Virus record (IMG/VR): IMGVR_UViG_3300011980_000002
Coordinates: 32,001-96,000 of that record
DNA: 64,000 nucleotides
Direction: 5' to 3' (one strand)
Source: a virus
Part shown: positions 1 to 64,000 of the stretch, one piece after another
How the letters are laid out: each line of letters begins with the position of its first letter
How positions within the stretch are numbered: the stretch's first letter is position 1
The notes under the pieces: model-generated
Told to the model about the DNA's origin: nothing
The model's input: the letters and a program-made list of their open reading frames with translations, nothing else
Databases searched by the model: none
Program-made: the position numbers and the translations under genes

Positions 1-1879
1 GTTTTCCTTCAGGTACTTTAATCTTCTTTAAAGCAATTTGTTTATATATATCTTCTTGACTGAAGAATATCTGTAATTTAGGAGATTTATATGCCCAGAA
101 TATTTTAGATAATTCATCATACTCTATAGTGGTAATTCTATTATTATTCGTAACCATAGCATTACCCATTTCAAATCTCTTAGCAAAATCACTATTCTTA
201 GCTAATATCTTTTTAAGTATAGCTATAGAAGATAATGTCTTAATATCTACTCTTCTAACGAACATCTTATTATAGTTAGTAACTATCTGTACAGTATCTT
301 CTCCGGTTTTTACTAATGGTAAAAGAAACTCTTGGTTCATTATAAGTTTCTTATTACCACCTAAATACATAAATTTATTATCTATGAATTTAGGTATATC
401 AAATTTCATAGTAGTTCTTTGTCTATTACCATCTTCTAATTCTACAGTGTATGTATCTACATAGTTAAGTTCATCTGATGTATCTTCTACTTTAATATTT
501 CTTATAAAGATAGGTAATGATTTATCTGATAATGATGTTATTGCCTCAGATATATCTTTAGGCATTACTTTCTCTATATAAGTCTTATTATGATTAACAA
601 ACTTAGACTTAGCCATATTTTTATTAGTAGACTTAATATGGTTAGATATATCGGTAGATGGTATTTCTACTTTATTAGTATTTAATTCATGTAAAGCTTT
701 TAATGTCATATTACCAAGCATTATCTTCTCTTGGTTCTTTCTTAGTAATTCATCCCTAGCTGTACTTGCAGTAGACTTGGCTACTGTCTTTTTACCAAAT
801 GAAGATTTATATAATTTCTCTATAGCTTTATTATCTTCTTCAGTAGCCATTTCAACTTCATTAGCGATAACTTCTTCTATTTCATCATCACTAGAGTTTT
901 TAGCTACATCAGAACTCATTATTTTCTCTTCAACATCTTTAATCTTATCTTTAATGATATTAGCTACTTCTTTATCATCATCTTCAGTTTCTTCTTCCTC
1001 TTTATTATACTCCTCTAAATCAGTAACTTCATTTGGGTCTTCATTAATATCAGTATCTTTATCACCAGTAACTCTTTGCTTAATATTAGATACAATAGTA
1101 TCGTGAAGTTCATCCTTATTGATAGTCTCTTCATCAAGTTCTTTCTCTATACTAATATTAGCAGTTCTGTATAATCTCTTAAGTTCTGTCATTAATGTCG
1201 TATATGACTTATCATCACATTTTGATGGGTTAACTCTTACCGTATGAAGTTTATTAAAGATATAAAAATCTAAATTTATATCTTTAATTAATTCAGGTCT
1301 TTTAAGTAAGGTATAATATAACATATACACAGGATTATCTATTAATTCAATCACTCTTCCTTTAATGATATTCCTAAAGTTATTAATGTCTATTAATACC
1401 ATCTTCTCATTATACTTCTTTATTCCTGGAGTATTGAGAATTCCTTTAAAATAATCCCAGAAAGTTTCCATTTTAACTCTTGGTAATAATTTTTTAGTAA
1501 ATGTCTTATATATTTCAAAATACTTACTAAAGTCAAAGAATGTATTCCTATTCATATCATTCATATTAATATCTTGATATGGATAAGGATGTATAGAAGT
1601 TTTATTTTCTATCTCATTCTTAAATTCTCTTTTCTTGTTAAGTAAGTTTATATTATAGACTTTATGATATAACTTACCTCTATATCTTAATGGATAATAA
1701 TAATATTTATAATTATTGGTAGCAATATAATTGGTCTTATCATTAATGATATTAAACGACTCATTTCTGTTATTAGTCATTAATATAATAATATTATCTT
1801 TACCCATTGGATTTCCATTAGGTAAGGTTACCTTTTTTCTTGTAAATTTTAATTCAGGTATATCCTTTGGAGTTATCAT
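1..1879 (-). CDS. Large protein, N-terminal ~626 aa (3' end runs off the window); possibly the N-terminal half of a split RNA polymerase beta-like subunit
   Basis: The minus-strand frame is open from the ATG at 1879-1877 down to position 1. It is absent from the ORF track only because no stop lies in the window. It contains an acidic low-complexity linker, which is the antisense of spurious ORF 777-1106. The segment FDIPKFIDNKFMYLGGNKKLIMNQ weakly resembles the beta-subunit GxFxxNGxxxVxxxQ block. The functional call is weak. Confidence 0.5.
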   Translation of the reverse strand, partial: MITPKDIPELKFTRKKVTLPNGNPMGKDNIIILMTNNRNESFNIINDKTNYIATNNYKYYYYPLRYRGKLYHKVYNINLLNKKREFKNEIENKTSIHPYPYQDINMNDMNRNTFFDFSKYFEIYKTFTKKLLPRVKMETFWDYFKGILNTPGIKKYNEKMVLIDINNFRNIIKGRVIELIDNPVYMLYYTLLKRPELIKDINLDFYIFNKLHTVRVNPSKCDDKSYTTLMTELKRLYRTANISIEKELDEETINKDELHDTIVSNIKQRVTGDKDTDINEDPNEVTDLEEYNKEEEETEDDDKEVANIIKDKIKDVEEKIMSSDVAKNSSDDEIEEVIANEVEMATEEDNKAIEKLYKSSFGKKTVAKSTASTARDELLRKNQEKIMLGNMTLKALHELNTNKVEIPSTDISNHIKSTNKNMAKSKFVNHNKTYIEKVMPKDISEAITSLSDKSLPIFIRNIKVEDTSDELNYVDTYTVELEDGNRQRTTMKFDIPKFIDNKFMYLGGNKKLIMNQEFLLPLVKTGEDTVQIVTNYNKMFVRRVDIKTLSSIAILKKILAKNSDFAKRFEMGNAMVTNNNRITTIEYDELSKIFWAYKSPKLQIFFSQEDIYKQIALKKIKVPEGK

Positions 1880-2023
1880 ATTAACTTAATTAGTACCCCT
1901 TTCTTTAATTTTCATAGACTTAAATCTATGTTTTTTGGACATATTATTAGCTTTTATAAATAAAATCACATTTAGATATAATATAATCTATAATTATGAA
2001 AGGAATGAAAGATTTAAATAATT

Positions 2024-3196
2024 ATGGGAATTGAATTAAATAATGAACAAATCATGGCTACATATAAAGCTGAGTCATGGTGGAAATCAAGAGATAAACA
2101 AGTATTTGAAATATCCGGAGCTGCTGGAACAGGTAAAACTACATTAGTATGTTATTTAATAGAGAAATTTGGTTTAGATATGGATGAAGTATTATTTGTT
2201 GCATATATGGGAAAAGCTGTATCCCAATTAAGTAAACATGGTTTACCTGCTAAAACTATACATTCCACAATATATGACTATGAAAGAGTTCCTGATAAAG
2301 ATGAAGATGGGAATATAATCTTTAAACCTAATGGAAGAATTAAAATGGTTGGAAGATTTACATTAAAAGAAAAAATCTCTAAGAAGATTAAATTAATTAT
2401 AGTAGATGAAGGGTCTACTGTAGAAAAGAAAATGGGACAAGATTTATTATCATTTGGAGTTCCTATTATAGTATTAGGAGATTTAAACCAGTTACCACCC
2501 CCATTCGGAACTTCTATATTCTTAGATAAACCAGATATTATATTATCACAAATAATGAGACAAGCTGAGGGTGACCCTATAGTATGGTTATCTCAACAAG
2601 TACTCCATGGTAAAAGATTATCTGTAGGAGTTTATGGTAATTCTTCTGTTATTAATAAAGACAATATGTCAGATTTTATACTTAAACAAGCAGATATAGT
2701 TTTAACAGGGACTAATTTATTAAGATATCATATGAATAATCATTTCAGGGAAAATATTAAGAATTATAAAAATTTAGATTTTCCACATATTGGAGAAAAA
2801 TTAATCTGTAGAAAGAATAACTGGGATAGAATTATAGATGATGGAATTTATTTAACTAATGGAACTACTGGAGTATGTACATACTTTGAAAAAGAGTCTT
2901 ATAATGGTAAAACTTGTGTTATAGATTTCAAAAGTGATTTTAGTAAAAAGGAACTTAGAAATTTAAAGATAGATTATAATAGACTTAAGACACAAAATAC
3001 TATGGAAGAAGGATATAGTGACTATACATTAGATGTATTTGAATATGCTTATGCAATTACCGTACATAGTTCACAAGGTAGTCAATATCCAAATGTAATA
3101 CTATTAAATGAAGAATTCTTAAGTAAAGCTGATTATAAGAAATGGTTATATACGGGAATAACCAGAGCAATGAAATCTGTTACAGTAGTATTATAA
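2024..3196 (+). CDS. SF1 DNA helicase (Dda/RecD/Pif1-like)
   Basis: Walker A GAAGTGKTT, Walker B IIVDEGS, LGDLNQLPP, and C-terminal ITVHSSQGSQY. A GAAAGGA-type SD lies upstream. Confidence 0.85.
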   Translation: MGIELNNEQIMATYKAESWWKSRDKQVFEISGAAGTGKTTLVCYLIEKFGLDMDEVLFVAYMGKAVSQLSKHGLPAKTIHSTIYDYERVPDKDEDGNIIFKPNGRIKMVGRFTLKEKISKKIKLIIVDEGSTVEKKMGQDLLSFGVPIIVLGDLNQLPPPFGTSIFLDKPDIILSQIMRQAEGDPIVWLSQQVLHGKRLSVGVYGNSSVINKDNMSDFILKQADIVLTGTNLLRYHMNNHFRENIKNYKNLDFPHIGEKLICRKNNWDRIIDDGIYLTNGTTGVCTYFEKESYNGKTCVIDFKSDFSKKELRNLKIDYNRLKTQNTMEEGYSDYTLDVFEYAYAITVHSSQGSQYPNVILLNEEFLSKADYKKWLYTGITRAMKSVTVVL

Positions 3197-3202
3197 AAGA
3201 AA

Positions 3203-3248
3203 ATAATTATAGACTATAGTAGAATTAACTACTATAGTCTATAATTAT
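3203..3248 (+). terminator. Perfect 20-bp stem hairpin after the helicase gene
   Basis: ataattatagactatagtag / ctactatagtctataattat with a 6-nt loop. There is no clear T-tract on the plus strand, so termination is plausible but not certain. Confidence 0.5.
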
Positions 3249-3343
3249 TAAAAAAGCGTATTTATGAAAAAAGAAGATTTAGCTAAAAATATTATATACC
3301 GTATAATATTTACTAATATGTTATATAAGATATTAATATTAGC

Positions 3344-3369
3344 TATATAATATTAAGATGTAATATAAA
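3344..3369 (+). promoter_or_regulatory. Early-type phage promoter-like motif
   Basis: tatataatattaagatgtaatataaa matches the recurrent TATATAATATT-N(3-6)-TGTAA motif, ~25 nt upstream of the AAAGGAGAAA SD. Confidence 0.45.
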
Positions 3370-3395
3370 TATAAATTTTAAAGGAGAAAATAAAT

Positions 3396-4139
3396 ATGAG
3401 AGTTGATGTTTTTGATATAATAAATACTCACGCAAGTCTAGTGAGTAAAGATGAGATTTGTAAACTAATGGAAGATATATGGTCAGAAATGGATTACTTC
3501 GAAGTAGATTCATTTTTACCAATATTATTTAAGAGACTTTTTAGCATGGAACGCTTCGATCCAATTGCTATGGAAATATCATCAAATAGCTGCAATATTA
3601 GTATTCGTATTGATGGTTATCCAGGTTGTATGGTTGATTTCGATTATACACTTAGTAGATATTCGGATGGGTTCATTATACAATTAACATCTGTTGATGA
3701 TATACTATTCTTCAACTCCAAAGGATTTCCATTGATATATAGATTGAAAATAGGTGATATGATTAAAAAGAATAGAACTGAGGAATTTACTAAGCTTGAA
3801 TATTTACATTTAGTAGGCAAAGTCAGTCCCGAAGACTACAATACAATTGGAGATATGTTTAAATCTATACCGTCTACAGCTATGATAAATCCTTACAAAA
3901 TTTTTAATATATTAACAAATTACTATTCTAGGTATGCGAGGAGTGAAACAACAGTATATCTAGGCAATGCAGATATTGGTAAATACATACTAGATATCGT
4001 TATTAAAGATCATGATCTTATCCTCAAATATGGGATTTCTCAATCATACGAAGATAATTCGTGTTATGCGAAACTTATTAGTACCGACTATGAGAATTTA
4101 AATTTTCCAATAATATATGATTTTGGTATAAAACTCTAA
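3396..4139 (+). CDS. Fam-A paralog 1 (two ~115-aa modules), unknown function
   Basis: Aligns with 6338-7078 (MRVD../MKID.., DSF..LF.RLF, SVDD..F.NS..FPLIY.L). The C-terminus FPIIYDFGIKL matches the family ending YPIIKELSVKI. Conserved SD aaaggagaaaataaatatg. Confidence 0.8.
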   Translation: MRVDVFDIINTHASLVSKDEICKLMEDIWSEMDYFEVDSFLPILFKRLFSMERFDPIAMEISSNSCNISIRIDGYPGCMVDFDYTLSRYSDGFIIQLTSVDDILFFNSKGFPLIYRLKIGDMIKKNRTEEFTKLEYLHLVGKVSPEDYNTIGDMFKSIPSTAMINPYKIFNILTNYYSRYARSETTVYLGNADIGKYILDIVIKDHDLILKYGISQSYEDNSCYAKLISTDYENLNFPIIYDFGIKL

Positions 4140-4148
4140 AAAAAAAAC

Positions 4149-4186
4149 ACTACCAGATAGTGCTTTATATAATATTATCTGGTAGT
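4149..4186 (+). terminator. Hairpin (11-bp stem) between Fam-A genes
   Basis: actaccagata / tatctggtagt. The loop overlaps the promoter-like motif of the next gene. Confidence 0.4.
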
Positions 4187-4192
4187 AATAAA
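4166..4192 (+). promoter_or_regulatory. Early-type promoter-like motif
   Basis: tatataatattatctggtagtaataaa upstream of the SD caaaggagaaagaaatatg. Confidence 0.4.
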
Positions 4193-4222
4193 AATATTAG
4201 TTAATTCAAAGGAGAAAGAAAT

Positions 4223-4579
4223 ATGGAAATAAAGAAGTCTAACAATAAAATTTTATCATTGCAATTATTTGGCAATGTTTTATTAAGAGATTACGAGTAC
4301 ATAGAAGAAGTATTTGGTAAAATAGAATCTGATCGTTTACAAGATAGTATATTTGAAGCAATGTATACGGTATATAGGGGACGTCCAATATTGACAGTAA
4401 ATCGATATCAAAATGCACAAAATTGTATATATGTGAGTATCGGTAATGTTACAATCGACTATTATACAGAGTTTGATCGTTCGACTAATATATTAACAAT
4501 AAAAGCAGGTTCTATTGAAGGTGCTGATGCTAATAGATATCTGATAATTAGATCATTATCTGTAAAAATAAATAATTAA
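4223..4579 (+). CDS. Fam-A paralog 2 (single module)
   Basis: ILSLQLFGNVLLRDYEYIEE...IDYYTEFDRSTNILTIK...YLIIRSLSVKINN aligns with the C-terminal modules of 4601-5311 and 6338-7078. Confidence 0.8.
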   Translation: MEIKKSNNKILSLQLFGNVLLRDYEYIEEVFGKIESDRLQDSIFEAMYTVYRGRPILTVNRYQNAQNCIYVSIGNVTIDYYTEFDRSTNILTIKAGSIEGADANRYLIIRSLSVKINN

Positions 4580-4600
4580 ATTTTAAAGGAGAAAATAAAT

Positions 4601-5311
4601 ATGAGAGTTGAAACTGAAATACTTTACAAACCTGATGGAAAAACTATAAAAGTTATAACTGAAGATTATGTAAAATATTTAATAGATGAATCTTCTCGTA
4701 AGTATAATTGTACTGATGAGTCATTTATAATGTGTTCATTGTTTAATGATACTGGAGACATAGACCATTTTGAAAAGAGCAGTAATGGTACTCTTGTGAT
4801 ATTTTATAAAAGTAATTGTAGTGTAAACTATTATTACAGCTTTAAAGATAATCTTATAGATTTAAGATTGTGCAATATATCTAACTTTCAGTATTTTGTA
4901 GATAATGGTATATTAATATATGAAAAAATATTAATATCGAGAATCAATGATAAAATAAAGAAGTTTGACAATGAAATTTTATCATTACAATTATTTGGTA
5001 ATGTATCATTGGAAGATTATAGATGTATAGGAAATGCATTTAGTGAAATGGTATATAGCCCAATACATCCGTTTGATAAATTAATTGAGGTGATGTATGA
5101 CATATCTCCGAAATGTGAACCTTTACGTATTAAGCATGATTTTGAACCATTTGATACTTTGTATGTAGAAATTGGAGATACTGAAATTGAGTATTGTTCA
5201 GAATTTGACACGAATACTAATATATTAAAAATAAGGCTAGTTTCTATTGATAATTTTAATGATAATAAATATCCGATAATTAAAGAATTATCTGTAAAAA
5301 TATATAATTAA
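4601..5311 (+). CDS. Fam-A paralog 3 (two modules)
   Basis: C-terminal module ILSLQLFGNVSLEDY...IEYCSEFDTNTNILKIR...YPIIKELSVKIYN. Same SD as 3396 (aaaggagaaaataaatatgaga). Confidence 0.8.
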   Translation: MRVETEILYKPDGKTIKVITEDYVKYLIDESSRKYNCTDESFIMCSLFNDTGDIDHFEKSSNGTLVIFYKSNCSVNYYYSFKDNLIDLRLCNISNFQYFVDNGILIYEKILISRINDKIKKFDNEILSLQLFGNVSLEDYRCIGNAFSEMVYSPIHPFDKLIEVMYDISPKCEPLRIKHDFEPFDTLYVEIGDTEIEYCSEFDTNTNILKIRLVSIDNFNDNKYPIIKELSVKIYN

Positions 5312-5385
5312 GTTTATTGGGGTATATTATCATGACAGAAATAAATGATATTGATAAGTGCTGTATTAAATAAAAATTATAACTT

Positions 5386-5427
5386 ATCCGTATTATTTCA
5401 TTATATATATACTATTTATGTGTAAAT
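5386..5427 (+). promoter_or_regulatory. Extended early-type promoter-like motif (ATCCGTAT variant)
   Basis: atccgtattatttcattatatatatactatttatgtgtaaat. The same ~42-nt architecture recurs at 7982, 18827 and 44059. Confidence 0.45.
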
Positions 5428-5529
5428 AAAAAAATATATCAATTCAAAGGAGAAAGAAATATGAGAATTAAGAAATTGGAGTTAGTAAATAACAGTAAAT
5501 ATGAAGGAGCTTTAAATGTAATATAAACC

Positions 5530-6216
5530 ATGAATGAGCATATTGAAGAGTTTAATCCTGTTGAGTATATAAATAGACTCTTTAGGAAACTCCTTGTATT
5601 TAATGATAATTACGAGGATGTAAAAACTTGTGTAGATATGAACAAAGGTATTGTTACAATAAAGTGTGATTATGAAAGAGTCGTCATTGTATATAATATT
5701 AAAGTTAAATACGGTGACCTAGAATTATCTCTAAAATCTGTTAATGATTTTGAATATTTTGCAAATAGAAGTCTTTCAGTAATTCATAAACTTATTATAA
5801 CAGATTTACCGGAAGGTATTGAAGATGAGGATCGTGAATTATATAATCATGAAATATCCAATATGATACTTATCGGAAATGTAATGTCTAGGCATTATGA
5901 AATTATCAGAAATAAATTCTTATCAATTAAACCTGATAAAGATTTAGATGTTTATAAAGTGGTTAATAGGTTATATGACCATTATGACAACTATAGAAAT
6001 GCCTCAGTTACCATAACTGAGACAGCTATAGATCAATTTAAATATAATGTAACTATAACTATGGGAAGTGGCTATCAGAAGCTTGAGTATATAATCTCAT
6101 TAAATCAGAAAGATAATACTATAAGTATTAAGCTTATTGAGGATGAAGATGATGAGATAGAAGCTAATTACCCAGTGATAGCTGCTGTTGATATTAAACT
6201 CAATAAAGAAAGGTAA
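5530..6216 (+). CDS. Fam-A paralog 4 (diverged). The family-type start and SD lie at 5461 but are cut off by an in-frame TAA
   Basis: Ends YPVIAAVDIKLNK (family ending). The consensus SD+ATG at 5444-5463 opens MRIKKLELVNNSKYEGALNVI, followed by TAA at 5524-5526 in the same frame as 5530. Confidence 0.65.
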   Translation: MNEHIEEFNPVEYINRLFRKLLVFNDNYEDVKTCVDMNKGIVTIKCDYERVVIVYNIKVKYGDLELSLKSVNDFEYFANRSLSVIHKLIITDLPEGIEDEDRELYNHEISNMILIGNVMSRHYEIIRNKFLSIKPDKDLDVYKVVNRLYDHYDNYRNASVTITETAIDQFKYNVTITMGSGYQKLEYIISLNQKDNTISIKLIEDEDDEIEANYPVIAAVDIKLNKER

Positions 6217-6221
6217 TAAAA

Positions 6222-6268
6222 AATACCAGTTGATACTTATTATAGTTATTGACTGGTATTTTTTTTTT
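6222..6268. terminator. Rho-independent terminator
   Basis: aataccagt / actggtatt stem flanked by an A-run and a T-run. Confidence 0.65.
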
Positions 6269-6286
6269 ATAGTTATGAACATCATC

Positions 6287-6310
6287 TATATAATATTAAT
6301 TTGTAATAAA
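6287..6310 (+). promoter_or_regulatory. Early-type promoter-like motif
   Basis: tatataatattaatttgtaataaa, identical to the copy at 26789-26812. Confidence 0.5.
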
Positions 6311-6337
6311 TAATTAATTTTAAAGGAGAAAAGAAAT

Positions 6338-7078
6338 ATGAAAATTGATAATTTAAAGTTGATAAATGATAACAGAAGCAAATTATCTGGAGAAGAACTT
6401 CGCGAATTAATATATAATATATGGGTTGGCATGGAACGAGATTTCGATATAGATTCATTTGTATCAAGATTATTCGAGAGACTTTTTGATATAGTGTGTT
6501 CTGATGCACTGAATGTAGATATATCTGTAAAAGGTTCTAATATACATATTAATATCAATAGAGGTGTTATTCGTATGAGTTATCTTATTATTAGATATTT
6601 TGATAGTTTTAAGATTACCATAGCTTCTGTTGATGATGTTCCATTTATAAATAGTTGGGAATTTCCATTGATATATGAGTTGAGTTTGAGTGATTTTGTT
6701 AAAAAGAACAATTCCAAAGAATCTCATAATGAAATTATATCATTACAATTATTTGGTAATGTATTATTTAGAGATTACGAGTACATAGAAGAGTTATTCC
6801 GTGAAATTGATTATGGACCAAATTTTTCATATGCTATCAAACTACGTCAACCAATATATACTATATATGCAAAATACTCACCTTTATTATATGTAGATTA
6901 TCAACGTGGTACAACTAATAGATTATGTGTGAAATTTGGAGATGTCGAGATTATTTATTATATAGAATTTGACACGTCTAATATTGTATTAAAAATAACA
7001 CCATTTTCCGTCAAAGGTATTACAGATAATTATCCGATAATTAAAGAATTATCTGTAAAAATAAATAAGAATAACTAA
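6338..7078 (+). CDS. Fam-A paralog 5 (two modules)
   Basis: Both the N module (FPLIYELSLSD) and the C module (IISLQLFGNVLFRDYEYIEE...YPIIKELSVKINK) are present. Confidence 0.8.
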   Translation: MKIDNLKLINDNRSKLSGEELRELIYNIWVGMERDFDIDSFVSRLFERLFDIVCSDALNVDISVKGSNIHININRGVIRMSYLIIRYFDSFKITIASVDDVPFINSWEFPLIYELSLSDFVKKNNSKESHNEIISLQLFGNVLFRDYEYIEELFREIDYGPNFSYAIKLRQPIYTIYAKYSPLLYVDYQRGTTNRLCVKFGDVEIIYYIEFDTSNIVLKITPFSVKGITDNYPIIKELSVKINKNN

Positions 7079-7263
7079 TTTATTAGAAAGGTAATATAAA
7101 TTATAATATGGATGATGAAAAAGAAAGAATTAAAAAATATTTCGAAGATATTGTATAGGATACTAGATATTCTGAGAAATTTAAAGAAGCTTGTAATAAC
7201 GATCAGATGATATCGAATATTGAAATTGAAAAAGAATGATGTTGAAATTTGGGGTAATGATAA

Positions 7264-7614
7264 ATGGCAGAAGCACTAAGAGAAATAAACCAAAATAAAT
7301 TTACTGTTAATATACCAAAAGAAGGATTGATGAATAAAGTGGTAATCAACCAATTCTTAGGTAAAAAAGAACTACGAGTTTGTATGTACCTTATGACAAT
7401 ATTATCTGGATGGTCGGACAATAGAAGAAATTCGGTATATGCAAAAGCCGATGACCCAAAGAACTATACTTCTATAAGTATATCTAAGATAAGTGAAATA
7501 CTTCACTTAGATAAAGATGATGTTGAAAAGTCTATAAAGAAGTTAGTTAAAGAAGGTATATTAGAGAAGGGTGAAGGTAAATCGACCAAGAAAGGTTACA
7601 GATTTACTTTCTAA
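7264..7614 (+). CDS. Small winged-helix/HTH DNA-binding protein (putative regulator)
   Basis: ISKISEILHLDKDDVEKSIKKLVKEGILEK resembles an HTH recognition helix plus wing of the MarR/wHTH type. Confidence 0.5.
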   Translation: MAEALREINQNKFTVNIPKEGLMNKVVINQFLGKKELRVCMYLMTILSGWSDNRRNSVYAKADDPKNYTSISISKISEILHLDKDDVEKSIKKLVKEGILEKGEGKSTKKGYRFTF

Positions 7615-7638
7615 AATAAATATTATTGGGGGTTATAT

Positions 7639-7968
7639 ATGAATAAATTTGAAGAGATGCTACATAAACTTGATGTAGAAGCTGGAGAAAATTACAATAA
7701 AATTCTCAGGTCTATAGAAACATCTGCAATAATAACAAAGAATAAAGTTACTCAAATACAATGGTCAGGTTCAGAATATAGTAATAAAAAACGTGATAAT
7801 ATAGAGTATATAGAAATGCCGGATGGTTCATATGCGAAATTTGTAAGAATCGATGGTATATGGTATATGGAAATAGGAATAATACTTTCTAACTACCATA
7901 TAGCATTTATAGAATATTTGAATGTTGATGAGTACCTGAATACTGGTAATTTTGTAGTGATGAAATAA
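7639..7968 (+). CDS. Hypothetical protein
   Basis: ORF with SD ttggggg upstream, tightly following 7264-7614. Confidence 0.6.
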   Translation: MNKFEEMLHKLDVEAGENYNKILRSIETSAIITKNKVTQIQWSGSEYSNKKRDNIEYIEMPDGSYAKFVRIDGIWYMEIGIILSNYHIAFIEYLNVDEYLNTGNFVVMK

Positions 7969-7981
7969 GTACTTGATGTAT

Positions 7982-8025
7982 ATCCGTATATCTCCTTTCT
8001 ATATATACATACTATTCATGTGTAT
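7982..8025 (+). promoter_or_regulatory. Extended early-type promoter-like motif (ATCCGTAT variant)
   Basis: atccgtatatctcctttctatatatacatactattcatgtgtat. Confidence 0.45.
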
Positions 8026-8057
8026 CTGAATATATATATAGGAAGGAGAATAGAATT

Positions 8058-8153
8058 ATGGGATACGGAACCATTTTATACGGTACAAACCCAGTGACAA
8101 TATTTTTATTTGTTGCCATCTGGGGCATCGTATTCTTCTGGGATAGAGTCTAA
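8058..8153 (+). CDS. 31-aa hydrophobic micro-protein (not in the ORF track)
   Basis: SD ggaaggaga, ATG at 8058, peptide MGYGTILYGTNPVTIFLFVAIWGIVFFWDRV (one TM-like helix). It has its own promoter-like motif and a terminator. Confidence 0.5.
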   Translation: MGYGTILYGTNPVTIFLFVAIWGIVFFWDRV

Positions 8154-8184
8154 TAACTTCATCCCAGAAGTTATTTTTTTTTTT
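8135..8184 (+). terminator. Terminator (9-bp stem plus a long T-tract)
   Basis: cttctggga / tcccagaag followed by ttattttttttttt. Confidence 0.55.
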
Positions 8185-8251
8185 GTATTATAACCATTTA
8201 TCCTGATAGTAACGATAGTATAACCATATTGGAAAGGATTGTTATATTAAA

Positions 8252-18257: not shown

Positions 18258-18824
18258 ATGAAAATGTGGAAATTTTACTATCATCCTCACTTAAATGAGA
18301 GGAGTACAAATCATGACCATAACTTCTATGGATTTACCAATGATGAAAAAATTGCTAAGAGATTTATTAAAGAAAGAGACCCTGATTATTTCACTTATGT
18401 TGTAACAGATGTTGATAAATCTCGTTATAATGAATTTAAAGAAAAAATGAGATATAGTGAACTTAAGTATCATGAATTAAAAACACGAAACCCATATGAA
18501 GAAACTTCATTAATAGATATTAGAATAGTAGACATAGATTTCAGTATGATACGAATGGTATTATACGGGATATATAAAAATACCCTAGGAAATGAAGAGT
18601 TTCATGAAATAGATGTATATACTCTATTATTAGATAGAATACAGAGATTACATACCCATCTATTCAAAGAAGAGTATAGAAATAGTCTATATGATATAAG
18701 ATGTAATAATACAACTAATAGATATTTCAATACTTGTATGGATAGTATGGAATTAGATGAGTTTAATATATATAGAGCTTTTAGAGCTTTAGGATATAAG
18801 AAAGAATATCAATTAGAATATTAA
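18258..18824 (+). CDS. Hypothetical protein
   Basis: ORF with TTAAATTA...GGAAAGGA upstream context. Confidence 0.6.
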   Translation: MKMWKFYYHPHLNERSTNHDHNFYGFTNDEKIAKRFIKERDPDYFTYVVTDVDKSRYNEFKEKMRYSELKYHELKTRNPYEETSLIDIRIVDIDFSMIRMVLYGIYKNTLGNEEFHEIDVYTLLLDRIQRLHTHLFKEEYRNSLYDIRCNNTTNRYFNTCMDSMELDEFNIYRAFRALGYKKEYQLEY

Positions 18825-18826
18825 TA

Positions 18827-18870
18827 ATCCGTATTTCCTATATATATAGGCATATAATATTTATGTGTAA
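18827..18870 (+). promoter_or_regulatory. Extended early-type promoter-like motif (ATCCGTAT variant)
   Basis: atccgtatttcctatatatataggcatataatatttatgtgtaa. Confidence 0.45.
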
Positions 18871-18912
18871 TAAATAAAATATATATATATATATATGCTA
18901 CATTATGTAGCA

Positions 18913-18945
18913 GGGTGGAGATAACATCAAGAGCCCAAAAAGGAG
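18913..18945 (+). promoter_or_regulatory. Conserved GC-richer 5' leader box (copy 1)
   Basis: gggtggagataacatcaagagcccaaaaaggag is identical at 28 of 33 positions (manual alignment) to 21243-21275 upstream of the tubulin gene. It ends in the SD. Confidence 0.5.
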
Positions 18946-18950
18946 TTAAT

Positions 18951-19202
18951 ATGTTAAACTTAATGACAGTTGCTGATGTGAAGGGTACTTTAAATTTCTA
19001 TAGAAGTTTATATGAGTTCTGTAAAGATAATGATGTATATTCAAAATATGCATCATACTATTCTGATTCAATGGAATATCTTGAAGTACTCCTTAACAAT
19101 GGAAAAGTTTCTGATATGACTGACGAAGTCTATCAAGAACTTCTATCTGAGTTGAAAAGAATTCAGCTAGACTTCTTAGATCTTATGATAGTATTTGCAT
19201 AA
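18951..19202 (+). CDS. Small hypothetical protein (83 aa)
   Basis: ATG at 18951 with SD aaaggag. The track ORF start at 18915 is a GTG inside the leader box. Confidence 0.6.
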   Translation: MLNLMTVADVKGTLNFYRSLYEFCKDNDVYSKYASYYSDSMEYLEVLLNNGKVSDMTDEVYQELLSELKRIQLDFLDLMIVFA

Positions 19203-19213
19203 GATCTAAGAAA

Positions 19214-19261
19214 AAAGAATACTTGTATGATACCACTCATTATAAGTATTCTTTTTTTTTT
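19214..19261 (+). terminator. Rho-independent terminator
   Basis: aaagaatactt / aagtattcttt followed by a T-tract. Confidence 0.7.
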
Positions 19262-19294
19262 GTAAATTTACTTTAATGATTATATCTTCTTATA

Positions 19295-19318
19295 CATATA
19301 ATATTTATTTGTAAAATA
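19295..19318 (+). promoter_or_regulatory. Early-type promoter-like motif
   Basis: catataatatttatttgtaaaata. Confidence 0.5.
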
Positions 19319-19342
19319 ATAAGTATTAAAGGAGAAAGAAAT

Positions 19343-19621
19343 ATGAGAAAGTCTGATATTTTAAATTACATGAATACGATAGATGATATGGAATGCTCTT
19401 GTAATCATATCATGAATATGCTTAAAGTTGGTATGTTAAATGAATTCGAAATTAGTTATCTTGAGAGATTTCTAAATAAAGAAGTTGTTGGTTTGAGTTA
19501 TATTGTGAAAGATCTTGGTGTCGAGATATTGGTTAATAAAACTAATGATATTATTACAGGAATGAAGTATATGATAAATATGATACGAAAAATTAAATCT
19601 AAAGAAGAAATAAATCATTAG
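19343..19621 (+). CDS. Small hypothetical protein
   Basis: Consensus SD aaaggagaaagaaatatg. Confidence 0.65.
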   Translation: MRKSDILNYMNTIDDMECSCNHIMNMLKVGMLNEFEISYLERFLNKEVVGLSYIVKDLGVEILVNKTNDIITGMKYMINMIRKIKSKEEINH

Positions 19622-19675
19622 ATTATTACAAATTTTTTATGTTTCCATAGAATTCGTAATTTCTCTTAATATATA

Positions 19676-19699
19676 TATATAATATTTACTTGTAAAATA
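19676..19699 (+). promoter_or_regulatory. Early-type promoter-like motif
   Basis: tatataatatttacttgtaaaata. Confidence 0.5.
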
Positions 19700-19728
19700 A
19701 ATATTATATATAAAAAGGAGAAAGAAAT

Positions 19729-20007
19729 ATGAAAACATTAACAAGATTAGAGGAATTGGAAGTTCTGGAAAAGGTTAGTAACCTCATAAAAGCTGCTGAT
19801 GATATTTATACTGGCAGCTTAAAAGTTAAGCTCTCTGATGAGAGATTAGCAAAGCTTCTCAGATATTCAATAAGAGCTGGTGAAGATATGAAGAGAGTTA
19901 GGCTTCTTGTGAGTGATATGTATATTCAGTCACAAGTTGACAGATGCATCAAGAATATGGGATACTTGGAAAAGCATCTCATAAAGCAAATCGCAGATAA
20001 TCAATAA
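19729..20007 (+). CDS. Small hypothetical protein
   Basis: Consensus SD aaaggagaaagaaatatg. Confidence 0.65.
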   Translation: MKTLTRLEELEVLEKVSNLIKAADDIYTGSLKVKLSDERLAKLLRYSIRAGEDMKRVRLLVSDMYIQSQVDRCIKNMGYLEKHLIKQIADNQ

Positions 20008-20022
20008 TCAAAGGAGAAAAAT

Positions 20023-20451
20023 ATGAGAAATAATTGGAGAATATATCTAAATGGAAGAGGTCTTGGTGGTTATAGACCTTTCTTAGAATGGGTTAAAAAG
20101 AACGTGAAATTGAGAACTGATAGAAATGGTCATCAGTTCATATTTGTAAACGACCTTTTACCATATAAAGGTAAAATGGTCGGTACTAATATTCATAACA
20201 GTAATTATCTGAATATTAGCACATGGTTCAACTCCAAGTTAATAGCATTCAAAGAGGCTGACAAGTTTGTTGAAATGATATTAATTGGAGAAGAATTGAA
20301 TGATCATCAAAAGAAAGTTGTTTCTAAAAACTATCCAATGTATGATCATATAAATCAACTCTGGCTCTACGATTCCAAAGCTGAGGAAAGGAGAAAGTGG
20401 TTGAGTTCAGTAGGTCTCGAAGACTGGGCTGAGTTCACATACATCGGTTAA
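20023..20451 (+). CDS. Hypothetical protein
   Basis: SD aaaggagaaaaatatg, coupled to the previous gene. Confidence 0.65.
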   Translation: MRNNWRIYLNGRGLGGYRPFLEWVKKNVKLRTDRNGHQFIFVNDLLPYKGKMVGTNIHNSNYLNISTWFNSKLIAFKEADKFVEMILIGEELNDHQKKVVSKNYPMYDHINQLWLYDSKAEERRKWLSSVGLEDWAEFTYIG

Positions 20452-20453
20452 AT

Positions 20454-20489
20454 AATATAGGGTATTAATTTACCCTATATTATTTTTTT
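20454..20489. terminator. Bidirectional terminator between convergent genes
   Basis: aatatagggta / taccctatatt followed by a T-tract. It overlaps the 3' end of the minus-strand gene. Confidence 0.65.
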
Positions 20490-21123
20490 CTTGTAATTCG
20501 TATATTTTATTACTTAGTCCTAATATACCATTATCTGTACTATCATAAATTATAGATTTATCTATATATCTATTTAACTTTTCTTTATGATCCTCAGTAA
20601 ATGCTATACCATATTTTTTTATAAATGCGTTTAAATCACCATGAGCTTGTCTGTAATTGATAAATAGATTTCTTGTATGAACTTCTTCATGTACTGTGGT
20701 AGATAGCATTACTACTTGTACATGATTTCTTTGGTGCTCATCTAATACTACATTGGCAATTTTAAATGTGCTTATTTGCCAATTCTTTAATATAAAATAT
20801 TCTAATACTATACTACAATAATCGTATAAATTAAATATTGGACCATGATGCATTTCTATACTAACATCATCATCTGTTAAATTATGTAATACTTGACACT
20901 TATTAAGTTTTACTTGGTTCTTTAAATAGGCAATATACTTATTATATCTATCATCAGTTCTTACTAATTTCTCTATCTCTTTAACATAACTATTATAAAC
21001 CTCTAAATTTGCAAAATATTCTTTAGTCTTATAAAATGGTAATATATAATTAGAAGAATCTGAGTCTATTGCTAAATTATTCCTATCTTTTAAATAAATT
21101 ATATTTGGTAAATCTTTTGCCAT
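20470..21123 (-). CDS. Hypothetical protein with a His/Cys-rich core (IEMHHGP...HEEVH)
   Basis: ORF with TTTAAATTA...GTAAAGGAAT upstream on the minus strand. No family recognised. Confidence 0.6.
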   Translation of the reverse strand: MAKDLPNIIYLKDRNNLAIDSDSSNYILPFYKTKEYFANLEVYNSYVKEIEKLVRTDDRYNKYIAYLKNQVKLNKCQVLHNLTDDDVSIEMHHGPIFNLYDYCSIVLEYFILKNWQISTFKIANVVLDEHQRNHVQVVMLSTTVHEEVHTRNLFINYRQAHGDLNAFIKKYGIAFTEDHKEKLNRYIDKSIIYDSTDNGILGLSNKIYELQEKNNIG

Positions 21124-21190
21124 AGTTCTTAAACATTCCTTTACTGTATATTTGAATTAATTTAAATGTCTTATAAAATTACATAATATA

Positions 21191-21214
21191 CATATACTAT
21201 TAATTTGTAAATAA
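21191..21214 (+). promoter_or_regulatory. Early-type promoter-like motif
   Basis: catatactattaatttgtaaataa. Confidence 0.4.
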
Positions 21215-21242
21215 TTTCTATTTACACGACAAAATAATTTTA

Positions 21243-21275
21243 GGGCGGAGATGATATCAAGAGCCAACAAAGGAG
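21243..21275 (+). promoter_or_regulatory. Conserved GC-richer 5' leader box (copy 2)
   Basis: gggcggagatgatatcaagagccaacaaaggag; see 18913-18945. Confidence 0.5.
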
Positions 21276-21285
21276 AAACAGAATT

Positions 21286-22416
21286 ATGTTACAAGCAGGA
21301 GTAATAGGAATAGGAAATGCAGGAAGCCAGGTAGCAGTTTTAGCTGCACAGAATAATATTAAATCTGTAGTTATTAACTCATCTGAGAATGACTTAGCAG
21401 TAATCCCAGAATCTGTTCATAAGTTCCTAGTAGGTGACTCAAGAGGAGCCGGAAAGAACAGAGACGCTGCTAAAGGATTTTTAAAGAGTTCCATAACTTC
21501 TATTCTTAATAAAGAAGATTTCATGGAGTTTATGGATGGAAATGATGTTACTTTTGTAGTATCATCAACAGGTGGTGGAACCGGTTCAGGTATTGCACCA
21601 ATAATGACAGAGATTTTATCTCAAGCATTTCCGGATACATTTGTTATACTTGTGGGTATATTACCTACATTAAATGAGGCATATTCAACACAGGTTAATA
21701 CTGTGGCATTTGTTAAAGAGTTATATGAGAAGATTAATAAACCAACTTATATGCTCTATGATAATGAGAAGATGTCTTCAGAACCATCTCATATCATGAT
21801 GGAATCTATCAATCAGTCTATTATAGAAGATATATTAGTATTGGTTGGTAAGTATAATTATGCTACCAAATATTCTTCTATAGATGAGAAAGATATGTCT
21901 ATGATAATATCTACTCCAGGAAGATTGGTAGTATCAAGACTGGTCAATTTCAAAGAGAAAGATTTAGACCAGTCAGGTATTGATAGTAGAGTTGAAGATA
22001 TTCTCAAGAGTAACACTCATGCAGAACTTCAAAGAGATAAGGTTATTAAGAGAAGTGGAGTTATCGCTAATCTTAATGAGTCTATAGCATCTAAGTTCGA
22101 TGACCATATGACAACCTTGCAGAAGTTCGTTGGTGTTCCGGTAGAAGAATTTACCCATATTTCTATCAATGTGGAGAAAGCATTACCTAATAATGTATTC
22201 TTCATTGGTTCTGGTTTATCTCCAGTATTTGATAGATTAACCAAGATTAATGAAAGAATAGAAGAGATTGATGCTTTACAAAATGATAGTGAGAATATCT
22301 CAGATGCACTATCATCTGTAGATATGGATAAAGCTAATGAAAAGAAAGATTATAGACAGAAGAAAGATAATGATGCACCATTAGCTCTGTCAGATATATT
22401 CAAGAACTTTTCATAA
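21286..22416 (+). CDS. phuZ: Tubulin/FtsZ-family GTPase (PhuZ/TubZ-like)
   Basis: T1 loop GIGNAGSQ, tubulin signature SSTGGGTGSGIAP, and a C-terminal acidic/hydrophobic tail. Confidence 0.85.
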   Translation: MLQAGVIGIGNAGSQVAVLAAQNNIKSVVINSSENDLAVIPESVHKFLVGDSRGAGKNRDAAKGFLKSSITSILNKEDFMEFMDGNDVTFVVSSTGGGTGSGIAPIMTEILSQAFPDTFVILVGILPTLNEAYSTQVNTVAFVKELYEKINKPTYMLYDNEKMSSEPSHIMMESINQSIIEDILVLVGKYNYATKYSSIDEKDMSMIISTPGRLVVSRLVNFKEKDLDQSGIDSRVEDILKSNTHAELQRDKVIKRSGVIANLNESIASKFDDHMTTLQKFVGVPVEEFTHISINVEKALPNNVFFIGSGLSPVFDRLTKINERIEEIDALQNDSENISDALSSVDMDKANEKKDYRQKKDNDAPLALSDIFKNFS

Positions 22417-22463
22417 GCAATAATATCAATTATTATCAATGATATTTAGACACTAAACATAGT

Positions 22464-22540
22464 CTAAGGTAGATGTAATATAAATTAATAACCAATATTA
22501 CAATTTGGTAAATTTTATATTACACTACCTTAGATTTTTT
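22464..22540 (+). terminator. Long-stem terminator after the tubulin gene
   Basis: ctaaggtagatgtaatataaa / ttttatattacactaccttag (about 20 bp, one mismatch) followed by attttttg. Confidence 0.65.
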
Positions 22541-22583
22541 GTGTATGGATATAAATTTTTGTTTATTAAGGAAAGGAGATACA

Positions 22584-23558
22584 ATGGGAAAGAAGAATAA
22601 AGATATCCGTAATAGTAATACTAATAACGGATTTAAAATCCCAGACAGTGTAGTCAGATTTATTAAAATGGACTACAAGAAATTCAAGAAGAAAAACTCT
22701 GGTCTTTATGACAGTAAGAAAGAGACTAAGAGAGCTTATTATTATGAACTACTGGATTTATTTCCAGAGGTTATACAACTTCTTGTTAGATATGGATATG
22801 TAAAAGAAGTTGTTGAAATCAAGAATTCTCTTTATGAGAAATTAATAGACCCTTCATTTATTAAGGTATTAACACATGCTATTGAGAATGAAGAGGATAT
22901 TGACAATATTAAATTATTCCCTATAGTAATTAGGGATGTTGTAGAATCTGCAAAGATTCAAGAAGCTAAGGATAAAGAAGAAGATCCAAATGCTTCAGAG
23001 TATGATGTATCTGATTTAATTGAACTAGCTCAATTGATACTTAAGAAGAAGCTAAAGAAATTAAAGAAGAAAGAAGTTGACCCAGATGTAGCATTTGATT
23101 GCTTATGTATAATACCAGATGATAAGGTATTAGAAGATAAACAGATCATATTTAAGTTAAGAACCCTGATGGCTGTGTTATATGAACATGCTAAAACTAA
23201 GACTATTAACTTTGATGTGTTGATAAAGTCTATGTTCCCTGGAAAGTATGCTAGTCAGATTATAACTTTCTGTCTATTAGAAAGAAAGGATAAATTTGCT
23301 AACTTCGATGATAAACAAAAAGAATTCTTCATTCAGATTAATGAGTGGATATTCAATATCATGGAAGAAATGGATAAGAGCTCAATAGAGTCTATTCTTA
23401 ATTCTTATATAGAAGCAAGAAAGAGAGATGATGGACAAAATAGGGATACCAACAGAAGATATTTCCTTAAATCTTTACCTGAGTCAGAGTATCCAAGAGT
23501 ATATAAAGTGATTAAGCATTTATTAGAAGTAAATCCGGATGCAGATAAATTCTTCTAA
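22584..23558 (+). CDS. Hypothetical protein (Lys-rich helical)
   Basis: ATG at 22584 with SD aaggaaaggaga. The track start at 22539 lacks an SD. Confidence 0.6.
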   Translation: MGKKNKDIRNSNTNNGFKIPDSVVRFIKMDYKKFKKKNSGLYDSKKETKRAYYYELLDLFPEVIQLLVRYGYVKEVVEIKNSLYEKLIDPSFIKVLTHAIENEEDIDNIKLFPIVIRDVVESAKIQEAKDKEEDPNASEYDVSDLIELAQLILKKKLKKLKKKEVDPDVAFDCLCIIPDDKVLEDKQIIFKLRTLMAVLYEHAKTKTINFDVLIKSMFPGKYASQIITFCLLERKDKFANFDDKQKEFFIQINEWIFNIMEEMDKSSIESILNSYIEARKRDDGQNRDTNRRYFLKSLPESEYPRVYKVIKHLLEVNPDADKFF

Positions 23559-23601
23559 TTAAATAAATTTTATTTACATGAATAATTAACAAAATAATTC
23601 A

Positions 23602-23658
23602 AATTAGAAGTATTAATAAGTCTATTTGATTATAGATTATTGATACTTCTAATTTTTC
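23602..23658 (+). terminator. Hairpin terminator (18-bp stem, 1 mismatch)
   Basis: aattagaagtattaataa / ttattgatacttctaatt followed by ttt. Confidence 0.5.
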
Positions 23659-23681
23659 ATAATGGAAAGGAAATAAGAATT

Positions 23682-24575
23682 ATGTTTATTTATAATTATG
23701 AATTCGGTACTGAAACTGTTAATTGGGGATTAAAAGAATTTAAATCAATGGATTTCATTGGTACAGATTCTATTAAGTTCTACGGTAATAATAACTTCTT
23801 AAGAGTTAATGATAAGACTAATATAGAAGTTAAACATGGTACCTATTATGACCCAGCTATTATTATACCTAACGCTAAGAGTTTACAGATTAATGCTACC
23901 AATATGCATATATCAACTCTTAATGATGATGGTATTGATGATTTAGCTGCAATAATTACATTAGAAAATAAGAATTATCGTTTGGTAAAATATTCAGTGG
24001 GATTTGAAGCTGATAAAGCAGATTGTCAAATACTTAAGCAAGTAACAACTCCTAATCATAGGGTTTTATTATTACTATTTGATGGTAATAGTGAGTCTGT
24101 ATTCACTCTTATTTTATTTAATAATACTCTTAAGAGATATGAGTACTGGACAATATCTCATAATAAAGATGGTAAGTTGATACTTAAGAATTTAACCGGT
24201 AGTGATAAAGAGATTAATAAAGCCTTAGAAGAGTTTGAAACTTATGATAAGAAGAATAAGTGTAAGAGCTGTAAGATTTCTTTATATTATAATTTCCCTA
24301 TGACTTATTATGTAGTTACTACCAACAGTAATACTACTATAGGAAATCTTATAAATGATAGAAACTATAAGATTATTCGTATAGATGATAAGTATAAAGA
24401 GAATTGTACTACTAAGGAAGTAATTGATGCTGTTAATAAAGTATATCAAATTCCTAAAGGTACTATATGCTTATCATTATATGATATTAAACCAAAGGAT
24501 ATTTACAAATATAAAGATGAAAATATTAAGTATATACTTAGATTATATAATGATGCAACTACAACTGATTTCTAG
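23682..24575 (+). CDS. Hypothetical protein
   Basis: ATG at 23682 with SD tggaaaggaaa. Confidence 0.6.
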   Translation: MFIYNYEFGTETVNWGLKEFKSMDFIGTDSIKFYGNNNFLRVNDKTNIEVKHGTYYDPAIIIPNAKSLQINATNMHISTLNDDGIDDLAAIITLENKNYRLVKYSVGFEADKADCQILKQVTTPNHRVLLLLFDGNSESVFTLILFNNTLKRYEYWTISHNKDGKLILKNLTGSDKEINKALEEFETYDKKNKCKSCKISLYYNFPMTYYVVTTNSNTTIGNLINDRNYKIIRIDDKYKENCTTKEVIDAVNKVYQIPKGTICLSLYDIKPKDIYKYKDENIKYILRLYNDATTTDF

Positions 24576-24655
24576 TAAATCATAATGTAAGTTATATACT
24601 ATTTACATGGTAACAAAATTAATAATATAATTTAAATGGAAAGGAAATAAAGCTA

Positions 24656-25153
24656 ATGAAAAAAGCTAAAGTAGCCAGAATTAATCTGGGTGGAAAGAAC
24701 ATCATAGAGTTTCAAACATCTATGCTTAATAAGCATGGAGAACTTAAAGGTAGAAATAAGAAGGAAACTGCTCTTCTTAGAGATACCTGTATGCATCATA
24801 AGAAAAATAAGAAAGGTAAGAATAAGTCAAGAGTAGAACTTGAGGATGGTCAAGCTTGCTGTGCAATGTGTCAGGCAGAGTTTAGAGCTCAACCATATAG
24901 TAAATCTGAGAGAAAAGAAGTAATTGGTGAGGGTAAAGAACTCGCTAACCATACTAAGTTCATGGCAGCAGCTTGTGGAGCTGATGAACAGACTCTTAGG
25001 ACATTAGCAGAAATCTCTGTAGGACTTACTAATCTTGGTAAGATAAATAAATCCTTAACCAAGATAGTATCTAAAGAAGATGCTATTAAGAAGAAGAATA
25101 AGAAGAACAAAGGTAATACTTCTGAAAGCTTAGGAAGCTGGAGAATAAGGTAG
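24656..25153 (+). CDS. Very basic Cys/His-containing protein, probably highly expressed
   Basis: K-rich, with a CMHH...CCAMC cluster. Codon usage shifts toward ctt/aag/gag, as in the capsid gene. SD tggaaaggaaa. Confidence 0.6.
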   Translation: MKKAKVARINLGGKNIIEFQTSMLNKHGELKGRNKKETALLRDTCMHHKKNKKGKNKSRVELEDGQACCAMCQAEFRAQPYSKSERKEVIGEGKELANHTKFMAAACGADEQTLRTLAEISVGLTNLGKINKSLTKIVSKEDAIKKKNKKNKGNTSESLGSWRIR

Positions 25154-25175
25154 TAAATTTTGTAGGGTAGTTATA

Positions 25176-25233
25176 ATAAGGGTACTTGATTTATATTGAG
25201 TACCCTTATAAATAAATACATTATTTTTTTTTT
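25176..25233 (+). terminator. Hairpin plus a distal T-tract
   Basis: ataagggtact / agtacccttat, with a T10 run ~15 nt downstream. Confidence 0.5.
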
Positions 25234-25537
25234 ATGTGATCCCATATAAGATTTTCATTATAATGATATAATATTAATGTGAGTAACTGATAAAAATATA
25301 ATACTAATATATAAATATCCTGAGATGGATAACTATTATAGAAATGAATATAATAGTCTTATTTAATTGATCAATCGTGAAAATCAATTAAGTATAGTTA
25401 CTCCTTTCCATTATAAGATTTATGTAATCTTATATGTCCAGATGAATTAGATAAGTTTCTCCTTTAAAGAAATAATAATGAGAAACATAGATTCACAATA
25501 ACTCCAGAAAAAGACTATATATATTTTATTTTACACC

Positions 25538-25717
25538 TGTTGAATGCTGTTAATATAAGTCTTTAAATTTATCTAAATCATCTGAAGAATACTAACATTC
25601 GAAGTTAAATAAAAACAAGGCAATCACATTCCTGACTTGTATTTAACAGCATTCAACACAAATTCTAAATCAATACAGATACTACTTCAAATAGTAGTAT
25701 CTGTTTATTTTTTTTTG
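25538..25717 (+). ncRNA. Candidate structured small RNA (long hairpin plus its own terminator)
   Basis: 16-bp perfect inverted repeat tgttgaatgctgttaa (25538-25553) / ttaacagcattcaaca (25643-25658) with further imperfect pairing. It is followed by a strong terminator, acagatactact / agtagtatctgt plus a T-tract (25675-25717). No ORF. Confidence 0.35.
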
Positions 25718-25720
25718 ATT

Positions 25721-25747
25721 TATATAATATTATCATGTAACAATAAA
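25721..25747 (+). promoter_or_regulatory. Early-type promoter-like motif
   Basis: tatataatattatcatgtaacaataaa. Confidence 0.45.
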
Positions 25748-25773
25748 TTTTATTTTTAAAGGAGAAAGAAATT

Positions 25774-26028
25774 ATGAGAAATAACAATCAAGCAACGAGA
25801 GAGAAATTGTATAATATCATTGATATGATGATAAGCAATGGGGATATAAAAGATACCCTCGAGATACATGTCATATATGACAAATTGAAAAAATGCTGTG
25901 ATAATATTGCTGAAAAGATCGCTGATAAGAAATATGAGGTAACTGATATTACTGAATACAGGTCTGAACGTGAGGTACATCGTATAAGAGTGTTAAAAGA
26001 TTTTGGGATGTTAAGAAAGGTGATTTAG
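25774..26028 (+). pseudogene. Fam-B (YdcK-like) paralog 0, 5' fragment before a 1-nt deletion
   Basis: Ends ..HRIRVLKDFG. Intact paralogs read gattttggagatgttaag whereas this copy reads gattttgggatgttaag (26001-26010), which shifts the frame. Confidence 0.7.
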
Positions 26029-26099
26029 GTGGATTTGTATCTTCCTATGATAATCTTTCACAATACGGTGATTGTTGGATATATGATGACGCAGTTGTC

Positions 26100-26696
26100 A
26101 TGAGTGAAGCAAATATTATCGAAGATGCTAAAATTAAAAATAACGCTACTATATGTGGAACGGCTGTAGTGAGAGGAGATTCTGTAATACAAGATGATTG
26201 TGAGGTATATATGCAATCAATAATAAATGATTCTTATATGTCTGGAAATTGTTGTTTATATAATGTGGAAGTTCATGACAGCAAACTCGAAGGCTGCCTA
26301 TATCTAAATCAATCCAGTATACAGAAAAGTAATATAATAGCAAATGACGCCAGAATACATAATAAAACTTTTATACATGACTCTAAACTTAAGTTAGCTG
26401 ATGATAGTGATATTTATAAAAGCTATATAGATAGGTCAACTATACAAGGATATATTACACTAAATAATGTTGAGTTGAGCAATAGTAAAGTTATTAATAA
26501 AGATGAAGAAGTCTATATTGCTGATAAAATTATTGACGGTGCTAATGTAACAAGTACTAACACTATTACATCATTTTCATTAGATTTATACGATAACCAA
26601 GAAGAATGTGATATAGTCTTCTATAAAAATAGAAATGGTAACACCACTATTACTATATCTCACAAATCTGGTGTTCACGATTCTATTGAAATTTAG
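26100..26696 (+). pseudogene. Fam-B paralog 0, 3' fragment (beta-helix part, also C-terminally truncated)
   Basis: This frame is open from ~26007 and encodes DVKKGDLGGFVSSYDNLSQYGDCWIYDDAVV, continuing the 5' fragment. It lacks the family C-terminus (..FDKVA.EYF). Confidence 0.7.
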
Positions 26697-26732
26697 ACAT
26701 CTGGTATAAAATCTAGTAAGTAATACAATAAT

Positions 26733-26770
26733 AACGGATACTACTTCAATAGTAGTATCCGTTATTTTTT
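26733..26770 (+). terminator. Rho-independent terminator
   Basis: aacggatactact / agtagtatccgtt followed by a T-tract. Near-duplicate of the terminator at 25675-25717. Confidence 0.75.
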
Positions 26771-26788
26771 TATAATATTAAAGTTATC

Positions 26789-26812
26789 TATATAATATTA
26801 ATTTGTAATAAA
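26789..26812 (+). promoter_or_regulatory. Early-type promoter-like motif
   Basis: tatataatattaatttgtaataaa. Confidence 0.5.
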
Positions 26813-26840
26813 ATAATATTATATTAAAGGAGAAAAAAAT

Positions 26841-27812
26841 ATGGAAAAGAATAATAGTATTAATAATAAATACGAAATAACCGATATTGTCGGTTATAGG
26901 TTTAAGAAGAAAGTATATCGTATAAGAGCATTAAAAGATTTTGGAGATGTTAAGAAAGGAGATTTAGGTGGTTTTGTATCTTCCTATGAAAATCTTTCCC
27001 AAGAAAATGACTGTTGGATATATGATAACGCAGCAGTTATGGATAATGCTATATTAGAAGACAATTCTACTATTCATAATAGGGTCATCGTGTGTCATGA
27101 TAGTATTGTCCGTTGTAACTCTAAAATTTCCAAAAGTTGTAGAATATATGACTCTACTAAGATAACAAATTCTACAATATCTGGTAAATCCGTATTAAGG
27201 AATATTAATATAGTTGGAAGTACAATAAATGGAGTTATTCTCTCATACAAAGGTAATGTGTGGATCGAGTACTCTACTATCAGGGGTTCACTATTATTAA
27301 GTGAATCATTAATTTTTAATAGTAAGATTATTTCAGATAGAGCTTCTATATATCAAGACTCGGTAATTATGAGATCGAATATAAGATTATTAAATGGGTC
27401 AGATATATATAGTTCATGGGTATATGAGTATTCTAATATATATGCTAATCTCAAATTACATAATAGCAAGATATATAGATCCGATATTATTGGTGATATT
27501 AATAACATGATTAAAATTGTAAATAAACGAGTAGAGATGGGATATATTACATGTACAGAAGATATCATATCACTTTCAGTTGACATAAATACGATAGGTT
27601 TTGATACATTCAATTATTACCCATCTATTAATTGCCGGAATACTAGAAATATTAAGCTCATAATATCAACACAACTTACATATTATAATAACATAGATGA
27701 TGTAATTAAATCCATTAGTGAACATATGGGAACATCTGCTCCTGCTTATTTTGTAAAAACGCTTAGAAACTTTGACAAGCTCGCTAAAGAATATTTTAAT
27801 ATCACTGAATAA
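26841..27812 (+). CDS. Fam-B paralog 1: YdcK-like left-handed beta-helix repeat protein
   Basis: YRIRALKDFGDVKKGDLGGFVSSYENLSQENDCWIYDNAAVMDNA parallels the E. coli YdcK N-terminus (..[37 protein letters not shown]..), followed by hexapeptide-like repeats. Confidence 0.65.
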   Translation: MEKNNSINNKYEITDIVGYRFKKKVYRIRALKDFGDVKKGDLGGFVSSYENLSQENDCWIYDNAAVMDNAILEDNSTIHNRVIVCHDSIVRCNSKISKSCRIYDSTKITNSTISGKSVLRNINIVGSTINGVILSYKGNVWIEYSTIRGSLLLSESLIFNSKIISDRASIYQDSVIMRSNIRLLNGSDIYSSWVYEYSNIYANLKLHNSKIYRSDIIGDINNMIKIVNKRVEMGYITCTEDIISLSVDINTIGFDTFNYYPSINCRNTRNIKLIISTQLTYYNNIDDVIKSISEHMGTSAPAYFVKTLRNFDKLAKEYFNITE

Positions 27813-27832
27813 ATTAAAGGAGAAAAAGAAAT

Positions 27833-28909
27833 ATGGAAAAGAATAATGAAATACTAAATGAGAATAGGTTAACCGAGAAAACAATTAGCCCTGAAGATTA
27901 TCATAAGCTACTATTAATGCTTGATGATGATAGAAAGAAATTCGTGAACGATCCGATAGATAAAGTCGTTAATATTAATAACAAATATGAGATAACTGAT
28001 ATTGTAGGTTATAGATTTAAGAAGAAAGTCTATCGTATAAGAGCATTAAAAGATTTTGGAGATGTGAAGAAAGGTGATTTGGGTGGATTTGTATATTCTT
28101 ATGAAAACCTTTCTCAAGATGACAACTGTTGGATATACGATAATGCAGTTGTTATGGAAAATGCAACTGTTATCACAGATGCTAAAATTAAAGGTAATGT
28201 TACTGTATATGGAGAAGCTGTAGTAAGAGGAAATTCTATAGTAGAAGATAGTTGTTGGATATATGGGGAATCTTTTATTGTGGATTCTCATATATCTGGA
28301 AAATGCCGTCTATGTGATACAAAAGTTGATAGAAGTAGACTTAAAGGATATATATTAGACATACTCAAAGGTTCCCTTATACAAGATTCATATATTAGAG
28401 GTTGTTTATATCTAAAGTCTTCAGATATTACTAGAAGCAATGTAATATCCGATACTGCGTATATATCCGGTAGGACTTATGTATCAGGTTCTAAGCTTAG
28501 ACTGATGAGAGATAGTGATATTTATAAATCCTACATATCCATGTCATCAACTATACGAGGTTATGTTAAATTAGATTGTGCTAAGTTAGTTAGAAGTGAA
28601 TTCGTTAACATAAAAGAAGAAATTTATGTTAAGAATAAAACTATTGCTGATGGATATATCACAAACACTAATGACGCTATATCATTCTCGGTAGATTTAC
28701 ATGATAAGAAAGAAGAGTATGAGCTATTCTTCTATAAGAATAAAGGTGGTAATATTGTTATATATTACAGATTCTGGATATTTGACTCTATTGATAAACT
28801 GATATCACATATAAAAAATAATAATAAGTCTAATGATAATATTAAAGCCATTGAAGTATTCAGGTATTTTGATAAGGTTGCTAGGGAATATTTTGCTACC
28901 AATAAATAA
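27833..28909 (+). CDS. Fam-B paralog 2: YdcK-like beta-helix protein with a ~45-aa N-terminal extension
   Basis: Same conserved block, plus repeats such as NATVITDAKIKGNVTVYGEAVVRGNSIVEDSCWI. Confidence 0.65.
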   Translation: MEKNNEILNENRLTEKTISPEDYHKLLLMLDDDRKKFVNDPIDKVVNINNKYEITDIVGYRFKKKVYRIRALKDFGDVKKGDLGGFVYSYENLSQDDNCWIYDNAVVMENATVITDAKIKGNVTVYGEAVVRGNSIVEDSCWIYGESFIVDSHISGKCRLCDTKVDRSRLKGYILDILKGSLIQDSYIRGCLYLKSSDITRSNVISDTAYISGRTYVSGSKLRLMRDSDIYKSYISMSSTIRGYVKLDCAKLVRSEFVNIKEEIYVKNKTIADGYITNTNDAISFSVDLHDKKEEYELFFYKNKGGNIVIYYRFWIFDSIDKLISHIKNNNKSNDNIKAIEVFRYFDKVAREYFATNK

Positions 28910-28929
28910 TTCAAAGGAGAAAAAGAAAT

Positions 28930-30135
28930 ATGGAAAATAATAGGTCTACTGAAATTAAAGACTTAAAATTCGAGTTAGAGAATTTAATGGTTAATAATGA
29001 TAATATTAAAGAGTTGGGAGACTATATTCACAAATTATCCGGTATATTATTATCTAAAACGATACTAATGAATGAATTATACAACTATTCCGGTGATAAT
29101 AGAAATTATCAAAAATTATTAAGTGAAACTAAGAAAATATCAAAACTTATAATAAGAGCTCAAGATAGAATAGCTCTATTAGATACTCATTATTCCAATA
29201 ATAAATATGAGATAACTGATATTGTCGGTTATAGGTTTAAAAAGAAAGTATACCGTATAAGAGCATTGAAAGATTTCTCAGATGTTAAGAAAGGTGATTT
29301 AGGTGGATTTGTATCTTCCTATGAAAACCTTTCACAATATGGTGATTGTTGGATATATGACAATGCTGCTATTATAGATAATGCTCTATTAGAAAATGAT
29401 TCTACTGTGCATAATATGACTATCGTGTATGATAATAGTATTATTAGAGGGGAATCTAAAGTATATAATAGTACTAGAATATGTGGAAGTTCATATATAA
29501 ATAATTCTAACATATTCGGCAAATCATTTCTAAGAAATGTGTTTATACAAGGTAGTGGAATAAAAGGAAATCTGATAACTGATAAAAATAAATCAAGTAT
29601 TATTTGCTCATATATCAGAGGTTCATTATCTTTAAGAGGTTCTCTTATTTCCGGTTCCAGTATTATTTCTGACATGGCGAATATATATCAGGGTTCATCA
29701 ATAATTAAATCAAATCTGAGATTGTGTAAAAATTCTCATATCAATAACATCTATATGGAGAATTGTGCAACTGTGTGTGGTAAAATGATGTTAAAAAATA
29801 CTACTATAACAGATTCTAAAATAAATGGTAATAATGATAATGAAATTAAAATCATAAATAAGAGAATACTTCATGGATGTATCAAAGATACAAATGATGT
29901 TATCTCACTATCATTAGATGTTGCTGGTGCTATTACAGATTCTACTGATAAATTATGTTATTATAGGAACGAAAATGATAAATTGTATATATCATTTTAT
30001 TTCTCATACTTTAATTCTATTGAAGCTGTAATTGAATTTATAAAAGATCAACAGAGAGTATCATTTACTGAAGATTATATAGAGTTATTGAGACAGTTTG
30101 ATAAGGTTGCACAAAATCATTTCAATAGTAACTAA
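28930..30135 (+). CDS. Fam-B paralog 3: YdcK-like beta-helix protein with a ~95-aa N-terminal extension
   Basis: Same conserved block and shared C-terminus ..LLRQFDKVAQNHF. Confidence 0.65.
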   Translation: MENNRSTEIKDLKFELENLMVNNDNIKELGDYIHKLSGILLSKTILMNELYNYSGDNRNYQKLLSETKKISKLIIRAQDRIALLDTHYSNNKYEITDIVGYRFKKKVYRIRALKDFSDVKKGDLGGFVSSYENLSQYGDCWIYDNAAIIDNALLENDSTVHNMTIVYDNSIIRGESKVYNSTRICGSSYINNSNIFGKSFLRNVFIQGSGIKGNLITDKNKSSIICSYIRGSLSLRGSLISGSSIISDMANIYQGSSIIKSNLRLCKNSHINNIYMENCATVCGKMMLKNTTITDSKINGNNDNEIKIINKRILHGCIKDTNDVISLSLDVAGAITDSTDKLCYYRNENDKLYISFYFSYFNSIEAVIEFIKDQQRVSFTEDYIELLRQFDKVAQNHFNSN

Positions 30136-30145
30136 TTTATATGAT

Positions 30146-30186
30146 AAAGAAGATAAACTAATATAGTTTATCTTCTTTATTTTTTA
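30146..30186 (+). terminator. Rho-independent terminator
   Basis: aaagaagataaact / agtttatcttcttt followed by a T-tract. Confidence 0.75.
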
Positions 30187-30359
30187 TCCGAGTAATAGCT
30201 CGGAGTACTTATATATTTTAGTTTAAACAACTTATTAATCGCTTAACACTAAGTATTTCATTATTATTTTTTATAATAATATTTCCAATTTATATATTAT
30301 TAAATTAGATACTTAAAGTGATTATTAAATAAATTAAAGGAGAATAAGAAATAGGAATT

Positions 30360-32873
30360 ATGGTTAAAGATGTAGAAGTCCAATGGACGGATGATGATAT
30401 TGAGAAAATCCAAAGAAAACCAAATTTATATATTCGTAAATATGGTAATGAAGGATGTAATCATCTTTCTCATGAGATTATACAAAATGCCATTGATGAA
30501 GTTATAGATGAAACTTCCAATGGTGATATGTTGGCAATAAGAATAGATTATCCTTTAGGTAAATTAACCGTAAGTGATAATGGTAGAGGATTTCCGGAAA
30601 CTAAATATCCTTTAGATATATTCTGTACTAAAATACAATCCGGTAGTAAAGCTAATAGAGACCAATCTGGTGGAACTGCCGGAGAATTTGGTATAGGTGC
30701 TACAGTATGTAATGCTTTATCTTCTTATTTTAGAATTACCTCTAATAGAAGTAAAGAGAAGTATATACATACGATAGAATTTGAAAATGGTAAAATGATA
30801 TCAGATAAGAAAAAAGATAATCCTAAGAAACTTCACGGTAGTACTGTAGAGTTTATTCCTAATCCTAAATACCTAGGAAAGAATTCTCATATAGTATATG
30901 AAGATATTCATAAATGGATTAAAGATATGAGCTATCTATTATCTTCGGAGAAGAAATCTATAGAAATAGTATTTGAGGTTTATGATAATGACAAATCTAT
31001 TATTAAAGAGAAAATCAAACCTCAACCATTCTCATCATTATTATCTACTATAGTAAAGAAACAAGCAGTATCTCCAATATCTTTTAATAAAAGAACTAAG
31101 TTTATGGAGACTACTCATTTAAATGAAAAACCTACAGAGAAAGAATTATATTTAGATGTATCATTTACATATGATGATATTACCGATGTTAATGAACCTA
31201 ATATAGTGGAGTCATTTTGTAACTATACAAGAACTACAGATGGTGGTGTTCATGTACAAGCTGTAGATGAAGCTATATGCAGATACTTACAAACAGAAAC
31301 TAAGAAAAGACTATCTGAGAAAGAAAAAGAGAAGATAGATATATTATGGCAAGATGTAAGAACTGATTTAAGACTATTAATAAATCTTACATCCAATGGT
31401 CAGGTACAGTTTGTTGGTAATGCTAAAACTAAAATAGGAAATGAGAATTTTATTCCTATAATAAAAGAATTAGTTAATGAGTCATTAACTAATATCTTTA
31501 ATGATAATGAAGCTTTACTTAATTCATATTGTAAGATAGTTAAGACTAATGCTAAAGCAAGAATAGAGTTAAATAAGGCTAAGAAATCCGTATCTATTAA
31601 AACTAAGTCTAATCCATTCATGGATAAATTATCTAAGAGGTATTATTCATGTAATAATAGAGGTAAGGCTTATAAAGAAATCTACTTAGTAGAGGGACAA
31701 AAATCAGCAGCAGGTTCTATAGCTTCTGGAAGAAATCCAGATGTACAAGCTGTATACGGATTTAGAGGAATGACTGCTAACCCTTATAAGAGAGACAATA
31801 TCTCTATCATGGAAAATGAAGAGTTAAAAGAATACTGTGAAAGAATTCATTATGACATTAAATCTGGTAATGTGGAAGATGTTTATTTTAATAAGATAAT
31901 AATGAGTTTTGATGCAGATAGTGATGGATATGGAATTAGCTCAGGTGTAGCAGCATTCCATGCTAAATTTGCTAGACCTATAGTAGAAGCTGGTTTATTG
32001 TATAAAGTATATCCACCATTATATTTAATAGATGATAAGACTCATCCTTATATAAGGAATAAAGAAGAATATATAGAAGTATATAGAGATAATATCATTA
32101 GGAATTATACCATAACTTCTATAGGTAATAATAACTCTAAATTATCTAAATCTGATTTTAAAGAGTTTATAGATATTACTAAATATTATACTGAGACATT
32201 AACAAGAGTAGCATCTCATTACTCTGTTAATAGATATTTAATAGAATTAGTTGGATATCATATAACGATGTATATATTAGCTAAATATCTTAAGAATAAT
32301 AAGAATTTAGATATTAATGAGGTATTAGAGTATTATGAGGATTTATCCCAAGAAGTTTATAAATCTCATATTAATACTGCTTTAAATGACCAGAAGTTTG
32401 TAAGTTCCTTCATGAAAGATATACAAGATGAATTCCCTGAGATAACTCTAAATGAGAAATACTTGACTGGGGTTATTGATGGTAAATATCAGGTAATAAA
32501 GATTAGTTATAACCTAATGAAGAAACTATCAGACTTAACAGAAACTTTTATCACATATGGACTTCATATTACTTATAGTGAAAAGAAATCTGATGAGATT
32601 AAATCTACCATAGGATATATGCTAGACTCTGCTAGTAAATATATCCCAAAGATAATAACCAGATACAAGGGACTTGGAGAAGCTAACTATGACCAAATAG
32701 CAGAAACTATAATGGACCCATCTAAAAGAATTCTGGTTCAATTAACATTTGACGATATTGAAAGAGATTTAAAGATATTTGATACTCTTCATGGTATATC
32801 TACAGATGATAAGAAATCAAGAAAGCAGATGATGAAGTCTTATAAGATTAGAAGAGAGGACATTGATAATTAG
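30360..32873 (+). CDS. Type II DNA topoisomerase, ATPase/TOPRIM subunit (GyrB/ParE, T4 gp39-like)
   Basis: HEIIQNAIDE, DNGRGFP, GGTAGEFGIGATVCNALS, TOPRIM EIYLVEGQKSAAGS and FDADSDGYGI. Confidence 0.85.
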   Translation: MVKDVEVQWTDDDIEKIQRKPNLYIRKYGNEGCNHLSHEIIQNAIDEVIDETSNGDMLAIRIDYPLGKLTVSDNGRGFPETKYPLDIFCTKIQSGSKANRDQSGGTAGEFGIGATVCNALSSYFRITSNRSKEKYIHTIEFENGKMISDKKKDNPKKLHGSTVEFIPNPKYLGKNSHIVYEDIHKWIKDMSYLLSSEKKSIEIVFEVYDNDKSIIKEKIKPQPFSSLLSTIVKKQAVSPISFNKRTKFMETTHLNEKPTEKELYLDVSFTYDDITDVNEPNIVESFCNYTRTTDGGVHVQAVDEAICRYLQTETKKRLSEKEKEKIDILWQDVRTDLRLLINLTSNGQVQFVGNAKTKIGNENFIPIIKELVNESLTNIFNDNEALLNSYCKIVKTNAKARIELNKAKKSVSIKTKSNPFMDKLSKRYYSCNNRGKAYKEIYLVEGQKSAAGSIASGRNPDVQAVYGFRGMTANPYKRDNISIMENEELKEYCERIHYDIKSGNVEDVYFNKIIMSFDADSDGYGISSGVAAFHAKFARPIVEAGLLYKVYPPLYLIDDKTHPYIRNKEEYIEVYRDNIIRNYTITSIGNNNSKLSKSDFKEFIDITKYYTETLTRVASHYSVNRYLIELVGYHITMYILAKYLKNNKNLDINEVLEYYEDLSQEVYKSHINTALNDQKFVSSFMKDIQDEFPEITLNEKYLTGVIDGKYQVIKISYNLMKKLSDLTETFITYGLHITYSEKKSDEIKSTIGYMLDSASKYIPKIITRYKGLGEANYDQIAETIMDPSKRILVQLTFDDIERDLKIFDTLHGISTDDKKSRKQMMKSYKIRREDIDN

Positions 32874-32874
32874 T

Positions 32875-35295
32875 ATGGGAAAGAAAAAGAAATTTACCAC
32901 AGAAGATTTTAAAACTTATATAGATAATTATACTAAAGAAAATATCGCAGATGCCTCAAGAAGATTCTCTATAATATCTGGAGTTAATAGAAATGTGGCT
33001 AGGCATATTCCAGTAGTATTCGATGGATTAAAACCTGTTACAAGAAGAATACTCTTAGTAATGTATGAGAGTAAAACTAATAAGTTCCAAAAGGTAAATA
33101 AAGTAGCCGGAGATGCTATGGGTAAGTATCATCCACATGGCGATGCTTCTATATCGGATGTCATTAGTAAGATGGGACAAGATTGGAATAATAATATTAC
33201 CTATATAGAAACTCAAGGTAACTTTGGTAATAGACAAGGTGATGATGCAGCATCTGGTCGTTATACAGAGTGTAAATTATCTAAGTTTGCTTATAAGTGT
33301 TTCTTTGAAGATTATAAGTATGCTTCATTAGATACTAAGATGAGTTATACTGGTAATGACGAGGAACCAGATTATTTACCATCTAAATATCCTATAGGAT
33401 TGGTTAATCCACAATTTTCCAGTATAGGATATGGTACAGCAGCTAATATACCACCATTTAATTTTACTGAAGTTTTAGAGGCTACTATTAAACTTATTAA
33501 AGACCCTGATAGTAGGATTAATCTAATACCCGATTTCCCATCAGGTTGTGATGTTATAGCTAATAGTGATTTAGCTGAAGTAGAAAAAACTGGTATTGGT
33601 AAAGTATTAGTCAAATCTTCTACTGAAATTGATTATAATAAGAATATTATTCATATAACATCATTACCATTACAAATCGGTACTAAAGCTGTAGCTTATA
33701 ATATATCTAATTTAGTATTAGCTAAGAAGATAGAAGGAATAGCTGATATTAAAGATTATACAGACCCAGAAGTTGGAGTACTATTAGATATACATTTAAA
33801 ACCATCTATAAATCCAGATAAGATATTAGAAGAATTAATGAAGAAAGATGTTGGTTTAAAGAAGACATTTTCTATACAGATTAAGTTTATAGATGATTAT
33901 CAAGAGTATGATTATTCTCCAAAAGAATTTCTATTGACATGGTTAGATTTTAGAAGAGAAATACTTCAATCTATGTATAATAATAAATATGTTAAGTTAT
34001 TGGAAGAGCAGCATATGAATAATGTCAAGTTATTTGTATTCAATAAAGATAACCTTAATCAAACTGTCGATATATGTAGAAAAGCTTCTTCTACTAATGA
34101 TGCAATAGAGAAGTTAATGAAGAAGTATAAAGATAGTGAAGTTGGAATGACTTCTATGCAAGCTAAGACTATACAAGGAATGAGATTCTCAGATTTCAAT
34201 AAAGAATCTTATAATGGCTTCTTAAAACTAAAAGAAGAATTAAAAGCCTCTATTAAAGAAACTGAATTAATATTATCTAATACATCTAAGATAGATGAGA
34301 TAATAGAAAAGGAATTATTAGAGGGTATTTCTTTATTTGGTACCAAGAGAAGGTCTAAGATAATTTATAATAAACCTGATAAGAAAGAGATTATAGATAA
34401 GTCTAAGGTATTAGTAGCAGTATCTAAAGATGGTTATATTAAGAAGATTAATGTTAAAGAATATAAGACAATTGGTTCTTTAGGAAACCAATCTTCAAGA
34501 CAGGTTATATTAGCAGAGACCAGAAACGATAAGAATATATTAATATTTGATAGTACTGGTAAATGTACTAAGATACCTGTATTATCTATTCATGAATCTA
34601 CTCCGGAAGAAAATGGAGTAATGATAGAAAGATTCTTTAAAGTATCCGGTAATGTCGTAGCAGTAATGGAAGAAATTACAGATAAGGAATTATCTAAAGA
34701 TTTATTAATAACTTTCTTTACTAAGAAAGGATTTTCTAAAAGAACTTCTTGTAAAGAATTTTACAATATGAAAGATAATAAAACTGCTATTAGTATAACA
34801 GAAGGTGATGAATTAGTAGCAGTAATAAATACTTTAAAAGATTCTTCTAAAGATATCATTATCTATACAGATAAAGGTGATGGTATAAGATTAGATATTA
34901 ATGATATTAAAATCCAAGGAGCATCTACTCGAGGATTAAATATGATTAATTTAACAGATGATGAATATGTAGTAGGGGTAGATAAAATAGAGGCTAATAA
35001 GAAGTTATTAGTATTTATCACATCTATGGGAAGAGTTAAAGTTAGTGAACTTAAATATCTTCCACCTATGAATAGGAAAGATGGTTCCGTATCATTAATT
35101 AATCTTAATAATAATGAATACTTGGTAGGACTTGCATCTGTAAATAATAAAAATACATTAACTGTATTTAGGAAATTTGGAGAGCCTGTAGATATTAAGA
35201 TAGAGGATATTAAACCGTCTATGAGAATAGCTAAAGGTGAGAAATTAGTTAAAACTCCTAGTGGTGATATTGTAGTAGGATTTAGGATTATTTAA
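32875..35295 (+). CDS. Type II DNA topoisomerase, cleavage-religation subunit (GyrA/ParC, T4 gp52-like)
   Basis: RHIPVVFDGLKPVTRRIL, GKYHPHGDASISDVISKM, GNFGN..GDDAASGRYTECKL (active-site Tyr). ATG at 32875; the track start at 32863 is a TTG. Confidence 0.85.
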   Translation: MGKKKKFTTEDFKTYIDNYTKENIADASRRFSIISGVNRNVARHIPVVFDGLKPVTRRILLVMYESKTNKFQKVNKVAGDAMGKYHPHGDASISDVISKMGQDWNNNITYIETQGNFGNRQGDDAASGRYTECKLSKFAYKCFFEDYKYASLDTKMSYTGNDEEPDYLPSKYPIGLVNPQFSSIGYGTAANIPPFNFTEVLEATIKLIKDPDSRINLIPDFPSGCDVIANSDLAEVEKTGIGKVLVKSSTEIDYNKNIIHITSLPLQIGTKAVAYNISNLVLAKKIEGIADIKDYTDPEVGVLLDIHLKPSINPDKILEELMKKDVGLKKTFSIQIKFIDDYQEYDYSPKEFLLTWLDFRREILQSMYNNKYVKLLEEQHMNNVKLFVFNKDNLNQTVDICRKASSTNDAIEKLMKKYKDSEVGMTSMQAKTIQGMRFSDFNKESYNGFLKLKEELKASIKETELILSNTSKIDEIIEKELLEGISLFGTKRRSKIIYNKPDKKEIIDKSKVLVAVSKDGYIKKINVKEYKTIGSLGNQSSRQVILAETRNDKNILIFDSTGKCTKIPVLSIHESTPEENGVMIERFFKVSGNVVAVMEEITDKELSKDLLITFFTKKGFSKRTSCKEFYNMKDNKTAISITEGDELVAVINTLKDSSKDIIIYTDKGDGIRLDINDIKIQGASTRGLNMINLTDDEYVVGVDKIEANKKLLVFITSMGRVKVSELKYLPPMNRKDGSVSLINLNNNEYLVGLASVNNKNTLTVFRKFGEPVDIKIEDIKPSMRIAKGEKLVKTPSGDIVVGFRII

Positions 35296-35303
35296 ATATT
35301 AAG

Positions 35304-35347
35304 AATAATACAACCAGACTTAAATATCTGGTTGTATTATTTTTTTA
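35304..35347 (+). terminator. Rho-independent terminator
   Basis: aataatacaaccaga / tctggttgtattatt followed by a T-tract. Confidence 0.75.
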
Positions 35348-35415
35348 TCCCAGATATTTACCTACCAAAAAACAATCGTTTAATATTAAATATATAGAAA
35401 GGAAACGGAAACTTT

Positions 35416-37359
35416 ATGTATGAAGTAGATGTAGATAGGGTCCTTAATGGTACATTTCATAAGAGACTTTTAAATGCTTATAATAATTTAAAAGAAAATA
35501 TGAATGATGAAACTATTGAGGATTTCTATACTGTATATAAAGATGGTACATTATCAGACATACTAAATCATGCGGATATTATCTTTAAAGAACCCATAAA
35601 AGGTTTACCTTTTATTGAGGATATATTTACTAATTGGTATGTATTTATTCCCCCATATAAAAGAAAAGAAGTTTGTGATAATATCATATCAGCATTTGAG
35701 AAGATAATCGAAAATACTAGGCTTGGAGAAGAACAAAAGAAAAGATACGATGAAGCTTTATATAATATGGCTAAGACATGTACTGATAGAAAACAAACCA
35801 TAGTATTATCAAGGATAGAAACCGATGATAATTTAAGAGGTCTTATATTAGTACTATATGATACTATATATAATGAGCATGATAAGGAATCACATGATTT
35901 TACCTATGTTAATAAATTTTTTACTGATATTATAAATAATGGTAAAGTTAGAGATGCATTACCATATGCATTTGATATACTACCGGTAATTAATATAGGT
36001 CTATTATCAAGAATTGTAGAATATGCATTATCTGATGAAAATATTTGTTATGATAATATAGCTTGGATAAAATTAATATCTTATGATAATATTAATGAGA
36101 AATTATTAAGATGTGGCAATCATTGGTTAGAAAAAAGACTCAATTATATTAAGAATAATTCTATTAAGTCTATATTAAGTAAGTTATCATCTTTAGATGG
36201 TAATAAAGATTTTATTAATTCATTTGATGATGCTAAGTCTGCAATATCATCTTTATTTGATGATGATGAAACCGTAGACGCTTGTAGGGGTTTATTAAAT
36301 CAGAAGAAGTCTGTATCATTAATAAAAACTAAATCTTTATTAGAATCAATCCATGAGTCTGTATATAGAGAATATCTTGATAAATCTTTACATGATGATT
36401 GTACCAATCCTCTAATACATGAATTAATTGGACATAATGACGTTACAATTGAGCATGCTTTTGATTATCTTGAAGATAAGATAGGAGATTTAGGAGAAGA
36501 GTTATTTATACTAAATGAATCTATCATGGATGATATAGATAGTTCTATTATGTATGAATTTACCAATGATGGAACTCCTACTACGGTTATTAGAAATCAT
36601 TATAAGATATTTAGAGAAGAGAAGAAGATTGATAAGAATCCACCATCTGAAGATGATTTAAGGAAATTAGAAGAAGAGAATGATGACTTTGAAGATGATG
36701 ATGAAGTAGATACTTCTAATGTAAAAAAGACTAAAGAGATTGATAATCCTAGGTCTGATGATACTAATAATAAATTAGTAGAAAGAAATCCTAAAGATAC
36801 TCCAGAAAAACCTAAAGAGTCTTTAACCAGAAAGATACAAAATAAAGCTATTGATACAGATGTTAAAATGCAAAAAGGTATGAGTAATGCTCAACAAGGT
36901 ATGAAGGAATTGAAAAATGCTGCTAAAGCAGTAGCAAGAATTCCTGGAAATATTATTGATGGTATTAAAGGTAAATTAGACGAGTGGAATAAACTTGATG
37001 AAGATAAAAGAAAAGAAAAGATGCTTCAACCTGGTTATAGAAATGATATCCATAAGAGAATAATGAAACTTATTAAATATGGAGCAGCATGGAAATTCTT
37101 AGGACCTTTATTAAGTATAAAAGCTTGGTTTATTTCAAAAGTGTATAAAGCTACTATTGGTAAATCATTAGAGAAAAGAGATATTCGTTTAAGAAATGAA
37201 TTAGTTGCAGAATTAGATGCAGAGATAGAAATTACTAATGAGAAAATACAAGATGCTGGAAGTACCGGAGACCAAAAACAGAAGTATCAATTAATGAGGA
37301 TTAAAAAGAAACTTGAAGCTGAGAGAGTCAGAGTACAGACTAATTCTTCATTAATGTGA
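35416..37359 (+). CDS. 647-aa hypothetical protein (head-module context)
   Basis: SD tagaaaggaaacgg. The only gene in the window ending in TGA. The C-terminal third is charged and helical with an amphipathic hydrophobic segment (AAWKFLGPLLSIKAWFISKVY). Confidence 0.6.
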   Translation: MYEVDVDRVLNGTFHKRLLNAYNNLKENMNDETIEDFYTVYKDGTLSDILNHADIIFKEPIKGLPFIEDIFTNWYVFIPPYKRKEVCDNIISAFEKIIENTRLGEEQKKRYDEALYNMAKTCTDRKQTIVLSRIETDDNLRGLILVLYDTIYNEHDKESHDFTYVNKFFTDIINNGKVRDALPYAFDILPVINIGLLSRIVEYALSDENICYDNIAWIKLISYDNINEKLLRCGNHWLEKRLNYIKNNSIKSILSKLSSLDGNKDFINSFDDAKSAISSLFDDDETVDACRGLLNQKKSVSLIKTKSLLESIHESVYREYLDKSLHDDCTNPLIHELIGHNDVTIEHAFDYLEDKIGDLGEELFILNESIMDDIDSSIMYEFTNDGTPTTVIRNHYKIFREEKKIDKNPPSEDDLRKLEEENDDFEDDDEVDTSNVKKTKEIDNPRSDDTNNKLVERNPKDTPEKPKESLTRKIQNKAIDTDVKMQKGMSNAQQGMKELKNAAKAVARIPGNIIDGIKGKLDEWNKLDEDKRKEKMLQPGYRNDIHKRIMKLIKYGAAWKFLGPLLSIKAWFISKVYKATIGKSLEKRDIRLRNELVAELDAEIEITNEKIQDAGSTGDQKQKYQLMRIKKKLEAERVRVQTNSSLM

Positions 37360-37399
37360 TTACTACAAAATATTTTTTATAAAAGCAGGTGATTATATA

Positions 37400-38350
37400 A
37401 TGAGCAATGAATTAAACCTCTTTGAAAAGTATGTATTGATGGAAGAAGCTCCAAGAAAGAAAAAGAAACCTGATGAAGAAAAAGAGATAGTTCCAGATAA
37501 TCCTGATACAGATACTGGGGATGAAATAGAAGCTGATGAATTTGAAGATGAACCTGAACCAAAACCTGAAGAGTCTGGTTTAAAAGTACCTAAAAGAAGA
37601 AGAAGTATTAAAACAGATGATTTTGATGCAGATGATGATATAGAAGAAGTTCCAGATGATTTAGATATGGATGGAATGGATGATATTGAAACAGACGACG
37701 ATGAGATATCTGATGAGGATATGGATTTAGTTCCGGATGAACCTGACTTAGATACTGGTGATAATGTAGAACCAGATAATGATGGTGAAGGTGGAGATGA
37801 TACAAATGAAGCTTTAAATGATTTAGCAAATGGTGGAGATGGAACCCCAGAAGATGGTAATGATGGAGCTAATCTTGATATGGATGATGGAGAAGGTGGA
37901 GATGATAGTGGAGATATAGAACCTAATTTAGATGATGATGGAGACGACACAGGTGATGATAGTGGTGGAACTGATGATACAACATCTGATGATGGTGGAG
38001 AAGAAGGTAGTGTTAAAAATAACGCAGATAATCAATTGAAATATTCTTTATATATTAATATGACTAAATTGTCTGAAGCAATAAGAAACTATCAAGATAA
38101 ACTATACTCCAAGAATGAATTCTCTACAATTAGTGGAGATACGATTAAAGTTATATCTGAAAAACTAAAAGATATAGATAGTGCTTTAACTGAGTATATG
38201 ATTTATAAGTTTACTGATAATTCATATACTGAATCTTTAGTTTTTTATAATCGTACAGTTACTTCCATAGGACTATTATTTGAAGTATTAAATAATAAAG
38301 AAATTCCTGATGATATTAAGAAACTTACCAAATCAAAGAAAAAACAATAA
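37400..38350 (+). CDS. Highly acidic protein (possible scaffolding-type protein)
   Basis: Long D/E-rich region followed by a helical C-terminal domain. Sits directly upstream of the putative capsid gene. The scaffold role is inferred from position only. Confidence 0.55.
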   Translation: MSNELNLFEKYVLMEEAPRKKKKPDEEKEIVPDNPDTDTGDEIEADEFEDEPEPKPEESGLKVPKRRRSIKTDDFDADDDIEEVPDDLDMDGMDDIETDDDEISDEDMDLVPDEPDLDTGDNVEPDNDGEGGDDTNEALNDLANGGDGTPEDGNDGANLDMDDGEGGDDSGDIEPNLDDDGDDTGDDSGGTDDTTSDDGGEEGSVKNNADNQLKYSLYINMTKLSEAIRNYQDKLYSKNEFSTISGDTIKVISEKLKDIDSALTEYMIYKFTDNSYTESLVFYNRTVTSIGLLFEVLNNKEIPDDIKKLTKSKKKQ

Positions 38351-38483
38351 TTTAAATTTTGTATAAAAAGTTGTTATATTTGTTGAATTTTCTATGACTT
38401 TAGACTAGAAAATTACTTCCAATTTAATAACAAGTATATAAAGATTAACAAAAAATAAATAAAATAAGGAGATATGTAAACTG

Positions 38484-40235
38484 ATGAAAAATATATTGCC
38501 TTTCATGACAGAGTCTGGAAGTACATTTTCTCAGACATCTACCATTGGGTCTTTTTCTAATGGTAGACATATGAATTCATTCGATGATAACTATACAAGA
38601 GTTTATAATCAGTTTAATAATCAAGGACTTAAGATAAATACAGATATTCGTGCTATACTCGAAGATCAGGCTATTTATGAGAGTTTCCGTGATGAACTTA
38701 TAAGTGATATACTTAATGATTGTGATCATTATAGTTATGCTGAGCATGGTAACCTTGCAGCATTAGCTGAGCAGGTTTCTACCATGATGGATAACAGAAG
38801 AGATATGCTTCTTTCAGAGTCTGTTACAACCGGTACTTTGCTTCCAATAAAGATGATTGACTTCCCACTTATCGTTAAGGAACATCTTAAGAATGTTATT
38901 AAGGATATTATGCAGTGTGAAGTTACCAAGTCACCTGTTATTAAGAAGCATATTCAACATACATGGATAGTTGATAAGAAGACAAAGAAGAGATATGAGT
39001 ATCCACAGTGCTTCTATAGAAAAGGACAAGCTGCTGAGTTATTTGATGCAGGTAAGGGATATAAGCTCAATGATACTCCTTGTACTCTTCCAGCATTTAA
39101 TTATAAGATAATTGATAACCATGTTACTGGTATATCACTTCCGGAAAGAGAGAAGCTCTCTATAAATACAAAGATAGTTTATGGTGTACTTGCAGATAAT
39201 ACTAAGGTACCTCTTGACATGAGAATCAATCTTGCAGATGGTTCTTGGTTAGGTGGACTTATAGATACAAAGGTAGAGTCAACAGCTACACCTGGTACAT
39301 TCCATGATGTTAAGGATTGTATTACCGGTTATGTAGATTTCACTAATAATACTACATCCATATCATCTGCTAATGGAACTATTAAGAAGGTTATATTTGA
39401 AGGATATCTTTCAAATGAACTTAATGAAAGAGCTGTAACATTCGATTACTCAAGAGAGGAAAGAGAATGGAAGATTGAAGATGGACATAGAGTTGATGTT
39501 CCATATTCAATAGAGGAGCTTGAAGATGCTAAGGCACTTCTTGACCTTGATTTGTACAAACTTAGCTATAGTAATCTTTCTGATTACTTAGTAAATATGG
39601 AAGACGCTGATGGTCTCGCCTATCTTGATGAAGCATTTAAGAAGTTTGAAGGTCTTACTCTTGACCCACTTGATTTTAATGGTTTCGTTAAGAAGCAGAC
39701 ATTTGATTGTGATTCTACTCATGCTACTGTAGCTCTTCCATGTGAATATATCGAGAAGCAACTTAAGTTCTTGATAGATAGATTTGTTATTGATATAGCT
39801 GATACTGCTAAGCTTGATGATGTTACATTTGTTATTTATGGTAACCCAAGATATGTTTCACTTCTCGGTGGAGCTGTTAACTGGGTTGTTAATAGTGGTG
39901 ATACAATTGGTGGTGTTAAGCTTACAAATAGTTATGGTATAATGAACTCTGGTGGAGTTAAGATACAAGTTATATCTTCTGATAAGATACTTGTTCCGGA
40001 TAATAAGGGTCTTAAGATTATACCATATCCAACATCTGATAAGACAATGACATTTAAACACTATAAGTATACATCTCATATACTTACTGCTGCTAATTCT
40101 GCTTATAAGGATGCTGATAGACCAGGTGGAAGCTATACAAATATCGTTGGTGTTTCAAGATACACCAATGCAGGTATACAGCAAATACAGGGTCATATTA
40201 CATTTACAAATGATACATCATATATTAAGATATAA
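38484..40235 (+). CDS. Probable major capsid protein
   Basis: 583-aa ORF with a clear codon-usage shift (ctt, aag, ggt, gct) typical of very highly expressed genes. It is preceded by the acidic protein and followed by a strong terminator. No motif-level identification was possible. Confidence 0.5.
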   Translation: MKNILPFMTESGSTFSQTSTIGSFSNGRHMNSFDDNYTRVYNQFNNQGLKINTDIRAILEDQAIYESFRDELISDILNDCDHYSYAEHGNLAALAEQVSTMMDNRRDMLLSESVTTGTLLPIKMIDFPLIVKEHLKNVIKDIMQCEVTKSPVIKKHIQHTWIVDKKTKKRYEYPQCFYRKGQAAELFDAGKGYKLNDTPCTLPAFNYKIIDNHVTGISLPEREKLSINTKIVYGVLADNTKVPLDMRINLADGSWLGGLIDTKVESTATPGTFHDVKDCITGYVDFTNNTTSISSANGTIKKVIFEGYLSNELNERAVTFDYSREEREWKIEDGHRVDVPYSIEELEDAKALLDLDLYKLSYSNLSDYLVNMEDADGLAYLDEAFKKFEGLTLDPLDFNGFVKKQTFDCDSTHATVALPCEYIEKQLKFLIDRFVIDIADTAKLDDVTFVIYGNPRYVSLLGGAVNWVVNSGDTIGGVKLTNSYGIMNSGGVKIQVISSDKILVPDNKGLKIIPYPTSDKTMTFKHYKYTSHILTAANSAYKDADRPGGSYTNIVGVSRYTNAGIQQIQGHITFTNDTSYIKI

Positions 40236-40267
40236 TTCTTAAATATATAAGTATAAATAAATTATTA

Positions 40268-40306
40268 TAGAAGAATTAGAAGAAATTCTAATTCTTCTAT
40301 TTTTTA
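40268..40306 (+). terminator. Rho-independent terminator
   Basis: tagaagaattag / ctaattcttcta followed by a T-tract. Confidence 0.75.
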
Positions 40307-40356
40307 TTTAAATATAAACTTTTAATAATTTAAATTATGAAAGGAAAAAACATAAT

Positions 40357-41703
40357 ATGTTTGAAATAGACAATCTCTATTATGATGATATACAGAGAGA
40401 ATATTCTATGCTTGAACAAGCTTTAGATATTACTGTTAAAAAAGCAGATATAGCGTATGAATACGTATCTAATATGTCAAATGTTTCCATTATGGAAGCT
40501 GATTTGAACATAATGGGTGAATCTGGAGATTATAATGATTTAGCACACCTATATGAAGATGCAACAGCACAGGCTGGTGAGAAGAAAAAAGGAATAATTG
40601 TAACCATTATCGAGGGTATTGGTAAATTTATTTCAGGTCTTCTTGAAAAACTCACAGGTAAGGTTAGTGATAAAAAACTCGAAGAGTTAGCAAATGACCC
40701 AGATGCACCTAAGCAAATAAAAGTTAAAAAAGACCCTAATAAGTTTTTAAAAATGGGTGCAGATATGCTTAATGGTATAATGGATAAAATTAAGCCTGGA
40801 TTTACTTCTAAAGACGAAGATGGTAATAAGAAGTTCGATTTTGTTAGAACTCTTATAACTGGAACAGAAGCACTTGCAGTTGCAGGTGGTGCGTATTTGG
40901 GAGTTAAAAATGCACCAAATATTAAAAAAGGTTTTACCAGCTTGATTGATAAGGGTAAGGATATAATAAACAATCTTAAAGGTAGATTGAAAAGTGCTAA
41001 AGATGAAACTGAAATAGAAGTCATCAATGCGGCAACACATGCTACTCAAAATGCTATAAAGTGTATAGGTCAGAATATGACTGATATTTTCATAGCACCT
41101 TTTATGGGTAATGTGATTGATGCTGAATTCAAAGAGGTTAATACCGAGGAAGATCAGAAGAGTGGTAAAGATAAAAAGGGTGCTGATAAAGGTGATGGTA
41201 AACAATTGCCAGCCGAACAAGAATACAAAACATATAATGGTGGTAGACAAGGTGAACTTCCCCATAAGAAACAAAAAGGACTTCCTGGACCTGGACAAAC
41301 AGCAAGAGATAAAGCTAGACCTAATGAGATGGTTGGTGGAATTGTATACGCCGATGGAGCTAAGCGTAAAAAACCTGATGCACTTCCCGGACCTGGACAA
41401 ACAGCAAGAGATAAAGCTAGACCTAATGAGATGGTTGGTGGAATTGTATACGGTGATGGACCCACTAATTCAAGTAAATATCGTGAAGGTAAGAGGAAGT
41501 TAGCAAACAGAAATAATCGAAGAAAACATCGTAAAGGTGAAATGAATATGGATGAGTCCGCATTAGATATATTTGACGAGTTCAGTTCATATTTAGATGA
41601 TTATGAATATGAGTCTGTTTACGACGATTATGAAACGGACACTTATTCAGATGATTATGAATATGAGTCTGTTTACGATGATTATGACAACTATCTGAAT
41701 TAA
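40357..41703 (+). CDS. Fam-C paralog 1 (internal 34-aa duplication, D/Y/E-rich tail)
   Basis: Shares KPGFTSKDEDGNKKFDFVRTLITGTEALAVAGGAYLG with paralog 2, and the helix IIVTIIEGIGKFISGLLEKL with the family. Confidence 0.75.
   Translation: MFEIDNLYYDDIQREYSMLEQALDITVKKADIAYEYVSNMSNVSIMEADLNIMGESGDYNDLAHLYEDATAQAGEKKKGIIVTIIEGIGKFISGLLEKLTGKVSDKKLEELANDPDAPKQIKVKKDPNKFLKMGADMLNGIMDKIKPGFTSKDEDGNKKFDFVRTLITGTEALAVAGGAYLGVKNAPNIKKGFTSLIDKGKDIINNLKGRLKSAKDETEIEVINAATHATQNAIKCIGQNMTDIFIAPFMGNVIDAEFKEVNTEEDQKSGKDKKGADKGDGKQLPAEQEYKTYNGGRQGELPHKKQKGLPGPGQTARDKARPNEMVGGIVYADGAKRKKPDALPGPGQTARDKARPNEMVGGIVYGDGPTNSSKYREGKRKLANRNNRRKHRKGEMNMDESALDIFDEFSSYLDDYEYESVYDDYETDTYSDDYEYESVYDDYDNYLN
41281..41452 (+). 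repeat. Tandem duplication, period 102 nt (two 70-nt near-identical copies)
   Basis: 41281-41350 and 41383-41452 both encode LPGPGQTARDKARPNEMVGGIVY. Confidence 0.9.
41596..41687 (+). repeat. Direct repeat, period 54 nt
   Basis: gatgattatgaatatgagtctgtttacga(c/t)gattatga at 41596-41633 and 41650-41687, encoding DDYEYESVYDDY. Confidence 0.9.
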
Positions 41704-41711
41704 ATAATATA

Positions 41712-41766
41712 TTGAATAACGAACCATAATTGCTTCAATTTATCGTAATTATGGTTCGTTATTCAA
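41712..41766 (+). terminator. Perfect 20-bp stem hairpin
   Basis: ttgaataacgaaccataatt / aattatggttcgttattcaa. Confidence 0.6.
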
Positions 41767-41795
41767 ATTTCAATAATTTTAGAAAGGATATATTC

Positions 41796-43025
41796 ATGAC
41801 ATACAATCAAATAGTTAATTCATATGTTAATAAAATGAATATGTTGAACCTTGAGTATATTAATAATGATTGTGATTTTCATATGGAATCTGTTTTATAT
41901 GAAAACGATATATTGTATACTGAAGATGTTGAAAACTCCATAAATAATGCAGTTAATAAAAAAAGAAATATAATTCTCAGAATAGTAGATGGTATAATTT
42001 CGTTCATCAATAAAGTAGTTGGTGATATTGGAAAGATGTTCAATAAACAAGTTGAAAGTGATTTTAATAACGCACCTGATGTAGAAACTAAATTTGAAAC
42101 GAACCCTACCGAGACTCTTAGTAAGTGTGAGAGTACACTTGGTAAAGTTGTTGGATTTTTGAAACCTGGATTCACTACAAAAGATGAAGAGGGTAATAAG
42201 AAGTTTTCTCCATTGAAAACACTGATTACTGGGTTAGAGGCTACCGCTGCCGCTGCTGGTACATATATGATTGCAAAAAAATCATTACCTACAATAAAGG
42301 AAAAAGCAACAAAGATTCTTAATGATTGTAAAGGATTAACGAGCAAGTTCAAAGAGGAATCATTCGAGGATAAAATGCTTAAAATTCTTGAGGATAAAAA
42401 TAAAACCGACGATGAAAGAATTAAAGCTGCTAAAGCATTATATAAAAATGACCCAGAAATGCTTAAAAAAGTTAATGAGTTAGAGAAAGAAATAAAAGCT
42501 AATCGTATGACTCCTAGAGAATTTAAACAGGGTATACGAAAAGCAAAAAGTGATAGAGATATAAATCAGAGACAGAATGATAGAGACTATCGTGCAGCAG
42601 TTGCTGGAATGGCTATGGATGGTAAAAACTGGAAAGAAAAACAGGAAGAACAAAAAGCAGAAGTTCAGGCTAAACTGAAGGCTAAAATGGCTAAAGTTAC
42701 CGGCACAAATCCTGAAAATGCAAAAAAAGAAAGTTGGTTTGCTAGATTGTTCGGTAAAGCTAAACAACAATCTGTTCAGAAAATGAATGATCAACAAATG
42801 GCAGCAGAGGCTATTAGTCAGACATCTAAGTATGCAGCAGACGTTCTTAGAGATGCTACAAGGGCTATTTTAAATATAGCAAGAGGAAAAAGTAATAAAT
42901 CTGATAAGGACGAAGTTAAAAACGAACATGTGTCATATTATAATGATGATTGTTATTTTGATTTATATGAATATAATAATGATTATATAGATTATGATAT
43001 AGACAATATGATAACAAACTTATAA
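41796..43025 (+). CDS. Fam-C paralog 2 (aromatic/acidic tail)
   Basis: ATG at 41796 with SD tagaaaggat; the track start at 41730 lies inside the hairpin. KPGFTTKDEEGNKKFSPLKTLITGLEATAAAAGTYMI. Confidence 0.75.
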   Translation: MTYNQIVNSYVNKMNMLNLEYINNDCDFHMESVLYENDILYTEDVENSINNAVNKKRNIILRIVDGIISFINKVVGDIGKMFNKQVESDFNNAPDVETKFETNPTETLSKCESTLGKVVGFLKPGFTTKDEEGNKKFSPLKTLITGLEATAAAAGTYMIAKKSLPTIKEKATKILNDCKGLTSKFKEESFEDKMLKILEDKNKTDDERIKAAKALYKNDPEMLKKVNELEKEIKANRMTPREFKQGIRKAKSDRDINQRQNDRDYRAAVAGMAMDGKNWKEKQEEQKAEVQAKLKAKMAKVTGTNPENAKKESWFARLFGKAKQQSVQKMNDQQMAAEAISQTSKYAADVLRDATRAILNIARGKSNKSDKDEVKNEHVSYYNDDCYFDLYEYNNDYIDYDIDNMITNL

Positions 43026-43053
43026 ATTATAACGAAAGGATAAATGATTAGTT

Positions 43054-44010
43054 ATGGCTAATAATTTTCTAACTAAATATGATGTTCATGACATTAAAAC
43101 TTCTTTTAATATAAAAAAAGTTATGTCTGAGCATAGTATAAATTGTAAAAAAGCTGAGCTTAAAGTATTGACTGAATCTGGTACAGATGAGGACTTCTAC
43201 TACTTATACCAAGAATCTATGAGTGATGCTATTGGAAAACTTGGAGAGATAATAGATGATATAATAAAGAAATTCATTGAATTTTGTAAAGATGTACAGA
43301 TACAGATATTATCAAAGATTAACTCAGTTGAATTTAAGTCAAATGTGCAAAAAATAAACGATAAGCTTAAGTTCAATCCATTCTTAAGAAGTAAATCACA
43401 GACAGTTAGTGATTTTAATCCCAAGATGAAAGATTATATAGAAGCTTCTTCAAAACTTGCTAAGATGGTTGCAAAACTTAAAAGTGGTAATTCAGTATCT
43501 ACTGAAATTGACAACTTTGCAGACTGGTTTGATGATTTAGCTGAGAAGCAAATGAAACAGAGAAAATTGAGTAATGCTGCCATATTTGCAACACTTAAGA
43601 GTTTAATGGAGAAGGTTGATGGTGAAATTAAGAAGATTCGCGATGATGCTAGGGATCTTCTTACAGATGTCAAAGGTATCAAACCTAAAAAAGATGATGA
43701 TGATAACGATATAAATCTTAAATCATCAGCTACTAAACTTTGTAATTATATATCAAGAGTTAGTAGAGCAGCTATAAGGCTCCGTGTAACGACATTAAGT
43801 GAGTATCTTGCAGTATGTAAGAGAGAAATTCTTAATGCTAAAGAAGAAGATGTTAAGAATGAGTCATATGAATATGAAGATAGTTATGATTCGGATTACG
43901 AATATGATTACAGTAATGACGATGATTCTTCAGATGATGATTCAGATGATGATTATGAATACGAATCTGGATATGATTACGAAGACAATTACGATGAGTA
44001 TGATTTTTAA
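43054..44010 (+). CDS. Fam-C paralog 3 (long D/Y/E/S tail)
   Basis: N-terminal LKVLTESGTDE plus helix IIDDIIKKFIEFCKD. C-terminus YEYEDSYDSDYEYDYSNDDDSSDDDSDDDYEYESGYDYEDNYDEYDF. Confidence 0.6.
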   Translation: MANNFLTKYDVHDIKTSFNIKKVMSEHSINCKKAELKVLTESGTDEDFYYLYQESMSDAIGKLGEIIDDIIKKFIEFCKDVQIQILSKINSVEFKSNVQKINDKLKFNPFLRSKSQTVSDFNPKMKDYIEASSKLAKMVAKLKSGNSVSTEIDNFADWFDDLAEKQMKQRKLSNAAIFATLKSLMEKVDGEIKKIRDDARDLLTDVKGIKPKKDDDDNDINLKSSATKLCNYISRVSRAAIRLRVTTLSEYLAVCKREILNAKEEDVKNESYEYEDSYDSDYEYDYSNDDDSSDDDSDDDYEYESGYDYEDNYDEYDF

Positions 44011-44015
44011 ATAAT

Positions 44016-44054
44016 AATATACGGTAATAAGGTATGTCCTTATTACCGTATATT
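44016..44054 (+). terminator. Hairpin terminator (17-bp perfect stem)
   Basis: aatatacggtaataagg / ccttattaccgtatatt. Confidence 0.65.
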
Positions 44055-44058
44055 ATTT

Positions 44059-44104
44059 ATCCGTATTTTCTATATATATATCGATATATTATTTATATGT
44101 AAAA
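44059..44104 (+). promoter_or_regulatory. Extended early-type promoter-like motif (ATCCGTAT variant)
   Basis: atccgtattttctatatatatatcgatatattatttatatgtaaaa. Confidence 0.45.
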
Positions 44105-44135
44105 TAAAATAATATACGAAAGGAGATTCATAATT

Positions 44136-44363
44136 ATGAAATCTCAATTAAAACTAACATCTTATCTCGTTTCATCTTACGAAAGAGAAATGCCATTTAT
44201 ATTGGCATCTTCTGATATAACATTCATCAGATCTGCAATTGATAACATAAATAGCGTTATCAATAATGCATATTATGATGAGTATGATGAAAGAGAGTGT
44301 AACCTTAATTACAAACTAATTAAAATGTGGTCAGAAATGACATACAAATTGATTAGTTTGTAA
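44136..44363 (+). CDS. Small hypothetical protein (75 aa) in a self-contained cassette
   Basis: Has its own promoter-like motif, SD aaaggaga and terminator. Confidence 0.6.
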   Translation: MKSQLKLTSYLVSSYEREMPFILASSDITFIRSAIDNINSVINNAYYDEYDERECNLNYKLIKMWSEMTYKLISL

Positions 44364-44373
44364 TTAAGTTTAA

Positions 44374-44410
44374 AAAGTAATGCATGTGCACATTGTGCAT
44401 TACTTTTTTT
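44374..44410 (+). terminator. Rho-independent terminator
   Basis: aaagtaatgca / tgcattacttt followed by a T-tract. Confidence 0.75.
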
Positions 44411-44487
44411 GAAAATTGTTACTATTAATCGTATAACTTTATATTTTTTAATATAGTATATTAAAAAATATAAAGGAGACATTAGTA

Positions 44488-45015
44488 ATGAATGAAAAAC
44501 TAAAAGAACTTATTGATTATGCTAAGAAGGGGAGATCTGAAACTGTAAATGGATATTATACTAAACTTAACAAGTTGAAAGAATCTAATAAAGATAACAA
44601 GCTTACTGATAGTTCTATTGTTAAGAATTGTCCAAATTATAGTGATACTCTCAAGAGATATGAGGACTTGTTTAATATTATTATAGATATTGAAGACGCT
44701 CATAATGAGAAAGAAAGTTTTAATGATGAGATAAAGCGTTATCGTGAAACTTATAATAATATGATGTCAGTTGGTATCGTTTGTAATAAGCAAGAAACAT
44801 ATAGCACGTGTATGAATAAAATTAAAGATGGTATAGAACATCTTGATACATTATTCGATGCTGCTGAACATAATGCAAAATCATTATCTGATAATATTTC
44901 AGATAGTGATAGAATATGTAATTTATTACTAGGACATTATAAGAATTATATCAAGAGTCAAAAATTGGAAATTGATGCTTGGATAAATGCAGTTACAGAT
45001 GCTCTTAAAAATTAA
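44488..45015 (+). CDS. Hypothetical helical protein
   Basis: SD aaaggagac, with its own terminator downstream. Confidence 0.6.
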   Translation: MNEKLKELIDYAKKGRSETVNGYYTKLNKLKESNKDNKLTDSSIVKNCPNYSDTLKRYEDLFNIIIDIEDAHNEKESFNDEIKRYRETYNNMMSVGIVCNKQETYSTCMNKIKDGIEHLDTLFDAAEHNAKSLSDNISDSDRICNLLLGHYKNYIKSQKLEIDAWINAVTDALKN

Positions 45016-45031
45016 TAAAGTTTCTTAATTT

Positions 45032-45067
45032 AACCCTATAGACAATTTAGTCTATAGGGTTATTTTT
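45032..45067 (+). terminator. Rho-independent terminator
   Basis: aaccctatagac / gtctatagggtt followed by tattttta. Confidence 0.7.
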
Positions 45068-45139
45068 ATCCGAATTTCTTATAAATCGTTTAGATTACAC
45101 AGTTATTTAAAGTTAAATTCAATAGAAAGGGAATAGTTT

Positions 45140-46153
45140 ATGGATAATACATTGCTATATTCTATACACTCAGATGTGATGATTGAAGACACTTTACTGT
45201 TCATAGACAGCTTATCTGATATATACTATGAAGACGGAGAAGCTTCAAATAATGAGGTTGTTGATGAAAAAAGTAAAAATATGTTTAGACGAGCATTTGA
45301 TGCTGTAATGAAATTTATAAATGGTCTTATTGAAAAAATTAAAACTCTTTTCCAAAGAATGGGTCTTAGTAAAGAAGAAAAGAAAGAGTTTGATGAGATA
45401 AGAAAAGCTATAATGGCTGACCCTGATATTAAAAATAAATCATTTACTGTAGACGATTACAGAAAAGCTAAAGCTCAGGAAGAAGCTATTATTAAAGAAA
45501 TGGAAGCCATACAAAAAGCTGCTGAACAGGCTGGTAATGATGAACAAGAAGCTGAAGTTATAGACAGAGGTATGGAAAAAGTTAAAGGTATGATGAGTGG
45601 TGTTGTTGATGTTATGGGTACTGCTGGTAAATCTATTGCTACAACTATAGGTGCACAACAGATACTCCATATGGCAGAATCTAATAGAAACTTTGCTCAA
45701 ATGGTTTATGGTATGCTTGAAAATGAAGAGGGTCTTACAAAACAACTTGAAGATGCTATAGGTAATAAGCAAACTAATAAGTTTAAAAAAAGCATTAAGT
45801 CTTGTACCAAATGGTTGTCATGGCATAAGTTTAAGGCTATGATGTTTGGTACTATATGTAAAGATATGAGTAAATCATTTAGTCATACTATAAAAGATTT
45901 AAAAGAATTAACAAATCCTAAGAATTCTATAGGTGCACACTTAAATCGTGCGAAGCATCTCAATATGGTTAATAATGTTGTTGGGGGAGTTAATCAAAAA
46001 TATGGTACAGATTTTAATCTTATAGACATTGCAAAAGCCGGTGTTCAAGTAAAACATGCTATAGATGATACTAAATCAACAGTATCTAAAGCTAGTGGAT
46101 TTGTCAATAGAACTGTGAATAATTTTAAGAATAGGAATAATAATAATGCATAG
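45140..46153 (+). CDS. Fam-C paralog 4
   Basis: N-terminal DVMIEDTLLFIDSLSDIYYEDGE plus helix RRAFDAVMKFINGLIEKIKTLF. Gly/Ala-rich segment VVDVMGTAGKSIATTIGA. Confidence 0.6.
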   Translation: MDNTLLYSIHSDVMIEDTLLFIDSLSDIYYEDGEASNNEVVDEKSKNMFRRAFDAVMKFINGLIEKIKTLFQRMGLSKEEKKEFDEIRKAIMADPDIKNKSFTVDDYRKAKAQEEAIIKEMEAIQKAAEQAGNDEQEAEVIDRGMEKVKGMMSGVVDVMGTAGKSIATTIGAQQILHMAESNRNFAQMVYGMLENEEGLTKQLEDAIGNKQTNKFKKSIKSCTKWLSWHKFKAMMFGTICKDMSKSFSHTIKDLKELTNPKNSIGAHLNRAKHLNMVNNVVGGVNQKYGTDFNLIDIAKAGVQVKHAIDDTKSTVSKASGFVNRTVNNFKNRNNNNA

Positions 46154-47072
46154 TTTAGATGAAGCAAGTATTAGATATGATATAATAACAGAATCGTTAG
46201 ATATCGACTTTTACAAAAATGATGCAATACTTAGTACTTGTATATTATTAGAGTCTGATAATACAAGTAGCGTTGTTGAAAAACGACATAATATACTAAA
46301 AGAATTTATAAAAGTCGTTATTGAAAAAATTCAAAAATTGATAGATTTCATTAAATCTAAATTTAATAAGGATAGAATAGATGTCATTAATAACATCAGT
46401 AAAGAAAATCCAAGAGCTACTATTACAGTTAGCAAGGACCCGAATGTGGTTATACAAGCTGCAAATGAGTCTATAAAAGAAATTGAAACTGCAATTTCTA
46501 AACAGAAAAAAGGTATTTTCAGAAAAGAAGATGGAAGTATTAATGTTAGTAAAGTTATATATACAGCAGTTGGTGCTGCAACAGCAACTACTATCGGTAT
46601 TATAGTGGTACCTAAACTTATAAATACTATAAATGGACTTCTTGGAAAACTTAAAAATCTTGGTAGAGATGTTATGACAAATATTGACCAAGATAAAAAT
46701 TCGTTCAATAAGGCTAAAAGTAAAACTCCAGCTAAAACTTCATTAGCTAGTAAGGTTGTTTATAATGTCGGTAAGGGAATTGGGTTTAGTGTAGGTAATA
46801 CTGTGAAAACATCTGTTACAACTGCTGCGAATAGAGGATTTGTACCAACCTTCAATATATCCCTAAATTTACCGGACCCAAAAATGTATCAACAACAGAT
46901 GCAAGCACAAAATGAAATTGTTAAGGCTATCTCTAATACCACTAAGGTATTGGAAACTACTTTAAATAGGGATTTATTGAATAACCCAGATATCAATAAA
47001 GTTGCAAATGAAGTATCTGATGAAAAAAGTGATATGAATGATAAACAAACATCTCAACAAAATAATCAATAA
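46146..47072 (+). CDS. Fam-C paralog 5
   Basis: ILSTCILLESDN plus helix LKEFIKVVIEKIQKLIDFIKSKF. Hydrophobic helix VIYTAVGAATATTIGIIVVPKLI. ATGCATAG start/stop overlap with the preceding gene. Confidence 0.7.
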   Translation: MHSLDEASIRYDIITESLDIDFYKNDAILSTCILLESDNTSSVVEKRHNILKEFIKVVIEKIQKLIDFIKSKFNKDRIDVINNISKENPRATITVSKDPNVVIQAANESIKEIETAISKQKKGIFRKEDGSINVSKVIYTAVGAATATTIGIIVVPKLINTINGLLGKLKNLGRDVMTNIDQDKNSFNKAKSKTPAKTSLASKVVYNVGKGIGFSVGNTVKTSVTTAANRGFVPTFNISLNLPDPKMYQQQMQAQNEIVKAISNTTKVLETTLNRDLLNNPDINKVANEVSDEKSDMNDKQTSQQNNQ

Positions 47073-47090
47073 TAAGTTTGGAGATAAATT

Positions 47091-48341
47091 ATGGCAAAAA
47101 TAATCTCTGAAGTTCGTAATATAAAAGATAACACTTTTGAATATGAAAAGCGTCTTCAAAGTCCTTACAATAGACTAATTGATAAGGCTCCAACACCTGT
47201 AACGTATTTTCATATTAATGATAATGAGTCTACAGTTAATGAAGGATATCAAGATATTGAAGAAATTATTGGACCCAAATCTCCATTAAGATTTGATAGA
47301 ATTGAGGGATTTCCTTTATACGGAGTCCCTCAAATTAATCCAAATATACAAGAAGATGATCAAGGAATAAATATAACATTTGAAGCTGAATGTTTTATTT
47401 TACCACATACGATAAAACCTAATCCAAATGATTTCTTCTTAATCGATGTATTGGATATTCATGATGTATACATATTCAAAATTACAGATATTGCGTATGA
47501 TAATATTCACCCAGACAATTTTTATAAGACACAGTTTAGGTTAGAATTAACTTCTAAAGAGAAATTAGCATACTTAGAAAAACAAGTTATAAATAACTAT
47601 ACTTGTATTATAGATAATATTGGTACCGATAGTCATTGTATTATAGAAACTGATAAGTTTACTAAATATCAGAAAGTTAAAGATACCTATGATGATTTAG
47701 TAAATCTTTATGTTAGTATATTTTATAATGAAAAATATAATTGCTTTTTAGGTGAATATCCATGTAATAAAAAACTCTACGACCCTTATATGGTTGAGTT
47801 TGTTAATAAGTGGAATCTATTCAATAGTAAAGATAAAATTAATTCACTTATCATTAGTCAAGAAATTGATGATAATAAGTTTAAATTAAAATATGAGAAA
47901 TCTGTGTGGAGATTTATTGAGAAAAATGATTATAGTTTATTAAATAAATTCATTTTTTATATTTATCGAGCAGATACTCTGAAGTATACTACATTTGCAT
48001 TATATAGAGATGCTACTGTAAATATACTAGATATTCCTTTATCATTTTATAGTGACACTGACACGAGATGTATATTTAATGATGAGTTTATTAATAATAT
48101 AAAAGATAATAAAGAGTGTAAGAGTTCTTATGGTAATTTATTAAAGAAGTATATACTAAAAGAAAAATTAGATATAAATTCTATACCATTAGATATTAAT
48201 GAAACTTTATATAGCTTAGAAGCAGATGTCGAATTTTTCTTTATAACTCCAATGATTCTTTATATTATGAAAAAGATAATGAAAGATAGTTTTAAGTATA
48301 GTATTAGTTATAATACTATGAATGATAATAAAATGTATTAA
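47091..48341 (+). CDS. Hypothetical protein (likely virion-associated by context)
   Basis: 416-aa ORF with SD ggaga. No family recognised. Confidence 0.6.
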   Translation: MAKIISEVRNIKDNTFEYEKRLQSPYNRLIDKAPTPVTYFHINDNESTVNEGYQDIEEIIGPKSPLRFDRIEGFPLYGVPQINPNIQEDDQGINITFEAECFILPHTIKPNPNDFFLIDVLDIHDVYIFKITDIAYDNIHPDNFYKTQFRLELTSKEKLAYLEKQVINNYTCIIDNIGTDSHCIIETDKFTKYQKVKDTYDDLVNLYVSIFYNEKYNCFLGEYPCNKKLYDPYMVEFVNKWNLFNSKDKINSLIISQEIDDNKFKLKYEKSVWRFIEKNDYSLLNKFIFYIYRADTLKYTTFALYRDATVNILDIPLSFYSDTDTRCIFNDEFINNIKDNKECKSSYGNLLKKYILKEKLDINSIPLDINETLYSLEADVEFFFITPMILYIMKKIMKDSFKYSISYNTMNDNKMY

Positions 48342-48348
48342 TACGAAG

Positions 48349-48427
48349 AATTGTTTTTTTTTTTGTATGAATTATATTTAAATTACGAAAGGAAACAATA
48401 ATTAATTATGTATGATGATTTATATTT
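48349..48427 (+). repeat. Duplicated regulatory region plus 5' CDS (copy 1 of 2)
   Basis: aattg-T11-gtatgaattatatttaaattacgaaaggaaacaataattaattatgtatgatgattt is nearly identical to 52401-52479. Confidence 0.85.
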
Positions 48428-49409
48428 AGACAATTTAGATTTTGACATATTTATAGAGTCTACAGAACTAATATTTGAAAGTGTTAGTTGTAATAATGAA
48501 ATATCTTTATTATTAGAAGATGGTAATGATAATAAGAAAAAGAATATTATCATGAGAGCCGTTGATGCAATAATGAAAAAGATTAGAGAAATTATAGATT
48601 GGATAAAATCTAAATTATTTGGTGGTAAAAATAAGAAATATGAAGATTTTCTAAAACTTGCAGATAGTAAAGTAAGTGGATTATCTGTGGAATTTGATAA
48701 ATCTCCTAAGAAAGTTTATGAATTATATTCTGATATATTTAAAGCAATTTCTAAGAATTATGATAAATTATCAGGAAATGATAATTCCAAATTTATCGAA
48801 GAGGTTAAAGAGAAATTAAGTAGAGATATTAGCAAAGAATATTTATCTCCAAAAGAATGTATAGATTTATTTTACAAATATAATAAACTATCTTTAGACT
48901 ATAAGGGATTAAGTGATAAGATTAGTAATTATATTAAGAGTAAAGCTAATAGTGGAATAGATTGCTCGCAAGAACAAAAAGCTTTATCTTTAATTACTAG
49001 ATTAATGAATGATATAAGAAATAATATGAGCAAGATATCACCTACAACTATATCTAGTAATAATAGTGTCATAAGTAAAGTGAAGACATGGGCTAATGAC
49101 AATCCTGATGAAGCCGCTTTACTTATCGCAAACCTGAGTGCACTTGGATTAGTTACAGGAATGGCTGTTGGTGTTAAAGCCATGAAAGGTGCTGATGATA
49201 GGATTAAAAATAGTATGAAAGAACATGATGCTCGTATGAAAGCTGAAAAAGAGGTATTAGATAAGAAGCATAAAGATAATATGAAAGTTCTTGATGAGAT
49301 GCATAGAAAGATTGATGATGTAATAAAAAATGTTGATTTAGGTGATACTGAAGCAGTTAAAAAAGCTGAAAAAGAAATGGAAAGAATAAGGAAACAATAT
49401 AGACATTAA
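48408..49409 (+). CDS. Fam-C paralog 6
   Basis: DIFIESTELIFESVSCNNEISLLLEDG, IMRAVDAIMKKIREIIDWIKSKLF, hydrophobic helix AALLIANLSALGLVTGMAVGV. Confidence 0.8.
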   Translation: MYDDLYLDNLDFDIFIESTELIFESVSCNNEISLLLEDGNDNKKKNIIMRAVDAIMKKIREIIDWIKSKLFGGKNKKYEDFLKLADSKVSGLSVEFDKSPKKVYELYSDIFKAISKNYDKLSGNDNSKFIEEVKEKLSRDISKEYLSPKECIDLFYKYNKLSLDYKGLSDKISNYIKSKANSGIDCSQEQKALSLITRLMNDIRNNMSKISPTTISSNNSVISKVKTWANDNPDEAALLIANLSALGLVTGMAVGVKAMKGADDRIKNSMKEHDARMKAEKEVLDKKHKDNMKVLDEMHRKIDDVIKNVDLGDTEAVKKAEKEMERIRKQYRH

Positions 49410-49428
49410 TATGGTAAGGAATTTTTTT

Positions 49429-50250
49429 ATGATTAATAAATATGACATAGAAACCGAATTATTTATAGAATCTATGGAATTATTATTTGCTAGAATTGAT
49501 AGTGAAAATTCAATCTCATTATTACTTGAATCTGGTGATAATCCTAAAAGAGAAAGTGTATTATTGAAAGCTATATCTGCTATAGTTAAGAAGATAAATG
49601 AAATTCTCAATTCAATTACAGATAATTTATCTGGCAAAGATTCTGATAAATACTATAGGTTTATAAAGCAAGTAAGTGGTAAGATTCCGGATTGTAAAAT
49701 AGCAGTTTCAGTGGATATTAGTAAGTTATATGAGGTATATTCTAAATCTCATAAAATTATTCTTGATAACTATAGAACTTCTAAAGATTATAGTTATATA
49801 GATGAGGTTGATAAATTGTTTACAAATGAAATCAATAAAAGTACCACGGTAACTTTAAATGAAATTGTATTATTATTTAACAAATATAAAGACTTAGCTA
49901 ATAAATACGATAATCTCACATATGATATAGAAAGATTGATATATAGGAAATCTAAATCTAATGAGAGCGTTAGTGATTTAAAAAGTGCATTGCTTAAAAT
50001 TACTAAGATTGCAAATGGTATAAGAAACACTGTATCTAAGATAGCACCTGAAAAAGTAATAAGAACTACAGAATTTAAGAATAGTATTAAATCTTCAATA
50101 GATAACGATACTATTAAAACTAATGCAATTCCAGATGGTATCTTAAATGCTATGAGGATACACGGTGAACATACCAGAATGCATGATGAAAATAACGAAA
50201 TGCATAATCAGAATCATCAATTACATTTAGCAATGAATGGAATGATGTAA
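49429..50250 (+). CDS. Fam-C paralog 7
   Basis: ELFIESMELLFARIDSENSISLLLESG, LLKAISAIVKKINEIL. The ATG at 49429 has SD taaggaa; the track start at 49411 is 6 codons upstream. Confidence 0.75.
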   Translation: MINKYDIETELFIESMELLFARIDSENSISLLLESGDNPKRESVLLKAISAIVKKINEILNSITDNLSGKDSDKYYRFIKQVSGKIPDCKIAVSVDISKLYEVYSKSHKIILDNYRTSKDYSYIDEVDKLFTNEINKSTTVTLNEIVLLFNKYKDLANKYDNLTYDIERLIYRKSKSNESVSDLKSALLKITKIANGIRNTVSKIAPEKVIRTTEFKNSIKSSIDNDTIKTNAIPDGILNAMRIHGEHTRMHDENNEMHNQNHQLHLAMNGMM

Positions 50251-50266
50251 TAAAGGGAATATCTAT

Positions 50267-51010
50267 ATGAATTATGATGATATAGAATATATTAAAAATG
50301 AAATATTTATAGAAAAATCCATTTTATATATTGAAAAATATAATAGTGATTTAAGTATATCATTATTACTAGAAGACGGTGATACTGGTTCTGGTGGCAT
50401 TGCTACTATTATAAATAAATCATTAGATAAATTGGAAGGTTTATATAATTCTCTCATTAATAAGTTTTTTAATAATAAGAATCGTCAGTTTGAAAGTTTC
50501 TTATTAAAGATTGGTAAGAAAATATCTAAAGAAGATTTTTCTATTTCATTTAATATAAATCCTGAAAAATTATACGAAAATCAACTTGACAGTATCAAAC
50601 TTATTAGTGATAATTATGATAAACCTGAAAATGTTAATAAGTTTCTTGATGTAAATACAGTTGTACCAGACTTAGGTAAACCTACAGATTTAACAATTGA
50701 AGAATGTATAGATATATTTCATAAGTTTGAAAGATTATCAATTTTATGTGAGAAAACTTCAAAGACTATGTATAAATCTATCATGGTAAGAATAAAAAAT
50801 CTTGGTGAAAGACAGCATGTTTCTAATGTTGGATTATATGAAATGATACATATAATGAATATTATTCATATAAATATTAAAAGATTTAGTCCAGAAGCAA
50901 TATATAATAATAGTAAATTTAAATATGCTGTTAAAAAACTTGTAAATAAAGATCCTAATAATATCAAACTTATACCAAATAAGTTTAGAGATGATTTTGA
51001 TTTAAAATAA
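50267..51010 (+). CDS. Fam-C paralog 8
   Basis: EIFIEKSILYIEKYNSDLSISLLLEDG. Confidence 0.75.
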   Translation: MNYDDIEYIKNEIFIEKSILYIEKYNSDLSISLLLEDGDTGSGGIATIINKSLDKLEGLYNSLINKFFNNKNRQFESFLLKIGKKISKEDFSISFNINPEKLYENQLDSIKLISDNYDKPENVNKFLDVNTVVPDLGKPTDLTIEECIDIFHKFERLSILCEKTSKTMYKSIMVRIKNLGERQHVSNVGLYEMIHIMNIIHINIKRFSPEAIYNNSKFKYAVKKLVNKDPNNIKLIPNKFRDDFDLK

Positions 51011-51056
51011 AACCTATTTATTAAAAAGAATAAAATGAAAGGATTATTATTTTAAA

Positions 51057-52346
51057 ATGAAAAAAATAGATGCTGTAAGATATACTACAAAAGAATTTAA
51101 AAAATGGGTTAACTATACAGAAAAAAATTCAAAAGCTGGATTGGGAAATACTACATATGATAGTCCAGGTCCATATAATATGAATGCAGGGTCTAATAAC
51201 TATACAGTATTTGCTGATTACTATAGGCAAAAAACCGGAATATCTGTTCAAGGAATGCCATGGTGTTTTAGTGAAGGTAATATAAAACTTGAAGATTCCT
51301 ATAAGGATATTTCAGATATACACCCTGGTGAAAAGGTATTAAGTGGTATTGGTAATAGATATAATATCGTTATATCTAACACACCACATGATGAATATGT
51401 TATAAAAGTATCATCTAATAAGACTAATCCGTTGATAGGGACTCCAGACCATCCAGTATACTCCATTAAGAATAATAATGAACCTCAATTAAATCCACTT
51501 AGTGATTTATCGATAGGTGATATTTTACTGATATATTCATATGAATATAATGATGAATCATCAATAACTTATAATGGGATACAATACTCAAAATCTATTA
51601 TAACAGATATTGAGGTATTGAAAGATAAACAAACTGTTTACACGTTAGCAGTTGATGGTGATCATACATATACAGTTAATAATGTAGCAGTTCACAATTG
51701 TGATAGCTTTGTTGATACTGTATTCATACATTTGTATGGTGTAGAGAGAGCTAAAAAGTTATTAAATGGATTTTCTGCGTATACCCCTACATCTGCTGGA
51801 TACTTTAAAGCTGTTAGCAGGTGGTTTAGTAGACCTGAGCCTGGAGATATAATATTCTTTAAAAATAGTGAAAGAATAAATCATACTGGATATGTACATG
51901 ATGTATCTGGTAATACAGTTTATACCGTAGAAGGAAATACTTCATCAGGTAATAATGTAGTAGTTGCTAATGGTGGTTGTGTTGCTCTTAAATCATATGA
52001 TATACATAATCCAAGGATAGCTGGATATGGTAGACCTGATTATGAAGGTGTATTAAGAGACTTTAATCCTGAAGGATTTGTCGAAGGTTGGTTTAAAGCA
52101 GCAGATAATGTTCGTTGGTGGTATCAGTTTAGTAATGGAACATATGCTAAAAATAATGGTACGAATAACGGATGGTATAAGATTAAAAATAAATGGTATT
52201 TATTTGATACTAATGGTTATATGTTAACAGGGCATCAGACTATTGGTGGACAAGAATACTATTTATGTGAAGATCCAAATAAGGTTGAAGGTGCATTGAT
52301 GAAAACTGATGAAAATGGTGCACTAACTATTTGGGAAAGTGAATAA
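51057..52346 (+). CDS. Endolysin precursor: CHAP/NlpC-P60-like amidase-peptidase interrupted by a mini-intein, with C-terminal cell-wall-binding repeats
   Basis: Exteins QGMPW|CDSFVD..GDIIFF..INHTGYV..TVEGNTS carry the Cys/His signature. The C-terminus GWYKIKNKWYLFDTNGYMLTGHQTIGGQEYYL resembles CW_binding_1 repeats. Confidence 0.8.
   Translation: MKKIDAVRYTTKEFKKWVNYTEKNSKAGLGNTTYDSPGPYNMNAGSNNYTVFADYYRQKTGISVQGMPWCFSEGNIKLEDSYKDISDIHPGEKVLSGIGNRYNIVISNTPHDEYVIKVSSNKTNPLIGTPDHPVYSIKNNNEPQLNPLSDLSIGDILLIYSYEYNDESSITYNGIQYSKSIITDIEVLKDKQTVYTLAVDGDHTYTVNNVAVHNCDSFVDTVFIHLYGVERAKKLLNGFSAYTPTSAGYFKAVSRWFSRPEPGDIIFFKNSERINHTGYVHDVSGNTVYTVEGNTSSGNNVVVANGGCVALKSYDIHNPRIAGYGRPDYEGVLRDFNPEGFVEGWFKAADNVRWWYQFSNGTYAKNNGTNNGWYKIKNKWYLFDTNGYMLTGHQTIGGQEYYLCEDPNKVEGALMKTDENGALTIWESE
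51264..51698 (+). mobile_element. Mini-intein (145 aa, Hint domain) inserted at the catalytic Cys of the lysin
   Basis: Begins CFSEGNIKL, contains TPDH (TxxH block B) and VYTLAVDGDHTYTV (block F), and ends VAVHN followed by Cys+1. Confidence 0.8.
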
Positions 52347-52400
52347 TGTCCTAATTGGCATATATTAATATTAAAGATAAAAAATAGTATAGAAAAAAAA

Positions 52401-52479
52401 AATTGTTTTTTTTTTTGTATGAATTATATTTAAATTACGAAAGGAAACAATGATTAATTATGTATAATGATTTGTATAT
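52401..52479 (+). repeat. Duplicated regulatory region plus 5' CDS (copy 2 of 2)
   Basis: See 48349-48427. Confidence 0.85.
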
Positions 52480-53305
52480 AAAAGCTTTGAATGATGTGAT
52501 ATTCTGGGAATCTATAGATTTAGCATTATCTTCAATAGATATGAATGACGGAATAGCCGTTCTATTAGAGGATGGTGAAACTAATTCTAAACAAGCTAAT
52601 ATCGTCATGAGAGCGGTAGATGCTATAATGAAAAAGATTAAAGAAATTATAGATTGGATAAAAGGAATATTTTCCGATAAAAGTGAACAGAAATATATAG
52701 ATTTTCTAAAACAATTGGAGTCTTATGCTAAGGATACTCGTATAGAGTTTGGAAAAGATCCATCACAAGCATGCAAACGATATATAGATATACTTAAAAT
52801 TGTATCAAAAAATTATAATAGAAATTATGATAAAGATGATTTTAATAACGATGGTTATTGGTATTCGGACATAAATAACCTTTTGAAAAAGGAAGTTGGA
52901 AGTTCTGAATTAACAATATCAGACTGTCTAAAATTCTCAGAGAAGTTCAAAAATCTTAGTTATGAGTATAAAAATCTATCTGATAAGCTATATTCTACAA
53001 TTAAAACTAAGAGTAAGGCTGGGATAGACACTAAGAATGATCGAAAACTATTAACTTTAATCGGAAAGATTGAAAGTGACATTAGAAAACAAATAATGAT
53101 GCTAACACCTAGTATCATAAGTAGGAAAGGTTCGGTAAAAGAAAAACTTAAGTTGCTTTTAGCCGATCCTAGAACTAGTAAGCTTGCGTATATAGCAGCA
53201 TCCTTAGGGATAGGTGTTGTAGCAGGTAAAGCGTATATAAATAAAATGGATAAAACCCGTGAACAGAGAATACGATATGAAGAACTTGAAAAGCTTGTAT
53301 TTTAG
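52460..53305 (+). CDS. Fam-C paralog 9
   Basis: VIFWESIDLALSSIDMNDGIAVLLEDG, IVMRAVDAIMKKIKEIIDWIKG, hydrophobic helix LAYIAASLGIGVVAG. Confidence 0.8.
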   Translation: MYNDLYIKALNDVIFWESIDLALSSIDMNDGIAVLLEDGETNSKQANIVMRAVDAIMKKIKEIIDWIKGIFSDKSEQKYIDFLKQLESYAKDTRIEFGKDPSQACKRYIDILKIVSKNYNRNYDKDDFNNDGYWYSDINNLLKKEVGSSELTISDCLKFSEKFKNLSYEYKNLSDKLYSTIKTKSKAGIDTKNDRKLLTLIGKIESDIRKQIMMLTPSIISRKGSVKEKLKLLLADPRTSKLAYIAASLGIGVVAGKAYINKMDKTREQRIRYEELEKLVF

Positions 53306-53449
53306 GGTTTTATAGCTCAGTACTAAAATGATTGGAATCACTGTATTCTGATAGGGATACAATTATGAGATATTAATATTGTGATATATATATATATATC
53401 GTAATAGAGATAGGAAATGTGTAATATTAACAAGAAAGGAAAACATAAA

Positions 53450-54481
53450 ATGAATGATTTTTATTTAGAAATTCTTAACGATGATATATTTTGGGAATCT
53501 ATGGATTCAACATTATCTTCAATAGATATGAATGATGAAATAATAACTATGTTAGAAGATGGAGAATCTAATTCTAAACAGGCTAATATTATCATGAGAG
53601 TAGTTGATGCTATAATGAGGAAAATTAGAGAAATCATAGATTGGATAAAAGGGATATCATCTAATAAAAATGAACAGACTTATGCAGATTTTTTAAAACA
53701 ATTAGAATCTCGTGCTAGAGATATTCGTATAGAATTTGATAAGGATCCATCATATGCGTATACACAATATGTCGACATATTCAAAATCATATCAAAAAAT
53801 TATGATAAAAGTGGATCTAATGATAATAAAGACTGGTTTTCAGATATAGATGATATTTTAAGTAGAGAACCGAAAAACTCAGAATTAACAATATCAGATT
53901 GTCTAAAATTATCAACAAAGTTCAAAGACCTTAGTAATAATTATAAAAATTTATCTGATAAAGCATATAATATAATTAGAACTAAAAGTAAGAATGGTGT
54001 TGATACCAAAGATGAGCGAAGAGTACTAACTATAATCGGAAAGATTGAGACGGATATCAAGAAACGAATGATGATGTTAACACCTAGTGTCCTGAGTAAG
54101 AAAGGTTCTATAAAAGAGAAACTTAAATTAGTTTTGGGTGACCCAAGAACACCAGGTAAACTTGCACAACTTGCATTATCCTTAGGAATAATTGCAGCAA
54201 GTGCAATATATAAAAAAACAAGCGATGCTATCACGAAGAAGAAAAGATTTGATGATGCGATTTCTGATGTAATGGACAATAGAATAGAGAACGATATGCT
54301 CTTAAATAAAGTTAAAGGTGGATATAATGTTAGAGATGCTGATGTTAAGAAAAAACATGGTCGTTTAGATGAGGTGTATATAAAATATCAAAATTCCGAT
54401 GGGGATAATAAATATAATAAATATAGTAGAAAAGATTATAAAGAAAAATATAAAGGCAATGATCTTTGGCAAATATATTAA
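53450..54481 (+). CDS. Fam-C paralog 10
   Basis: ATG at 53450 with SD agaaaggaaa. DIFWESMDSTLSSIDMNDEIITMLEDG, IIMRVVDAIMRKIREIIDWIKG, LAQLALSLGIIAASAIY. Confidence 0.8.
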   Translation: MNDFYLEILNDDIFWESMDSTLSSIDMNDEIITMLEDGESNSKQANIIMRVVDAIMRKIREIIDWIKGISSNKNEQTYADFLKQLESRARDIRIEFDKDPSYAYTQYVDIFKIISKNYDKSGSNDNKDWFSDIDDILSREPKNSELTISDCLKLSTKFKDLSNNYKNLSDKAYNIIRTKSKNGVDTKDERRVLTIIGKIETDIKKRMMMLTPSVLSKKGSIKEKLKLVLGDPRTPGKLAQLALSLGIIAASAIYKKTSDAITKKKRFDDAISDVMDNRIENDMLLNKVKGGYNVRDADVKKKHGRLDEVYIKYQNSDGDNKYNKYSRKDYKEKYKGNDLWQIY

Positions 54482-54525
54482 TCGTTATTTATCAGAAGAC
54501 TAATACTATGTATCAAATCATGAAT

Positions 54526-54561
54526 AATAGAGTATATAGGAATATTCCTATATACTCTATT
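54526..54561. terminator. Bidirectional terminator between convergent genes
   Basis: aatagagtatatagg / cctatatactctatt, a perfect 15-bp stem. Confidence 0.7.
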
Positions 54562-54570
54562 TAATATTAT

Positions 54571-55320
54571 CTATTTATCATTTTCTTGTTTAAAATATTT
54601 ACGAAGCTCGTTTTTATCTTCACACCTTTTAACAAACTCTTCTGGTGACAGTTCAATTGACATTTTTTGTAATGCTGATACATAATTTAACATCATATTA
54701 CCAATATTGCTATTATTTTTATATTCTTCACTGAGCTCTTTCTCAACCTTATCTCTAATTGGTTTTGAGAACAGTTCCATAGCGTAACTTAGGTCTTGAT
54801 AATCATTTAATAGTTTCTCACCATCAGCAAGTGCTTTACTTGCTTTTGCATATGAAACATCAATAGGATTTGAGTTCTTGTAATCTTTCAACATCTTATT
54901 ACAGTCGTCTAATTGCTTGCTAATATCCTTATTCCTAGCATTCCTAGCTTCTTTAAGTTTAGCATATGCTATTTTCGAATTTTTTATTAGAAGTTCTGGA
55001 TCATTTCCGTATTTAGCAATATAAGCTTTTTTATATTCTCTTTCATATTGTCGTATGAGCCTATCAATTTTACGAGTATGTGCATCTTTAAAAATATTTT
55101 TTTTAACTCATTTACATATAGCTCTTATCTTTTCAACTATAGTGTTTATAACTTTCATAAAAATATTTTCTTTATTAGAACTATCATTTGAAGATTCTAA
55201 CAACAATTCTACAGATGATTCCATAGATAGTCTATCAATGATTAATTGAATATTTTCAATAAATATTTCGTTACTTAATATGATACAATCCTTGTTTTTT
55301 TTTTTGCATAATTGTATCAA
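54571..55320 (-). pseudogene. Fam-C paralog 11, disrupted (track fragments 55108-55320 and 54571-54894 are in one frame)
   Basis: A single in-frame TGA (55108-55110) lies exactly where paralogs have the Trp of IIDWIK. The frame is otherwise open for 249 codons. There is no in-frame ATG at the 5' end; the only ATG (55309-55307) is out of frame across an A11 tract. Confidence 0.65.
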
Positions 55321-55321
55321 C

Positions 55322-56170
55322 CTACTTTCTATAATATTCTAAAGCTAATCTATCAACATCTCTTTTATTATAAGATTTAAATCTCATAGCTTTATTCATA
55401 TTAAGTAATGTTAGTTCACATACAGCTTCATTATATGCTTCATTAACATCATTAGTTGAGTTTTCATTAGTCTTATTCATTAATACAGATTCAAATAATC
55501 CTGGTTGATATATGGTCTTATTTCTTTCATCTCTATTAAGAATAGCTAATCTTAGTTTTATTGCTGATTCAGATTTTACTTCATCATCATTTGCTAAACT
55601 ATCTTCTATTTCTTTAGCTTCTTCTCGTCTTTTTCTTATCTTTTCCTTCTCATAATCAACAACATCTTTTACATTGTTTTTTACGATTTCACTTACTTCA
55701 TCCAATGATGCATCTTTAGAGATTTCATCCAATACAGATTTTCTTTCGTCATCTAATCTGAATTCTGCTATCTCTTCTGGATTCTCTTTAGTATCTTTAT
55801 CTATAGATTCTTTTACTAATTTAGTAACTTTCTCCAATACAGTTTCTAAAGATTTATTACCATTCTTAATAGCCTCTTTAATATAACATAACAATCCTTC
55901 ATCGGCAGTTTGTTTATTAACGAAGTATTTGAACTTCTCATCTATATCTTTATTATTCGTATTAATATACTCATTATCTAAAGGAATACTTTGTTTATAG
56001 AATTTCCCAAATATATGACAAAGACAATCATTTATTCCTTTATCAGTATTTACTATTAATACATTATTTCTGTATAATGGAGAGTTTTTAAATTTAATAC
56101 TATCTTCAGATTTTCTTTTTTCATCATTTACTCTACTGATGAAATCTAAAACTCTATTATCATTTTCCAT
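55322..56170 (-). CDS. Hypothetical acidic helical protein
   Basis: SD aaaggatt upstream on the minus strand. Part of the minus-strand operon 60822 to 54571. Confidence 0.6.
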   Translation of the reverse strand: MENDNRVLDFISRVNDEKRKSEDSIKFKNSPLYRNNVLIVNTDKGINDCLCHIFGKFYKQSIPLDNEYINTNNKDIDEKFKYFVNKQTADEGLLCYIKEAIKNGNKSLETVLEKVTKLVKESIDKDTKENPEEIAEFRLDDERKSVLDEISKDASLDEVSEIVKNNVKDVVDYEKEKIRKRREEAKEIEDSLANDDEVKSESAIKLRLAILNRDERNKTIYQPGLFESVLMNKTNENSTNDVNEAYNEAVCELTLLNMNKAMRFKSYNKRDVDRLALEYYRK

Positions 56171-56225
56171 AATAATATTAATAATCCTTTCTTTATAATT
56201 TTATTAAGCATTATTCCTATGTTTT

Positions 56226-59021
56226 TTATTCATCATAGAAGGTAAGATGAATATTATCATAGTTAACGACTAATACCTCTGGTACATATCTAAGATGTTC
56301 TTCTTTAGTTAAACTATCCAAATCTGTGGTATTATTCTTAACAGTCTGATACTTAGGATCATAGTTATTAATACCAATAAACTTAATATGATGAACATAA
56401 GCAAATCTATTTTCTATAGCTTTTAACATGTTAGAGTTAAAGAAGTTATTAGTTCCTTCTTCATTAATAGACTCTAAATATTTCTTTATGAAATGCCTTA
56501 ATTCTTCATCAGCTTTCAACTTATCTGTATTAGCATATACCCAGACATAATATCTGATAGATATATTAATCGTATCGATAATCTGTTCACCATCTACATT
56601 ATCACCAATAATAAAGTTCTTAGATTTACCATAAGTATTATAGAATTTCAAATCTATATGAGTAGAGGTTTTAAGAAATTCTACAGATTTCTCTAAGTTA
56701 ATATATTGGTCTATAAATGTCTTATTAAAATAATCCATCTTCTCTTCATTTTTAATTACATCTACTCCTAATAATGGTACTGAATTTAATGTAACATCAT
56801 TAATAGTATTACCAGCTAATCTCCAGTCTTTAAATACTAAGTGTGATTTAATTAAGTTTAATGGTTTAATAAAGATTAATGGGTCATTTGTAGTACTGTA
56901 TTTATTAGTCCAATCATAACCAGCTAATGTGCTATCAAATCTACTGAATCTATTATTAGCTCCAGTCTTTTTCCATAATACATAAATATCACATACTGTT
57001 TTCATTGGAATTAACATATCTTCACTATCTACCATTTTAACAAACCCGTTAGTTAATCTGAATTTATCATTATTAGTTACATGGTTATCTGTCCATATTT
57101 GTCCTTTAAAATGAAAATCATTAACTAACCCAGCATTAGTAGGGATAAGCTCTGTAAAGCATAATTCTCTATCTTTTTTATCTTTAATCACAACGATTAC
57201 TCTGAGATTATTATCTTTAACCTTATCAGCCCTACCAAAATGCTCAACAGGCTTCATATCTTCAGGTATAGTATGAGCTGGAATTACTGCTGTATTAAAA
57301 GTATACTTATTAGTATTATCTAACTTTCTATTTAGTTTGATATTAGTTAAAATAAATTGCTCAAACATAGTTAGATTCTGGTCTATAAAATCTACTATAG
57401 AGTTTTGACTAATAGTGGTTAAATATAAACCTACTAAGTTAGGAGATTTATTTATAGATATTAGAAATGGATTTACATATAAAAATGGATATTGTGATTT
57501 AGCTGTATCTAAATTAGTATTAAATATATCCATCTTTAAATCTATATTTTTATTCTTTAAGAATTTCCATATAGAGAATTTATGCTCATCTAAACTTCTA
57601 TCTGTTAAATATTGTCTATATTCATTATTCAAATCTGTCCAATTAGTTTTATTAGTAACTACTTCACAATTAATGCCATCACTCTTATAAGTAAATAAAG
57701 TTCCAGGATTAATAACAAAACGAGTTTCCTCTGTCCTAGCAAATTGGTCTAAGTTCATATCTATATAAACCGTATTTGTAGGATAAATGAAATCATCTTT
57801 TCTCATTATTAAATATCCATTATAAAGTCTATCTACAACATCATCTCTCGATTTAATGAATTTACATTCGTTACCAAATCTATACTTATAATTATTGAAA
57901 TATTCTTCCAAATCATTATCAGTACTATAAACTGTAGCGGTTCTAAATCCTTCAACTGCTAAAGCTTGTAATTCTTCATCTGTCATAGCATCTTTACCAC
58001 CGGAAGAACTTCCCATTACTTTAGCGGTAATAAAGAAGTTATCGTTATAAGGATATCTTTCAGATGTTGTTACCATAGTAACATCTTTTCCGGTATATAC
58101 ATCAAAATCTCCTTCTTTACCTTTAGTGAGATAAAGTATAATCTTACACTCTGAATTAAAGTCTGGTTGAAAGTAATTATTCCTATTACCAAAAGTTATC
58201 GTTAATGATTTCAAATCATCAACTGAATAAAAACAGAATGGTTCTTTTAATGGAGATGAGAATTTTAATAATGGTTTTAATTTAGTATTAAAATCTTTAT
58301 CTGTAGAAGATTTATAGAATATATCAAATCCGGCTATCTGACTTGTTAGTTTTATTTTAATACTAGGAAGATTAATCTTAGTATTATTAATAATTTGCTC
58401 ATATTCAGTTCTTCTATTATATTGCTGACATCTTACATATAAACCTAAATATCCATTAGCTCCTTTATTTATTCGTATATAAGGAGTTTCTACTATAGAT
58501 ATAGAATTAGGTTTATCTATTACATATTGAGCTGAATATACATATGTATTTAATGTATTATTCCTATAAGCTCTTATCATTATATCATAATCAAAACTAT
58601 ATACCCTATCTTCTACTACTATTTTAGTATCTTTGTCTATATAGAATACATTTTGTCCATTATCTTGTTCGAAATTCTTTTGTACATAATCTTCATTTAA
58701 TACTAAAAGAAAATCGCATGAAGATGGTCTTGCTATTCCACCATCTATATGGAATAATGAAGCATAACTCATAATACTTGATGGGAGCTTAGCTCTATTA
58801 GGATACATCTCATCATGTAATATACTAATAGAGTTATAGGTATCTTCTAATCCATCTGATATTAACTCTGTAACATAACCCATTAGTCCTATATTCAAAT
58901 CAGATACTTTCTCAGTATCAAAATATTTAGGTACTAAAGTTTTTTTAGCATAATCTTTAATAGAGAAATTATCCATATAATCTCTATGGATAATTTCTGG
59001 ATTTTTCTTATTTATTGCCAT
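56226..59021 (-). CDS. Large (931 aa) virion structural protein candidate (baseplate/tail-type is a guess)
   Basis: Long ORF with SD ggaaggga, co-oriented with the SH3-domain protein gene. No motif-level assignment. Confidence 0.55.
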   Translation of the reverse strand: MAINKKNPEIIHRDYMDNFSIKDYAKKTLVPKYFDTEKVSDLNIGLMGYVTELISDGLEDTYNSISILHDEMYPNRAKLPSSIMSYASLFHIDGGIARPSSCDFLLVLNEDYVQKNFEQDNGQNVFYIDKDTKIVVEDRVYSFDYDIMIRAYRNNTLNTYVYSAQYVIDKPNSISIVETPYIRINKGANGYLGLYVRCQQYNRRTEYEQIINNTKINLPSIKIKLTSQIAGFDIFYKSSTDKDFNTKLKPLLKFSSPLKEPFCFYSVDDLKSLTITFGNRNNYFQPDFNSECKIILYLTKGKEGDFDVYTGKDVTMVTTSERYPYNDNFFITAKVMGSSSGGKDAMTDEELQALAVEGFRTATVYSTDNDLEEYFNNYKYRFGNECKFIKSRDDVVDRLYNGYLIMRKDDFIYPTNTVYIDMNLDQFARTEETRFVINPGTLFTYKSDGINCEVVTNKTNWTDLNNEYRQYLTDRSLDEHKFSIWKFLKNKNIDLKMDIFNTNLDTAKSQYPFLYVNPFLISINKSPNLVGLYLTTISQNSIVDFIDQNLTMFEQFILTNIKLNRKLDNTNKYTFNTAVIPAHTIPEDMKPVEHFGRADKVKDNNLRVIVVIKDKKDRELCFTELIPTNAGLVNDFHFKGQIWTDNHVTNNDKFRLTNGFVKMVDSEDMLIPMKTVCDIYVLWKKTGANNRFSRFDSTLAGYDWTNKYSTTNDPLIFIKPLNLIKSHLVFKDWRLAGNTINDVTLNSVPLLGVDVIKNEEKMDYFNKTFIDQYINLEKSVEFLKTSTHIDLKFYNTYGKSKNFIIGDNVDGEQIIDTINISIRYYVWVYANTDKLKADEELRHFIKKYLESINEEGTNNFFNSNMLKAIENRFAYVHHIKFIGINNYDPKYQTVKNNTTDLDSLTKEEHLRYVPEVLVVNYDNIHLTFYDE

Positions 59022-59064
59022 GATAATTCCCTTCCTATTATAATAAGTTAAGGTTTAGTACTAT

Positions 59065-60822
59065 CTATTTTTTCTTACCAGTAGATTTCTTACTTGGTGG
59101 TTTGTATGCAGGTTTCTTATTAGCATTCTTTCCTTTACCTTTACTACTCTTAGATTTTGTACCTGCTGTTTTATTACCCATATCTGTTTTTACATTAGAT
59201 GTGGCTACAACTTGTCTACCAGACTTTTTAGCTTCTCTAAATCTTAATTTAAAGGTATAAGCAGGCATTCCTGTAGTATTAAAGGTTTCTATAAATGGTG
59301 CACCAACCCATGTTGTATTTACCATATAATCACCATTATTAATTACTGGTACATATGCAAATCCATTGCTCTTTTTAGAATTCATATTAAATTCTACTAA
59401 TGATAATGGATTGTAATCTTCTTTAAATGAGTATTGATATCTTATCTCTATACTCGGATTACTAAGAATATTACCAGCAGCCCATGAGTATTGAGCAGAT
59501 GGAATTGTTTGTGGGAATACTCCATAATACTTAGACCAGAAAATTACAGTTTCACCATCTTCCGCAGTTACGATATAATATAGACAAGTTGCATAATCCA
59601 TTATCTTATCTATTATATATTCATGCTTAGGATTTATCATTCCTTGGAATACACCTGATATATAATCTGCCCACATCTTATGTAAATGGAACACATGAAG
59701 ATTTCTATCGTCATAATACTCTATACTAAAATCTCCAGCAGTCTTAGACTCTATATTACTTTTACCATATGCTACTTGATGACCTGTGAAAGTTTTACCA
59801 TATTTACTCACATTAATGAATTCATCAGTAACATTAAATGACCTTGCTCTATTAGATAGATACATCATAAAGTCTGAATCATATCCACCGTCCATTACTA
59901 ATTGTCTTAGTATCTCAGGAGAGTTGTGATATGCATAAACAAAGTTAGGGTCATTTTTTAACCCTTCTACTAAGTCATAATTTTCACCAGCTCTAACTAA
60001 TATATTACAATCAGGTCTTACAAAAAATACATGGGGATAGCATTTAGCAAGTACATCATTACCTTGGTTTGTCTTAAACCTATTATATGAATTAGTGTAT
60101 TTTCTAAAGAGTTCATCTCTACTATAAAGACCAAAATTAAGACTATCTCTAATCTTATCCATATCTTCCAGTATCTTATCTCTCTCATAATCCATATGGT
60201 AGTTATATTCATACCATTGCTTATCTTGATCACTATTAAATCTGATTTTAGGTGGATAACCTGCTTTATTTTGAACTAAAGAAGGATCTCTTTCATTAAG
60301 TTTCTTTAACTCTGCTTGAGTCATTCTTCCTGCAACTTTTCTTAAATACCAATCTTTATTCCTATCTATTTTAGCTCCATCATATAAAGCATCATCAAAG
60401 TAATAAGTATTTTCTTTCTTATTCTTCCATAAAGCTGCGGAACCATCTAGTGGGAATTTATCATAACCTTCTATCTGTTGTTCACCACCAAGCATATTAT
60501 TCAATGCAGACTCAATATCTTCTTGACTTGGACCTTCAGGTGGCTTAGGTGCTTCTTCTGCTTTAGGTTGTTCGGCAGGTTGTTGTTCTTGTGTTCCTTG
60601 GTCTATATGTAAGAATGGATAAGAGTAACGAGGGTCTTGTTGACATACCCAGTTACCATTGTATTTAACCCATACCCATCCACCACCAGGAGCAGTTGTC
60701 TCTAATTCACCTACATCTATAGTAGTACCTTTAGCAAGTTTACCTACTATACGAGTTTGTATAGATGGACCTTGACGAATATTAAGTCTTGTTTGTCTTG
60801 TTGTAACGGTCGCAGTTGCCAT
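59065..60822 (-). CDS. Protein with an N-terminal SH3b-like domain, a P/E/Q linker, a large unknown domain and a Lys-rich tail
   Basis: TRLNIRQGPSIQTRIVGKLAKGTTIDVGE...GGWVWVKYNGNWV is bacterial-SH3-like. ATG at 60822 with SD aaggag; the track start at 60831 is a TTG. C-terminus KSKSSKGKGKNANKKPAYKPPSKKSTGKKK. Confidence 0.6.
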   Translation of the reverse strand: MATATVTTRQTRLNIRQGPSIQTRIVGKLAKGTTIDVGELETTAPGGGWVWVKYNGNWVCQQDPRYSYPFLHIDQGTQEQQPAEQPKAEEAPKPPEGPSQEDIESALNNMLGGEQQIEGYDKFPLDGSAALWKNKKENTYYFDDALYDGAKIDRNKDWYLRKVAGRMTQAELKKLNERDPSLVQNKAGYPPKIRFNSDQDKQWYEYNYHMDYERDKILEDMDKIRDSLNFGLYSRDELFRKYTNSYNRFKTNQGNDVLAKCYPHVFFVRPDCNILVRAGENYDLVEGLKNDPNFVYAYHNSPEILRQLVMDGGYDSDFMMYLSNRARSFNVTDEFINVSKYGKTFTGHQVAYGKSNIESKTAGDFSIEYYDDRNLHVFHLHKMWADYISGVFQGMINPKHEYIIDKIMDYATCLYYIVTAEDGETVIFWSKYYGVFPQTIPSAQYSWAAGNILSNPSIEIRYQYSFKEDYNPLSLVEFNMNSKKSNGFAYVPVINNGDYMVNTTWVGAPFIETFNTTGMPAYTFKLRFREAKKSGRQVVATSNVKTDMGNKTAGTKSKSSKGKGKNANKKPAYKPPSKKSTGKKK

Positions 60823-60969
60823 AGTATACAACTCCTTCCTTTCCTTTATAAATTATTATGTGTTGCTTTAAGCTAATGTTTTTTATAGGGTTTTTCAATA
60901 AATGTGATGAATTTATATATTATAAATATGGATACTTAATTTAATAGAAAGGATAATTGGTTACAACAA

Positions 60970-61215
60970 ATGGCTAGAAGAAAGAGTAGTAATAATAGAG
61001 GTATAGATTTAAAGAACGGATTAAAATTGATAGAATCCGTGATTAATCTAATGACAAATGAAACTATCCAAAAGAGTATATTTGGAGAGTACTCGGATGG
61101 TAATACTAGAAGTATTATGGATAGTTTAAATGGAGAAGTGCTATCACCTAAGCAAAAAGCCAGAAAGCTTTATAAGAAGAAAAAGAAAGCTGGTAAAAAG
61201 AAATTAAAATTATAA
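60970..61215 (+). CDS. Small basic hypothetical protein
   Basis: SD tagaaaggat, Lys-rich C-terminus. Confidence 0.55.
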   Translation: MARRKSSNNRGIDLKNGLKLIESVINLMTNETIQKSIFGEYSDGNTRSIMDSLNGEVLSPKQKARKLYKKKKKAGKKKLKL

Positions 61216-61221
61216 GATAAT

Positions 61222-61241
61222 TATATAATATTATGATGTAG
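61222..61241 (+). promoter_or_regulatory. Early-type promoter-like motif
   Basis: tatataatattatgatgtag. Confidence 0.4.
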
Positions 61242-61282
61242 TCGTATAATTAATATTAACATATTAAAGGAGAAAGAAATAT

Positions 61283-61456
61283 ATGAAAAAGAAAGATGAA
61301 ATATTAAGTTGTGGTTTATTTGCAGTAGGTTCTATAGCTTGTACATTTCTCTCAGCAGCTCTCGGAGCTATATCTGTAGCGAAAGGTATTAAATGTGCAA
61401 ATGATGAGAAAAACAAGGATATACTCCGAAAGGAGTTAGAGAGGTTTGATTCATAA
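61283..61456 (+). CDS. 57-aa small membrane protein (not in the ORF track)
   Basis: Consensus SD aaaggagaaagaaatat, ATG at 61283. MKKKDEILSCGLFAVGSIACTFLSAALGAISVAKG.. (one TM helix), with a terminator downstream. Confidence 0.55.
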   Translation: MKKKDEILSCGLFAVGSIACTFLSAALGAISVAKGIKCANDEKNKDILRKELERFDS

Positions 61457-61464
61457 AAATATTC

Positions 61465-61502
61465 GGGTAGAAGATTAAATTCTTCTACCCTTTATTTTTT
61501 TT
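61465..61502. terminator. Bidirectional terminator
   Basis: gggtagaag / cttctaccc followed by a T-tract, between convergent genes. Confidence 0.7.
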
Positions 61503-62472
61503 ATTTAAATCTTGCATTATATTTTCTACCATACTCGTCAGTTGCTATCATGGTAGATCTATTAAGAGATAATTTAGACTGTATTGGTAATGGATAATCT
61601 GATATTACATTTCCATTACTATCTGTAGCAATATACTCATAGTCATCTAAATCATCTTGATTTATTAATACTGATAATTTAACATCTTGATTTTCATACT
61701 TAAGATATGCATCAACATCTTCACCCCTATTATCTATTTCTCCTAAGTCAATATTTCCTATTGCTGAAGCAAATGCATCATCATCCATATCATCAATAGT
61801 AAGATTATCCGTATCATTAATGATAGCTCCTCTATTACTAATGATACCTTTAAGGTATTGAGCCGCATATGAATTAAGGTCTTCACCTTCTAATCCACCA
61901 ATTCCTTTTTCTTTAGCTTCTTTCATTGCTAGTTCAGCTATAGTTTTCTTTAATCCGATTTTTTCTTTAACTAAAGAAACAGATAACTGTCTTGCTTGAG
62001 TTAATGTAGAAATTAAATCTGTAGTAAATTTACCCAATCCACTAGAAGTAGTCTTCCTACTATTCATAGCATCATATTTAGACTGTAAACTCTCTACAAA
62101 TCTATTCTGGTCTACTAATAGGTTATTAAGTAAAGCTCCTTCAGTTTCAAATTCTTTATTATAATCAGTTAACTCATCTTTCTTCTTGTGTTTATTTTTT
62201 TTCTTCTTACCACCATCTTCAGCAAATATATTCTTAACAGATTTAGTTCTTATCTTATTATTAGACAATGTGGTTAATGTAGTTAGCCACATACTGGCAG
62301 TATCTTCATTATCCTCATCTTCCTTATCTTTTTCTTTCTTTTCTTTTTTACTATTAGTAATTAGAAATGGTACAGGTTCATTAGATAAATTATCTAAATC
62401 TTCGAATACTTTTTTCTTTCGATTTATCGGTAATTCATACTCATCAAACAATGAGCTGTCTTTATCTTTCAT
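61501..62472 (-). CDS. Hypothetical protein (charged N-terminal region)
   Basis: 323-aa ORF, divergent from the DNA polymerase gene. Confidence 0.6.
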   Translation of the reverse strand: MKDKDSSLFDEYELPINRKKKVFEDLDNLSNEPVPFLITNSKKEKKEKDKEDEDNEDTASMWLTTLTTLSNNKIRTKSVKNIFAEDGGKKKKNKHKKKDELTDYNKEFETEGALLNNLLVDQNRFVESLQSKYDAMNSRKTTSSGLGKFTTDLISTLTQARQLSVSLVKEKIGLKKTIAELAMKEAKEKGIGGLEGEDLNSYAAQYLKGIISNRGAIINDTDNLTIDDMDDDAFASAIGNIDLGEIDNRGEDVDAYLKYENQDVKLSVLINQDDLDDYEYIATDSNGNVISDYPLPIQSKLSLNRSTMIATDEYGRKYNARFK

Positions 62473-62601
62473 ACAATAAGTATTTCCTTTCTTCTATATG
62501 ATTTACTGTTTTGTTAAATCTAAGTATTTTAATATAAGCTAAAAAACAGAACCCTAATTGAGAATTATGTAAAGAATAAGAAAGGGTTTTATAGAAGAAT
62601 T

Positions 62602-64000
62602 ATGATGAATATTACTAAAGATAATGCAATGCTATTAGATATTCAATATGTAAGACCGAATAGAAATAAGAACTTAAAAGATTGTCTTTATTATATATAT
62701 AAGAATTTAGACAATGGCGAAAAATATTTAGAGATTAAAGAAGAACCTGAAATAGACATATATTTTACTAAACCAGAATATAGAGACCATAAATATCATA
62801 AAGATTATGAGCATTTAAGTAAATTAAATAAAGTAACTACAAAGGTTACTAATATAATTCCTACTATAGCAAAAGATGCTGGACCAGAAGCACAAGAGTT
62901 TTTAAGACAGATTTATAATTCTAAAGATTATAGTAAATTGAAAGAGTTTATGACATATCCTTATTGTTATGCAGCAGATTATGGTCCCCAATCATTTCAT
63001 AGAATAAAATGGTTAAATGAATTATCTAATAATAGACCTAAACCAATAACAAAAGGATTCTTAGATATAGAGACAGACTCTATAGATATAAAAGGATTTA
63101 CTGATGCAACAACTTGTCCAATAGACTTAGTTACTCTTATGGATAGTAATACTATGACGAGTTATACATTTGCTTTAGTAAATAGACAAATTAAAGAAGT
63201 TGAATTAACTTCTGATATGAAGAAAAGCGATTACAAGTATGAGATAGAAAGAAGAAAGTTATACGAGAGAAGACATAATAGTGAAAAAGAACTAATGGAC
63301 AATATTGATGACTTCATTAAAGAATTACATGATGATTTCGATGAATCTTATGGTAATATAGACTATAAATTTTACTTCTATGAAGATGAAGCTAAGATGT
63401 TAGTTCATTTATTACAATTAGTCCATTATCTTAAATTAGATTTTATACTTATATGGAATATGGGATTTGATATTCCATATATATTAAAAAGATTAGAGGT
63501 ATTAGGATTTAATCCATCTGATATTATGTGTCATAAGGATTTTCCTAATAAGCAATGTTATTATAAATATGATAAGCATAATTATAATCCTAAAGAGAAA
63601 TCTGAATATTTCTTTTGTAGTAGTTATACGATATGGTACGACCAGATGGCTTTATATGCATCTATAAGAAAAGGTGGTAAAGAAATAAGGTCATTAAGAT
63701 TAACCGATATTGGTCATGAAGAAATTAATGATGATAAGTTAGATTATTCAGAAGAAGGAGATATTAAGAGATTCTCTTATAGAAATTATAAGAAATATAT
63801 TAAGTATAATATAAAGGATGTTTTACTTCAATATGGTATAGAAAGAAAAGTTAATGATATAGACTTATTATATGTCTATAGTTATAATAATGGAACTCCT
63901 TATGAGTCAGTATTTAAACAAACTGTAAAGCTTAGACAATTACAATATATTTACTATTTAAAACAAGGATTAGTTCCTGGAAATAATATTAATATATTTA
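62602..64000 (+). CDS. Family B DNA polymerase, N-terminal 3'-5' exonuclease part (3' end runs off the window)
   Basis: The frame is open from the ATG at 62602 to the window end. Exo I FLDIETDS, Exo II IWNMGFDIPYIL, Exo III YNIKDVLL. Confidence 0.8.
   Translation, partial: MMNITKDNAMLLDIQYVRPNRNKNLKDCLYYIYKNLDNGEKYLEIKEEPEIDIYFTKPEYRDHKYHKDYEHLSKLNKVTTKVTNIIPTIAKDAGPEAQEFLRQIYNSKDYSKLKEFMTYPYCYAADYGPQSFHRIKWLNELSNNRPKPITKGFLDIETDSIDIKGFTDATTCPIDLVTLMDSNTMTSYTFALVNRQIKEVELTSDMKKSDYKYEIERRKLYERRHNSEKELMDNIDDFIKELHDDFDESYGNIDYKFYFYEDEAKMLVHLLQLVHYLKLDFILIWNMGFDIPYILKRLEVLGFNPSDIMCHKDFPNKQCYYKYDKHNYNPKEKSEYFFCSSYTIWYDQMALYASIRKGGKEIRSLRLTDIGHEEINDDKLDYSEEGDIKRFSYRNYKKYIKYNIKDVLLQYGIERKVNDIDLLYVYSYNNGTPYESVFKQTVKLRQLQYIYYLKQGLVPGNNINIF

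Follow-up and report, generated by a model that had tools for sequence, protein, structure and literature searches.

A hypervariable array of paralogous orphan proteins in an AR9/PBS1-like jumbo phage

The DNA analysed here (64,000 nt, hereafter the window) belongs to an uncultured AR9/PBS1-like jumbo phage known from metagenomes, PBS1 and AR9 being its closest cultured relatives by the RNA polymerase beta gene. Five tandem related genes had been proposed at 3396-7078, and five plus-strand ORFs are indeed found there at the proposed positions. These are the type A paralog (3396..4139, 247 aa; N module nt 3396-3779, C module nt 3780-4136), type B (4223..4579, 118 aa, a single C-type module), type C (4601..5311, 236 aa; N 4601-4960, C 4961-5308), type D (5461..6216, 251 codons with an in-frame TAA; N 5461-5838, C 5839-6213) and type E (6338..7078, 246 aa; N 6338-6718, C 6719-7075). 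They are mutually homologous (BLASTP in a five-sequence database, E 1e-31 to 1e-6), and a family HMM run against the 234 six-frame ORFs of the window recovered these five genes only (E 1e-36 to 1e-92), with no sixth copy among those ORFs (next match E 0.05). On one side of the array lies an SF1 helicase gene and on the other a wHTH replication-initiator-like gene, UvsX and the non-virion RNA polymerase beta gene; in this lineage, the array is surrounded by replication and transcription genes. A perfect 21-bp hairpin after the helicase gene (3202..3249, no strand assigned; terminator-like scan; RNAfold -26.3 kcal/mol) is the left edge of the variable island.

Four two-module proteins and the single-module type B give nine modules of about 115-125 residues, the number counted in the earlier note. 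The C-module motifs described there hold for types B, C and E, whose C modules are mutually 42-50% identical; the C modules of types A and D share just 25-38% identity with those three. The N-module ending FPLIY(R/E)L occurs in types A and E only. The suggested origin of the two-module proteins by internal duplication is borne out by three approaches. The N and C modules align in register as distant homologs (hhalign, 81% probability, E 1.3e-5), the cross-HMM scores of many members lie above at least 99% of shuffles, and in AlphaFold2 both halves share the predicted order beta-alpha-alpha-beta5, the type E model (pLDDT 82.8) comprising two domains of identical secondary-structure order. In the relative L004, the lone type B module (pLDDT 87.9, pTM 0.81) recurs at 96% identity as the C-terminal half of a protein with two modules. 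The five genes are paralogs, and their two-module architecture arose by internal duplication.

The fourth gene had been placed at 5530, and an open ORF does begin there (5530-6216, 228 aa), but the ancestral start is the ATG at 5461, which has the shared ribosome-binding site. A TAA at 5524-5526 replaces the GAA (Glu) found in the relatives P0003, P0005, P0007 and P0011; the ATG at 5530 is two codons downstream of it, and the ORF as called is without the first beta strand. Comparison with L007 revealed, in addition, the scar of a lost sixth member, type F (7109..7250, plus strand), where the beginning of a 70-aa leader ORF, its TGG now TAG, runs through an 8-bp microhomology, GATGATAT, into the final ~12 codons of a type F paralog, with some 810 bp missing. 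Type F was thus lost from the window through a microhomology deletion. Since the window has a nonsense allele and a deletion, and relatives have IS insertions (TnpB insertions adjoin a type F gene in L001 and L009), individual copies appear dispensable.

Five metagenomic phages (L001, L004, L006, L007 and L011) preserve the gene order helicase, array, wHTH, 109-aa gene, UvsX, RNA polymerase beta; their arrays comprise between two and six members of the family, drawn from six types, and differ also by deletions. Rapid diversification, as earlier suggested, is seen at three levels: gene content varies between phages with 86-96% identical flanking DNA, modules are swapped and dN/dS is raised. The swaps are visible in chimeras that join a type C N module (70% identity) to a type E C module (93%; P0008), a type A N module to a type E C module (P0009) and a type C N module to a type B module (96%; P0010), and direct repeats are conserved at both proposed recombination joints. 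For the family orthologs, dN/dS is 0.13-1.05, 10-100 times that of the flanking helicase, wHTH, UvsX and RNA polymerase beta genes (0.00-0.05) at similar dS. Selection on the family is therefore relaxed or diversifying; as the values are mostly below 1, they fit relaxed constraint on dispensable genes equally well.

A distinctly unlikely explanation is that the genes are mostly neutral, decaying ORFans carried as cargo by a recombination hotspot, which would have next to no function under selection and be kept by duplication and recombination via repeated regulatory cassettes. The nonsense allele and deletion in the window, the TnpB insertions and copy number of 2 to 6 in relatives, the dN/dS of up to 1.05 and the very narrow distribution of the family would all be expected of such cargo. 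However, most orthologs have a dN/dS of 0.13-0.55 and are therefore under purifying selection, nearly all of the relatives' ORFs are intact, at least two copies are retained in every related phage examined, the AlphaFold2 models are confident, and the module frame is conserved between this lineage and a second, distant phage lineage (L013, see below), whose fragment is otherwise without detectable similarity to it.

No known domain had been recognised in the modules, and profile, sequence and structure searches agree: there was no significant match in Pfam, PHROGs, NCBIfam, PADLOC or PDB sequences, no homolog in AR9, PBS1 or other cultured relatives, and no Foldseek hit for the confident models at E < 0.001 or with a TM-score above 0.4 in PDB and BFVD. 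HMMER found only 11 proteins among 1.84 billion representatives. Neither the profile searches nor AlphaFold2 with Foldseek assigned the module to a known structural-protein family; such an assignment would have spoken against the earlier reading. The recurrent top Foldseek matches were members of the Bet v 1/SRPBCC helix-grip fold, which shares the beta-alpha-alpha start followed by an antiparallel beta meander; they were rejected as not significant (E >= 0.08, TM-score <= 0.37, rmsd > 12 Å), and that fold has a long C-terminal helix absent from the module, in which there is no evidence of a ligand pocket.

Invariant positions are occupied by hydrophobic or structural residues (L, G, V, Y, I, F and P, plus one K), and the proteins, showing no sign of a catalytic site, are probably non-enzymatic. 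By column entropy, beta1 and beta6 are the least variable parts and alpha2-beta2-beta3 the most variable: the terminal strands beta1 and beta6 with helix alpha1 form the conserved frame of the module, and alpha2-beta2-beta3 is its variable region. Members from the window lineage have a pI of 4.4-6.3, except for a 123-aa single-module protein (8.4), and hydropathy averages at or below about zero which, taken by themselves, argue against membrane segments. The region is best described as a hyperplastic accessory island holding an orphan family of soluble, acidic proteins. That these proteins serve superinfection exclusion or competition between phages, their targets being parts of rival phages or satellites and not the defences of the host, is very improbable: the arms-race signature (presence/absence polymorphism, domain shuffling and raised dN/dS) would be the same as for binders of host proteins, nothing in the evidence is specific to exclusion, and the proteins look cytoplasmic, unlike most known exclusion proteins, which are membrane proteins.

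The earlier note gave several genes their own promoter-like motif and terminator. The first part stands for four of the five, which are preceded by TATATAATATTA or a variant, and the second mostly does not. The motif, of the form TATATAATATTA-N4-G, occurs seven times against 0.75 expected. Upstream of type A, it reads TATATAATATTAAGATGTA (3344..3362, plus strand, 52 nt before the ATG at 3396), and an identical motif stands at the first array position in L004, L006, L007 and L011 whichever paralog comes next, so that this promoter cassette is constant while the downstream gene changes. A second motif (4166-4184) is overlapped by the 3' arm and loop of a hairpin on the plus strand (4149..4186, RNAfold -17.1 kcal/mol), which makes the two a single composite stem-loop/promoter cassette. 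Type C has no motif of its own; it begins 22 nt past type B, with which it is probably co-transcribed. A variant, TATATACTATTTATGTGTA (5406..5424, plus strand), lies upstream of the type D ATG at 5461 and is conserved in L011, and TATATAATATTAATTTGTA (6287..6305, plus strand), 51 nt upstream of the type E ATG at 6338, recurs ahead of the type E genes of L001, L004 and L011. The sole canonical terminator-like structure is a hairpin followed by a ten-U run (6218..6264, plus strand, RNAfold -19.5 kcal/mol), the hairpins at 3202-3249 and 4149-4186 being without a U-run. As for the common translation start region, the exact string quoted earlier fits two genes only. All five have AAAGGAGAAA at 4-7 nt upstream of the ATG, but so do some ten further genes in the window (16 matches, 0.46 expected), which makes it the signal of a class of genes rather than of the family.

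The genes with a TATATAATATTA motif in front of them are non-structural and include a PhuZ-like tubulin gene and the operon upstream of non-virion RNA polymerase beta; the gene of the major head protein and other structural genes do not have it, and the AAAGGAGAAA class, too, is absent from structural genes. One copy of the motif, between UvsX and the non-virion RNA polymerase beta operon, is syntenic with the AR9 promoter P087. The label early-type is upheld to this extent, that by analogy with the AR9 early promoter, the array would be transcribed early. The motif also contains a perfect TATAAT, so host sigma-A RNA polymerase may recognise it.

The position of the array amid the SF1 helicase, wHTH, UvsX and non-virion RNA polymerase beta genes, and a promoter class common to it and the PhuZ-like tubulin gene, could indicate a role in the phage's own replication, transcription or intracellular organisation rather than one directed at the host; the proteins might, for example, be adaptors that serve the helicase, UvsX, RNA polymerase or a PhuZ-type cytoskeleton. 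This is quite improbable: the core machinery genes are 98-99.7% conserved, whereas the array proteins vary in presence, order and sequence; near-identical phages would not lose or swap essential cofactors; and AR9, PBS1 and the other cultured relatives do without a homolog.

Another possibility concerns the virion. In the distant L013 lineage, four homologs (hhalign, 96.8% probability, E 2e-10) form a tight cluster with the major head protein on one side and the head maturation protease on the other, and no TATATAATATTA motif is found at this cluster; the arrangement fits late or virion-associated expression better than early. Moreover, a phiKZ_IP-family gene of the window phage (43054-44010, PF12699, E 7e-8) occupies the position where L013 carries its homologs. 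The location beside capsid and protease genes makes a packaged role conceivable, functionally comparable to that of T4 IPI-III or the phiKZ inner-body proteins: late synthesis would be followed by loading into the capsid and by delivery into the cell together with the DNA, and on entry the proteins might still counter host defences. T4 internal-protein loci are typically tandem, diversifying sets of paralogs with conserved 5' regions, and the present array resembles them, as it does the phiKZ set, in being tandem, diversifying and dispensable. However, the family matches neither phiKZ_IP nor any virion PHROG in sequence or profile, and in the window lineage it has a non-structural, early-type context, with a promoter motif and ribosome-binding class absent from structural genes and with the phiKZ_IP-like gene separate from it. 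Furthermore, the predicted fold begins at residue 2 (residue 9 in the single-module protein), which leaves no room for an N-terminal propeptide or capsid-targeting sequence. A packaged role is therefore unlikely, if the least so of the alternatives.

The explanation we prefer, with a probability of roughly 45%, is that the array encodes early, non-enzymatic, dispensable binders engaged in host interaction or anti-defence. Each gene cassette comprises a stem-loop and/or promoter motif, a strong ribosome-binding site and an ORF; the virion RNA polymerase, once injected, probably reads the motif early on, as in AR9. Homologous recombination at two joints, one in the promoter-RBS-start region and the other in the linker/beta1 segment between modules, would add and remove genes, change their order, swap domains and give rise to single-module derivatives. 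With alpha2-beta2-beta3 as a putative specificity surface, the proteins would most likely bind or inhibit variable proteins of the host (or of competitors) stoichiometrically during early infection, different targets being covered by paralogs and domain combinations, and the outcome would be host takeover or counter-defence. The early timing, the binding function and any anti-defence role are what we infer from these features.

Among known systems, the SPO1 host-takeover module groups short genes that are expressed early, every one of them equipped with a strong promoter and ribosome-binding site. The array resembles it in its clustered short genes, strong ribosome-binding sites and, by analogy, early timing, but most of the SPO1 genes are not related to each other, and they have no homology to the array family.

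The AR9 early promoter, recognised by the virion RNA polymerase, has been defined experimentally as AAATATATATTAT-N6-G (Lavysh et al. 2017, PMC5312081). Early units of AR9/PBS1 and the putative ones of the window share an AT-rich, highly conserved element of ~12-13 nt, which a short spacer separates from a G and which stands some tens of nucleotides before a strong ribosome-binding site, as well as the order UvsX, promoter, small genes and non-virion RNA polymerase beta gene. AR9 differs in consensus and spacing (AAATATATATTAT-N6-G rather than TATATAATATTA-N4-G, the distance from ATATTA to the conserved G being 7 nt in AR9 and 4 nt in the window phage) and in lacking the protein family.

The hyperplastic regions of T4-type phages carry PeSL (promoter-early stem-loop) cassettes (Arbiol et al. 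2010, PMC2839356; PMC4122927). There too, ORFan genes that are not essential fill the spaces between blocks of conserved core genes, each is flanked by repeats of a cassette that combines promoter and stem-loop, and close relatives differ by insertions, deletions and replacements via recombination at the cassettes. However, the T4-type promoter is of the -35/-10 sigma-70 type, whereas the array motif resembles the early promoter of the AR9 virion RNA polymerase; the T4-type cargo consists of unrelated ORFans, whereas here it is a single paralogous family; and the array has a second joint inside the genes, at the module boundary, which leads to domain swaps.

The five plus-strand ORFs of the family here called Fam-A (3396-4139, 4223-4579, 4601-5311, 5530-6216, and 6338-7078; g3396, g4223, g4601, g5530, and g6338, or types A to E) are present as described in the earlier note. 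In BLASTP comparisons, the five proteins are all mutually homologous, with E-values of 1e-31 for g3396 versus g6338 and 3e-27 for g4223 versus g6338, the weakest pair being g4601 and g3396 (4e-6). A family HMM run against the 234 six-frame ORFs of the window recovered exactly these five (E 2e-36 to 3e-92) and no further copy, the best remaining match having an E-value of 0.05. The count of nine modules is also correct: four of the proteins contain two, and g4223 consists of one, of the C-terminal type. The C-module motifs quoted at that stage fit g4223, g4601, and g6338 (42-50% identical) but not the more divergent C modules of g3396 and g5530 (25-38%).

The internal duplication proposed for the two-module proteins was confirmed by hhalign, in which N and C modules aligned in register over 76 columns with 81% probability (E 1.3e-5); a smaller, earlier set of modules had given 55% (E 1.2e-4). 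In cross-searches with the C-module HMM on N modules and the reverse, many members scored above at least 99% of composition-matched shuffles, the best cases being exceeded by 0 of 3,600, and the best non-self match of the N-module HMM in the whole window was the single-module g4223. The AlphaFold2 model of g6338 (pLDDT 82.8) has two predicted domains with an identical order of elements: a strand at 2-9, helices at 18-31 and 38-53, four strands, and a final strand at 111-118 in the N domain; and a strand at 132-140, helices at 144-155 and 165-178, four strands, and a final strand at 233-241 in the C domain. The single module of g4223 gives a confident model alone (pLDDT 87.9, pTM 0.81). The two-module proteins of the window lineage have a pI of 4.4-6.0, and hydropathy in the family averages about zero or lower, which argues against membrane segments. 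Positions that are fully or nearly invariant hold hydrophobic or structural residues, and no catalytic-type residue is conserved. Per-column entropy reaches its minimum of about 1.1 bits in beta1 and beta6, takes middle values in alpha1, and peaks at 1.9-2.3 bits in alpha2-beta2-beta3, which is probably the specificity region of the module.

Relatives are few. Twelve proteins came from a word-seeded search of 5.8 billion sequences, 11 from a full HMMER scan of 1.84 billion representatives, and 15, none of them annotated, from a second profile search; the matches form two lineages on metagenomic contigs of roughly 200-220 kb. Scans of IMG/VR and of metagenome contigs added one and three loci, respectively, all near-identical relatives. 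Against 50,697 phage records, neither megablast of 10 kb nor tblastn of g6338 and of P0020, a homolog from the distant lineage L013, found anything. The absence of a known domain was likewise upheld: Pfam, PHROGs, NCBIfam, and PADLOC yielded only sub-threshold noise, as did the family profile against PDB sequences at E-values up to 10, and Foldseek searches with the two-domain model (PDB and BFVD) and the single-domain model (PDB) found nothing at E < 0.001. Nothing in Pfam, PHROGs, NCBIfam, or PADLOC linked Fam-A to a characterized anti-CRISPR, anti-restriction-modification, anti-CBASS, or similar protein.

The top BFVD match (E 4e-3) is A0A8S5LJK1, an uncharacterized protein of 281 aa from 'Myoviridae sp.', which may be a homolog of the L013 type. 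The Bet v 1/SRPBCC (PR-10) fold would have been accepted at a TM-score of 0.5 or more, or with a significant E-value in Foldseek; the best E-value was 0.079, which is not significant, with TM-scores of 0.33-0.37. The Bet v 1/PR-10, FABP, and hot-dog matches all have TM-scores below 0.4 and were therefore rejected as fold assignments; the weak, recurrent Bet v 1/PR-10 matches reflect only the beta-alpha-alpha-meander topology. A DNA-mimic role like that of Ugi-type uracil-DNA glycosylase inhibitors was also examined, since the nearest cultured relatives (PBS1/AR9, phage S6, and phiR1-37) are uracil-DNA phages, but it found no support. No PDB sequence match to Ugi, SAUGI, or p56 appeared at E-values up to 10, and none of the three is among the best 50 matches listed in either Foldseek PDB search.

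The affiliation of the phage comes from its other genes, identified with PHROGs or Pfam. The window has a GC content of 27% and no tRNA genes, and it encodes an SF1 helicase (2024-3196), a UvsX-like recombinase (8252-9484), the beta subunit of a multisubunit RNA polymerase (10585-12891), topoisomerase II (30360-35295), the major head protein (38484-40235), and a PhuZ-like tubulin (21286-22416; phrog_4733, E 1e-12) preceded by a variant of the Fam-A promoter motif. No chimallin was recognized in the window by Pfam or PHROGs, and a 647-aa ORF at 35416-37359 has no match in either. The best cultured relatives of the beta subunit are those of Bacillus phages PBS1 and AR9 (31% identity), followed by Staphylococcus jumbo phages (S6 and PALS_2), Yersinia phiR1-37, and Listeria LPJP1. 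The terminase large subunit (13669-16891) is encoded in two pieces, ATPase (13669-14625) and nuclease (15605-16891), with an HNH endonuclease gene between them (14618-15430), an arrangement that suggests an intron- or intein-like interruption. Other paralogs occur in the window: four tandem genes at 26100-30135 (29-53% identical; phrog_5070/7964, function unassigned), with the promoter motif before the second (26841) and the AAAGGAGAAA ribosome-binding site (RBS) before genes 2-4; a pair directly after the major head protein (40357-43025); and a family of 5-6 structural-region genes at 48408-54481 (25-62% identical), where the regions upstream of 48408 and 52460 are near-identical. At ~54500, GC and AT skew flip sign and coding moves to the minus strand (54571-62472), which marks a divergent or convergent transcription boundary.

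The site of the Fam-A array is constant. In the related loci L001, L004, L006, L007, and L011, as in the window, the order is helicase, array, a 116-aa wHTH gene, a 109-aa gene, UvsX, and RNA polymerase beta, and the flanks share 86-96% DNA identity, while the array holds two to six family genes: A, B, C, D (a nonsense allele), E, and the scar of a sixth type, F, in the window; A, a fusion of the type C N module to B, C, D, and E in L004; C and D in L006; E and F, then a TnpB insertion, in L001; A, a single module of the E C-terminal type, a 70-aa ORF, and F in L007; and B, A, C, D, E, and F in L011. The TnpB genes (IS605 OrfB/Cas12f-like) inside the arrays of relatives lie directly after the type F gene (L001 11613-12860 and L009 1073-2314).

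Three homologs are chimeras. Their C-terminal module is of type E in P0008 (93% identity) and P0009 (87%) and of type B in P0010 (96%), and their N module is of type C in P0008 (70%) and P0010 (66%) and of type A in P0009 (74%); P0012 is a lone module of the type E C-terminal kind with a B-type start. The chimeras show an exchange of modules at the linker. Direct repeats occur at two conserved joints, namely the promoter-RBS-start region (45-54 nt, 76-91% identity) and the start and end of the C module (~100 nt, 63-80% identity); repeats D3, D4, and D6 span promoter/stem-loop cassettes, and the promoter cassette that comes first after the helicase has the same sequence (TATATAATATTAAGATGTA) in front of A, B, or C. 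Decay is also visible. At 7109-7250, the remnant of a 70-aa leader ORF, in which TGG has become TAG, is fused to the final codons of type F across 8 bp of microhomology (GATGATAT), so that the loss of this paralog from the window corresponds to a deletion of ~810 bp.

The nonsense allele is that of type D. The earlier note started this gene at 5530, but a canonical RBS and ATG lie at 5446-5463, in phase with the ATG at 5530, and the frame is broken by an in-frame TAA at 5524-5526. The related proteins P0003, P0005, P0007, and P0011 (251-264 aa) read '...ALNVIETMNEH...' here, i.e., they have GAA at the codon that is TAA in the window, and the window gene is therefore a nonsense allele. The ORF from 5530 is either an N-terminally truncated remnant or a re-initiation product, and any product made from it would be without the N domain's first strand.

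Selection was assessed with the Nei-Gojobori method by comparing the window genes with those of L004, L001, L007, and L006. The helicase, wHTH, UvsX, and RNA polymerase beta genes have dN/dS ratios of 0.00-0.05 (dS 0.24-1.2; 89-99.7% protein identity), whereas Fam-A orthologs, at similar dS, have ratios of 0.13-1.05, mostly 0.2-0.55 (75-98% identity); Fam-A proteins therefore evolve far faster than their neighbors. They are nevertheless still mostly under purifying selection, dN/dS being mostly below 1. The label "rapidly diversifying" is apt mainly for the flux of gene content and recombination.

The signals around the genes required several corrections. The RBS AAAGGAGAAA, present in 16 copies in the window (0.46 expected), also lies before some ten further genes with the same class of promoter, so the shared translation-start region is not a family signature. 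The promoter-like motif TATATAATATTA occurs seven times (0.75 expected), always on the plus strand and six times between genes; with the variant TATA[TC]A[AC]TATT[AT]-N2-4-[TG]GTA, it is found at -51 to -57 from the ATG of g3396, g4223, the type D gene (5461 start), and g6338, but not before g4601, which starts 22 nt after g4223. Terminators had been assigned to several genes, but a U-run follows only the 6218-6264 hairpin; those at 3202-3249 and 4149-4186, the latter overlapping the next promoter motif, have none. An Rfam search of 3000-7500 gave no match. With these changes to the type D start, RBS, promoter motif, and terminators, the observation in the earlier note is borne out, and the anatomy and evolutionary dynamics of the array are held to be as described here with a probability of about 0.9.

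Early promoters of AR9 are read by the injected virion RNA polymerase and have the consensus AAATATATATTAT-N6-G(+1) (PMC5312081); two such sites in the AR9 record read AGATATATATTATaaaaaaG and AAATATATATTATtaaaaaG. The window motif, TATATAATATTA-N4-G, resembles this consensus without matching it exactly, differing in register and spacing. One copy, directly after UvsX (9497-9516) and before the gene at 9566, is kept in all five relatives and is syntenic with the experimentally mapped AR9 early promoter P087 (14061-14073 of the AR9 locus), the local order in AR9 being UvsX g086, P087, g087-088, and the non-virion RNA polymerase beta gene g089. The motif lies upstream of non-structural genes, including that at 9566; no copy precedes the gene of the major head protein or the other structural genes of the window, where the RBS context differs. 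A strong sigma-70 early promoter, read by the host RNA polymerase, was not supported: a conserved -35 element is lacking, the region has no more sigma-70-like sites than shuffled sequence (58 found versus 63 expected), and the conserved element, which continues downstream of TATAAT, is similar to the virion-polymerase promoter of AR9. As a gene classifier, the late-promoter motif of AR9, AACA-N6-T[AG], was of no use (three matches before 46 genes, estimated at or below chance). Early expression of Fam-A is thus a reasoned inference by analogy, based on the resemblance to AR9 early promoters, the synteny with P087, and the absence of the motif before structural genes. The motif could serve to list the early-type genes of this uncultured lineage.

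A different role, as virion-internal proteins like those of the phiKZ (PF12699) or T4 type, is raised by the distant lineage L013, a ~200-kb phage whose compared fragment, these homologs aside, shows no detectable resemblance to the window. Its four tandem two-module homologs (275-279 aa; hhalign to Fam-A 96.8% probability, E 2e-10) lie at 5381-8840, between the major head protein and DUF6275 genes and that of the head maturation protease, and no promoter-like motif was found in their array; this context keeps a virion-internal role alive. In the window, by contrast, the array is surrounded by replication and transcription genes, and a phiKZ_IP-like gene distinct from it (43054-44010; PF12699 match) occurs near the window's own capsid gene. 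Nor did Pfam give a match, phiKZ_IP included, for the five Fam-A proteins (E up to 1) or the L013 homologs (E up to 0.1). The models leave no apparent room for a propeptide or capsid-targeting N terminus, the predicted fold beginning at residue 2 (two-module) or 9 (single-module); near the N termini, which are inside this fold, inspection for a prohead-protease cleavage motif revealed no consistent pattern.

The interpretation in the earlier note, a host-takeover or anti-defense locus, is partly supported: the array is tandem, orphan, and diversifying, and early timing is supported by analogy. That Fam-A proteins are early, non-enzymatic binders acting in host interaction or anti-defense is a tentative reading, given slightly less than even odds. 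A more elaborate version, in which an undescribed fold provides AR9-like jumbo phages with a combinatorial counter-defense or host-takeover toolkit, is rather unlikely as a whole. The two homologous domains would then be independent recognition units, mixed and matched by recombination at the conserved joint between them, and proteins of one module would work as homodimers. The virion RNA polymerase would read the promoter-RBS cassettes, which would form a system of gene exchange resembling PeSLs beyond the T4 group. Fam-A is confined to two rare phage lineages and is known here from sequence and predicted models. Its six protein types, with about eleven module variants, make a small set for screening early jumbo-phage effectors, for which natural domain-swap variants and a likely specificity region are already identified.

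In the hyperplastic regions of T4-type phages, promoter-early stem-loop (PeSL) cassettes mediate the modular shuffling of non-essential ORFans (PMC2839356), and this is the closest known layout to the Fam-A array. In both, a variable block lies between core genes and differs in content among close relatives, and promoter and stem-loop cassettes flank the ORFs (here, the motif before four of the five genes and the hairpins at 3202-3249, 4149-4186, and 6218-6264). The Fam-A array differs in that its promoter-like motif resembles AR9 early promoters rather than the sigma-70 type, its cargo is a single paralogous family, and it has a second, intragenic recombination joint. The shuffling described in T4 thus seems to act in an AR9-like jumbo phage with a different type of promoter, and apparently within genes, at the domain boundary, as well as between them. 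The Fam-A array is a known sort of phage accessory, or hyperplastic, array of early-type genes; what is new is the undescribed protein family that it carries.

What the first reader, a model, noticed from the sequence alone, without database searches (positions are those of the whole stretch)
25774..30135. Tandem array of YdcK-like left-handed beta-helix proteins with stepwise-growing N-termini
Seen: four consecutive genes, the first one broken, share the block NKYEITDIVGYRFKKKVYRIRALKDFGDVKKGDLGGFVSSYENLSQ..DCWIYDNAAV, followed by imperfect hexapeptide-like repeats and a common C-terminus (..FDKVA.EYF). The block parallels the N-terminus of E. coli YdcK (..[37 protein letters not shown]..), an uncharacterised hexapeptide-repeat protein. 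The copies are 323, 358 and 401 aa long, and the increase comes from N-terminal helical extensions. All start MEKNN/MENN with the same SD. Several copies of this family in tandem under early-type promoters is not something I can explain from known phage biology. Candidate roles are acyl/nucleotidyl-transferase-like modification enzymes or beta-helical binding and decoy proteins.
Basis: partly seen in the sequence, partly recalled or inferred. Interest (0 to 1): 0.65.

Follow-up and report, generated by a model that had tools for sequence, protein, structure and literature searches.

The report
Tandem YdcK-like beta-solenoid phage genes
A giant phage carries four neighbouring copies (one broken) of a widespread but uncharacterised rod-shaped repeat protein related to E. 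coli YdcK, probably made early in infection; the array is real and evolves by swapping modules, but its function is still unknown.

Summary
Window 25774-30135 holds four paralogues: a pseudogene with a 1-nt deletion, then genes of 323, 358 and 401 aa. All share a 53-aa block that is 91-94% identical among the three intact copies. The rest is 34-44% identical.

The block matches the solved YdcK structure 2F9C directly (E 8e-7). A family profile matches it at E 7e-39. The body is a 17-residue-per-coil beta-solenoid. So "YdcK-like" holds as homology, but the curated family cut-offs are not reached.

The host genome is a ~223-kb jumbo phage of the AR9/PBS1 lineage, with PhuZ-like tubulin and an RNAP beta-like subunit, probably infecting a Gram-positive bacterium. 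The array sits behind two AT-rich motifs that resemble AR9 early promoters and is bounded by three terminators.

Six related contigs keep the array at the same place with 3-4 copies. The "stepwise-growing" N-termini are incidental. The extension is a swappable module, with a recombination breakpoint at the 3' end of the block. The block is under very strong purifying selection (dN/dS 0.03-0.08). The solenoid has no invariant catalytic-type residue.

My best guess is non-catalytic early binding proteins. The function itself was not shown. The family is already catalogued (PHROG 5070/7964), so interest is moderate.

The parts
25675..25704 (+). Intrinsic-terminator-like hairpin plus T-run that closes the upstream unit (a candidate ncRNA). 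It marks the 5' boundary of the array.
   Evidence: conserved in relatives
25720..25737 (+). Early-promoter-like motif TTATATAATATTAtcatG, 54 nt upstream of the g0 ATG.
   Evidence: resembles the AR9 early consensus AAATATATATTAT-N6-G (PMC5312081)
25774..26696 (+). g0, the type A copy and a pseudogene. A 1-nt deletion at about 26005-26007 breaks the frame. Repaired it is 307 aa and acidic (pI 4.8). It has a 52-aa N-extension and lacks the C-terminal helices.
   Evidence: It has substitutions at family-invariant sites (A71V) and relaxed dN/dS. Orthologues are intact in L001-L006.
26730..26766 (+). Terminator-like hairpin after g0. Its stem sequence is related to the hairpin at 25675.
26788..26805 (+). 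Early-promoter-like motif CTATATAATATTAatttG, 53 nt upstream of the g1 ATG. It heads the likely g1-g2-g3 operon.
26841..27812 (+). g1, type B, 323 aa. It has a 9-aa N-terminus, then cap block, solenoid and alpha/beta C-domain.
26868..27026 (+). Conserved 53-aa cap block of g1 (KYEITD..CWIYD).
27833..28909 (+). g2, type C, 358 aa, with a 50-aa helical N-extension. AlphaFold2 model m1a6e36868ba0 shows a solenoid at residues ~106-260 and an alpha/beta domain at 280-353.
27983..28141 (+). Conserved cap block of g2. A recombination breakpoint lies at its 3' end, seen by comparison with L002 copy 3.
28930..30135 (+). g3, type D, 401 aa. Its 91-aa N-extension is conserved among orthologues.
29203..29361 (+). 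Conserved cap block of g3.
30143..30181 (+). Terminator-like hairpin (18 pairs) plus T-run. It closes the g1-g3 unit and separates it from the GyrB-like gene at 30360.

Best explanation
What it is (well supported). This is a four-gene paralogue array, with one copy decayed, of YdcK-superfamily beta-solenoid proteins. It lies in a ~223-kb jumbo phage of the AR9/PBS1 lineage. It forms two probable early transcription units: g0 alone, and g1-g2-g3.

Each protein is modular. It has an optional helical N-extension of 5-91 aa. Next comes an almost invariant 53-aa cap that leads into the first coil. Then come about ten coils of a 17-residue (6+6+5) solenoid. Three of the four types end in a small alpha/beta domain.

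How it most likely works (inferred, not shown). The proteins are probably non-catalytic binding proteins made at the start of infection. The invariant cap would dock onto one common partner or ligand that does not change. The fast-diverging solenoid surface, C-domain and exchangeable N-extension would give each paralogue a different second specificity. The array would then be a small repertoire of adaptors or decoys for host takeover or counter-defence. It evolves by duplication, loss, pseudogenisation and recombination at the cap.

My confidence in the identity is about 0.9. The confidence given below is for the mechanism.
For: Identity:
- NCBIfam YdcK_fam matches at E 1e-18 to 2e-20.
- A family profile hits YdcK 2F9C/2PIG at E 7e-39, and the block alone hits it at E 8e-7.
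- PHROG 5070 and 7964 match at E 1e-30 to 1e-36.
- The AlphaFold2 model shows a beta-solenoid with a coil of about 17 residues.

Early expression:
- The motif yTATATAATATTA-N4-G lies about 53 nt upstream of g0, g1 and several other genes. It resembles the AR9 virion-RNAP early consensus.
- The window encodes an RNAP beta-like subunit and an AR9-like major capsid protein.
- In small phages, homologues lie between the lysogeny switch and the replication genes, or in the host-takeover region next to an ocr-like gene.

Constant cap and variable body:
- The block has dN/dS 0.03-0.08 at dS 0.6-0.9 between paralogues. This indicates selection rather than gene conversion.
- The solenoid has dN/dS 0.16-0.66.
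- The block domain occurs in 7165 representative clusters.

Non-catalytic:
- Outside the cap, only S, I, L, G and A residues plus one N-K pair are conserved in 13-14 of the 14 copies compared. There is no conserved His or acidic residue.
- Family members range from about 100 to 2114 aa and contain nothing but more solenoid.

Arms-race-like dynamics:
- Relatives carry 3-4 copies with type B present or absent.
- N-extensions are swapped between types.
- W_g2 versus L002c3 has 21 mismatches in the first 147 nt of the block and only 7 in the next 765 nt.
- g0 is decaying.
Against: - No partner, ligand or phenotype is known for any member of the superfamily, including E. coli YdcK.
- Expression timing is inferred from a sequence motif and from analogy with AR9. 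It was not measured.
- Foldseek found no informative structural neighbour, and PADLOC found nothing.
- An extremely conserved cap is equally what one expects of a small active site or ligand pocket, so catalysis by the cap region is not excluded.
- Solenoid dN/dS stays below 1, so there is no proof of positive selection.
- Oligomeric state could not be predicted.
Confidence: 0.4

Rival explanations
1. They are left-handed beta-helix acyl- or acetyl-transferases of the LpxA/LpxD/GlmU/NeuO kind. They would trimerise and modify a sugar nucleotide, a cell-wall polymer or another acceptor, each paralogue with its own substrate.
For: Weak hits to Hexapep (g1 at 27.3 bits against a cut-off of 27) and to LpxD, GlmU and NeuD models at E 1e-3 to 1e-6. 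The family profile hits LpxD and LpxA chains at about 1e-8. Database annotators often name homologues 'glucosamine N-acyltransferase'. Prophage-encoded hexapeptide acetyltransferases exist, for example NeuO (PMC3046976).
Against: The matches cover only the repeat pattern and fall 200-600 bits below the curated cut-offs. No conserved His or other catalytic-type residue exists in the solenoid. The coil is 17 residues rather than 18. Solenoid length is unconstrained across the family. A lipid A enzyme makes no sense for the likely Gram-positive host, inferred from a CHAP plus choline-binding lysin. No acceptor-pathway genes are adjacent.
Confidence: 0.15
2. They are topoisomerase-associated beta-helix factors, analogous to the pentapeptide-repeat proteins Qnr, MfpA and AlbG. 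They would bind or regulate the phage GyrB/GyrA-like type II topoisomerase encoded immediately downstream, or the host gyrase.
For: The array lies directly upstream of the GyrB-like (30360-32873) and GyrA-like (32863-35295) genes, and this synteny is kept in all six related contigs. Foldseek listed AlbG, MfpA and EfsQnr among its top hits. Type A is strongly acidic (pI about 5, net charge -15 to -17), as DNA mimics are.
Against: The Foldseek hits are not significant (E >= 0.01, TM <= 0.37) and are generic for beta-helices. g1-g3 are mildly basic (pI 8.4-8.7), so they are not DNA mimics. The only acidic copy is the broken one here. A strong terminator separates the array from gyrB. Homologues occur in many small phages that encode no topoisomerase.
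Confidence: 0.1
3. They are structural or cytoskeletal proteins. One version is virion fibre or spike-like beta-helices with a conserved N-terminal anchor. The other is bactofilin-like polymers working with the nearby PhuZ-like tubulin.
For: A conserved N-terminal module with a variable beta-helix is the classic layout of receptor-binding proteins. Weak Bactofilin Pfam hits occur in some family members. A homologue in Bacillus phage Bp8p-T is named 'polymer-forming cytoskeletal protein'. Tubulin lies 3.4 kb upstream, and the capsid gene lies 8 kb downstream.
Against: Tailspike matches are non-significant. The promoters are of the early-like class rather than late. In small phages the genes sit in the early or replication module, never in the tail module. 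An N-terminal cap would block head-to-tail polymerisation of the solenoid. The chromosomal homologue YdcK was crystallised as a soluble protein (PDB 2F9C, 2PIG).
Confidence: 0.08

Closest known systems
YdcK of E. coli and Salmonella (NCBIfam NF040481; PDB 2F9C, 2PIG; Pfam PF18836 B_solenoid_ydck)
   Same: The N-terminal cap motif (..A..DF.DVK.G..GG[FW]V....NLSQ.G.CWIYD) is homologous, followed by a beta-solenoid with 17-residue coils. Both are functionally uncharacterised.
   Different: The match is only 67-73 bits against a 350-bit equivalog cut-off and covers mainly the first ~100-190 residues. The phage proteins add helical N-extensions and a C-terminal alpha/beta domain that YdcK lacks. 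They are phage-encoded, multi-copy and probably early-expressed.
PHROG 5070 / 7964 / 20149 / 5353 (phage protein families, function unknown)
   Same: g1-g3 match strongly (E 1e-30 to 1e-36). These are the phage branch of the same superfamily. Members occur in Streptococcus, Liberibacter, Bacillus, Lactobacillus, Vibrio, Bacteroides and other phages, in early regions.
   Different: The window clade has its own C-terminal domain and N-extensions, and a 3-4-copy array at a fixed locus next to topoisomerase II. No nucleotide-level relative exists among 50,697 phage records.
Hexapeptide-repeat (LbH) acyltransferases: LpxA, LpxD, GlmU C-domain, NeuO
   Same: The first ~8 repeats after the cap follow the hexapeptide pattern [LIV]-x-[GDE]-[ND]-[ASC]-x. 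Profile similarity is weak.
   Different: No catalytic residues are conserved, the coil is 17 residues, the curated cut-offs are not reached, and there is no evidence of a trimer.
Pentapeptide-repeat gyrase-interacting proteins (Qnr, MfpA, AlbG)
   Same: Both are rod-like beta-helical repeat proteins without enzymatic residues. Here the genes lie next to topoisomerase II genes, and some repeat stretches have a period of 5.
   Different: This is a different repeat family of opposite handedness (established knowledge of the two folds). g1-g3 are basic rather than acidic. The structural matches are not significant.

Membership tests
YdcK family (NCBIfam NF040481, equivalog) | Full-length HMM score at or above the curated cut-off of 350 bits | tested here: not met
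   67-73 bits at E 1e-18 to 2e-20. The match covers profile positions 23 to about 129 in g1 and g2, and 23-214 in g3, of 326.
YdcK family (NCBIfam NF040481, equivalog) | Homologous N-terminal cap motif (A..DF.DVK.G..GGW/FV....NLSQ.G.CWIYD) | tested here: met
   The block alone hits 2F9C residues 26-65 at E 8e-7. The family profile hits it at E 7e-39.
Pfam PF18836 B_solenoid_ydck | Sum score of the 17-residue repeat at or above 30 bits | tested here: not met
   g2 scores 17.2 bits, and g1 and g3 give no hit. More distant homologues such as P0016 and P0056 do pass, at 52-74 bits. The hydrophobic periodicity of 5, 6, 11, 12, 17 and 23 fits a 17-residue coil.
Pfam PF00132 Hexapep / trimeric LpxA-like acyltransferases | Hexapeptide repeat score at or above 27 bits | tested here: inconclusive
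   g1 scores 27.3 (just passes), g2 18.4 and g3 11.4.
Pfam PF00132 Hexapep / trimeric LpxA-like acyltransferases | Conserved catalytic residue (His or a general base) and acyl-CoA site at a trimer interface | tested here: not met
   No invariant His, Asp, Glu, Lys or Arg in the solenoid across 14 paralogues and orthologues. The trimer itself could not be tested.
PHROG 5070 / 7964 | Significant profile match over most of the profile | tested here: met
   E 1e-30 to 5e-36, covering profile positions 2-173 of 182 and 24-195 of 269.
Pentapeptide-repeat proteins (Qnr/MfpA) | A(D/N)LXX tandem repeats, Pfam Pentapeptide match, acidic DNA-mimic surface | tested here: not met
   No Pentapeptide Pfam hit. 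pI is 8.4-8.7 for g1-g3. Foldseek E >= 0.01.
Phage tailspike / receptor-binding beta-helix proteins | Significant structural match to right-handed tailspike helices, location in the tail module, late expression | tested here: not met
   Foldseek gave E >= 0.008 and TM <= 0.30. The genes lie between early-like promoters and terminators. Expression timing itself was not measurable here.
Known anti-phage defence or anti-defence catalogues (PADLOC-DB) | Match to any catalogued model | tested here: not met
   No relevant hit. The only match is a chance-level Cas6 hit at E 0.0027 on the g3 N-extension.

The most novel reading that the evidence does not exclude
The invariant cap plus a diversifying, recombining solenoid and N-extension would make this array a phage 'specificity cassette' system. 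In it, one docking module is combined with interchangeable recognition modules that bind or neutralise different host factors, for example defence proteins, early in infection. If so, it would give the first function to the YdcK superfamily, which has more than 7,000 sequence clusters across phages and bacteria.
Probability: 0.2. Interest if true: 0.65.

Novelty: new member of a known kind. Interest (0 to 1): 0.35.

Why it matters
The YdcK-like cap-plus-solenoid module is very common. It occurs in 7,165 representative clusters and in phages of Firmicutes, Proteobacteria, Bacteroidetes, Actinobacteria and Thermotogae. It sits in early or accessory regions, yet no member has a known function.

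This locus offers a clean natural experiment. It has four diverged paralogues with an almost frozen cap, visible module swapping, gain and loss of copies between close relatives, and one copy in decay.

That pattern tells an experimenter which part to mutate (the cap) and which parts to swap (the solenoid and N-extension). It also argues against the 'acyltransferase' labels that databases propagate for these genes. On its own, however, it is an uncharacterised paralogue family rather than a new kind of system.

Tried and rejected
Searches that led nowhere:
- Megablast of the locus against 50,697 phage records gave no match.
- Foldseek of the full g2 model (pLDDT 72.5) against PDB and BFVD gave only generic, low-TM beta-helix hits: tailspikes, pentapeptide proteins and uncharacterised phage proteins. 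None was functionally informative, and 2F9C was not even recovered.
- A separate AlphaFold2 model of the C-terminal alpha/beta domain (pLDDT 69) searched against PDB gave a best E of 0.046 (Spc24/25, SH2-like). I treat this as chance.
- A word-based homologue search with the C-domain alone returned nothing.
- The g3 N-extension had no PDB sequence match.
- PADLOC gave nothing.
- Literature searches for YdcK, DUF7666, beta-solenoid with anti-defence, and LbH early phage genes found no functional data. A jumbo-phage genomics review (PMC7824862) contains none of the search terms used for such proteins (hexapeptide, solenoid, bactofilin, LbH, pentapeptide).
- Pfam scans of ten long multi-domain family members, done to look for informative fusions, found only more solenoid and one XRE-type HTH.
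- The Sfi19 transcription-map paper could not be read.

Ideas rejected:
- DNA mimicry for g1-g3, because their pI is 8.4-8.7.
- Programmed frameshifting in g0. TTT-GGG-A is not a canonical slippery heptamer, and the copy also has substitutions at family-invariant positions and relaxed dN/dS.
- Gene conversion as the reason for block identity, because dS is 0.6-0.9 within the block.

Full report
**1. The observation**

ORF listing shows four consecutive + strand genes between 25774 and 30135.
- The first gene is split into an 84-aa ORF (25774-26028) and a 198-aa ORF (26100-26696).
- Translating the three frames shows the reading simply continues in another frame after ..KDFG. The DNA reads TTTTGGGATGTTAAG where the paralogues read TTTTGGAGATGTTAAG. 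That is a single-base deletion at about 26005-26007.
- The other three genes are intact, at 323, 358 and 401 aa.
- A protein alignment confirms the shared block, the repeat-rich middle and the common C-terminus of g1-g3.
- tblastn of the block against the window finds these four copies and nothing else.
- All copies share the SD AAAGGAGAAA and an MEKNN, MENN or MRNNN start.

**2. What the proteins are**

Family searches:
- Pfam gives only border-line Hexapep hits: 27.3, 18.4 and 11.4 bits against a cut-off of 27. It also gives one sub-threshold YdcK solenoid-repeat hit.
- NCBIfam's YdcK_fam matches all three intact copies at E 1e-18 to 2e-20. The scores are 67-73 bits against an equivalog cut-off of 350, and the match covers mainly the N-terminal part.
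- PHROGs 5070 and 7964, both 'unknown function', match at E 1e-30 to 1e-36.
- A profile of 85 family members hits the solved YdcK structure (2F9C/2PIG, 'putative transferase') at E 7e-39. The next best hits are LpxD and LpxA at about 1e-8.
- The 67-aa block alone hits YdcK residues 26-65 at E 8e-7.

Structure of g2 and sequence features:
- AlphaFold2 on g2 (pLDDT 72.5) gives two short N-terminal helices and a moderately confident cap.
- It then gives a beta-solenoid from about residue 106 to 260, with a coil of 16-19 residues, and a C-terminal four-strand, two-helix domain.
- Hydrophobic autocorrelation peaks at 5, 6, 11, 12, 17 and 23. This is the 6+6+5 coil of the YdcK-type repeat rather than the 18-residue LbH coil.
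- g1-g3 are mildly basic (pI 8.4-8.7). The g0 type is acidic (pI about 5) in every genome.

**3. The genome around it**

- GC content is about 27%.
- The contig of origin is 223 kb.
- Neighbouring genes include:
  - a PhuZ-like tubulin at 21286-22416;
  - GyrB-like and GyrA-like topoisomerase II subunits at 30360-35295;
  - a phiKZ/AR9-type major head protein at 38484-40235;
  - a phiKZ-like internal head protein;
  - an RNAP beta-like subunit at 10585-12891;
  - a CHAP plus choline-binding lysin.
- The capsid's nearest isolates are Bacillus AR9/PBS1, Staphylococcus S6-like phages and Yersinia phiR1-37, at about 24% identity.

This is a distant member of the jumbo-phage lineage with two multisubunit RNAPs. 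Its host is probably a low-GC Gram-positive bacterium.

**4. Transcription anatomy**

- Terminator-like hairpins with T-runs lie at 25675-25704, 26730-26766 and 30143-30181. Seven such sites were found in 6 kb against 1.0 expected.
- Directly after the first two hairpins, 53-54 nt before the ATGs of g0 and g1, lies the motif yTATATAATATTA-N4-G.
- The same motif, at the same distance from an SD and ATG, precedes genes at 3396, 4223, 6338, about 19740 and about 61290.
- Loose matches to the motif are no more frequent than chance (40 found against 39.8 expected). The argument rests on the exact or one-mismatch copies and their fixed position.
- It resembles the experimentally mapped AR9 early (virion-RNAP) consensus AAATATATATTAT-N6-G+1 and the 'extended AT-rich' early promoters of phiKZ-like phages (PMC5312081).
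- g1, g2 and g3 are separated by only 20 nt, so they look like one operon. g0 is monocistronic.

Early expression is thus a reasoned inference, not a measurement.

**5. Comparative evidence**

Six related metagenomic contigs (L001-L006) keep the array at exactly the same place, between a 165-aa gene and gyrB. Copy numbers differ between them: 307/369/401 aa in L001, 307/323/313/401 in L002, and 307/310/396 in L003-L006.

Segment-wise identities define four orthologous types:
- A corresponds to g0.
- B corresponds to g1. It is present only in the window and L002.
- C corresponds to g2.
- D corresponds to g3.

Three points follow.
- The 307-aa length of type A is natural. In the window this copy carries the frameshift, substitutions at positions invariant across 85 family members (for example A71V), and relaxed dN/dS: 0.15 in the block and 0.7-0.9 in the C-terminal part. 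It is most likely a real pseudogene.
- The N-extension is not a growth series. Type C bodies that are 59-98% identical carry extensions of 5, 9, 50 or 61 aa. L003 copy 2 has the type B N-terminus on a type C body.
- W_g2 and L002c3 differ at 21 of the first 147 nt of the block, but at only 7 of the following 765 nt. This is a sharp recombination breakpoint at the 3' end of the block.

**6. Selection**

- Between paralogues the block has dS 0.6-0.9 but dN only 0.03-0.05, giving dN/dS 0.03-0.08.
- Its near-identity is therefore due to very strong purifying selection, not recent gene conversion.
- The solenoid evolves with dN/dS 0.16-0.66 and the C-domain with 0.15-0.38.
- Across the 14 copies compared, outside the block the only columns conserved in 13 or all 14 copies are S, I, L, G and A residues plus one N-K pair. 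No His, Asp or Glu is conserved.

**7. The wider family**

- The block alone retrieves 7,165 clusters (E <= 1e-3) among 1.84 billion representatives. Lengths range from about 100 to 2,114 aa, and some members carry several block-plus-solenoid modules.
- Ten long members contain only more solenoid repeats, plus one XRE-type HTH.
- In isolated phages the family occurs in at least 80 records.
- It lies upstream of the replication module in S. thermophilus Sfi19 (orf229).
- It lies between excisionase and the replication genes in Javan246.
- It lies between the C2 repressor and a Bro-N antirepressor in Liberibacter SC1, where it is split.
- It lies in the terminal early region next to an ocr-like gene in Bacillus phage Bp8p-C.
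- It forms a tandem pair between PRPP synthase and nicotinate phosphoribosyltransferase genes in Bacillus jumbo phage KLEB27-3.
- In S. thermophilus phages, genes downstream of the cro-like gene are early (PMC13575424).

Multi-copy, early-region placement is therefore recurrent, and the host range of the family is very broad.

**8. Interpretation**

The well-supported statement is one of identity. This is an early-promoter-driven paralogue array of YdcK-superfamily beta-solenoid proteins with a modular build.

For mechanism I favour non-catalytic binding proteins, at a confidence of about 0.4. The invariant cap would dock to a constant partner, and the variable modules would set a second specificity. 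Four lines of evidence lead there:
- the extreme cap conservation;
- the lack of catalytic residues;
- the unconstrained solenoid length;
- the copy-number flux and module swapping typical of host-interaction genes.

The rivals are a transferase (0.15), a topoisomerase-associated factor suggested by the conserved synteny with gyrB/gyrA (0.10), and a structural or cytoskeletal role (0.08). The remaining probability is 'something else'.

Nothing in the literature assigns a function to any member.

**9. Novelty and score**

The family is catalogued in NCBIfam, Pfam (the repeat) and PHROGs, and is widespread, so this is a new member of a known but uncharacterised kind. The new elements are the modular evolution around the cap, and the evidence against the propagated 'acyltransferase' annotations. 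Interest is 0.35.

Noticed in passing
window 25264-25712 (+): This is a candidate early non-coding RNA. An early-promoter-like motif (TGATATAATATTAatgtG at 25264) is followed by about 430 nt with no ORF longer than 27 aa inside it (a 40-aa ORF overlaps only its 3' end), ending at the terminator 25675-25704. The region is about 95% identical to L001-L003, far better conserved than the flanking protein genes. The + strand folds at -95 kcal/mol with z = -7.0 (the - strand gives z = -4.2). There is no Rfam match, even at E <= 1.
   Followed up: partly
window 3343, 4165, 6286, 9496, 18197, 19675, 25264, 25720, 26788, 61221 (all +): A phage-specific promoter-like class, yTATATAATATTw-N4-G, lies 50-70 nt upstream of SD and ATG in about ten genes. 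It resembles the AR9 early consensus but with a shorter spacer to the conserved G. The gyrB-like gene has a degenerate copy at 30290.
   Followed up: partly
window 10585-12891, 21286-22416, 38484-40235, 43054-44010: Here lie an RNAP beta-like subunit (Rpb2_6 domain), a PhuZ-like tubulin, an AR9/PBS1-type major head protein (24% identity) and a phiKZ-like internal head protein. Together they indicate a distant AR9-lineage jumbo phage. Whether it uses dU-DNA like AR9, PBS1, S6 and phiR1-37 was not tested.
   Followed up: partly
window 51057-52346 (+): A 429-aa protein combines a CHAP domain and choline-binding repeats with a sub-threshold Intein_splicing hit (31.9 bits against a cut-off of 35.8). 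It is probably an endolysin and points to a Gram-positive host with choline-containing wall polymers.
   Followed up: no
window 25675-25704 and 26730-26766: The two terminator hairpins that flank g0 share the stem core GATACTACT..AGTAGTATC. This suggests a duplicated terminator element that moved together with the gene cassette.
   Followed up: no
L004 11419-13924: In one related contig the GyrB-like gene is called as 78 aa plus 692 aa, instead of the 837 aa seen in the window and other relatives. The cause could be a frameshift, an assembly error or an insertion.
   Followed up: no
L011 (Liberibacter phage SC1) 4037-4259: The SC1 homologue of this family is split between two annotated ORFs, gp23 and gp24, in different frames. 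It is another broken or mis-annotated copy of the family.
   Followed up: no
L008 (Bacillus phage KLEB27-3) 7198-8909: A tandem pair of family members, annotated 'glucosamine N-acyltransferase', sits between ribose-phosphate pyrophosphokinase and nicotinate phosphoribosyltransferase genes. In Lactobacillus phage LfeInf a member lies about 2 kb from a PnuC NMN transporter. This may be a recurrent link with NAD-salvage genes, or it may be coincidence.
   Followed up: no

Follow-up and report, generated by a model that had tools for sequence, protein, structure and literature searches.

The internal proteins of bacteriophage T4 (IPI, IPII, IPIII and Alt) carry an N-terminal address peptide, ending in L/I-x-E, that the prohead protease cuts off. 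Once mature, they are basic, share the head with the DNA and are ejected, and their mature parts vary greatly between related phages, with IPI serving as an anti-restriction protein (PMC9026906 sections 2.3-2.6). The PF12699 paralogs of phiKZ are encoded in tandem, proteolysed and injected (bioRxiv 10.1101/2024.03.24.586471). In SPN3US, head proteins begin with propeptides that contain several cleavage sites, at which the cut falls after Glu and Ser is favoured at P1' (PMC10052503; PMC5105663). Cleavage follows L/I-x-E in T4, S/A-x-E in phiKZ and A-x-E in SPN3US, and N-terminal propeptides, with several sites each, serve as capsid-targeting sequences (PMC9026906 sections 2.5, 2.6, 3.2; PMC10052503).

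Here we analysed a 64,000-nt stretch of viral DNA (IMGVR_UViG_3300011980_000002:32001-96000; hereafter the window), in which eleven related genes, named A-K in array order, occupy the interval from the capsid gene to the next structural module as tandem paralogs in the head-gene module of an uncultivated jumbo phage. We consider it probable that they encode jumbo-phage internal head proteins whose number has expanded in this lineage and which are processed by a protease and possibly ejected with the DNA. All ten plus-strand open reading frames (ORFs) that a preliminary description had listed are present at the starts claimed for them, and the minus-strand copy, K, is both real and disrupted: its start ATG (55309-55307) is out of frame with its body, with an 11-A run (55295-55305) between the two, and an in-frame TGA (55108-55110) occupies the exact position of the family's conserved Trp. 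A GAAAGGA-type ribosome-binding site precedes most members having an intergenic leader. Immediately 5' of the array lie a scaffold-like gene with an acidic product and the capsid gene, and inside it is a head-tail joining gene whose product is weakly similar to phiKZ gp99. The genome, which has genes for a beta subunit of a multisubunit RNA polymerase and for a PhuZ-like tubulin, is that of an AR9/phiKZ-type jumbo phage; because the lysin combines CHAP and choline-binding parts, the host is probably Gram-positive.

Table 1 Features of the array and the neighbouring capsid gene in the window (arrows mark candidate cleavage points)
Feature	Coordinates	Strand	Description
Major capsid protein gene	38484-40235	+	predicted propeptide 38484..38819
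Member A, A-type	40357..41703	+	448 aa; leader residues 1-55 (IMGE↓SG); second LYE↓D site, amphipathic helix, Gly/Ala-rich segment, acidic Tyr-rich tail
Member A, internal tandem repeat	41265-41460		102-nt repeat
Member B, paralog of A	41796..43025	+	409 aa; leader residues 1-43 (LYTE↓DV); mature part basic; tail acidic, Tyr-rich
Member C	43054..44010	+	318 aa; leader residues 1-41 (VLTE↓SG); acidic tail, residues 266-318, predicted disordered
Non-member	44488..45015	+	conserved 175-aa protein, phrog_27316, function unknown
Member D	45140..46153	+	337 aa; leader residues 1-31 (IYYE↓DG); mature part basic
Member E	46146..47072	+	308 aa; leader residues 1-36 (ILLE↓SD)
Non-member	47091..48341	+	head-tail joining / virion structural protein, PF24214, phrog_3013
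Member F, S1 subfamily	48408..49409	+	333 aa; leader residues 1-37 (LLLE↓DG)
Member G, S1 subfamily	49429..50250	+	273 aa; leader residues 1-34 (LLLE↓SG); without hydrophobic segment
Member H, S1 subfamily	50267..51010	+	247 aa; leader residues 1-36 (LLLE↓DG); without hydrophobic segment
Non-member	51057..52346	+	CHAP endolysin with choline-binding repeats, split by an apparent mini-intein
Member I, S1 subfamily	52460..53305	+	281 aa; leader residues 1-37 (VLLE↓DG)
Member J, S1 subfamily	53450..54481	+	343 aa; leader residues 1-36 (TMLE↓DG)
Member K, disrupted S1-like copy	54571..55309	-	LLLE↓SS site, Glu codon 55195-55197

As had been proposed beforehand, the members were compared all against all and by profile, and blastp, profile searches and hhalign showed the eleven ORFs to be mutually related above chance. 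By blastp, F, G, H, I and J matched one another with E-values of 1e-10 to 1e-115, and A matched B at 1e-23. Against all 234 window ORFs, a profile of the F-J subfamily (S1) retrieved the N terminus of K (4e-14) and E (3e-6), a profile of A and B retrieved F, E, D and I (4e-6 to 3e-3), and in neither search did any non-member outscore family members. With hhalign, A and B scored 99.3%, and S1 scored 96.4% with E, 86.6% with B, 83% with D and 57% with A, the last comparison (A-type versus S1) rising to 96.2% after distant homologs were added; four adjoining non-family genes, used as controls, gave at most 2.2%. The weakest sequence link is that of C (6.8% versus S1), which is tied to the family by an A-type pattern (AELKVLTESGT..LYQE) and by a distant array that contains a C-like paralog; in the models of C and F, the secondary-structure elements follow the same order, and the two have Foldseek neighbours in common. 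F, G, H, I and J are full-length paralogs, and the disrupted K has their N-terminal portion; A pairs with B; D and E are linked via a common N-terminal module of about 110 residues; and C is linked via distant homologs and a common predicted fold. The earlier term 'eleven-member paralog family' holds as to relatedness but not as to uniformity: the members fall into four or five subfamilies of one superfamily, which have mainly the N-terminal module in common, and their C-termini are, as first described, highly variable.

The module consists of an acidic helical leader, a hydrophobic-x-Glu motif followed by Asp/Ser-Gly, and a basic amphipathic helix, in that order. A leader ending in an 'LLE'-like motif had been noted before; we found [L/M/I/Y]-x-E followed by D, S or G at residues 31-56 in all members and in about 40 relatives, with departures from 'LLE' in A (IMGE↓SG), B (LYTE↓DV) and D (IYYE↓DG). 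Counted across relatives, about 50 sequences carry the motif. The P1 Glu is the sole invariant column among nine window paralogs, one of two (E55 and G57) in 24 distant A-type proteins, and one of five in 18 S1/E sequences. A strict form of the motif, [LIM][LIT]E[DS][GSD], occurs in seven of ten members and only once in the remaining 13,584 window residues, at residue 8 of the capsid protein. In many members another site, of the type h-I/T-E↓S (h, hydrophobic), lies about 20 residues upstream of the first. The amphipathic helix, also noted before, has a hydrophobic moment of 1.8-2.4, a value matched by at most 4 of 500 shuffles in nine of ten members. Leaders have a pI of about 4 and a charge of -6 to -11, and the mature parts of eight of ten members have a pI of 9.0-9.7; A and C differ from classical internal proteins in being acidic overall, which counts against an internal head location. 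In the AlphaFold models of F (pLDDT 81.5) and C the motif falls in a break between two helices, in a region of low confidence in F but not in C. The conserved E-(D/S)-G could also be a helix-capping turn instead of a cleavage site, which likewise counts against the favoured reading.

The neighbouring major capsid protein has the same motif at its predicted maturation site, where, judged by sequence, it fits the T4 L/I-x-E rule. The first 112 residues of the capsid protein contain four h-x-E↓(S/D) sites, at E10, E60, E66 and E112. The E112 site, LLSE↓SV, aligns with ILQE↓SV of AR9, the capsid protein of which is the closest cultured relative, and with MLQE↓S of phiR1-37, annotated 'mature N-terminus at Ser87'. 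No prohead protease, including the gp21 type, was found within the 64-kb window, a result that counts against processing of the family by such an enzyme.

Member C matched Pfam PF12699 (phiKZ_IP) over residues 176-256 with 32.5 bits (E = 7e-8; gathering threshold, 27 bits), and its closest homologs have a precomputed PF12699 mark too. Two results count against the favoured reading: neither the other nine intact members nor 22 distant A-type homologs matched PF12699, and hhalign values were low both for C versus phiKZ gp93-95 (18.6%) and for the C-type alignment versus gp92, gp93, gp94, gp95 and gp97 (3.7%). In Foldseek searches, the models of F and C both had an AR9 'Virion protein' as a neighbour (E = 8.5e-4 and 1.1e-4, respectively; probability 1.0), and virion or head proteins of Psa21, Noxifer, 201phi2-1 and PhiPA3 were also listed; matches of C to virion proteins of phiKZ-like phages had probabilities of 0.77-0.9 and E-values of 0.03-0.13. 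TM-scores were modest (0.35-0.48), and all-helical proteins are prone to false matches. Among named BFVD entries, the nearest neighbour of both modelled members was AR9 g096 (268 aa; probably UniProt A0A172JI05, going by length and organism only), labelled 'virion protein' by its depositor. AR9 g096 was also the top match of the family N-terminal profile among 116 AR9 and phiKZ ORFs (E = 0.0024) and has the same layout, ELLNE↓GLSNGLKKIIKKLSELIQRIKEWI ... IEIDPDK. Within the 29-kb AR9 stretch examined it is, unlike the array, a single gene, on the opposite strand and about 11 kb from the capsid gene, and its sequence similarity is marginal.

The array resembles phiKZ gp92-gp97 (with gp162 and gp163; PF12699), paralogs that likewise lie in tandem among the head genes of a jumbo phage with a multisubunit RNA polymerase and have diverged from one another. 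A gp99-like virion gene lies beside both arrays, and leaders in both end in x-L-E followed by S, D or G (in phiKZ, VLLE↓S, LSLE↓S, DSLE↓G, DSLE↓D and ASLE↓N); an internal ISLE↓D site of gp93 with its KK..IIKKIV..I helix resembles the window module. The two differ in that P3 is Leu, Met, Ile or Tyr in the window (the T4 rule) and Ser or Ala in phiKZ; the window leaders form a conserved helical module and, at 31-55 residues, are longer; an inner body, injection and vesicle association belong to the phiKZ side of the comparison; and the window phage probably has a Gram-positive host. The window motif also appears to obey the L-x-E rule of the address peptides of T4 IPI, IPII, IPIII and Alt. These proteins, however, have no sequence or fold relationship to the window family, with targeting sequences of about 10 residues on proteins of 8-20 kDa, compared with the longer leaders on proteins of 28-50 kDa here. 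Likened by description, the SPN3US ejection proteins gp53 and gp54 (paralog family A) and a 17-member head paralog family are also large head-protein families of a giant phage, but their motif is A-x-E and the propeptides of gp53 and gp54 span 111-137 residues.

Several features would also suit prohead core or scaffolding proteins, targeted and protease-cut and then degraded and expelled before DNA packaging, as with T4 gp22, gp67 and gp68: the array lies directly 3' of the scaffold-like and capsid genes, the proteins have long helices, and there are several h-x-E sites per protein, including FxE↓S-type sites in the C-terminal tails of A-type members. In T4, cleavage breaks the core proteins into several pieces, which exit the head (PMC9026906 section 2.5). 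We regard this explanation as unlikely, because candidate sites cluster within the first 31-66 residues and not along the whole protein, because the mature parts give confident compact models and are basic, fitting retention with DNA, and because the closest annotated relatives are proteins of the mature virion. Eleven fast-diverging scaffolds would also be unusual, since each would have to fit together with a capsid protein whose conservation is 94-99%.

A search of related phages for the array and its copy number, which had also been suggested beforehand, revealed gain and loss of copies and replacement of alleles. At the position of E, the three related phages compared have no ortholog and instead carry an S1-like paralog of 247-254 aa; a close 308-aa relative of E (P0022) is present in public protein collections. 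I arose recently by duplication of J, and the region upstream of I was duplicated from that of F. Amino-acid identity to relatives is about 50% for A and about 42% for B, compared with 94-99% for the capsid protein. A distant 27.7-kb contig (L011) has five tandem paralogs beside virion structural genes, including A-like, C-like and D-like genes in that order, the last an ortholog of D; the array is thus ancient. Values of dN/dS of 0.12-0.44 indicate purifying selection and therefore functional genes; synonymous divergence is mosaic, and several array genes have their own terminator and promoter region, like cassettes. This extreme divergence and turnover beside conserved neighbours, the mosaic divergence, the cassette-like signals and the lack of any family annotation for ten of the eleven members are what would be seen if the genes encoded unpackaged host-takeover or anti-defence proteins placed in the late region by chance, with a structural or oligomerising N-terminal module and a Glu motif acting as a helix cap. 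We give this only a slim chance: the motif recurs at the predicted capsid maturation site, C matches phiKZ_IP, the structural neighbours are virion proteins, and the array lies among head genes in two unrelated phage lineages.

A 'membrane-active helix' had also been proposed, with lysis as an alternative role. Gly/Ala-rich hydrophobic segments are indeed present in A, B, D, E, F, I and J and missing, as reported, from C, G and H (ORFs at 43054, 49429 and 50267; maximum over 19 residues, 0.66-0.94), but hydropathy is transmembrane-like (about 1.95, above the 1.6 level) only in E and F. The strongest segment is that of E, VIYTAVGAATATTIGIIVV; those of A, B, D and J fall below transmembrane level, and segment position differs between subfamilies, so that membrane activity is weakly supported. 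The lysin gene lies inside the array and the segments of E and F reach that hydropathy, yet it is very improbable that the members cluster about the endolysin as membrane or lysis proteins (of holin, antiholin, spanin or exclusion type): with 247-448 residues they are predicted to be mostly soluble helical bundles, three lack the segment, ten members scanned had no Pfam or PHROG match in the lysis category, and half of the array adjoins the capsid gene, far from the lysin. Equally remote is a kinship to tape-measure or tail-assembly proteins, which is suggested by weak PHROG matches of F and of the A-like protein of L011 (E = 6e-8 to 2e-2; F, 1e-3 to 2e-2) and by four proteins of 1,000-1,150 residues, tape-measure-like by N-terminal sequence, at the tail of an exhaustive search, given that the PHROG matches are limited to amphipathic and Gly/Ala-rich helices and hence compositional, that members are far too short (F, 333 residues) where tape-measure proteins usually exceed 600, that the array sits between capsid and head-tail joining genes, in the head module, and that Foldseek neighbours are head and virion proteins.

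Together, our results support the capsid-internal or ejected role first proposed by analogy to T4 internal proteins and phiKZ inner-body paralogs. One member passes the phiKZ_IP threshold, two subfamilies have virion proteins as structural neighbours, a T4-type L-x-E site recurs at the predicted capsid maturation site, and acidic leaders precede mostly basic mature parts, as described for the T4 proteins (PMC9026906). From these features we infer that the proteins are targeted to the capsid, cleaved, kept in the head and ejected. Each protein would be made late as a precursor comprising an acidic helical leader of 31-55 residues, a short exposed linker bearing hydrophobic-x-Glu and Asp/Ser-Gly, and the basic amphipathic helix. 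The leader, possibly together with the amphipathic helix, would act as an address into the assembling prohead core, where a T4 gp21-type prohead protease would cut after the Glu and probably also at the second site upstream. Removal of the acidic leader would yield a mostly basic helical mature protein kept in the head with the DNA, and at least some members may leave with the DNA at infection, by analogy to phiKZ gp90, gp92, gp93, gp95 and gp97 and to the T4 internal proteins.

An arrangement already known in giant phages would here be borne by a largely unannotated, fast-changing gene family. The variable C-termini, copy-number changes and allele replacement suggest a common N-terminal module carrying diversifying cargo. 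More tentatively, and with considerable doubt, we propose that the module is a portable address for capsid loading and ejection, serving exchangeable effector domains delivered with the DNA, with cassettes swapped by recombination and the opposite-strand copy subject to phase variation by poly-A slippage. If so, the effectors could be anti-defence or membrane-remodelling proteins, for example in forming an early protective compartment in a Gram-positive host.

The ten plus-strand ORFs (A to J) lying beside the major capsid gene are all real, and a GAAAGGA-type ribosome-binding site precedes most of those with an intergenic leader. The preliminary description had proposed a common ancestry for these and a disrupted minus-strand copy (K), which pairwise, profile and profile–profile tests bear out, with C the weakest by sequence. 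F, G, H, I and J are full-length paralogues, with pairwise E values from 1e-10 to 1e-115; A and B form a pair (pairwise E 1e-23). Against all 234 window ORFs, an F–J profile recovered a minus-strand fragment of K (4e-14) and E (3e-6), and an A/B profile recovered F, E, D and I (4e-6 to 3e-3), with non-members never outranking members. Profile–profile comparison, with orthologues from three related phages in the input, gave 99.3% for A–B, 96.4% for E against the F–J subfamily (S1), 86.6% for B–S1, 83% for D–S1 and 57% for A–S1, compared to a maximum of 2.2% for four neighbouring non-family genes used as controls. With distant homologues added, A-type (A/B-like) proteins matched S1 at 96.2% (E 2.6e-9), an alignment that keeps in register the motif, the KKK-II helix and, further on, a 'V.F.KDP' element. 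C matched S1 at 6.8%; we count it as a member because it has the A-type signature AELKVLTESGT..LYQE, a C-like paralogue is flanked by A-like and D-like copies in a distant array, the AlphaFold models of C and F have an identical order of helices and strands, and their Foldseek neighbours overlap. The array is one superfamily with A/B, C, D and E/S1 types, whose common part is mainly an N-terminal module of around 110 residues; F and C additionally share a core fold. A non-member ORF between C and D was rejected as a truncated member (hhalign 1.5% or less; profile E 0.008). The superfamily is mostly missed by Pfam and PHROGs, with no usable PHROG match for any member and a single Pfam match, to C.

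Features of the array and its surroundings in window coordinates (start positions only for ORFs A to J), with amino acid identity between the window and the close relatives L001, L002 and L004
Feature	Position	Character or matches	Identity
PhuZ-like tubulin and multisubunit RNA polymerase beta subunit, respectively	21286-22416 and 10585-12891	phrog_4733 E 1e-12 (tubulin); phrog_3295 E 3e-81 (polymerase)	
Three consecutive paralogues (323, 358, 401 aa)	26841-30135	phrog_5070 and phrog_7964	
647-aa ORF	35416-37359		
Gyrase B and A subunits		just upstream of capsid gene	
Terminase; UvsX-like recombinase		in window	
Major capsid protein	38484-40235	nearest cultured relatives AR9/PBS1, Staphylococcus S6-type and phiR1-37 jumbo phages, ~24% identity	94-99%
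A	40357	plus strand	~50% (N-terminal 215 residues only)
Repeats in A	41265-41460 and 41590-41687		
B	41796	plus strand	42-43%
Further repeats	42954-42997 and 43867-43985		
C	43054	plus strand	73-76%
Non-member ORF	44488-45015		
D	45140	plus strand	86-88%
E	46146	plus strand	
Head-tail joining protein	47091-48341	non-member	98%
F/I shared stretch	48309-48475 and 52361-52527		
F	48408	plus strand	60%
G	49429	plus strand	
H	50267	plus strand	
Lysin	51057-52346	CHAP domain and choline-binding repeats	90-92%
Apparent mini-intein in lysin	51264-51698	145 residues	
I	52460	plus strand	
J	53450	plus strand	
Copies after lysin			34-44% to any window member
K	54571-55309	minus strand	
Fragment found by F–J profile	55111-55338	minus strand	
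K in-frame TGA	55108-55110		
K start	55295-55309		

I and J are recent duplicates, with 74-80% DNA identity over 600 nt. F and I share 167 nt at 78% identity; around 100 nt of this stretch is non-coding DNA ahead of the genes, with a T-run and TATTTAAATTACGAAAGGA, so the regulatory region was duplicated too. TTTAAAT...GAAAGGA-like elements lie upstream of several members, and several are preceded by a hairpin and T-run and by a promoter-like region of their own, in the manner of cassettes.

The ATG of K is out of frame with the body in all four genomes compared (the window, L001, L002 and L004, with the homologous starts of the relatives near 17326, 17731 and 19423, respectively). The start reads ATG-C-A(n)-C, with A-runs of 11, 11, 11 and 9 in that order; with a run of 10, the ORF would be intact in each of the three relatives (266-270 residues), and in L001 a TAA lies directly upstream in the body frame, with no alternative start codon. 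This pattern points to slippage or phase variation at the A-run as the means of expression, although the run may instead reflect a homopolymer assembly error. K also contains an in-frame TGA, specific to the window phage, that aligns exactly with the conserved Trp of an IIDWIK helix (TGG to TGA). Recoding of TGA as Trp was rejected, as 46 genes contain 100 TGG codons, no in-frame TGA and one TGA terminator, that of the 647-aa ORF. With a standard code, the TGA in K is therefore a nonsense mutation or a sequencing error.

The window (27% GC) belongs to an uncultivated AR9/phiKZ-type jumbo phage, on the basis of its capsid, gyrase, RNA polymerase, tubulin, terminase and recombinase genes; a PhuZ-like tubulin and a multisubunit RNA polymerase are hallmarks of such phages. 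Among GenBank phages, neither a nucleotide search with the whole array interval nor tblastn with C, F and one distant homologue gave a match. The domain content of the endolysin suggests a Gram-positive host. This CHAP endolysin appears to be interrupted, at the apparent catalytic Cys, by a mini-intein (CFSEG...VHN, then C) that scores 31.9 bits with Pfam Intein_splicing, under the threshold of 35.8; the equal length and high identity of the lysins of the three relatives suggest that they carry it too. The three consecutive paralogues form a second paralogue family in the window, two of them matching hexapeptide-repeat (left-handed β-helix) models. On the related contig L006, the capsid gene is called as two (2509-4235; 334 and 212 aa) rather than one of 583 aa, which could reflect an insertion, an intron or a frameshift.

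The layout originally described for the N terminus, an hhLE-type segment followed by an amphipathic helix, is confirmed by an invariant Glu and by hydrophobic-moment shuffles. The leader (31-55 residues, pI around 4, net charge -6 to -11) is predicted to be helical in both AlphaFold models (F and C), and in many members an h-(I/T/W)-E-S element lies around residues 12-18. The leader ends at a site of the form (L/M/I/Y)-x-E, then D/S/G and, in most cases, G. The site Glu is the sole invariant column among nine aligned window paralogues, one of two (with the Gly) among 24 distant A-type proteins of 19% mean identity, and one of five among 18 S1/E sequences. In both models the site falls in a break between two long helices, where confidence in the F model is low. 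After a Lys-rich stretch comes the amphipathic helix, with a hydrophobic moment of 1.8-2.4 that was matched by at most 4 of 500 shuffles in nine of ten members. Beyond this module the proteins diverge. The Gly/Ala-rich hydrophobic helix also described is present in A, B, D, E, F, I and J, at positions that vary by subfamily, but its membrane character did not hold generally, with transmembrane-like hydropathy only in E and F. The predicted mature parts are basic in eight of ten members (pI 9.0-9.7). The tails of A, B and C are acidic, Tyr-rich and built from short DDYEYE-type repeats, and FxES elements occur in the acidic tails of distant A-type proteins. A also has an internal 102-nt tandem repeat (90% identity; the first listed in the table) that encodes LPGPGQTARDKARPNEMVGGIVY.

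The invariant Glu has the features of a predicted cut site, h-x-E↓(D/S)G, where the arrow marks the cut. A strict motif derived from the family, [LIM][LIT]E[DS][GSD], occurs in seven of ten members. Elsewhere, over 13,584 residues from 36 window proteins, it has a single occurrence, at residue 8 in the capsid protein, whose first 112 residues contain four h-x-E↓(S/D) sites (E10, E60, E66 and E112). The GenBank record of phiR1-37 gives its capsid protein a 'mature N-terminus at Ser87', preceded by MLQE, and a three-way alignment equates MLQE↓S of phiR1-37 with LLSE↓SV of the window and ILQE↓SV of AR9. From this alignment, cleavage in the window capsid lineage appears to obey the L/I-x-E rule of T4 gp21. 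The corresponding site is S/A-x-E in phiKZ and A-x-E, with Ser preferred at P1', in SPN3US, and N-terminal propeptides, often with several sites, are capsid-targeting sequences (PMC9026906; PMC10052503). The N-termini of phiKZ gp92-gp97 resemble those of the array, with VLLE↓S, LSLE↓S, DSLE↓G, DSLE↓D and ASLE↓N. Alternatively, structural constraints on the E-(D/S)-G turn, which lies between two helices, could account for its conservation.

No prohead protease was found within the 64-kb window, out of a genome of about 223 kb, by a phmmer search of every window ORF with the AR9 protease as query, or among 30 other window proteins with Pfam, PHROG and NCBIfam beyond one weak PHROG match, and this absence is the main gap in the reading of the array as internal head proteins. 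The 647-aa ORF, directly upstream of an acidic scaffold-like gene and the capsid gene, has no family assignment; towards its C terminus it weakly matches PHROG 'head maturation protease' (E 0.002), and a sequence search against the PDB gave no support for a protease.

Kinship to known internal head proteins came from several comparisons. C passes Pfam PF12699 phiKZ_IP (32.5 bits, threshold 27), which matched none of the other members or 22 distant A-type homologues. AlphaFold models of F (pLDDT 81.5, pTM 0.66) and C (pLDDT 77.5, pTM 0.72) searched against BFVD both matched the AR9 'Virion protein' A0A172JI05 (E 8.5e-4 and 1.1e-4, respectively; probability 1.0) and the unnamed entries G4KKD6, A0A8S5R6C3 and A0A141HS65, with lists continuing through virion or head proteins of the phiKZ-like phages Psa21, Noxifer, 201phi2-1, PhiPA3, RSL2, RSF1 and Ea35-70, all at modest TM-scores of 0.35-0.48. 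In the PDB no relative was found, Foldseek giving only generic long-helix proteins. When the N-terminal profile was compared with 116 ORFs of AR9 and phiKZ, the best match was AR9 g096 (E 0.0024, with 120 positions colinear), a 268-aa 'virion protein' in its GenBank record whose motif region reads ELLNE↓GLSNGLKKIIKKLSELIQRIKEWI. In phiKZ, gp92-97, gp162 and gp163 have PF12699 in common and are proteolysed, and the DNA is injected together with gp90, gp92, gp93, gp95 and gp97; what the injected paralogues do is called an open question (bioRxiv 10.1101/2024.03.24.586471). In SPN3US, the ejection proteins gp53 and gp54 are paralogues, and one family of head paralogues has 17 members (PMC10052503; PMC5105663). 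The capsid-internal or ejected role first proposed is thus supported by the motif at the capsid site, the phiKZ_IP match of C and the virion-protein structural neighbours. Scaffold or core proteins, degraded and expelled, would likewise be sought near the scaffold-like and capsid genes, but with virion proteins as the structural neighbours of F and C we consider them unlikely.

A word-indexed search of 5.8 billion proteins with the S1 profile yielded only 17 clusters, on contigs of around 210-223 kb or short fragments. Among 1.84 billion cluster representatives (50% identity clustering), exhaustive HMMER searching with the N-terminal module recovered 66 at E 1e-3 or better; around 40 of these are distant proteins that keep the layout and are 230-600 residues long. 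An IMG/VR pattern scan for distant A-type relatives gave 103 pattern matches, none confirmed. On a distant 27.7-kb contig, five tandem paralogues, among them A-like, C-like and D-like copies in that order, follow two 'virion structural protein' genes; the array is therefore old. Copy-number change in related genomes, a check that had been proposed, was found in L001, L002 and L004: L001 is without F and G and has one copy split, L004 is without H, and all three have another paralogue in place of E, a close relative of which (the public protein P0022) is present in protein collections. Between the window and L004, dN/dS of the members is 0.12-0.44; they are therefore functional genes. Synonymous divergence between window 38484-44010 and L004 3041-8168 is 0.12 in the capsid gene and more than 1.7 in A, B and C, a shift of around 15-fold across one gene boundary that places a recombination junction just past the end of the capsid gene. 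This jump indicates allele replacement by recombination, not simply faster change in place. Unpackaged, fast-evolving host-takeover proteins would also diverge between relatives, but given the virion kinship we find them doubtful, more so than scaffold proteins.

Together, our results suggest that the array members are probably internal head proteins, targeted by a leader, cut after Glu and kept with the DNA. The precursor would enter the prohead via the leader module, a T4-type prohead protease would cut after the conserved Glu, and the product would stay with the DNA as a basic helical protein, with some members probably ejected at infection. Lysis or membrane proteins, an alternative raised by the lysin gene within the array, are highly improbable, and a holin or lysis role was rejected; tail proteins are just as improbable, tape-measure kinship having been rejected.

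Systems of this type have precedents in phiKZ, SPN3US and T4; what is new here is a largely unannotated superfamily in an uncultivated clade, with a clean signature and marked cassette-like turnover, which specialists should find useful rather than surprising. Giant phages pack many proteins alongside their DNA, and the array extends the theme of injected paralogues to an uncultivated low-GC jumbo clade, probably with Gram-positive hosts. The signature (acidic leader, h-x-E↓(D/S)G and amphipathic helix) could predict packaged proteins and protease specificity from metagenomic genomes, and the contrast between a capsid protein at 94-99% identity and neighbouring genes at 35-50% points to a spot at which such phages diversify.

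Follow-up and report, generated by a model that had tools for sequence, protein, structure and literature searches.

The window analysed here is a stretch of 64,000 nucleotides of viral DNA (positions 32,001 to 96,000 of IMG/VR record IMGVR_UViG_3300011980_000002). It contains a gene that very probably encodes a CHAP-type jumbo-phage endolysin with a class-1 mini-intein, the latter being the endonuclease-less remnant of a homing intein and not a regulator of the enzyme. In the translated reading frame the insert begins CFSEGN and ends VAVHN, and CDSFVD follows it directly. Removal of the insert in silico leaves a lysin of 284 aa (32.2 kDa). The exact 429-aa precursor is also present in a public collection, where it is encoded on a 223-kb contig. 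The coordinates of the gene and of the parts of its protein are given in Table 1.

Table 1. The endolysin precursor gene and the parts of its protein, with positions in the window; the arrow marks the insertion point.
Feature	Position	Strand	Residues and basis
Endolysin precursor gene	51057-52346	+	429 codons plus stop, 48.4-kDa precursor; ORF listing, translation, PHROG endolysin matches
N-extein, N-terminal portion of the CHAP-family catalytic domain, ends ...QGMPW	51057-51263	+	aa 1-69
Class-1 mini-intein, 145 aa, 16.2 kDa, without homing endonuclease	51264-51698	+	aa 70-214
Block A, Cys1 (C70), predicted nucleophile for N-S acyl shift	51264-51266	+	Invariant in 20 related mini-inteins and in 11/11 variants
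Block B, T129-P-D-H132 (TxxH)	51441-51452	+	T and H invariant in 20-sequence intein alignment
Block F, VYTLAVDGDHTY	51636-51671	+	aa 194-205; VY, D and Y conserved across relatives
Block G, H213-N214, penultimate His and predicted cyclising terminal Asn	51693-51698	+	Both invariant in relatives and variants
Cys+1 (C215), nucleophile at the splice junction, also the predicted catalytic Cys of CHAP	51699-51701	+	Invariant in homologues; model
C-extein CHAP core	51699-52046	+	aa 215-330; Pfam CHAP, invariant H/E/N, Foldseek
H276	51882-51884	+	Within C-extein CHAP core
E292	51930-51932	+	Within C-extein CHAP core
N294	51936-51938	+	Within C-extein CHAP core
C-terminal cell-wall-binding repeats, choline-binding / CW_binding type	52089-52343	+	aa 345-429; Pfam Choline_bind_3, Choline_bind_1
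Junction peptide of mature spliced lysin (tryptic, predicted), TGISVQGMPWCDSFVDTVFIHLYGVER			
Junction DNA site of intein-less allele, ...CAAGGAATGCCTTGG↓TGTGATTCATTCGTTGAT...			

The source of the window is probably a phiKZ-like jumbo phage of about 210-223 kb with 27% G+C, and its host is probably a low-G+C Gram-positive bacterium. A phiKZ_IP domain, a major head protein and a topoisomerase II are encoded in the window. No near-identical DNA of the region was found in 50,697 phage records, and a protein-level search of phage records returned just three weak partial matches; thus, the phage appears to have no deposited close relative. At least eight paralogues that resemble phiKZ internal head proteins, one of which matches phiKZ_IP, form an array around the lysin gene, and no holin gene was recognised beside the latter in the window. 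For these two reasons, the choice between the labels 'endolysin' and 'virion lysin' rests on homologues. The lysin is predicted to be cytoplasmic, since no signal peptide was recognised in it by eye. A scan for promoters and terminators near the gene detected no more than is expected from shuffled sequence. A second lysin-like protein, with amidase/SH3 hints, is encoded nearby (59065-60831).

The initial annotation of this DNA had proposed a mini-intein without an endonuclease. As judged from its sequence, this observation is confirmed and is not a chance pattern. The insert has Cys1, TxxH, blocks F and G and a Cys at +1, it lies in frame at a conserved site and is homologous to HINT domains, and the stretch from block B to block F contains no homing-endonuclease domain. 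Pfam Intein_splicing matches the insert alone with an E-value of 1.1e-8 and 35.5 bits, and so misses the curated cut-off of 35.8 by 0.3 bits. A regular-expression search of the insert for LAGLIDADG motifs gave no match, and no endonuclease family is among its Pfam matches. When the insert was compared by phmmer with 1.84 billion representative proteins, 138 matches were obtained at E<=1e-3; among the best 55 of them, 45 match Intein_splicing and 36 match Hint_2. A single-sequence PDB search with the insert was uninformative (E ~0.5). A profile built from the insert and 19 related mini-inteins reaches the solved structures 2LWY (1e-20) and gp41-1 (7e-17), and also matches the DnaX, DnaB, RecA, RadA and PI-SceI intein structures. 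No further inteins of the same family were found in a six-frame translation of the window. Splicing itself is a prediction from these features.

Known class-1 mini-inteins, such as gp41-1, Spl DnaX and the engineered Mtu RecA and Ssp DnaB inteins, have a similar HINT splicing domain of about 130-150 aa, with Cys1, TxxH, block F, a C-terminal HN and Cys, Ser or Thr at +1, and likewise lack an endonuclease. The mini-intein family profile matches those that have been solved with E-values of 1e-9 to 1e-17; the sequence identity of the window intein to solved inteins is low. The main difference lies in the host protein, which is here a peptidoglycan hydrolase of lysis, and not a protein of replication, repair, nucleotide metabolism or packaging. 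The preference of inteins for replication, recombination and packaging proteins, also raised in the annotation, agrees with Novikova 2016 (PMC4760082).

Splicing is predicted to yield a peptidoglycan hydrolase of the CHAP type that also has repeats of the choline-binding type. The Pfam CHAP family (PF05257, cut-off 26) scores 34.5 bits on the spliced sequence and 31.1 bits on the precursor, and its match crosses the splice junction (aa 65-149 of the in silico spliced protein). Choline_bind_3 scores 41 bits on the same spliced protein (cut-off 27), and the wall-binding repeats match those of LytA, Cpl-1 and toxin CROP repeats by both sequence and fold. A phage-encoded CHAP domain joined to Choline_bind_3, with matches to PHROG endolysin families, is the architecture of an endolysin. 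A sequence profile of the CHAP part matched no solved structure, and a single-sequence PDB search of the extein was dominated by the choline-binding repeats. The CHAP part was modelled with AF2 at a pLDDT of 91. The top Foldseek matches of this model are Ly7917, NlpC/P60 enzymes, LytE, PlyGRCS and the Gsp amidase, with the CHAP/NlpC-P60 matches at a probability of 0.96-1.0, E-values of 1.5e-3 to 1e-2 and a TM-score of ~0.4.

Four residues, C215, H276, E292 and N294, do not vary among 26 intein-less homologues or within a set of 12 sequences. In the model, a helix (70-91) starts at the candidate catalytic cysteine, C215 of the precursor being C70 in the numbering of the intein-less homologue P0002. 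Given this invariance, the position of the cysteine at the opening of the helix and the CHAP/NlpC-P60 fold matches, C215 is almost certainly the catalytic nucleophile of the lysin. The assignment of the exteins to a CHAP hydrolase with wall-binding repeats was supported, as was the identity of the +1 cysteine with the invariant cysteine of the family. Endolysins of the CHAP type, among them Ly7917, PlyGRCS and LysK, share the papain-like fold, in which the Cys opens a helix and is accompanied by His and Glu/Asn, and are also modular, with the wall-binding domain at the C-terminus. The catalytic residues of LysK are C54, H117 and E134, and the spacings in the window lysin (61 residues from Cys to His and 16 from His to Glu) are close to these. 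In contrast to these enzymes, the window lysin belongs to a divergent subfamily with an N-terminal extension of about 69 aa ahead of the cysteine, is interrupted by an intein and is without a sequence-detectable solved relative.

A natural intein-less allele exists. The P0002 protein (284 aa), encoded on a related 216-kb phage contig, is 98% identical and reads QGMPW↓CDSFVD without interruption, and its DNA (L001) is without exactly those 435 nt (...CCTTGG↓TGTGAT...). More than 100 other intein-less homologues share with P0002 a contiguous W-C-D across the junction. The N-extein also aligns contiguously with intein-less homologues, with Y20, E22, K23, G45, N48, T50 and W69 conserved. The expected alignment of the exteins with uninterrupted proteins was thus found.

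The exteins are under strong purifying selection, while the intein is under weaker selection. Between intein-bearing alleles, dN/dS is 0.03 for both exteins and 0.25 for the intein overall, with 0.21 in its N-terminal, 0.43 in its middle and 0.06 in its C-terminal part. In 11 intein variants on 210-223-kb contigs, blocks A, B, F and G are kept: GT(P/T)DHP at block B is retained in all 11, and block F (VYTLxVDGDHTY) has a single variable position (A/T/M). Most variation falls in aa 152-190. The fastest-evolving part of the intein is the region that remains at the presumed former position of the endonuclease.

The same site, W↓C...HN↓C(D/A), carries inteins in at least 52 CHAP-lysin clusters (90% identity, among the matches listed), and the intein is 300-340 aa long in 47 of these 52. 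A LAGLIDADG-like regular expression matched 13 of the 15 longer same-site inteins examined (236-338 aa). The lysins that host them vary in architecture, and include CHAP+PG_binding_1, GH25+CHAP+SH3 and lysozyme+CHAP among others. Several of the strongest matches of the window intein beyond its own cluster are lysin inteins (P0121, P0124, P0081 and P0126-P0129). The same-site LAGLIDADG inteins (P0003, P0088, P0110, P0116, P0121 and others) share with the window intein the insertion point, the extein family and the ends CF(T/S)xG... and ...Y(T/V/L)(A/V)N(N/D)xxVHN. They are longer (300-340 aa), and the majority of the examined ones contain one or two LAGLIDADG motifs, whereas the window intein has just about 40 variable residues at the endonuclease position. 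Intermediate stages of deletion seem to be represented by two inteins, P0081 with 236 aa and P0128 with 294 aa. Other relatives of the intein include Hint units in tandem that have Lys at +1 and are incapable of canonical splicing.

Sequence-related inteins are also encountered among metagenomic proteins in C5 cytosine DNA methyltransferases, where the insertion is at GG(S/F)P↓C...HN↓CQxFS and where the extein family and function differ. The +1 Cys at this site is the motif-IV catalytic cysteine, and the methyltransferase inteins are therefore a parallel case of a catalytic Cys used as splice nucleophile. Inteins in actinophage methylases have been described, without discussion of catalytic residues (PMC9957025). 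In phage lysin genes, group I introns with a homing endonuclease occur in staphylococcal phage K and its relatives and in S. thermophilus phages (PMC5526547). These are also selfish self-splicing elements that interrupt a lysis gene; however, they are removed at the RNA level and give no precursor protein, whereas the window insert is predicted to be translated and then excised from the protein.

The predicted mechanism of the window intein is the ordinary, well-known one. After translation, Cys70 would undergo an N-S acyl shift, and the thioester would be transferred to Cys215. Cyclisation of Asn214 would then free the 16-kDa intein, and an S-N shift would link W69 to C215 to give the 32-kDa lysin. 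Cys215 would thereafter act as the catalytic nucleophile, together with H276 and E292/N294. The unspliced precursor is probably inactive, which we infer from the 145 residues wedged at the start of the catalytic helix.

The window intein is very probably what remains, after loss of the endonuclease, of a LAGLIDADG homing intein whose family has precisely this CHAP-lysin site as its target; the loss in its own lineage is deduced from its relatives. The presence of 300-340-aa inteins at one site in dozens of other lysins, with LAGLIDADG in most of those examined, is what marks a selfish homing element. No part of the gene is more conserved than the target site, which supplies the obligatory +1 Cys. 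The intein probably persists because its imprecise loss would destroy the lysin, and not because it regulates lysis.

The initial annotation had gone further and suggested a redox- or temperature-sensitive control of lysis timing. The intein would then be an adaptive switch or checkpoint, in which a disulfide between Cys70 and Cys215, temperature or some other cue holds the lysin as an inert pro-enzyme. Cys1 and Cys+1 are neighbours in the splicing active site, and disulfide traps between these two residues are known in some inteins. Stimulus-dependent splicing and 'redox traps' have been reported for some inteins (reviewed in PMC8987985). Although the intein has no endonuclease, it is conserved in 11 phage variants under purifying selection; however, whenever an intein interrupts a gene that is needed, its splicing blocks should be under such selection. 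Furthermore, related 216-kb phage contigs carry a 98%-identical lysin without the intein, and endonuclease-bearing inteins at the same site in many unrelated lysins point to homing rather than regulation. No sensor-specific feature was found, and in canonical holin-endolysin lysis it is the holin, and not the lysin, that sets the timing. The proposed gating was not upheld on these grounds, and a switch is considered unlikely. If it were true, lysis by this phage would depend on the environment, for example on the oxygen exposure of an anaerobic host.

The readings of the insert as a BIL domain, of the gene as a pseudogene and of the protein as a virion lysin were all judged unlikely. In the first two, the insert no longer splices, so that the lysin is inactivated or contains a self-cleaving BIL-like Hint domain that sets fragments free, and another enzyme, such as the second lysin-like protein encoded nearby (59065-60831), lyses the host. 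Among solved structures, the intein profile indeed matches a bacterial intein-like domain (2LWY) best, and tandem Hint relatives with Lys at +1 are known; however, the 2LWY match is attributed to the shared HINT fold. Every class-1 splicing residue is present and invariant, and extein dN/dS between intein-containing alleles is 0.03, also over the N-extein, whose 69 residues would serve no purpose if they were not ligated. BIL domains are located in variable regions of secreted or hypervariable proteins, have no endonuclease-bearing relatives and often lack a nucleophile at +1. A conserved and catalytic site, a Cys at +1, intein-less orthologues and same-site LAGLIDADG relatives define an intein and not a BIL domain, and loss of splicing is thus highly improbable. 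It is similarly hard to credit that the protein is packaged in the virion and ejected from the head at infection, in which case the intein would affect entry and not exit. The location of the gene in the array of head-protein-like paralogues would favour this. However, the N-terminal LLxE(D/S)G motif common to those paralogues is absent from the lysin, and its architecture of CHAP plus wall-binding repeats in 284 aa is typical of the endolysins of small phages and prophages. In addition, a homologous intein-bearing lysin (P0110) is encoded directly downstream of a Phage_holin_6_1 gene, on a contig with terminase and portal genes.

The literature searched contained no account of an endolysin with an intein; wherever inteins and lysins occurred together, the subject was an intein tag for purification, an intein in some other phage gene or an intron of a lysin gene. 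In a survey of 224 mycobacteriophage endolysins, none was interrupted (PMC3314691). By sequence matches, the same-site lysin intein family appears widespread, and no published description of it was found. The known host range of inteins would thus extend to lysis enzymes, with a site-specific family (at least 52 clusters) in the CHAP lysins of uncultured phages, in which the predicted catalytic Cys is the splice nucleophile. The window lysin would be a natural lysin made as a presumably inert precursor, and could serve the design of controllable lysins. Matched alleles with the intein, without it and with an endonuclease-bearing form provide material for the study of the homing cycle in phage populations.

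The reading frame of the lysin precursor and the insert within it (residues 70-214) translate as the initial annotation had read them, and its proposal that the insert is a mini-intein is borne out by profile searches. With the insert alone as query, Pfam Intein_splicing matched at E 1.1e-8 (35.5 bits; the curated cut-off is 35.8), with weaker matches to PT-HINT and TIGR intein_Nterm. When 1.84 billion representative proteins were scanned in full by HMMER, the insert as query returned 138 proteins at E<=1e-3; among the best 55 of these, 45 carry Intein_splicing, 36 Hint_2, 18 Hom_end_hint and 16 LAGLIDADG_3. A profile built from the insert and 19 related mini-inteins matched solved HINT structures (2LWY, 1e-20; gp41-1, 7e-17) as well as the solved Spl DnaX, DnaB, RecA, RadA and PI-SceI inteins, and in the underlying alignment C1, T60, H63, P64, Y126, H144 and N145 (intein numbering) are invariant. 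On sequence grounds, the insert is no chance pattern but a genuine HINT/intein domain. No further intein of this family was found elsewhere in the window.

A homologue search with the whole ORF as query recovered both an intein-bearing protein (P0001, 430 aa, 92% identical) and an intein-less one (P0002, 284 aa, 98% identical). The latter reads straight across the junction as QGMPWCDSFVD, which gives the contiguous extein alignment expected of an intein, and its DNA lacks exactly 435 nt (CCTTGG-TGTGAT, hyphens here and below marking junctions). The genes lie on contigs of 216 kb (P0002) and 210 kb (P0001), with partly syntenic neighbours. Extein DNA is 91-96% identical among the three alleles; the two inteins are just 84% identical. 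A protein identical to the window lysin is present in a public collection on a 223-kb contig, and the cluster to which the lysin belongs comprises 11 variants with lengths of 429-430 aa, of which six are encoded on 210-223-kb contigs. The codons after the junction (window 51702-51710) are GAT AGC TTT in both intein-bearing alleles; the intein-less allele, on the related phage contig L001 (~6211-6219), has GAT TCA TTC instead. Its Ser codon is from the other codon family, with three bases different, which could mark a tract of co-conversion or a target site that resists the endonuclease.

The lysin spliced in silico matches CHAP at 34.5 bits (cut-off 26) across the splice junction. There are further matches to Choline_bind_3 (41 bits) and to PHROG endolysin families, and the C-terminal 85 residues are choline-binding/CW_binding repeats. 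C70, H131, E147 and N149 of P0002 (C215, H276, E292 and N294 of the precursor) are invariant in 26 of 26 diverse intein-less homologues. AlphaFold modelling of P0002 residues 1-185 (pLDDT 91) puts the Cys at the first position of helix 70-91. Every one of the model's best PDB fold matches is a wall hydrolase of the CHAP or NlpC/P60 type (Ly7917, 2EVR, 2HBW, LytE, Acd33800, PlyGRCS, SagA, Gsp amidase and PcsB), with probabilities of 0.8-1.0 and modest E-values, from 1.5e-3 upward. Because no solved CHAP structure was reached through sequence alone, the domain is placed in a divergent CHAP subfamily. The predicted CHAP-type hydrolase with wall-binding repeats is thus upheld, and the invariance, CHAP match, model and fold matches together make it well supported that the +1 Cys (C215) would also be the catalytic nucleophile. 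It is reasonable to predict that the unspliced precursor is inactive.

Selection was compared between the two intein-bearing alleles (the window and the related contig L005) by the Nei-Gojobori method. The dN/dS ratio is 0.03 for the exteins and 0.25 for the intein overall: 0.21 in its N-terminal splicing region, 0.43 in the middle, where relatives have an endonuclease, and 0.06 in the C-terminal blocks. Across the 11 variants the exteins hardly vary, CFSEG, GT(P/T)DHP, VYTLxVDGDHTY and VHN are kept, and residues 152-190 are hypervariable. That both exteins, even the 69-aa N-extein, are strongly constrained in intein-bearing alleles argues that the lysin is made, spliced and used.

The same insertion point, W-C...HN-CD, is occupied in the aligned homologues P0003, P0081, P0088, P0110 and P0116 by inteins of 236-333 aa, with LAGLIDADG-like motifs (e.g., LLGYYISDG, LDGYLDADG) in all except P0081. 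CHAP-family exteins split at this profile position account for 13 of the 138 representative relatives, several among the strongest. An additional search seeded with P0088, whose gene lies on a 226-kb contig, raised to at least 52 the number of 90%-identity clusters that, among the proteins listed, carry an intein at the CHAP site; in 47 of these 52 the intein has 300-340 aa, and only the window's own cluster has one of ~145 aa. Inteins of intermediate size occur in P0081 (236 aa) and P0128 (294 aa). Extein architectures are diverse (CHAP+PG_binding_1, GH25+CHAP+SH3_3, Phage_lysozyme2+CHAP, CHAP+Cpl-7), and nearly all of these lysins come from metagenome assemblies, none with a descriptive protein name. 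The P0110 gene is directly downstream of a Phage_holin_6_1 gene, a canonical lysis cassette, on a small contig (L009) that also has terminase and portal genes. On the same contig, a reverse transcriptase gene (RVT_1, 12465-13535) adjoins tail-fibre-region genes and may be part of a diversity-generating retroelement. The distribution across CHAP lysins is as expected of a site-specific homing intein, of which the window element would be a stage with the endonuclease already deleted.

The initial annotation had suggested that the intein places lysis timing under post-translational control, possibly sensitive to redox state or temperature. Gated lysis of this kind is unsupported: lysin alleles 98% identical but intein-less exist in related phage contigs, relatives at the CHAP site carry homing endonucleases, and conservation together with the requirement for a +1 Cys accounts for the choice of insertion site. 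A disulfide trap between Cys1 and the +1 Cys is chemically possible and is judged very improbable. Other relatives of the intein split C5 cytosine DNA methyltransferases (P0134, P0141, P0142, P0160, P0225, P0231, P0248 and others) at GG(S/F)P-C...HN-CQxFS, where the +1 Cys is the motif-IV catalytic cysteine. Because these inteins also precede a catalytic Cys, its use as splice nucleophile is a recurring habit of the group, and not a lysin-specific adaptation. A second methyltransferase site, ENV-C...HN-CGAFSS, was also observed, and several proteins have both sites occupied. In P0131, P0140, P0162, P0163 and P0239, three to four Hint units of 131-135 aa each stand in tandem, separated by KGG(G) linkers only and with Lys at +1; these are predicted to be BIL-like (bacterial intein-like) repeats incapable of canonical splicing.

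The window (G+C 26-31%) is part of a jumbo phage. Its topoisomerase II genes share an 11-nt overlap and contain no detectable intein. The lysin gene lies inside an array of at least eight paralogous ORFs with an N-terminal LL(L/T)E(D/S)G motif, absent from the lysin itself, in which Glu is the sole invariant column. Because one ORF matches Pfam phiKZ_IP, the paralogues probably encode internal head proteins that a prohead protease would cleave at the Glu. Their number and identity vary between L001 and L005, and a hydrophobic, TM-like segment is present close to the C-terminus of three (48408, 52460 and 53417). Next to the window lysin gene, no holin could be recognised. The 588-aa protein, whose L001 homologue has faint SH3_3 and tail-tube matches, may be a tail-associated lysin, hence a second wall hydrolase of the phage.

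Features of the window around the intein-bearing lysin gene
Feature	Position	Strand	Basis
Topoisomerase II subunits, two adjacent large genes	30360-35295		Phage topoisomerase II large-subunit and topoisomerase II family matches
Major head protein	38484-40235		
Paralogue array	43054-54481		ORF starts 43054, 45140, 46146, 48408, 49411, 50267, 52460, 53417
phiKZ_IP-domain protein	43054-44010		Pfam phiKZ_IP
Head-tail joining protein	47091-48341		
Lysin precursor ORF	51057-52346	+	429 codons; ORF listing and translation
Intein insert, 145 aa	51264-51698	+	CFSEGN start, VAVHN end, then CDSFVD
588-aa protein	59065-60831	-	Virion structural PHROG match; weak N-terminal amidase match

The structural reading is correct: the CHAP lysin is interrupted by a mini-intein at its catalytic Cys. 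No report of an intein in an endolysin was found in the open-access full-text literature, and an earlier mention elsewhere is possible. Co-occurrences of intein and lysin there concern intein tags, inteins in other phage genes (TerL, GyrA, RNR, helicase, PolA) and group I introns in lysin genes. Among 224 mycobacteriophage Lysin A genes, Payne and Hatfull report no interruption by an intron or intein (PMC3314691), and a 2025 survey of actinobacteriophage inteins mentions no lysin. Judged from its sequence, the window element belongs to the canonical class-1 mini-inteins, and its host protein is of a class for which no intein report was found. Behind the element stands a sizeable family of site-specific inteins in phage lysins that appears to be undescribed.
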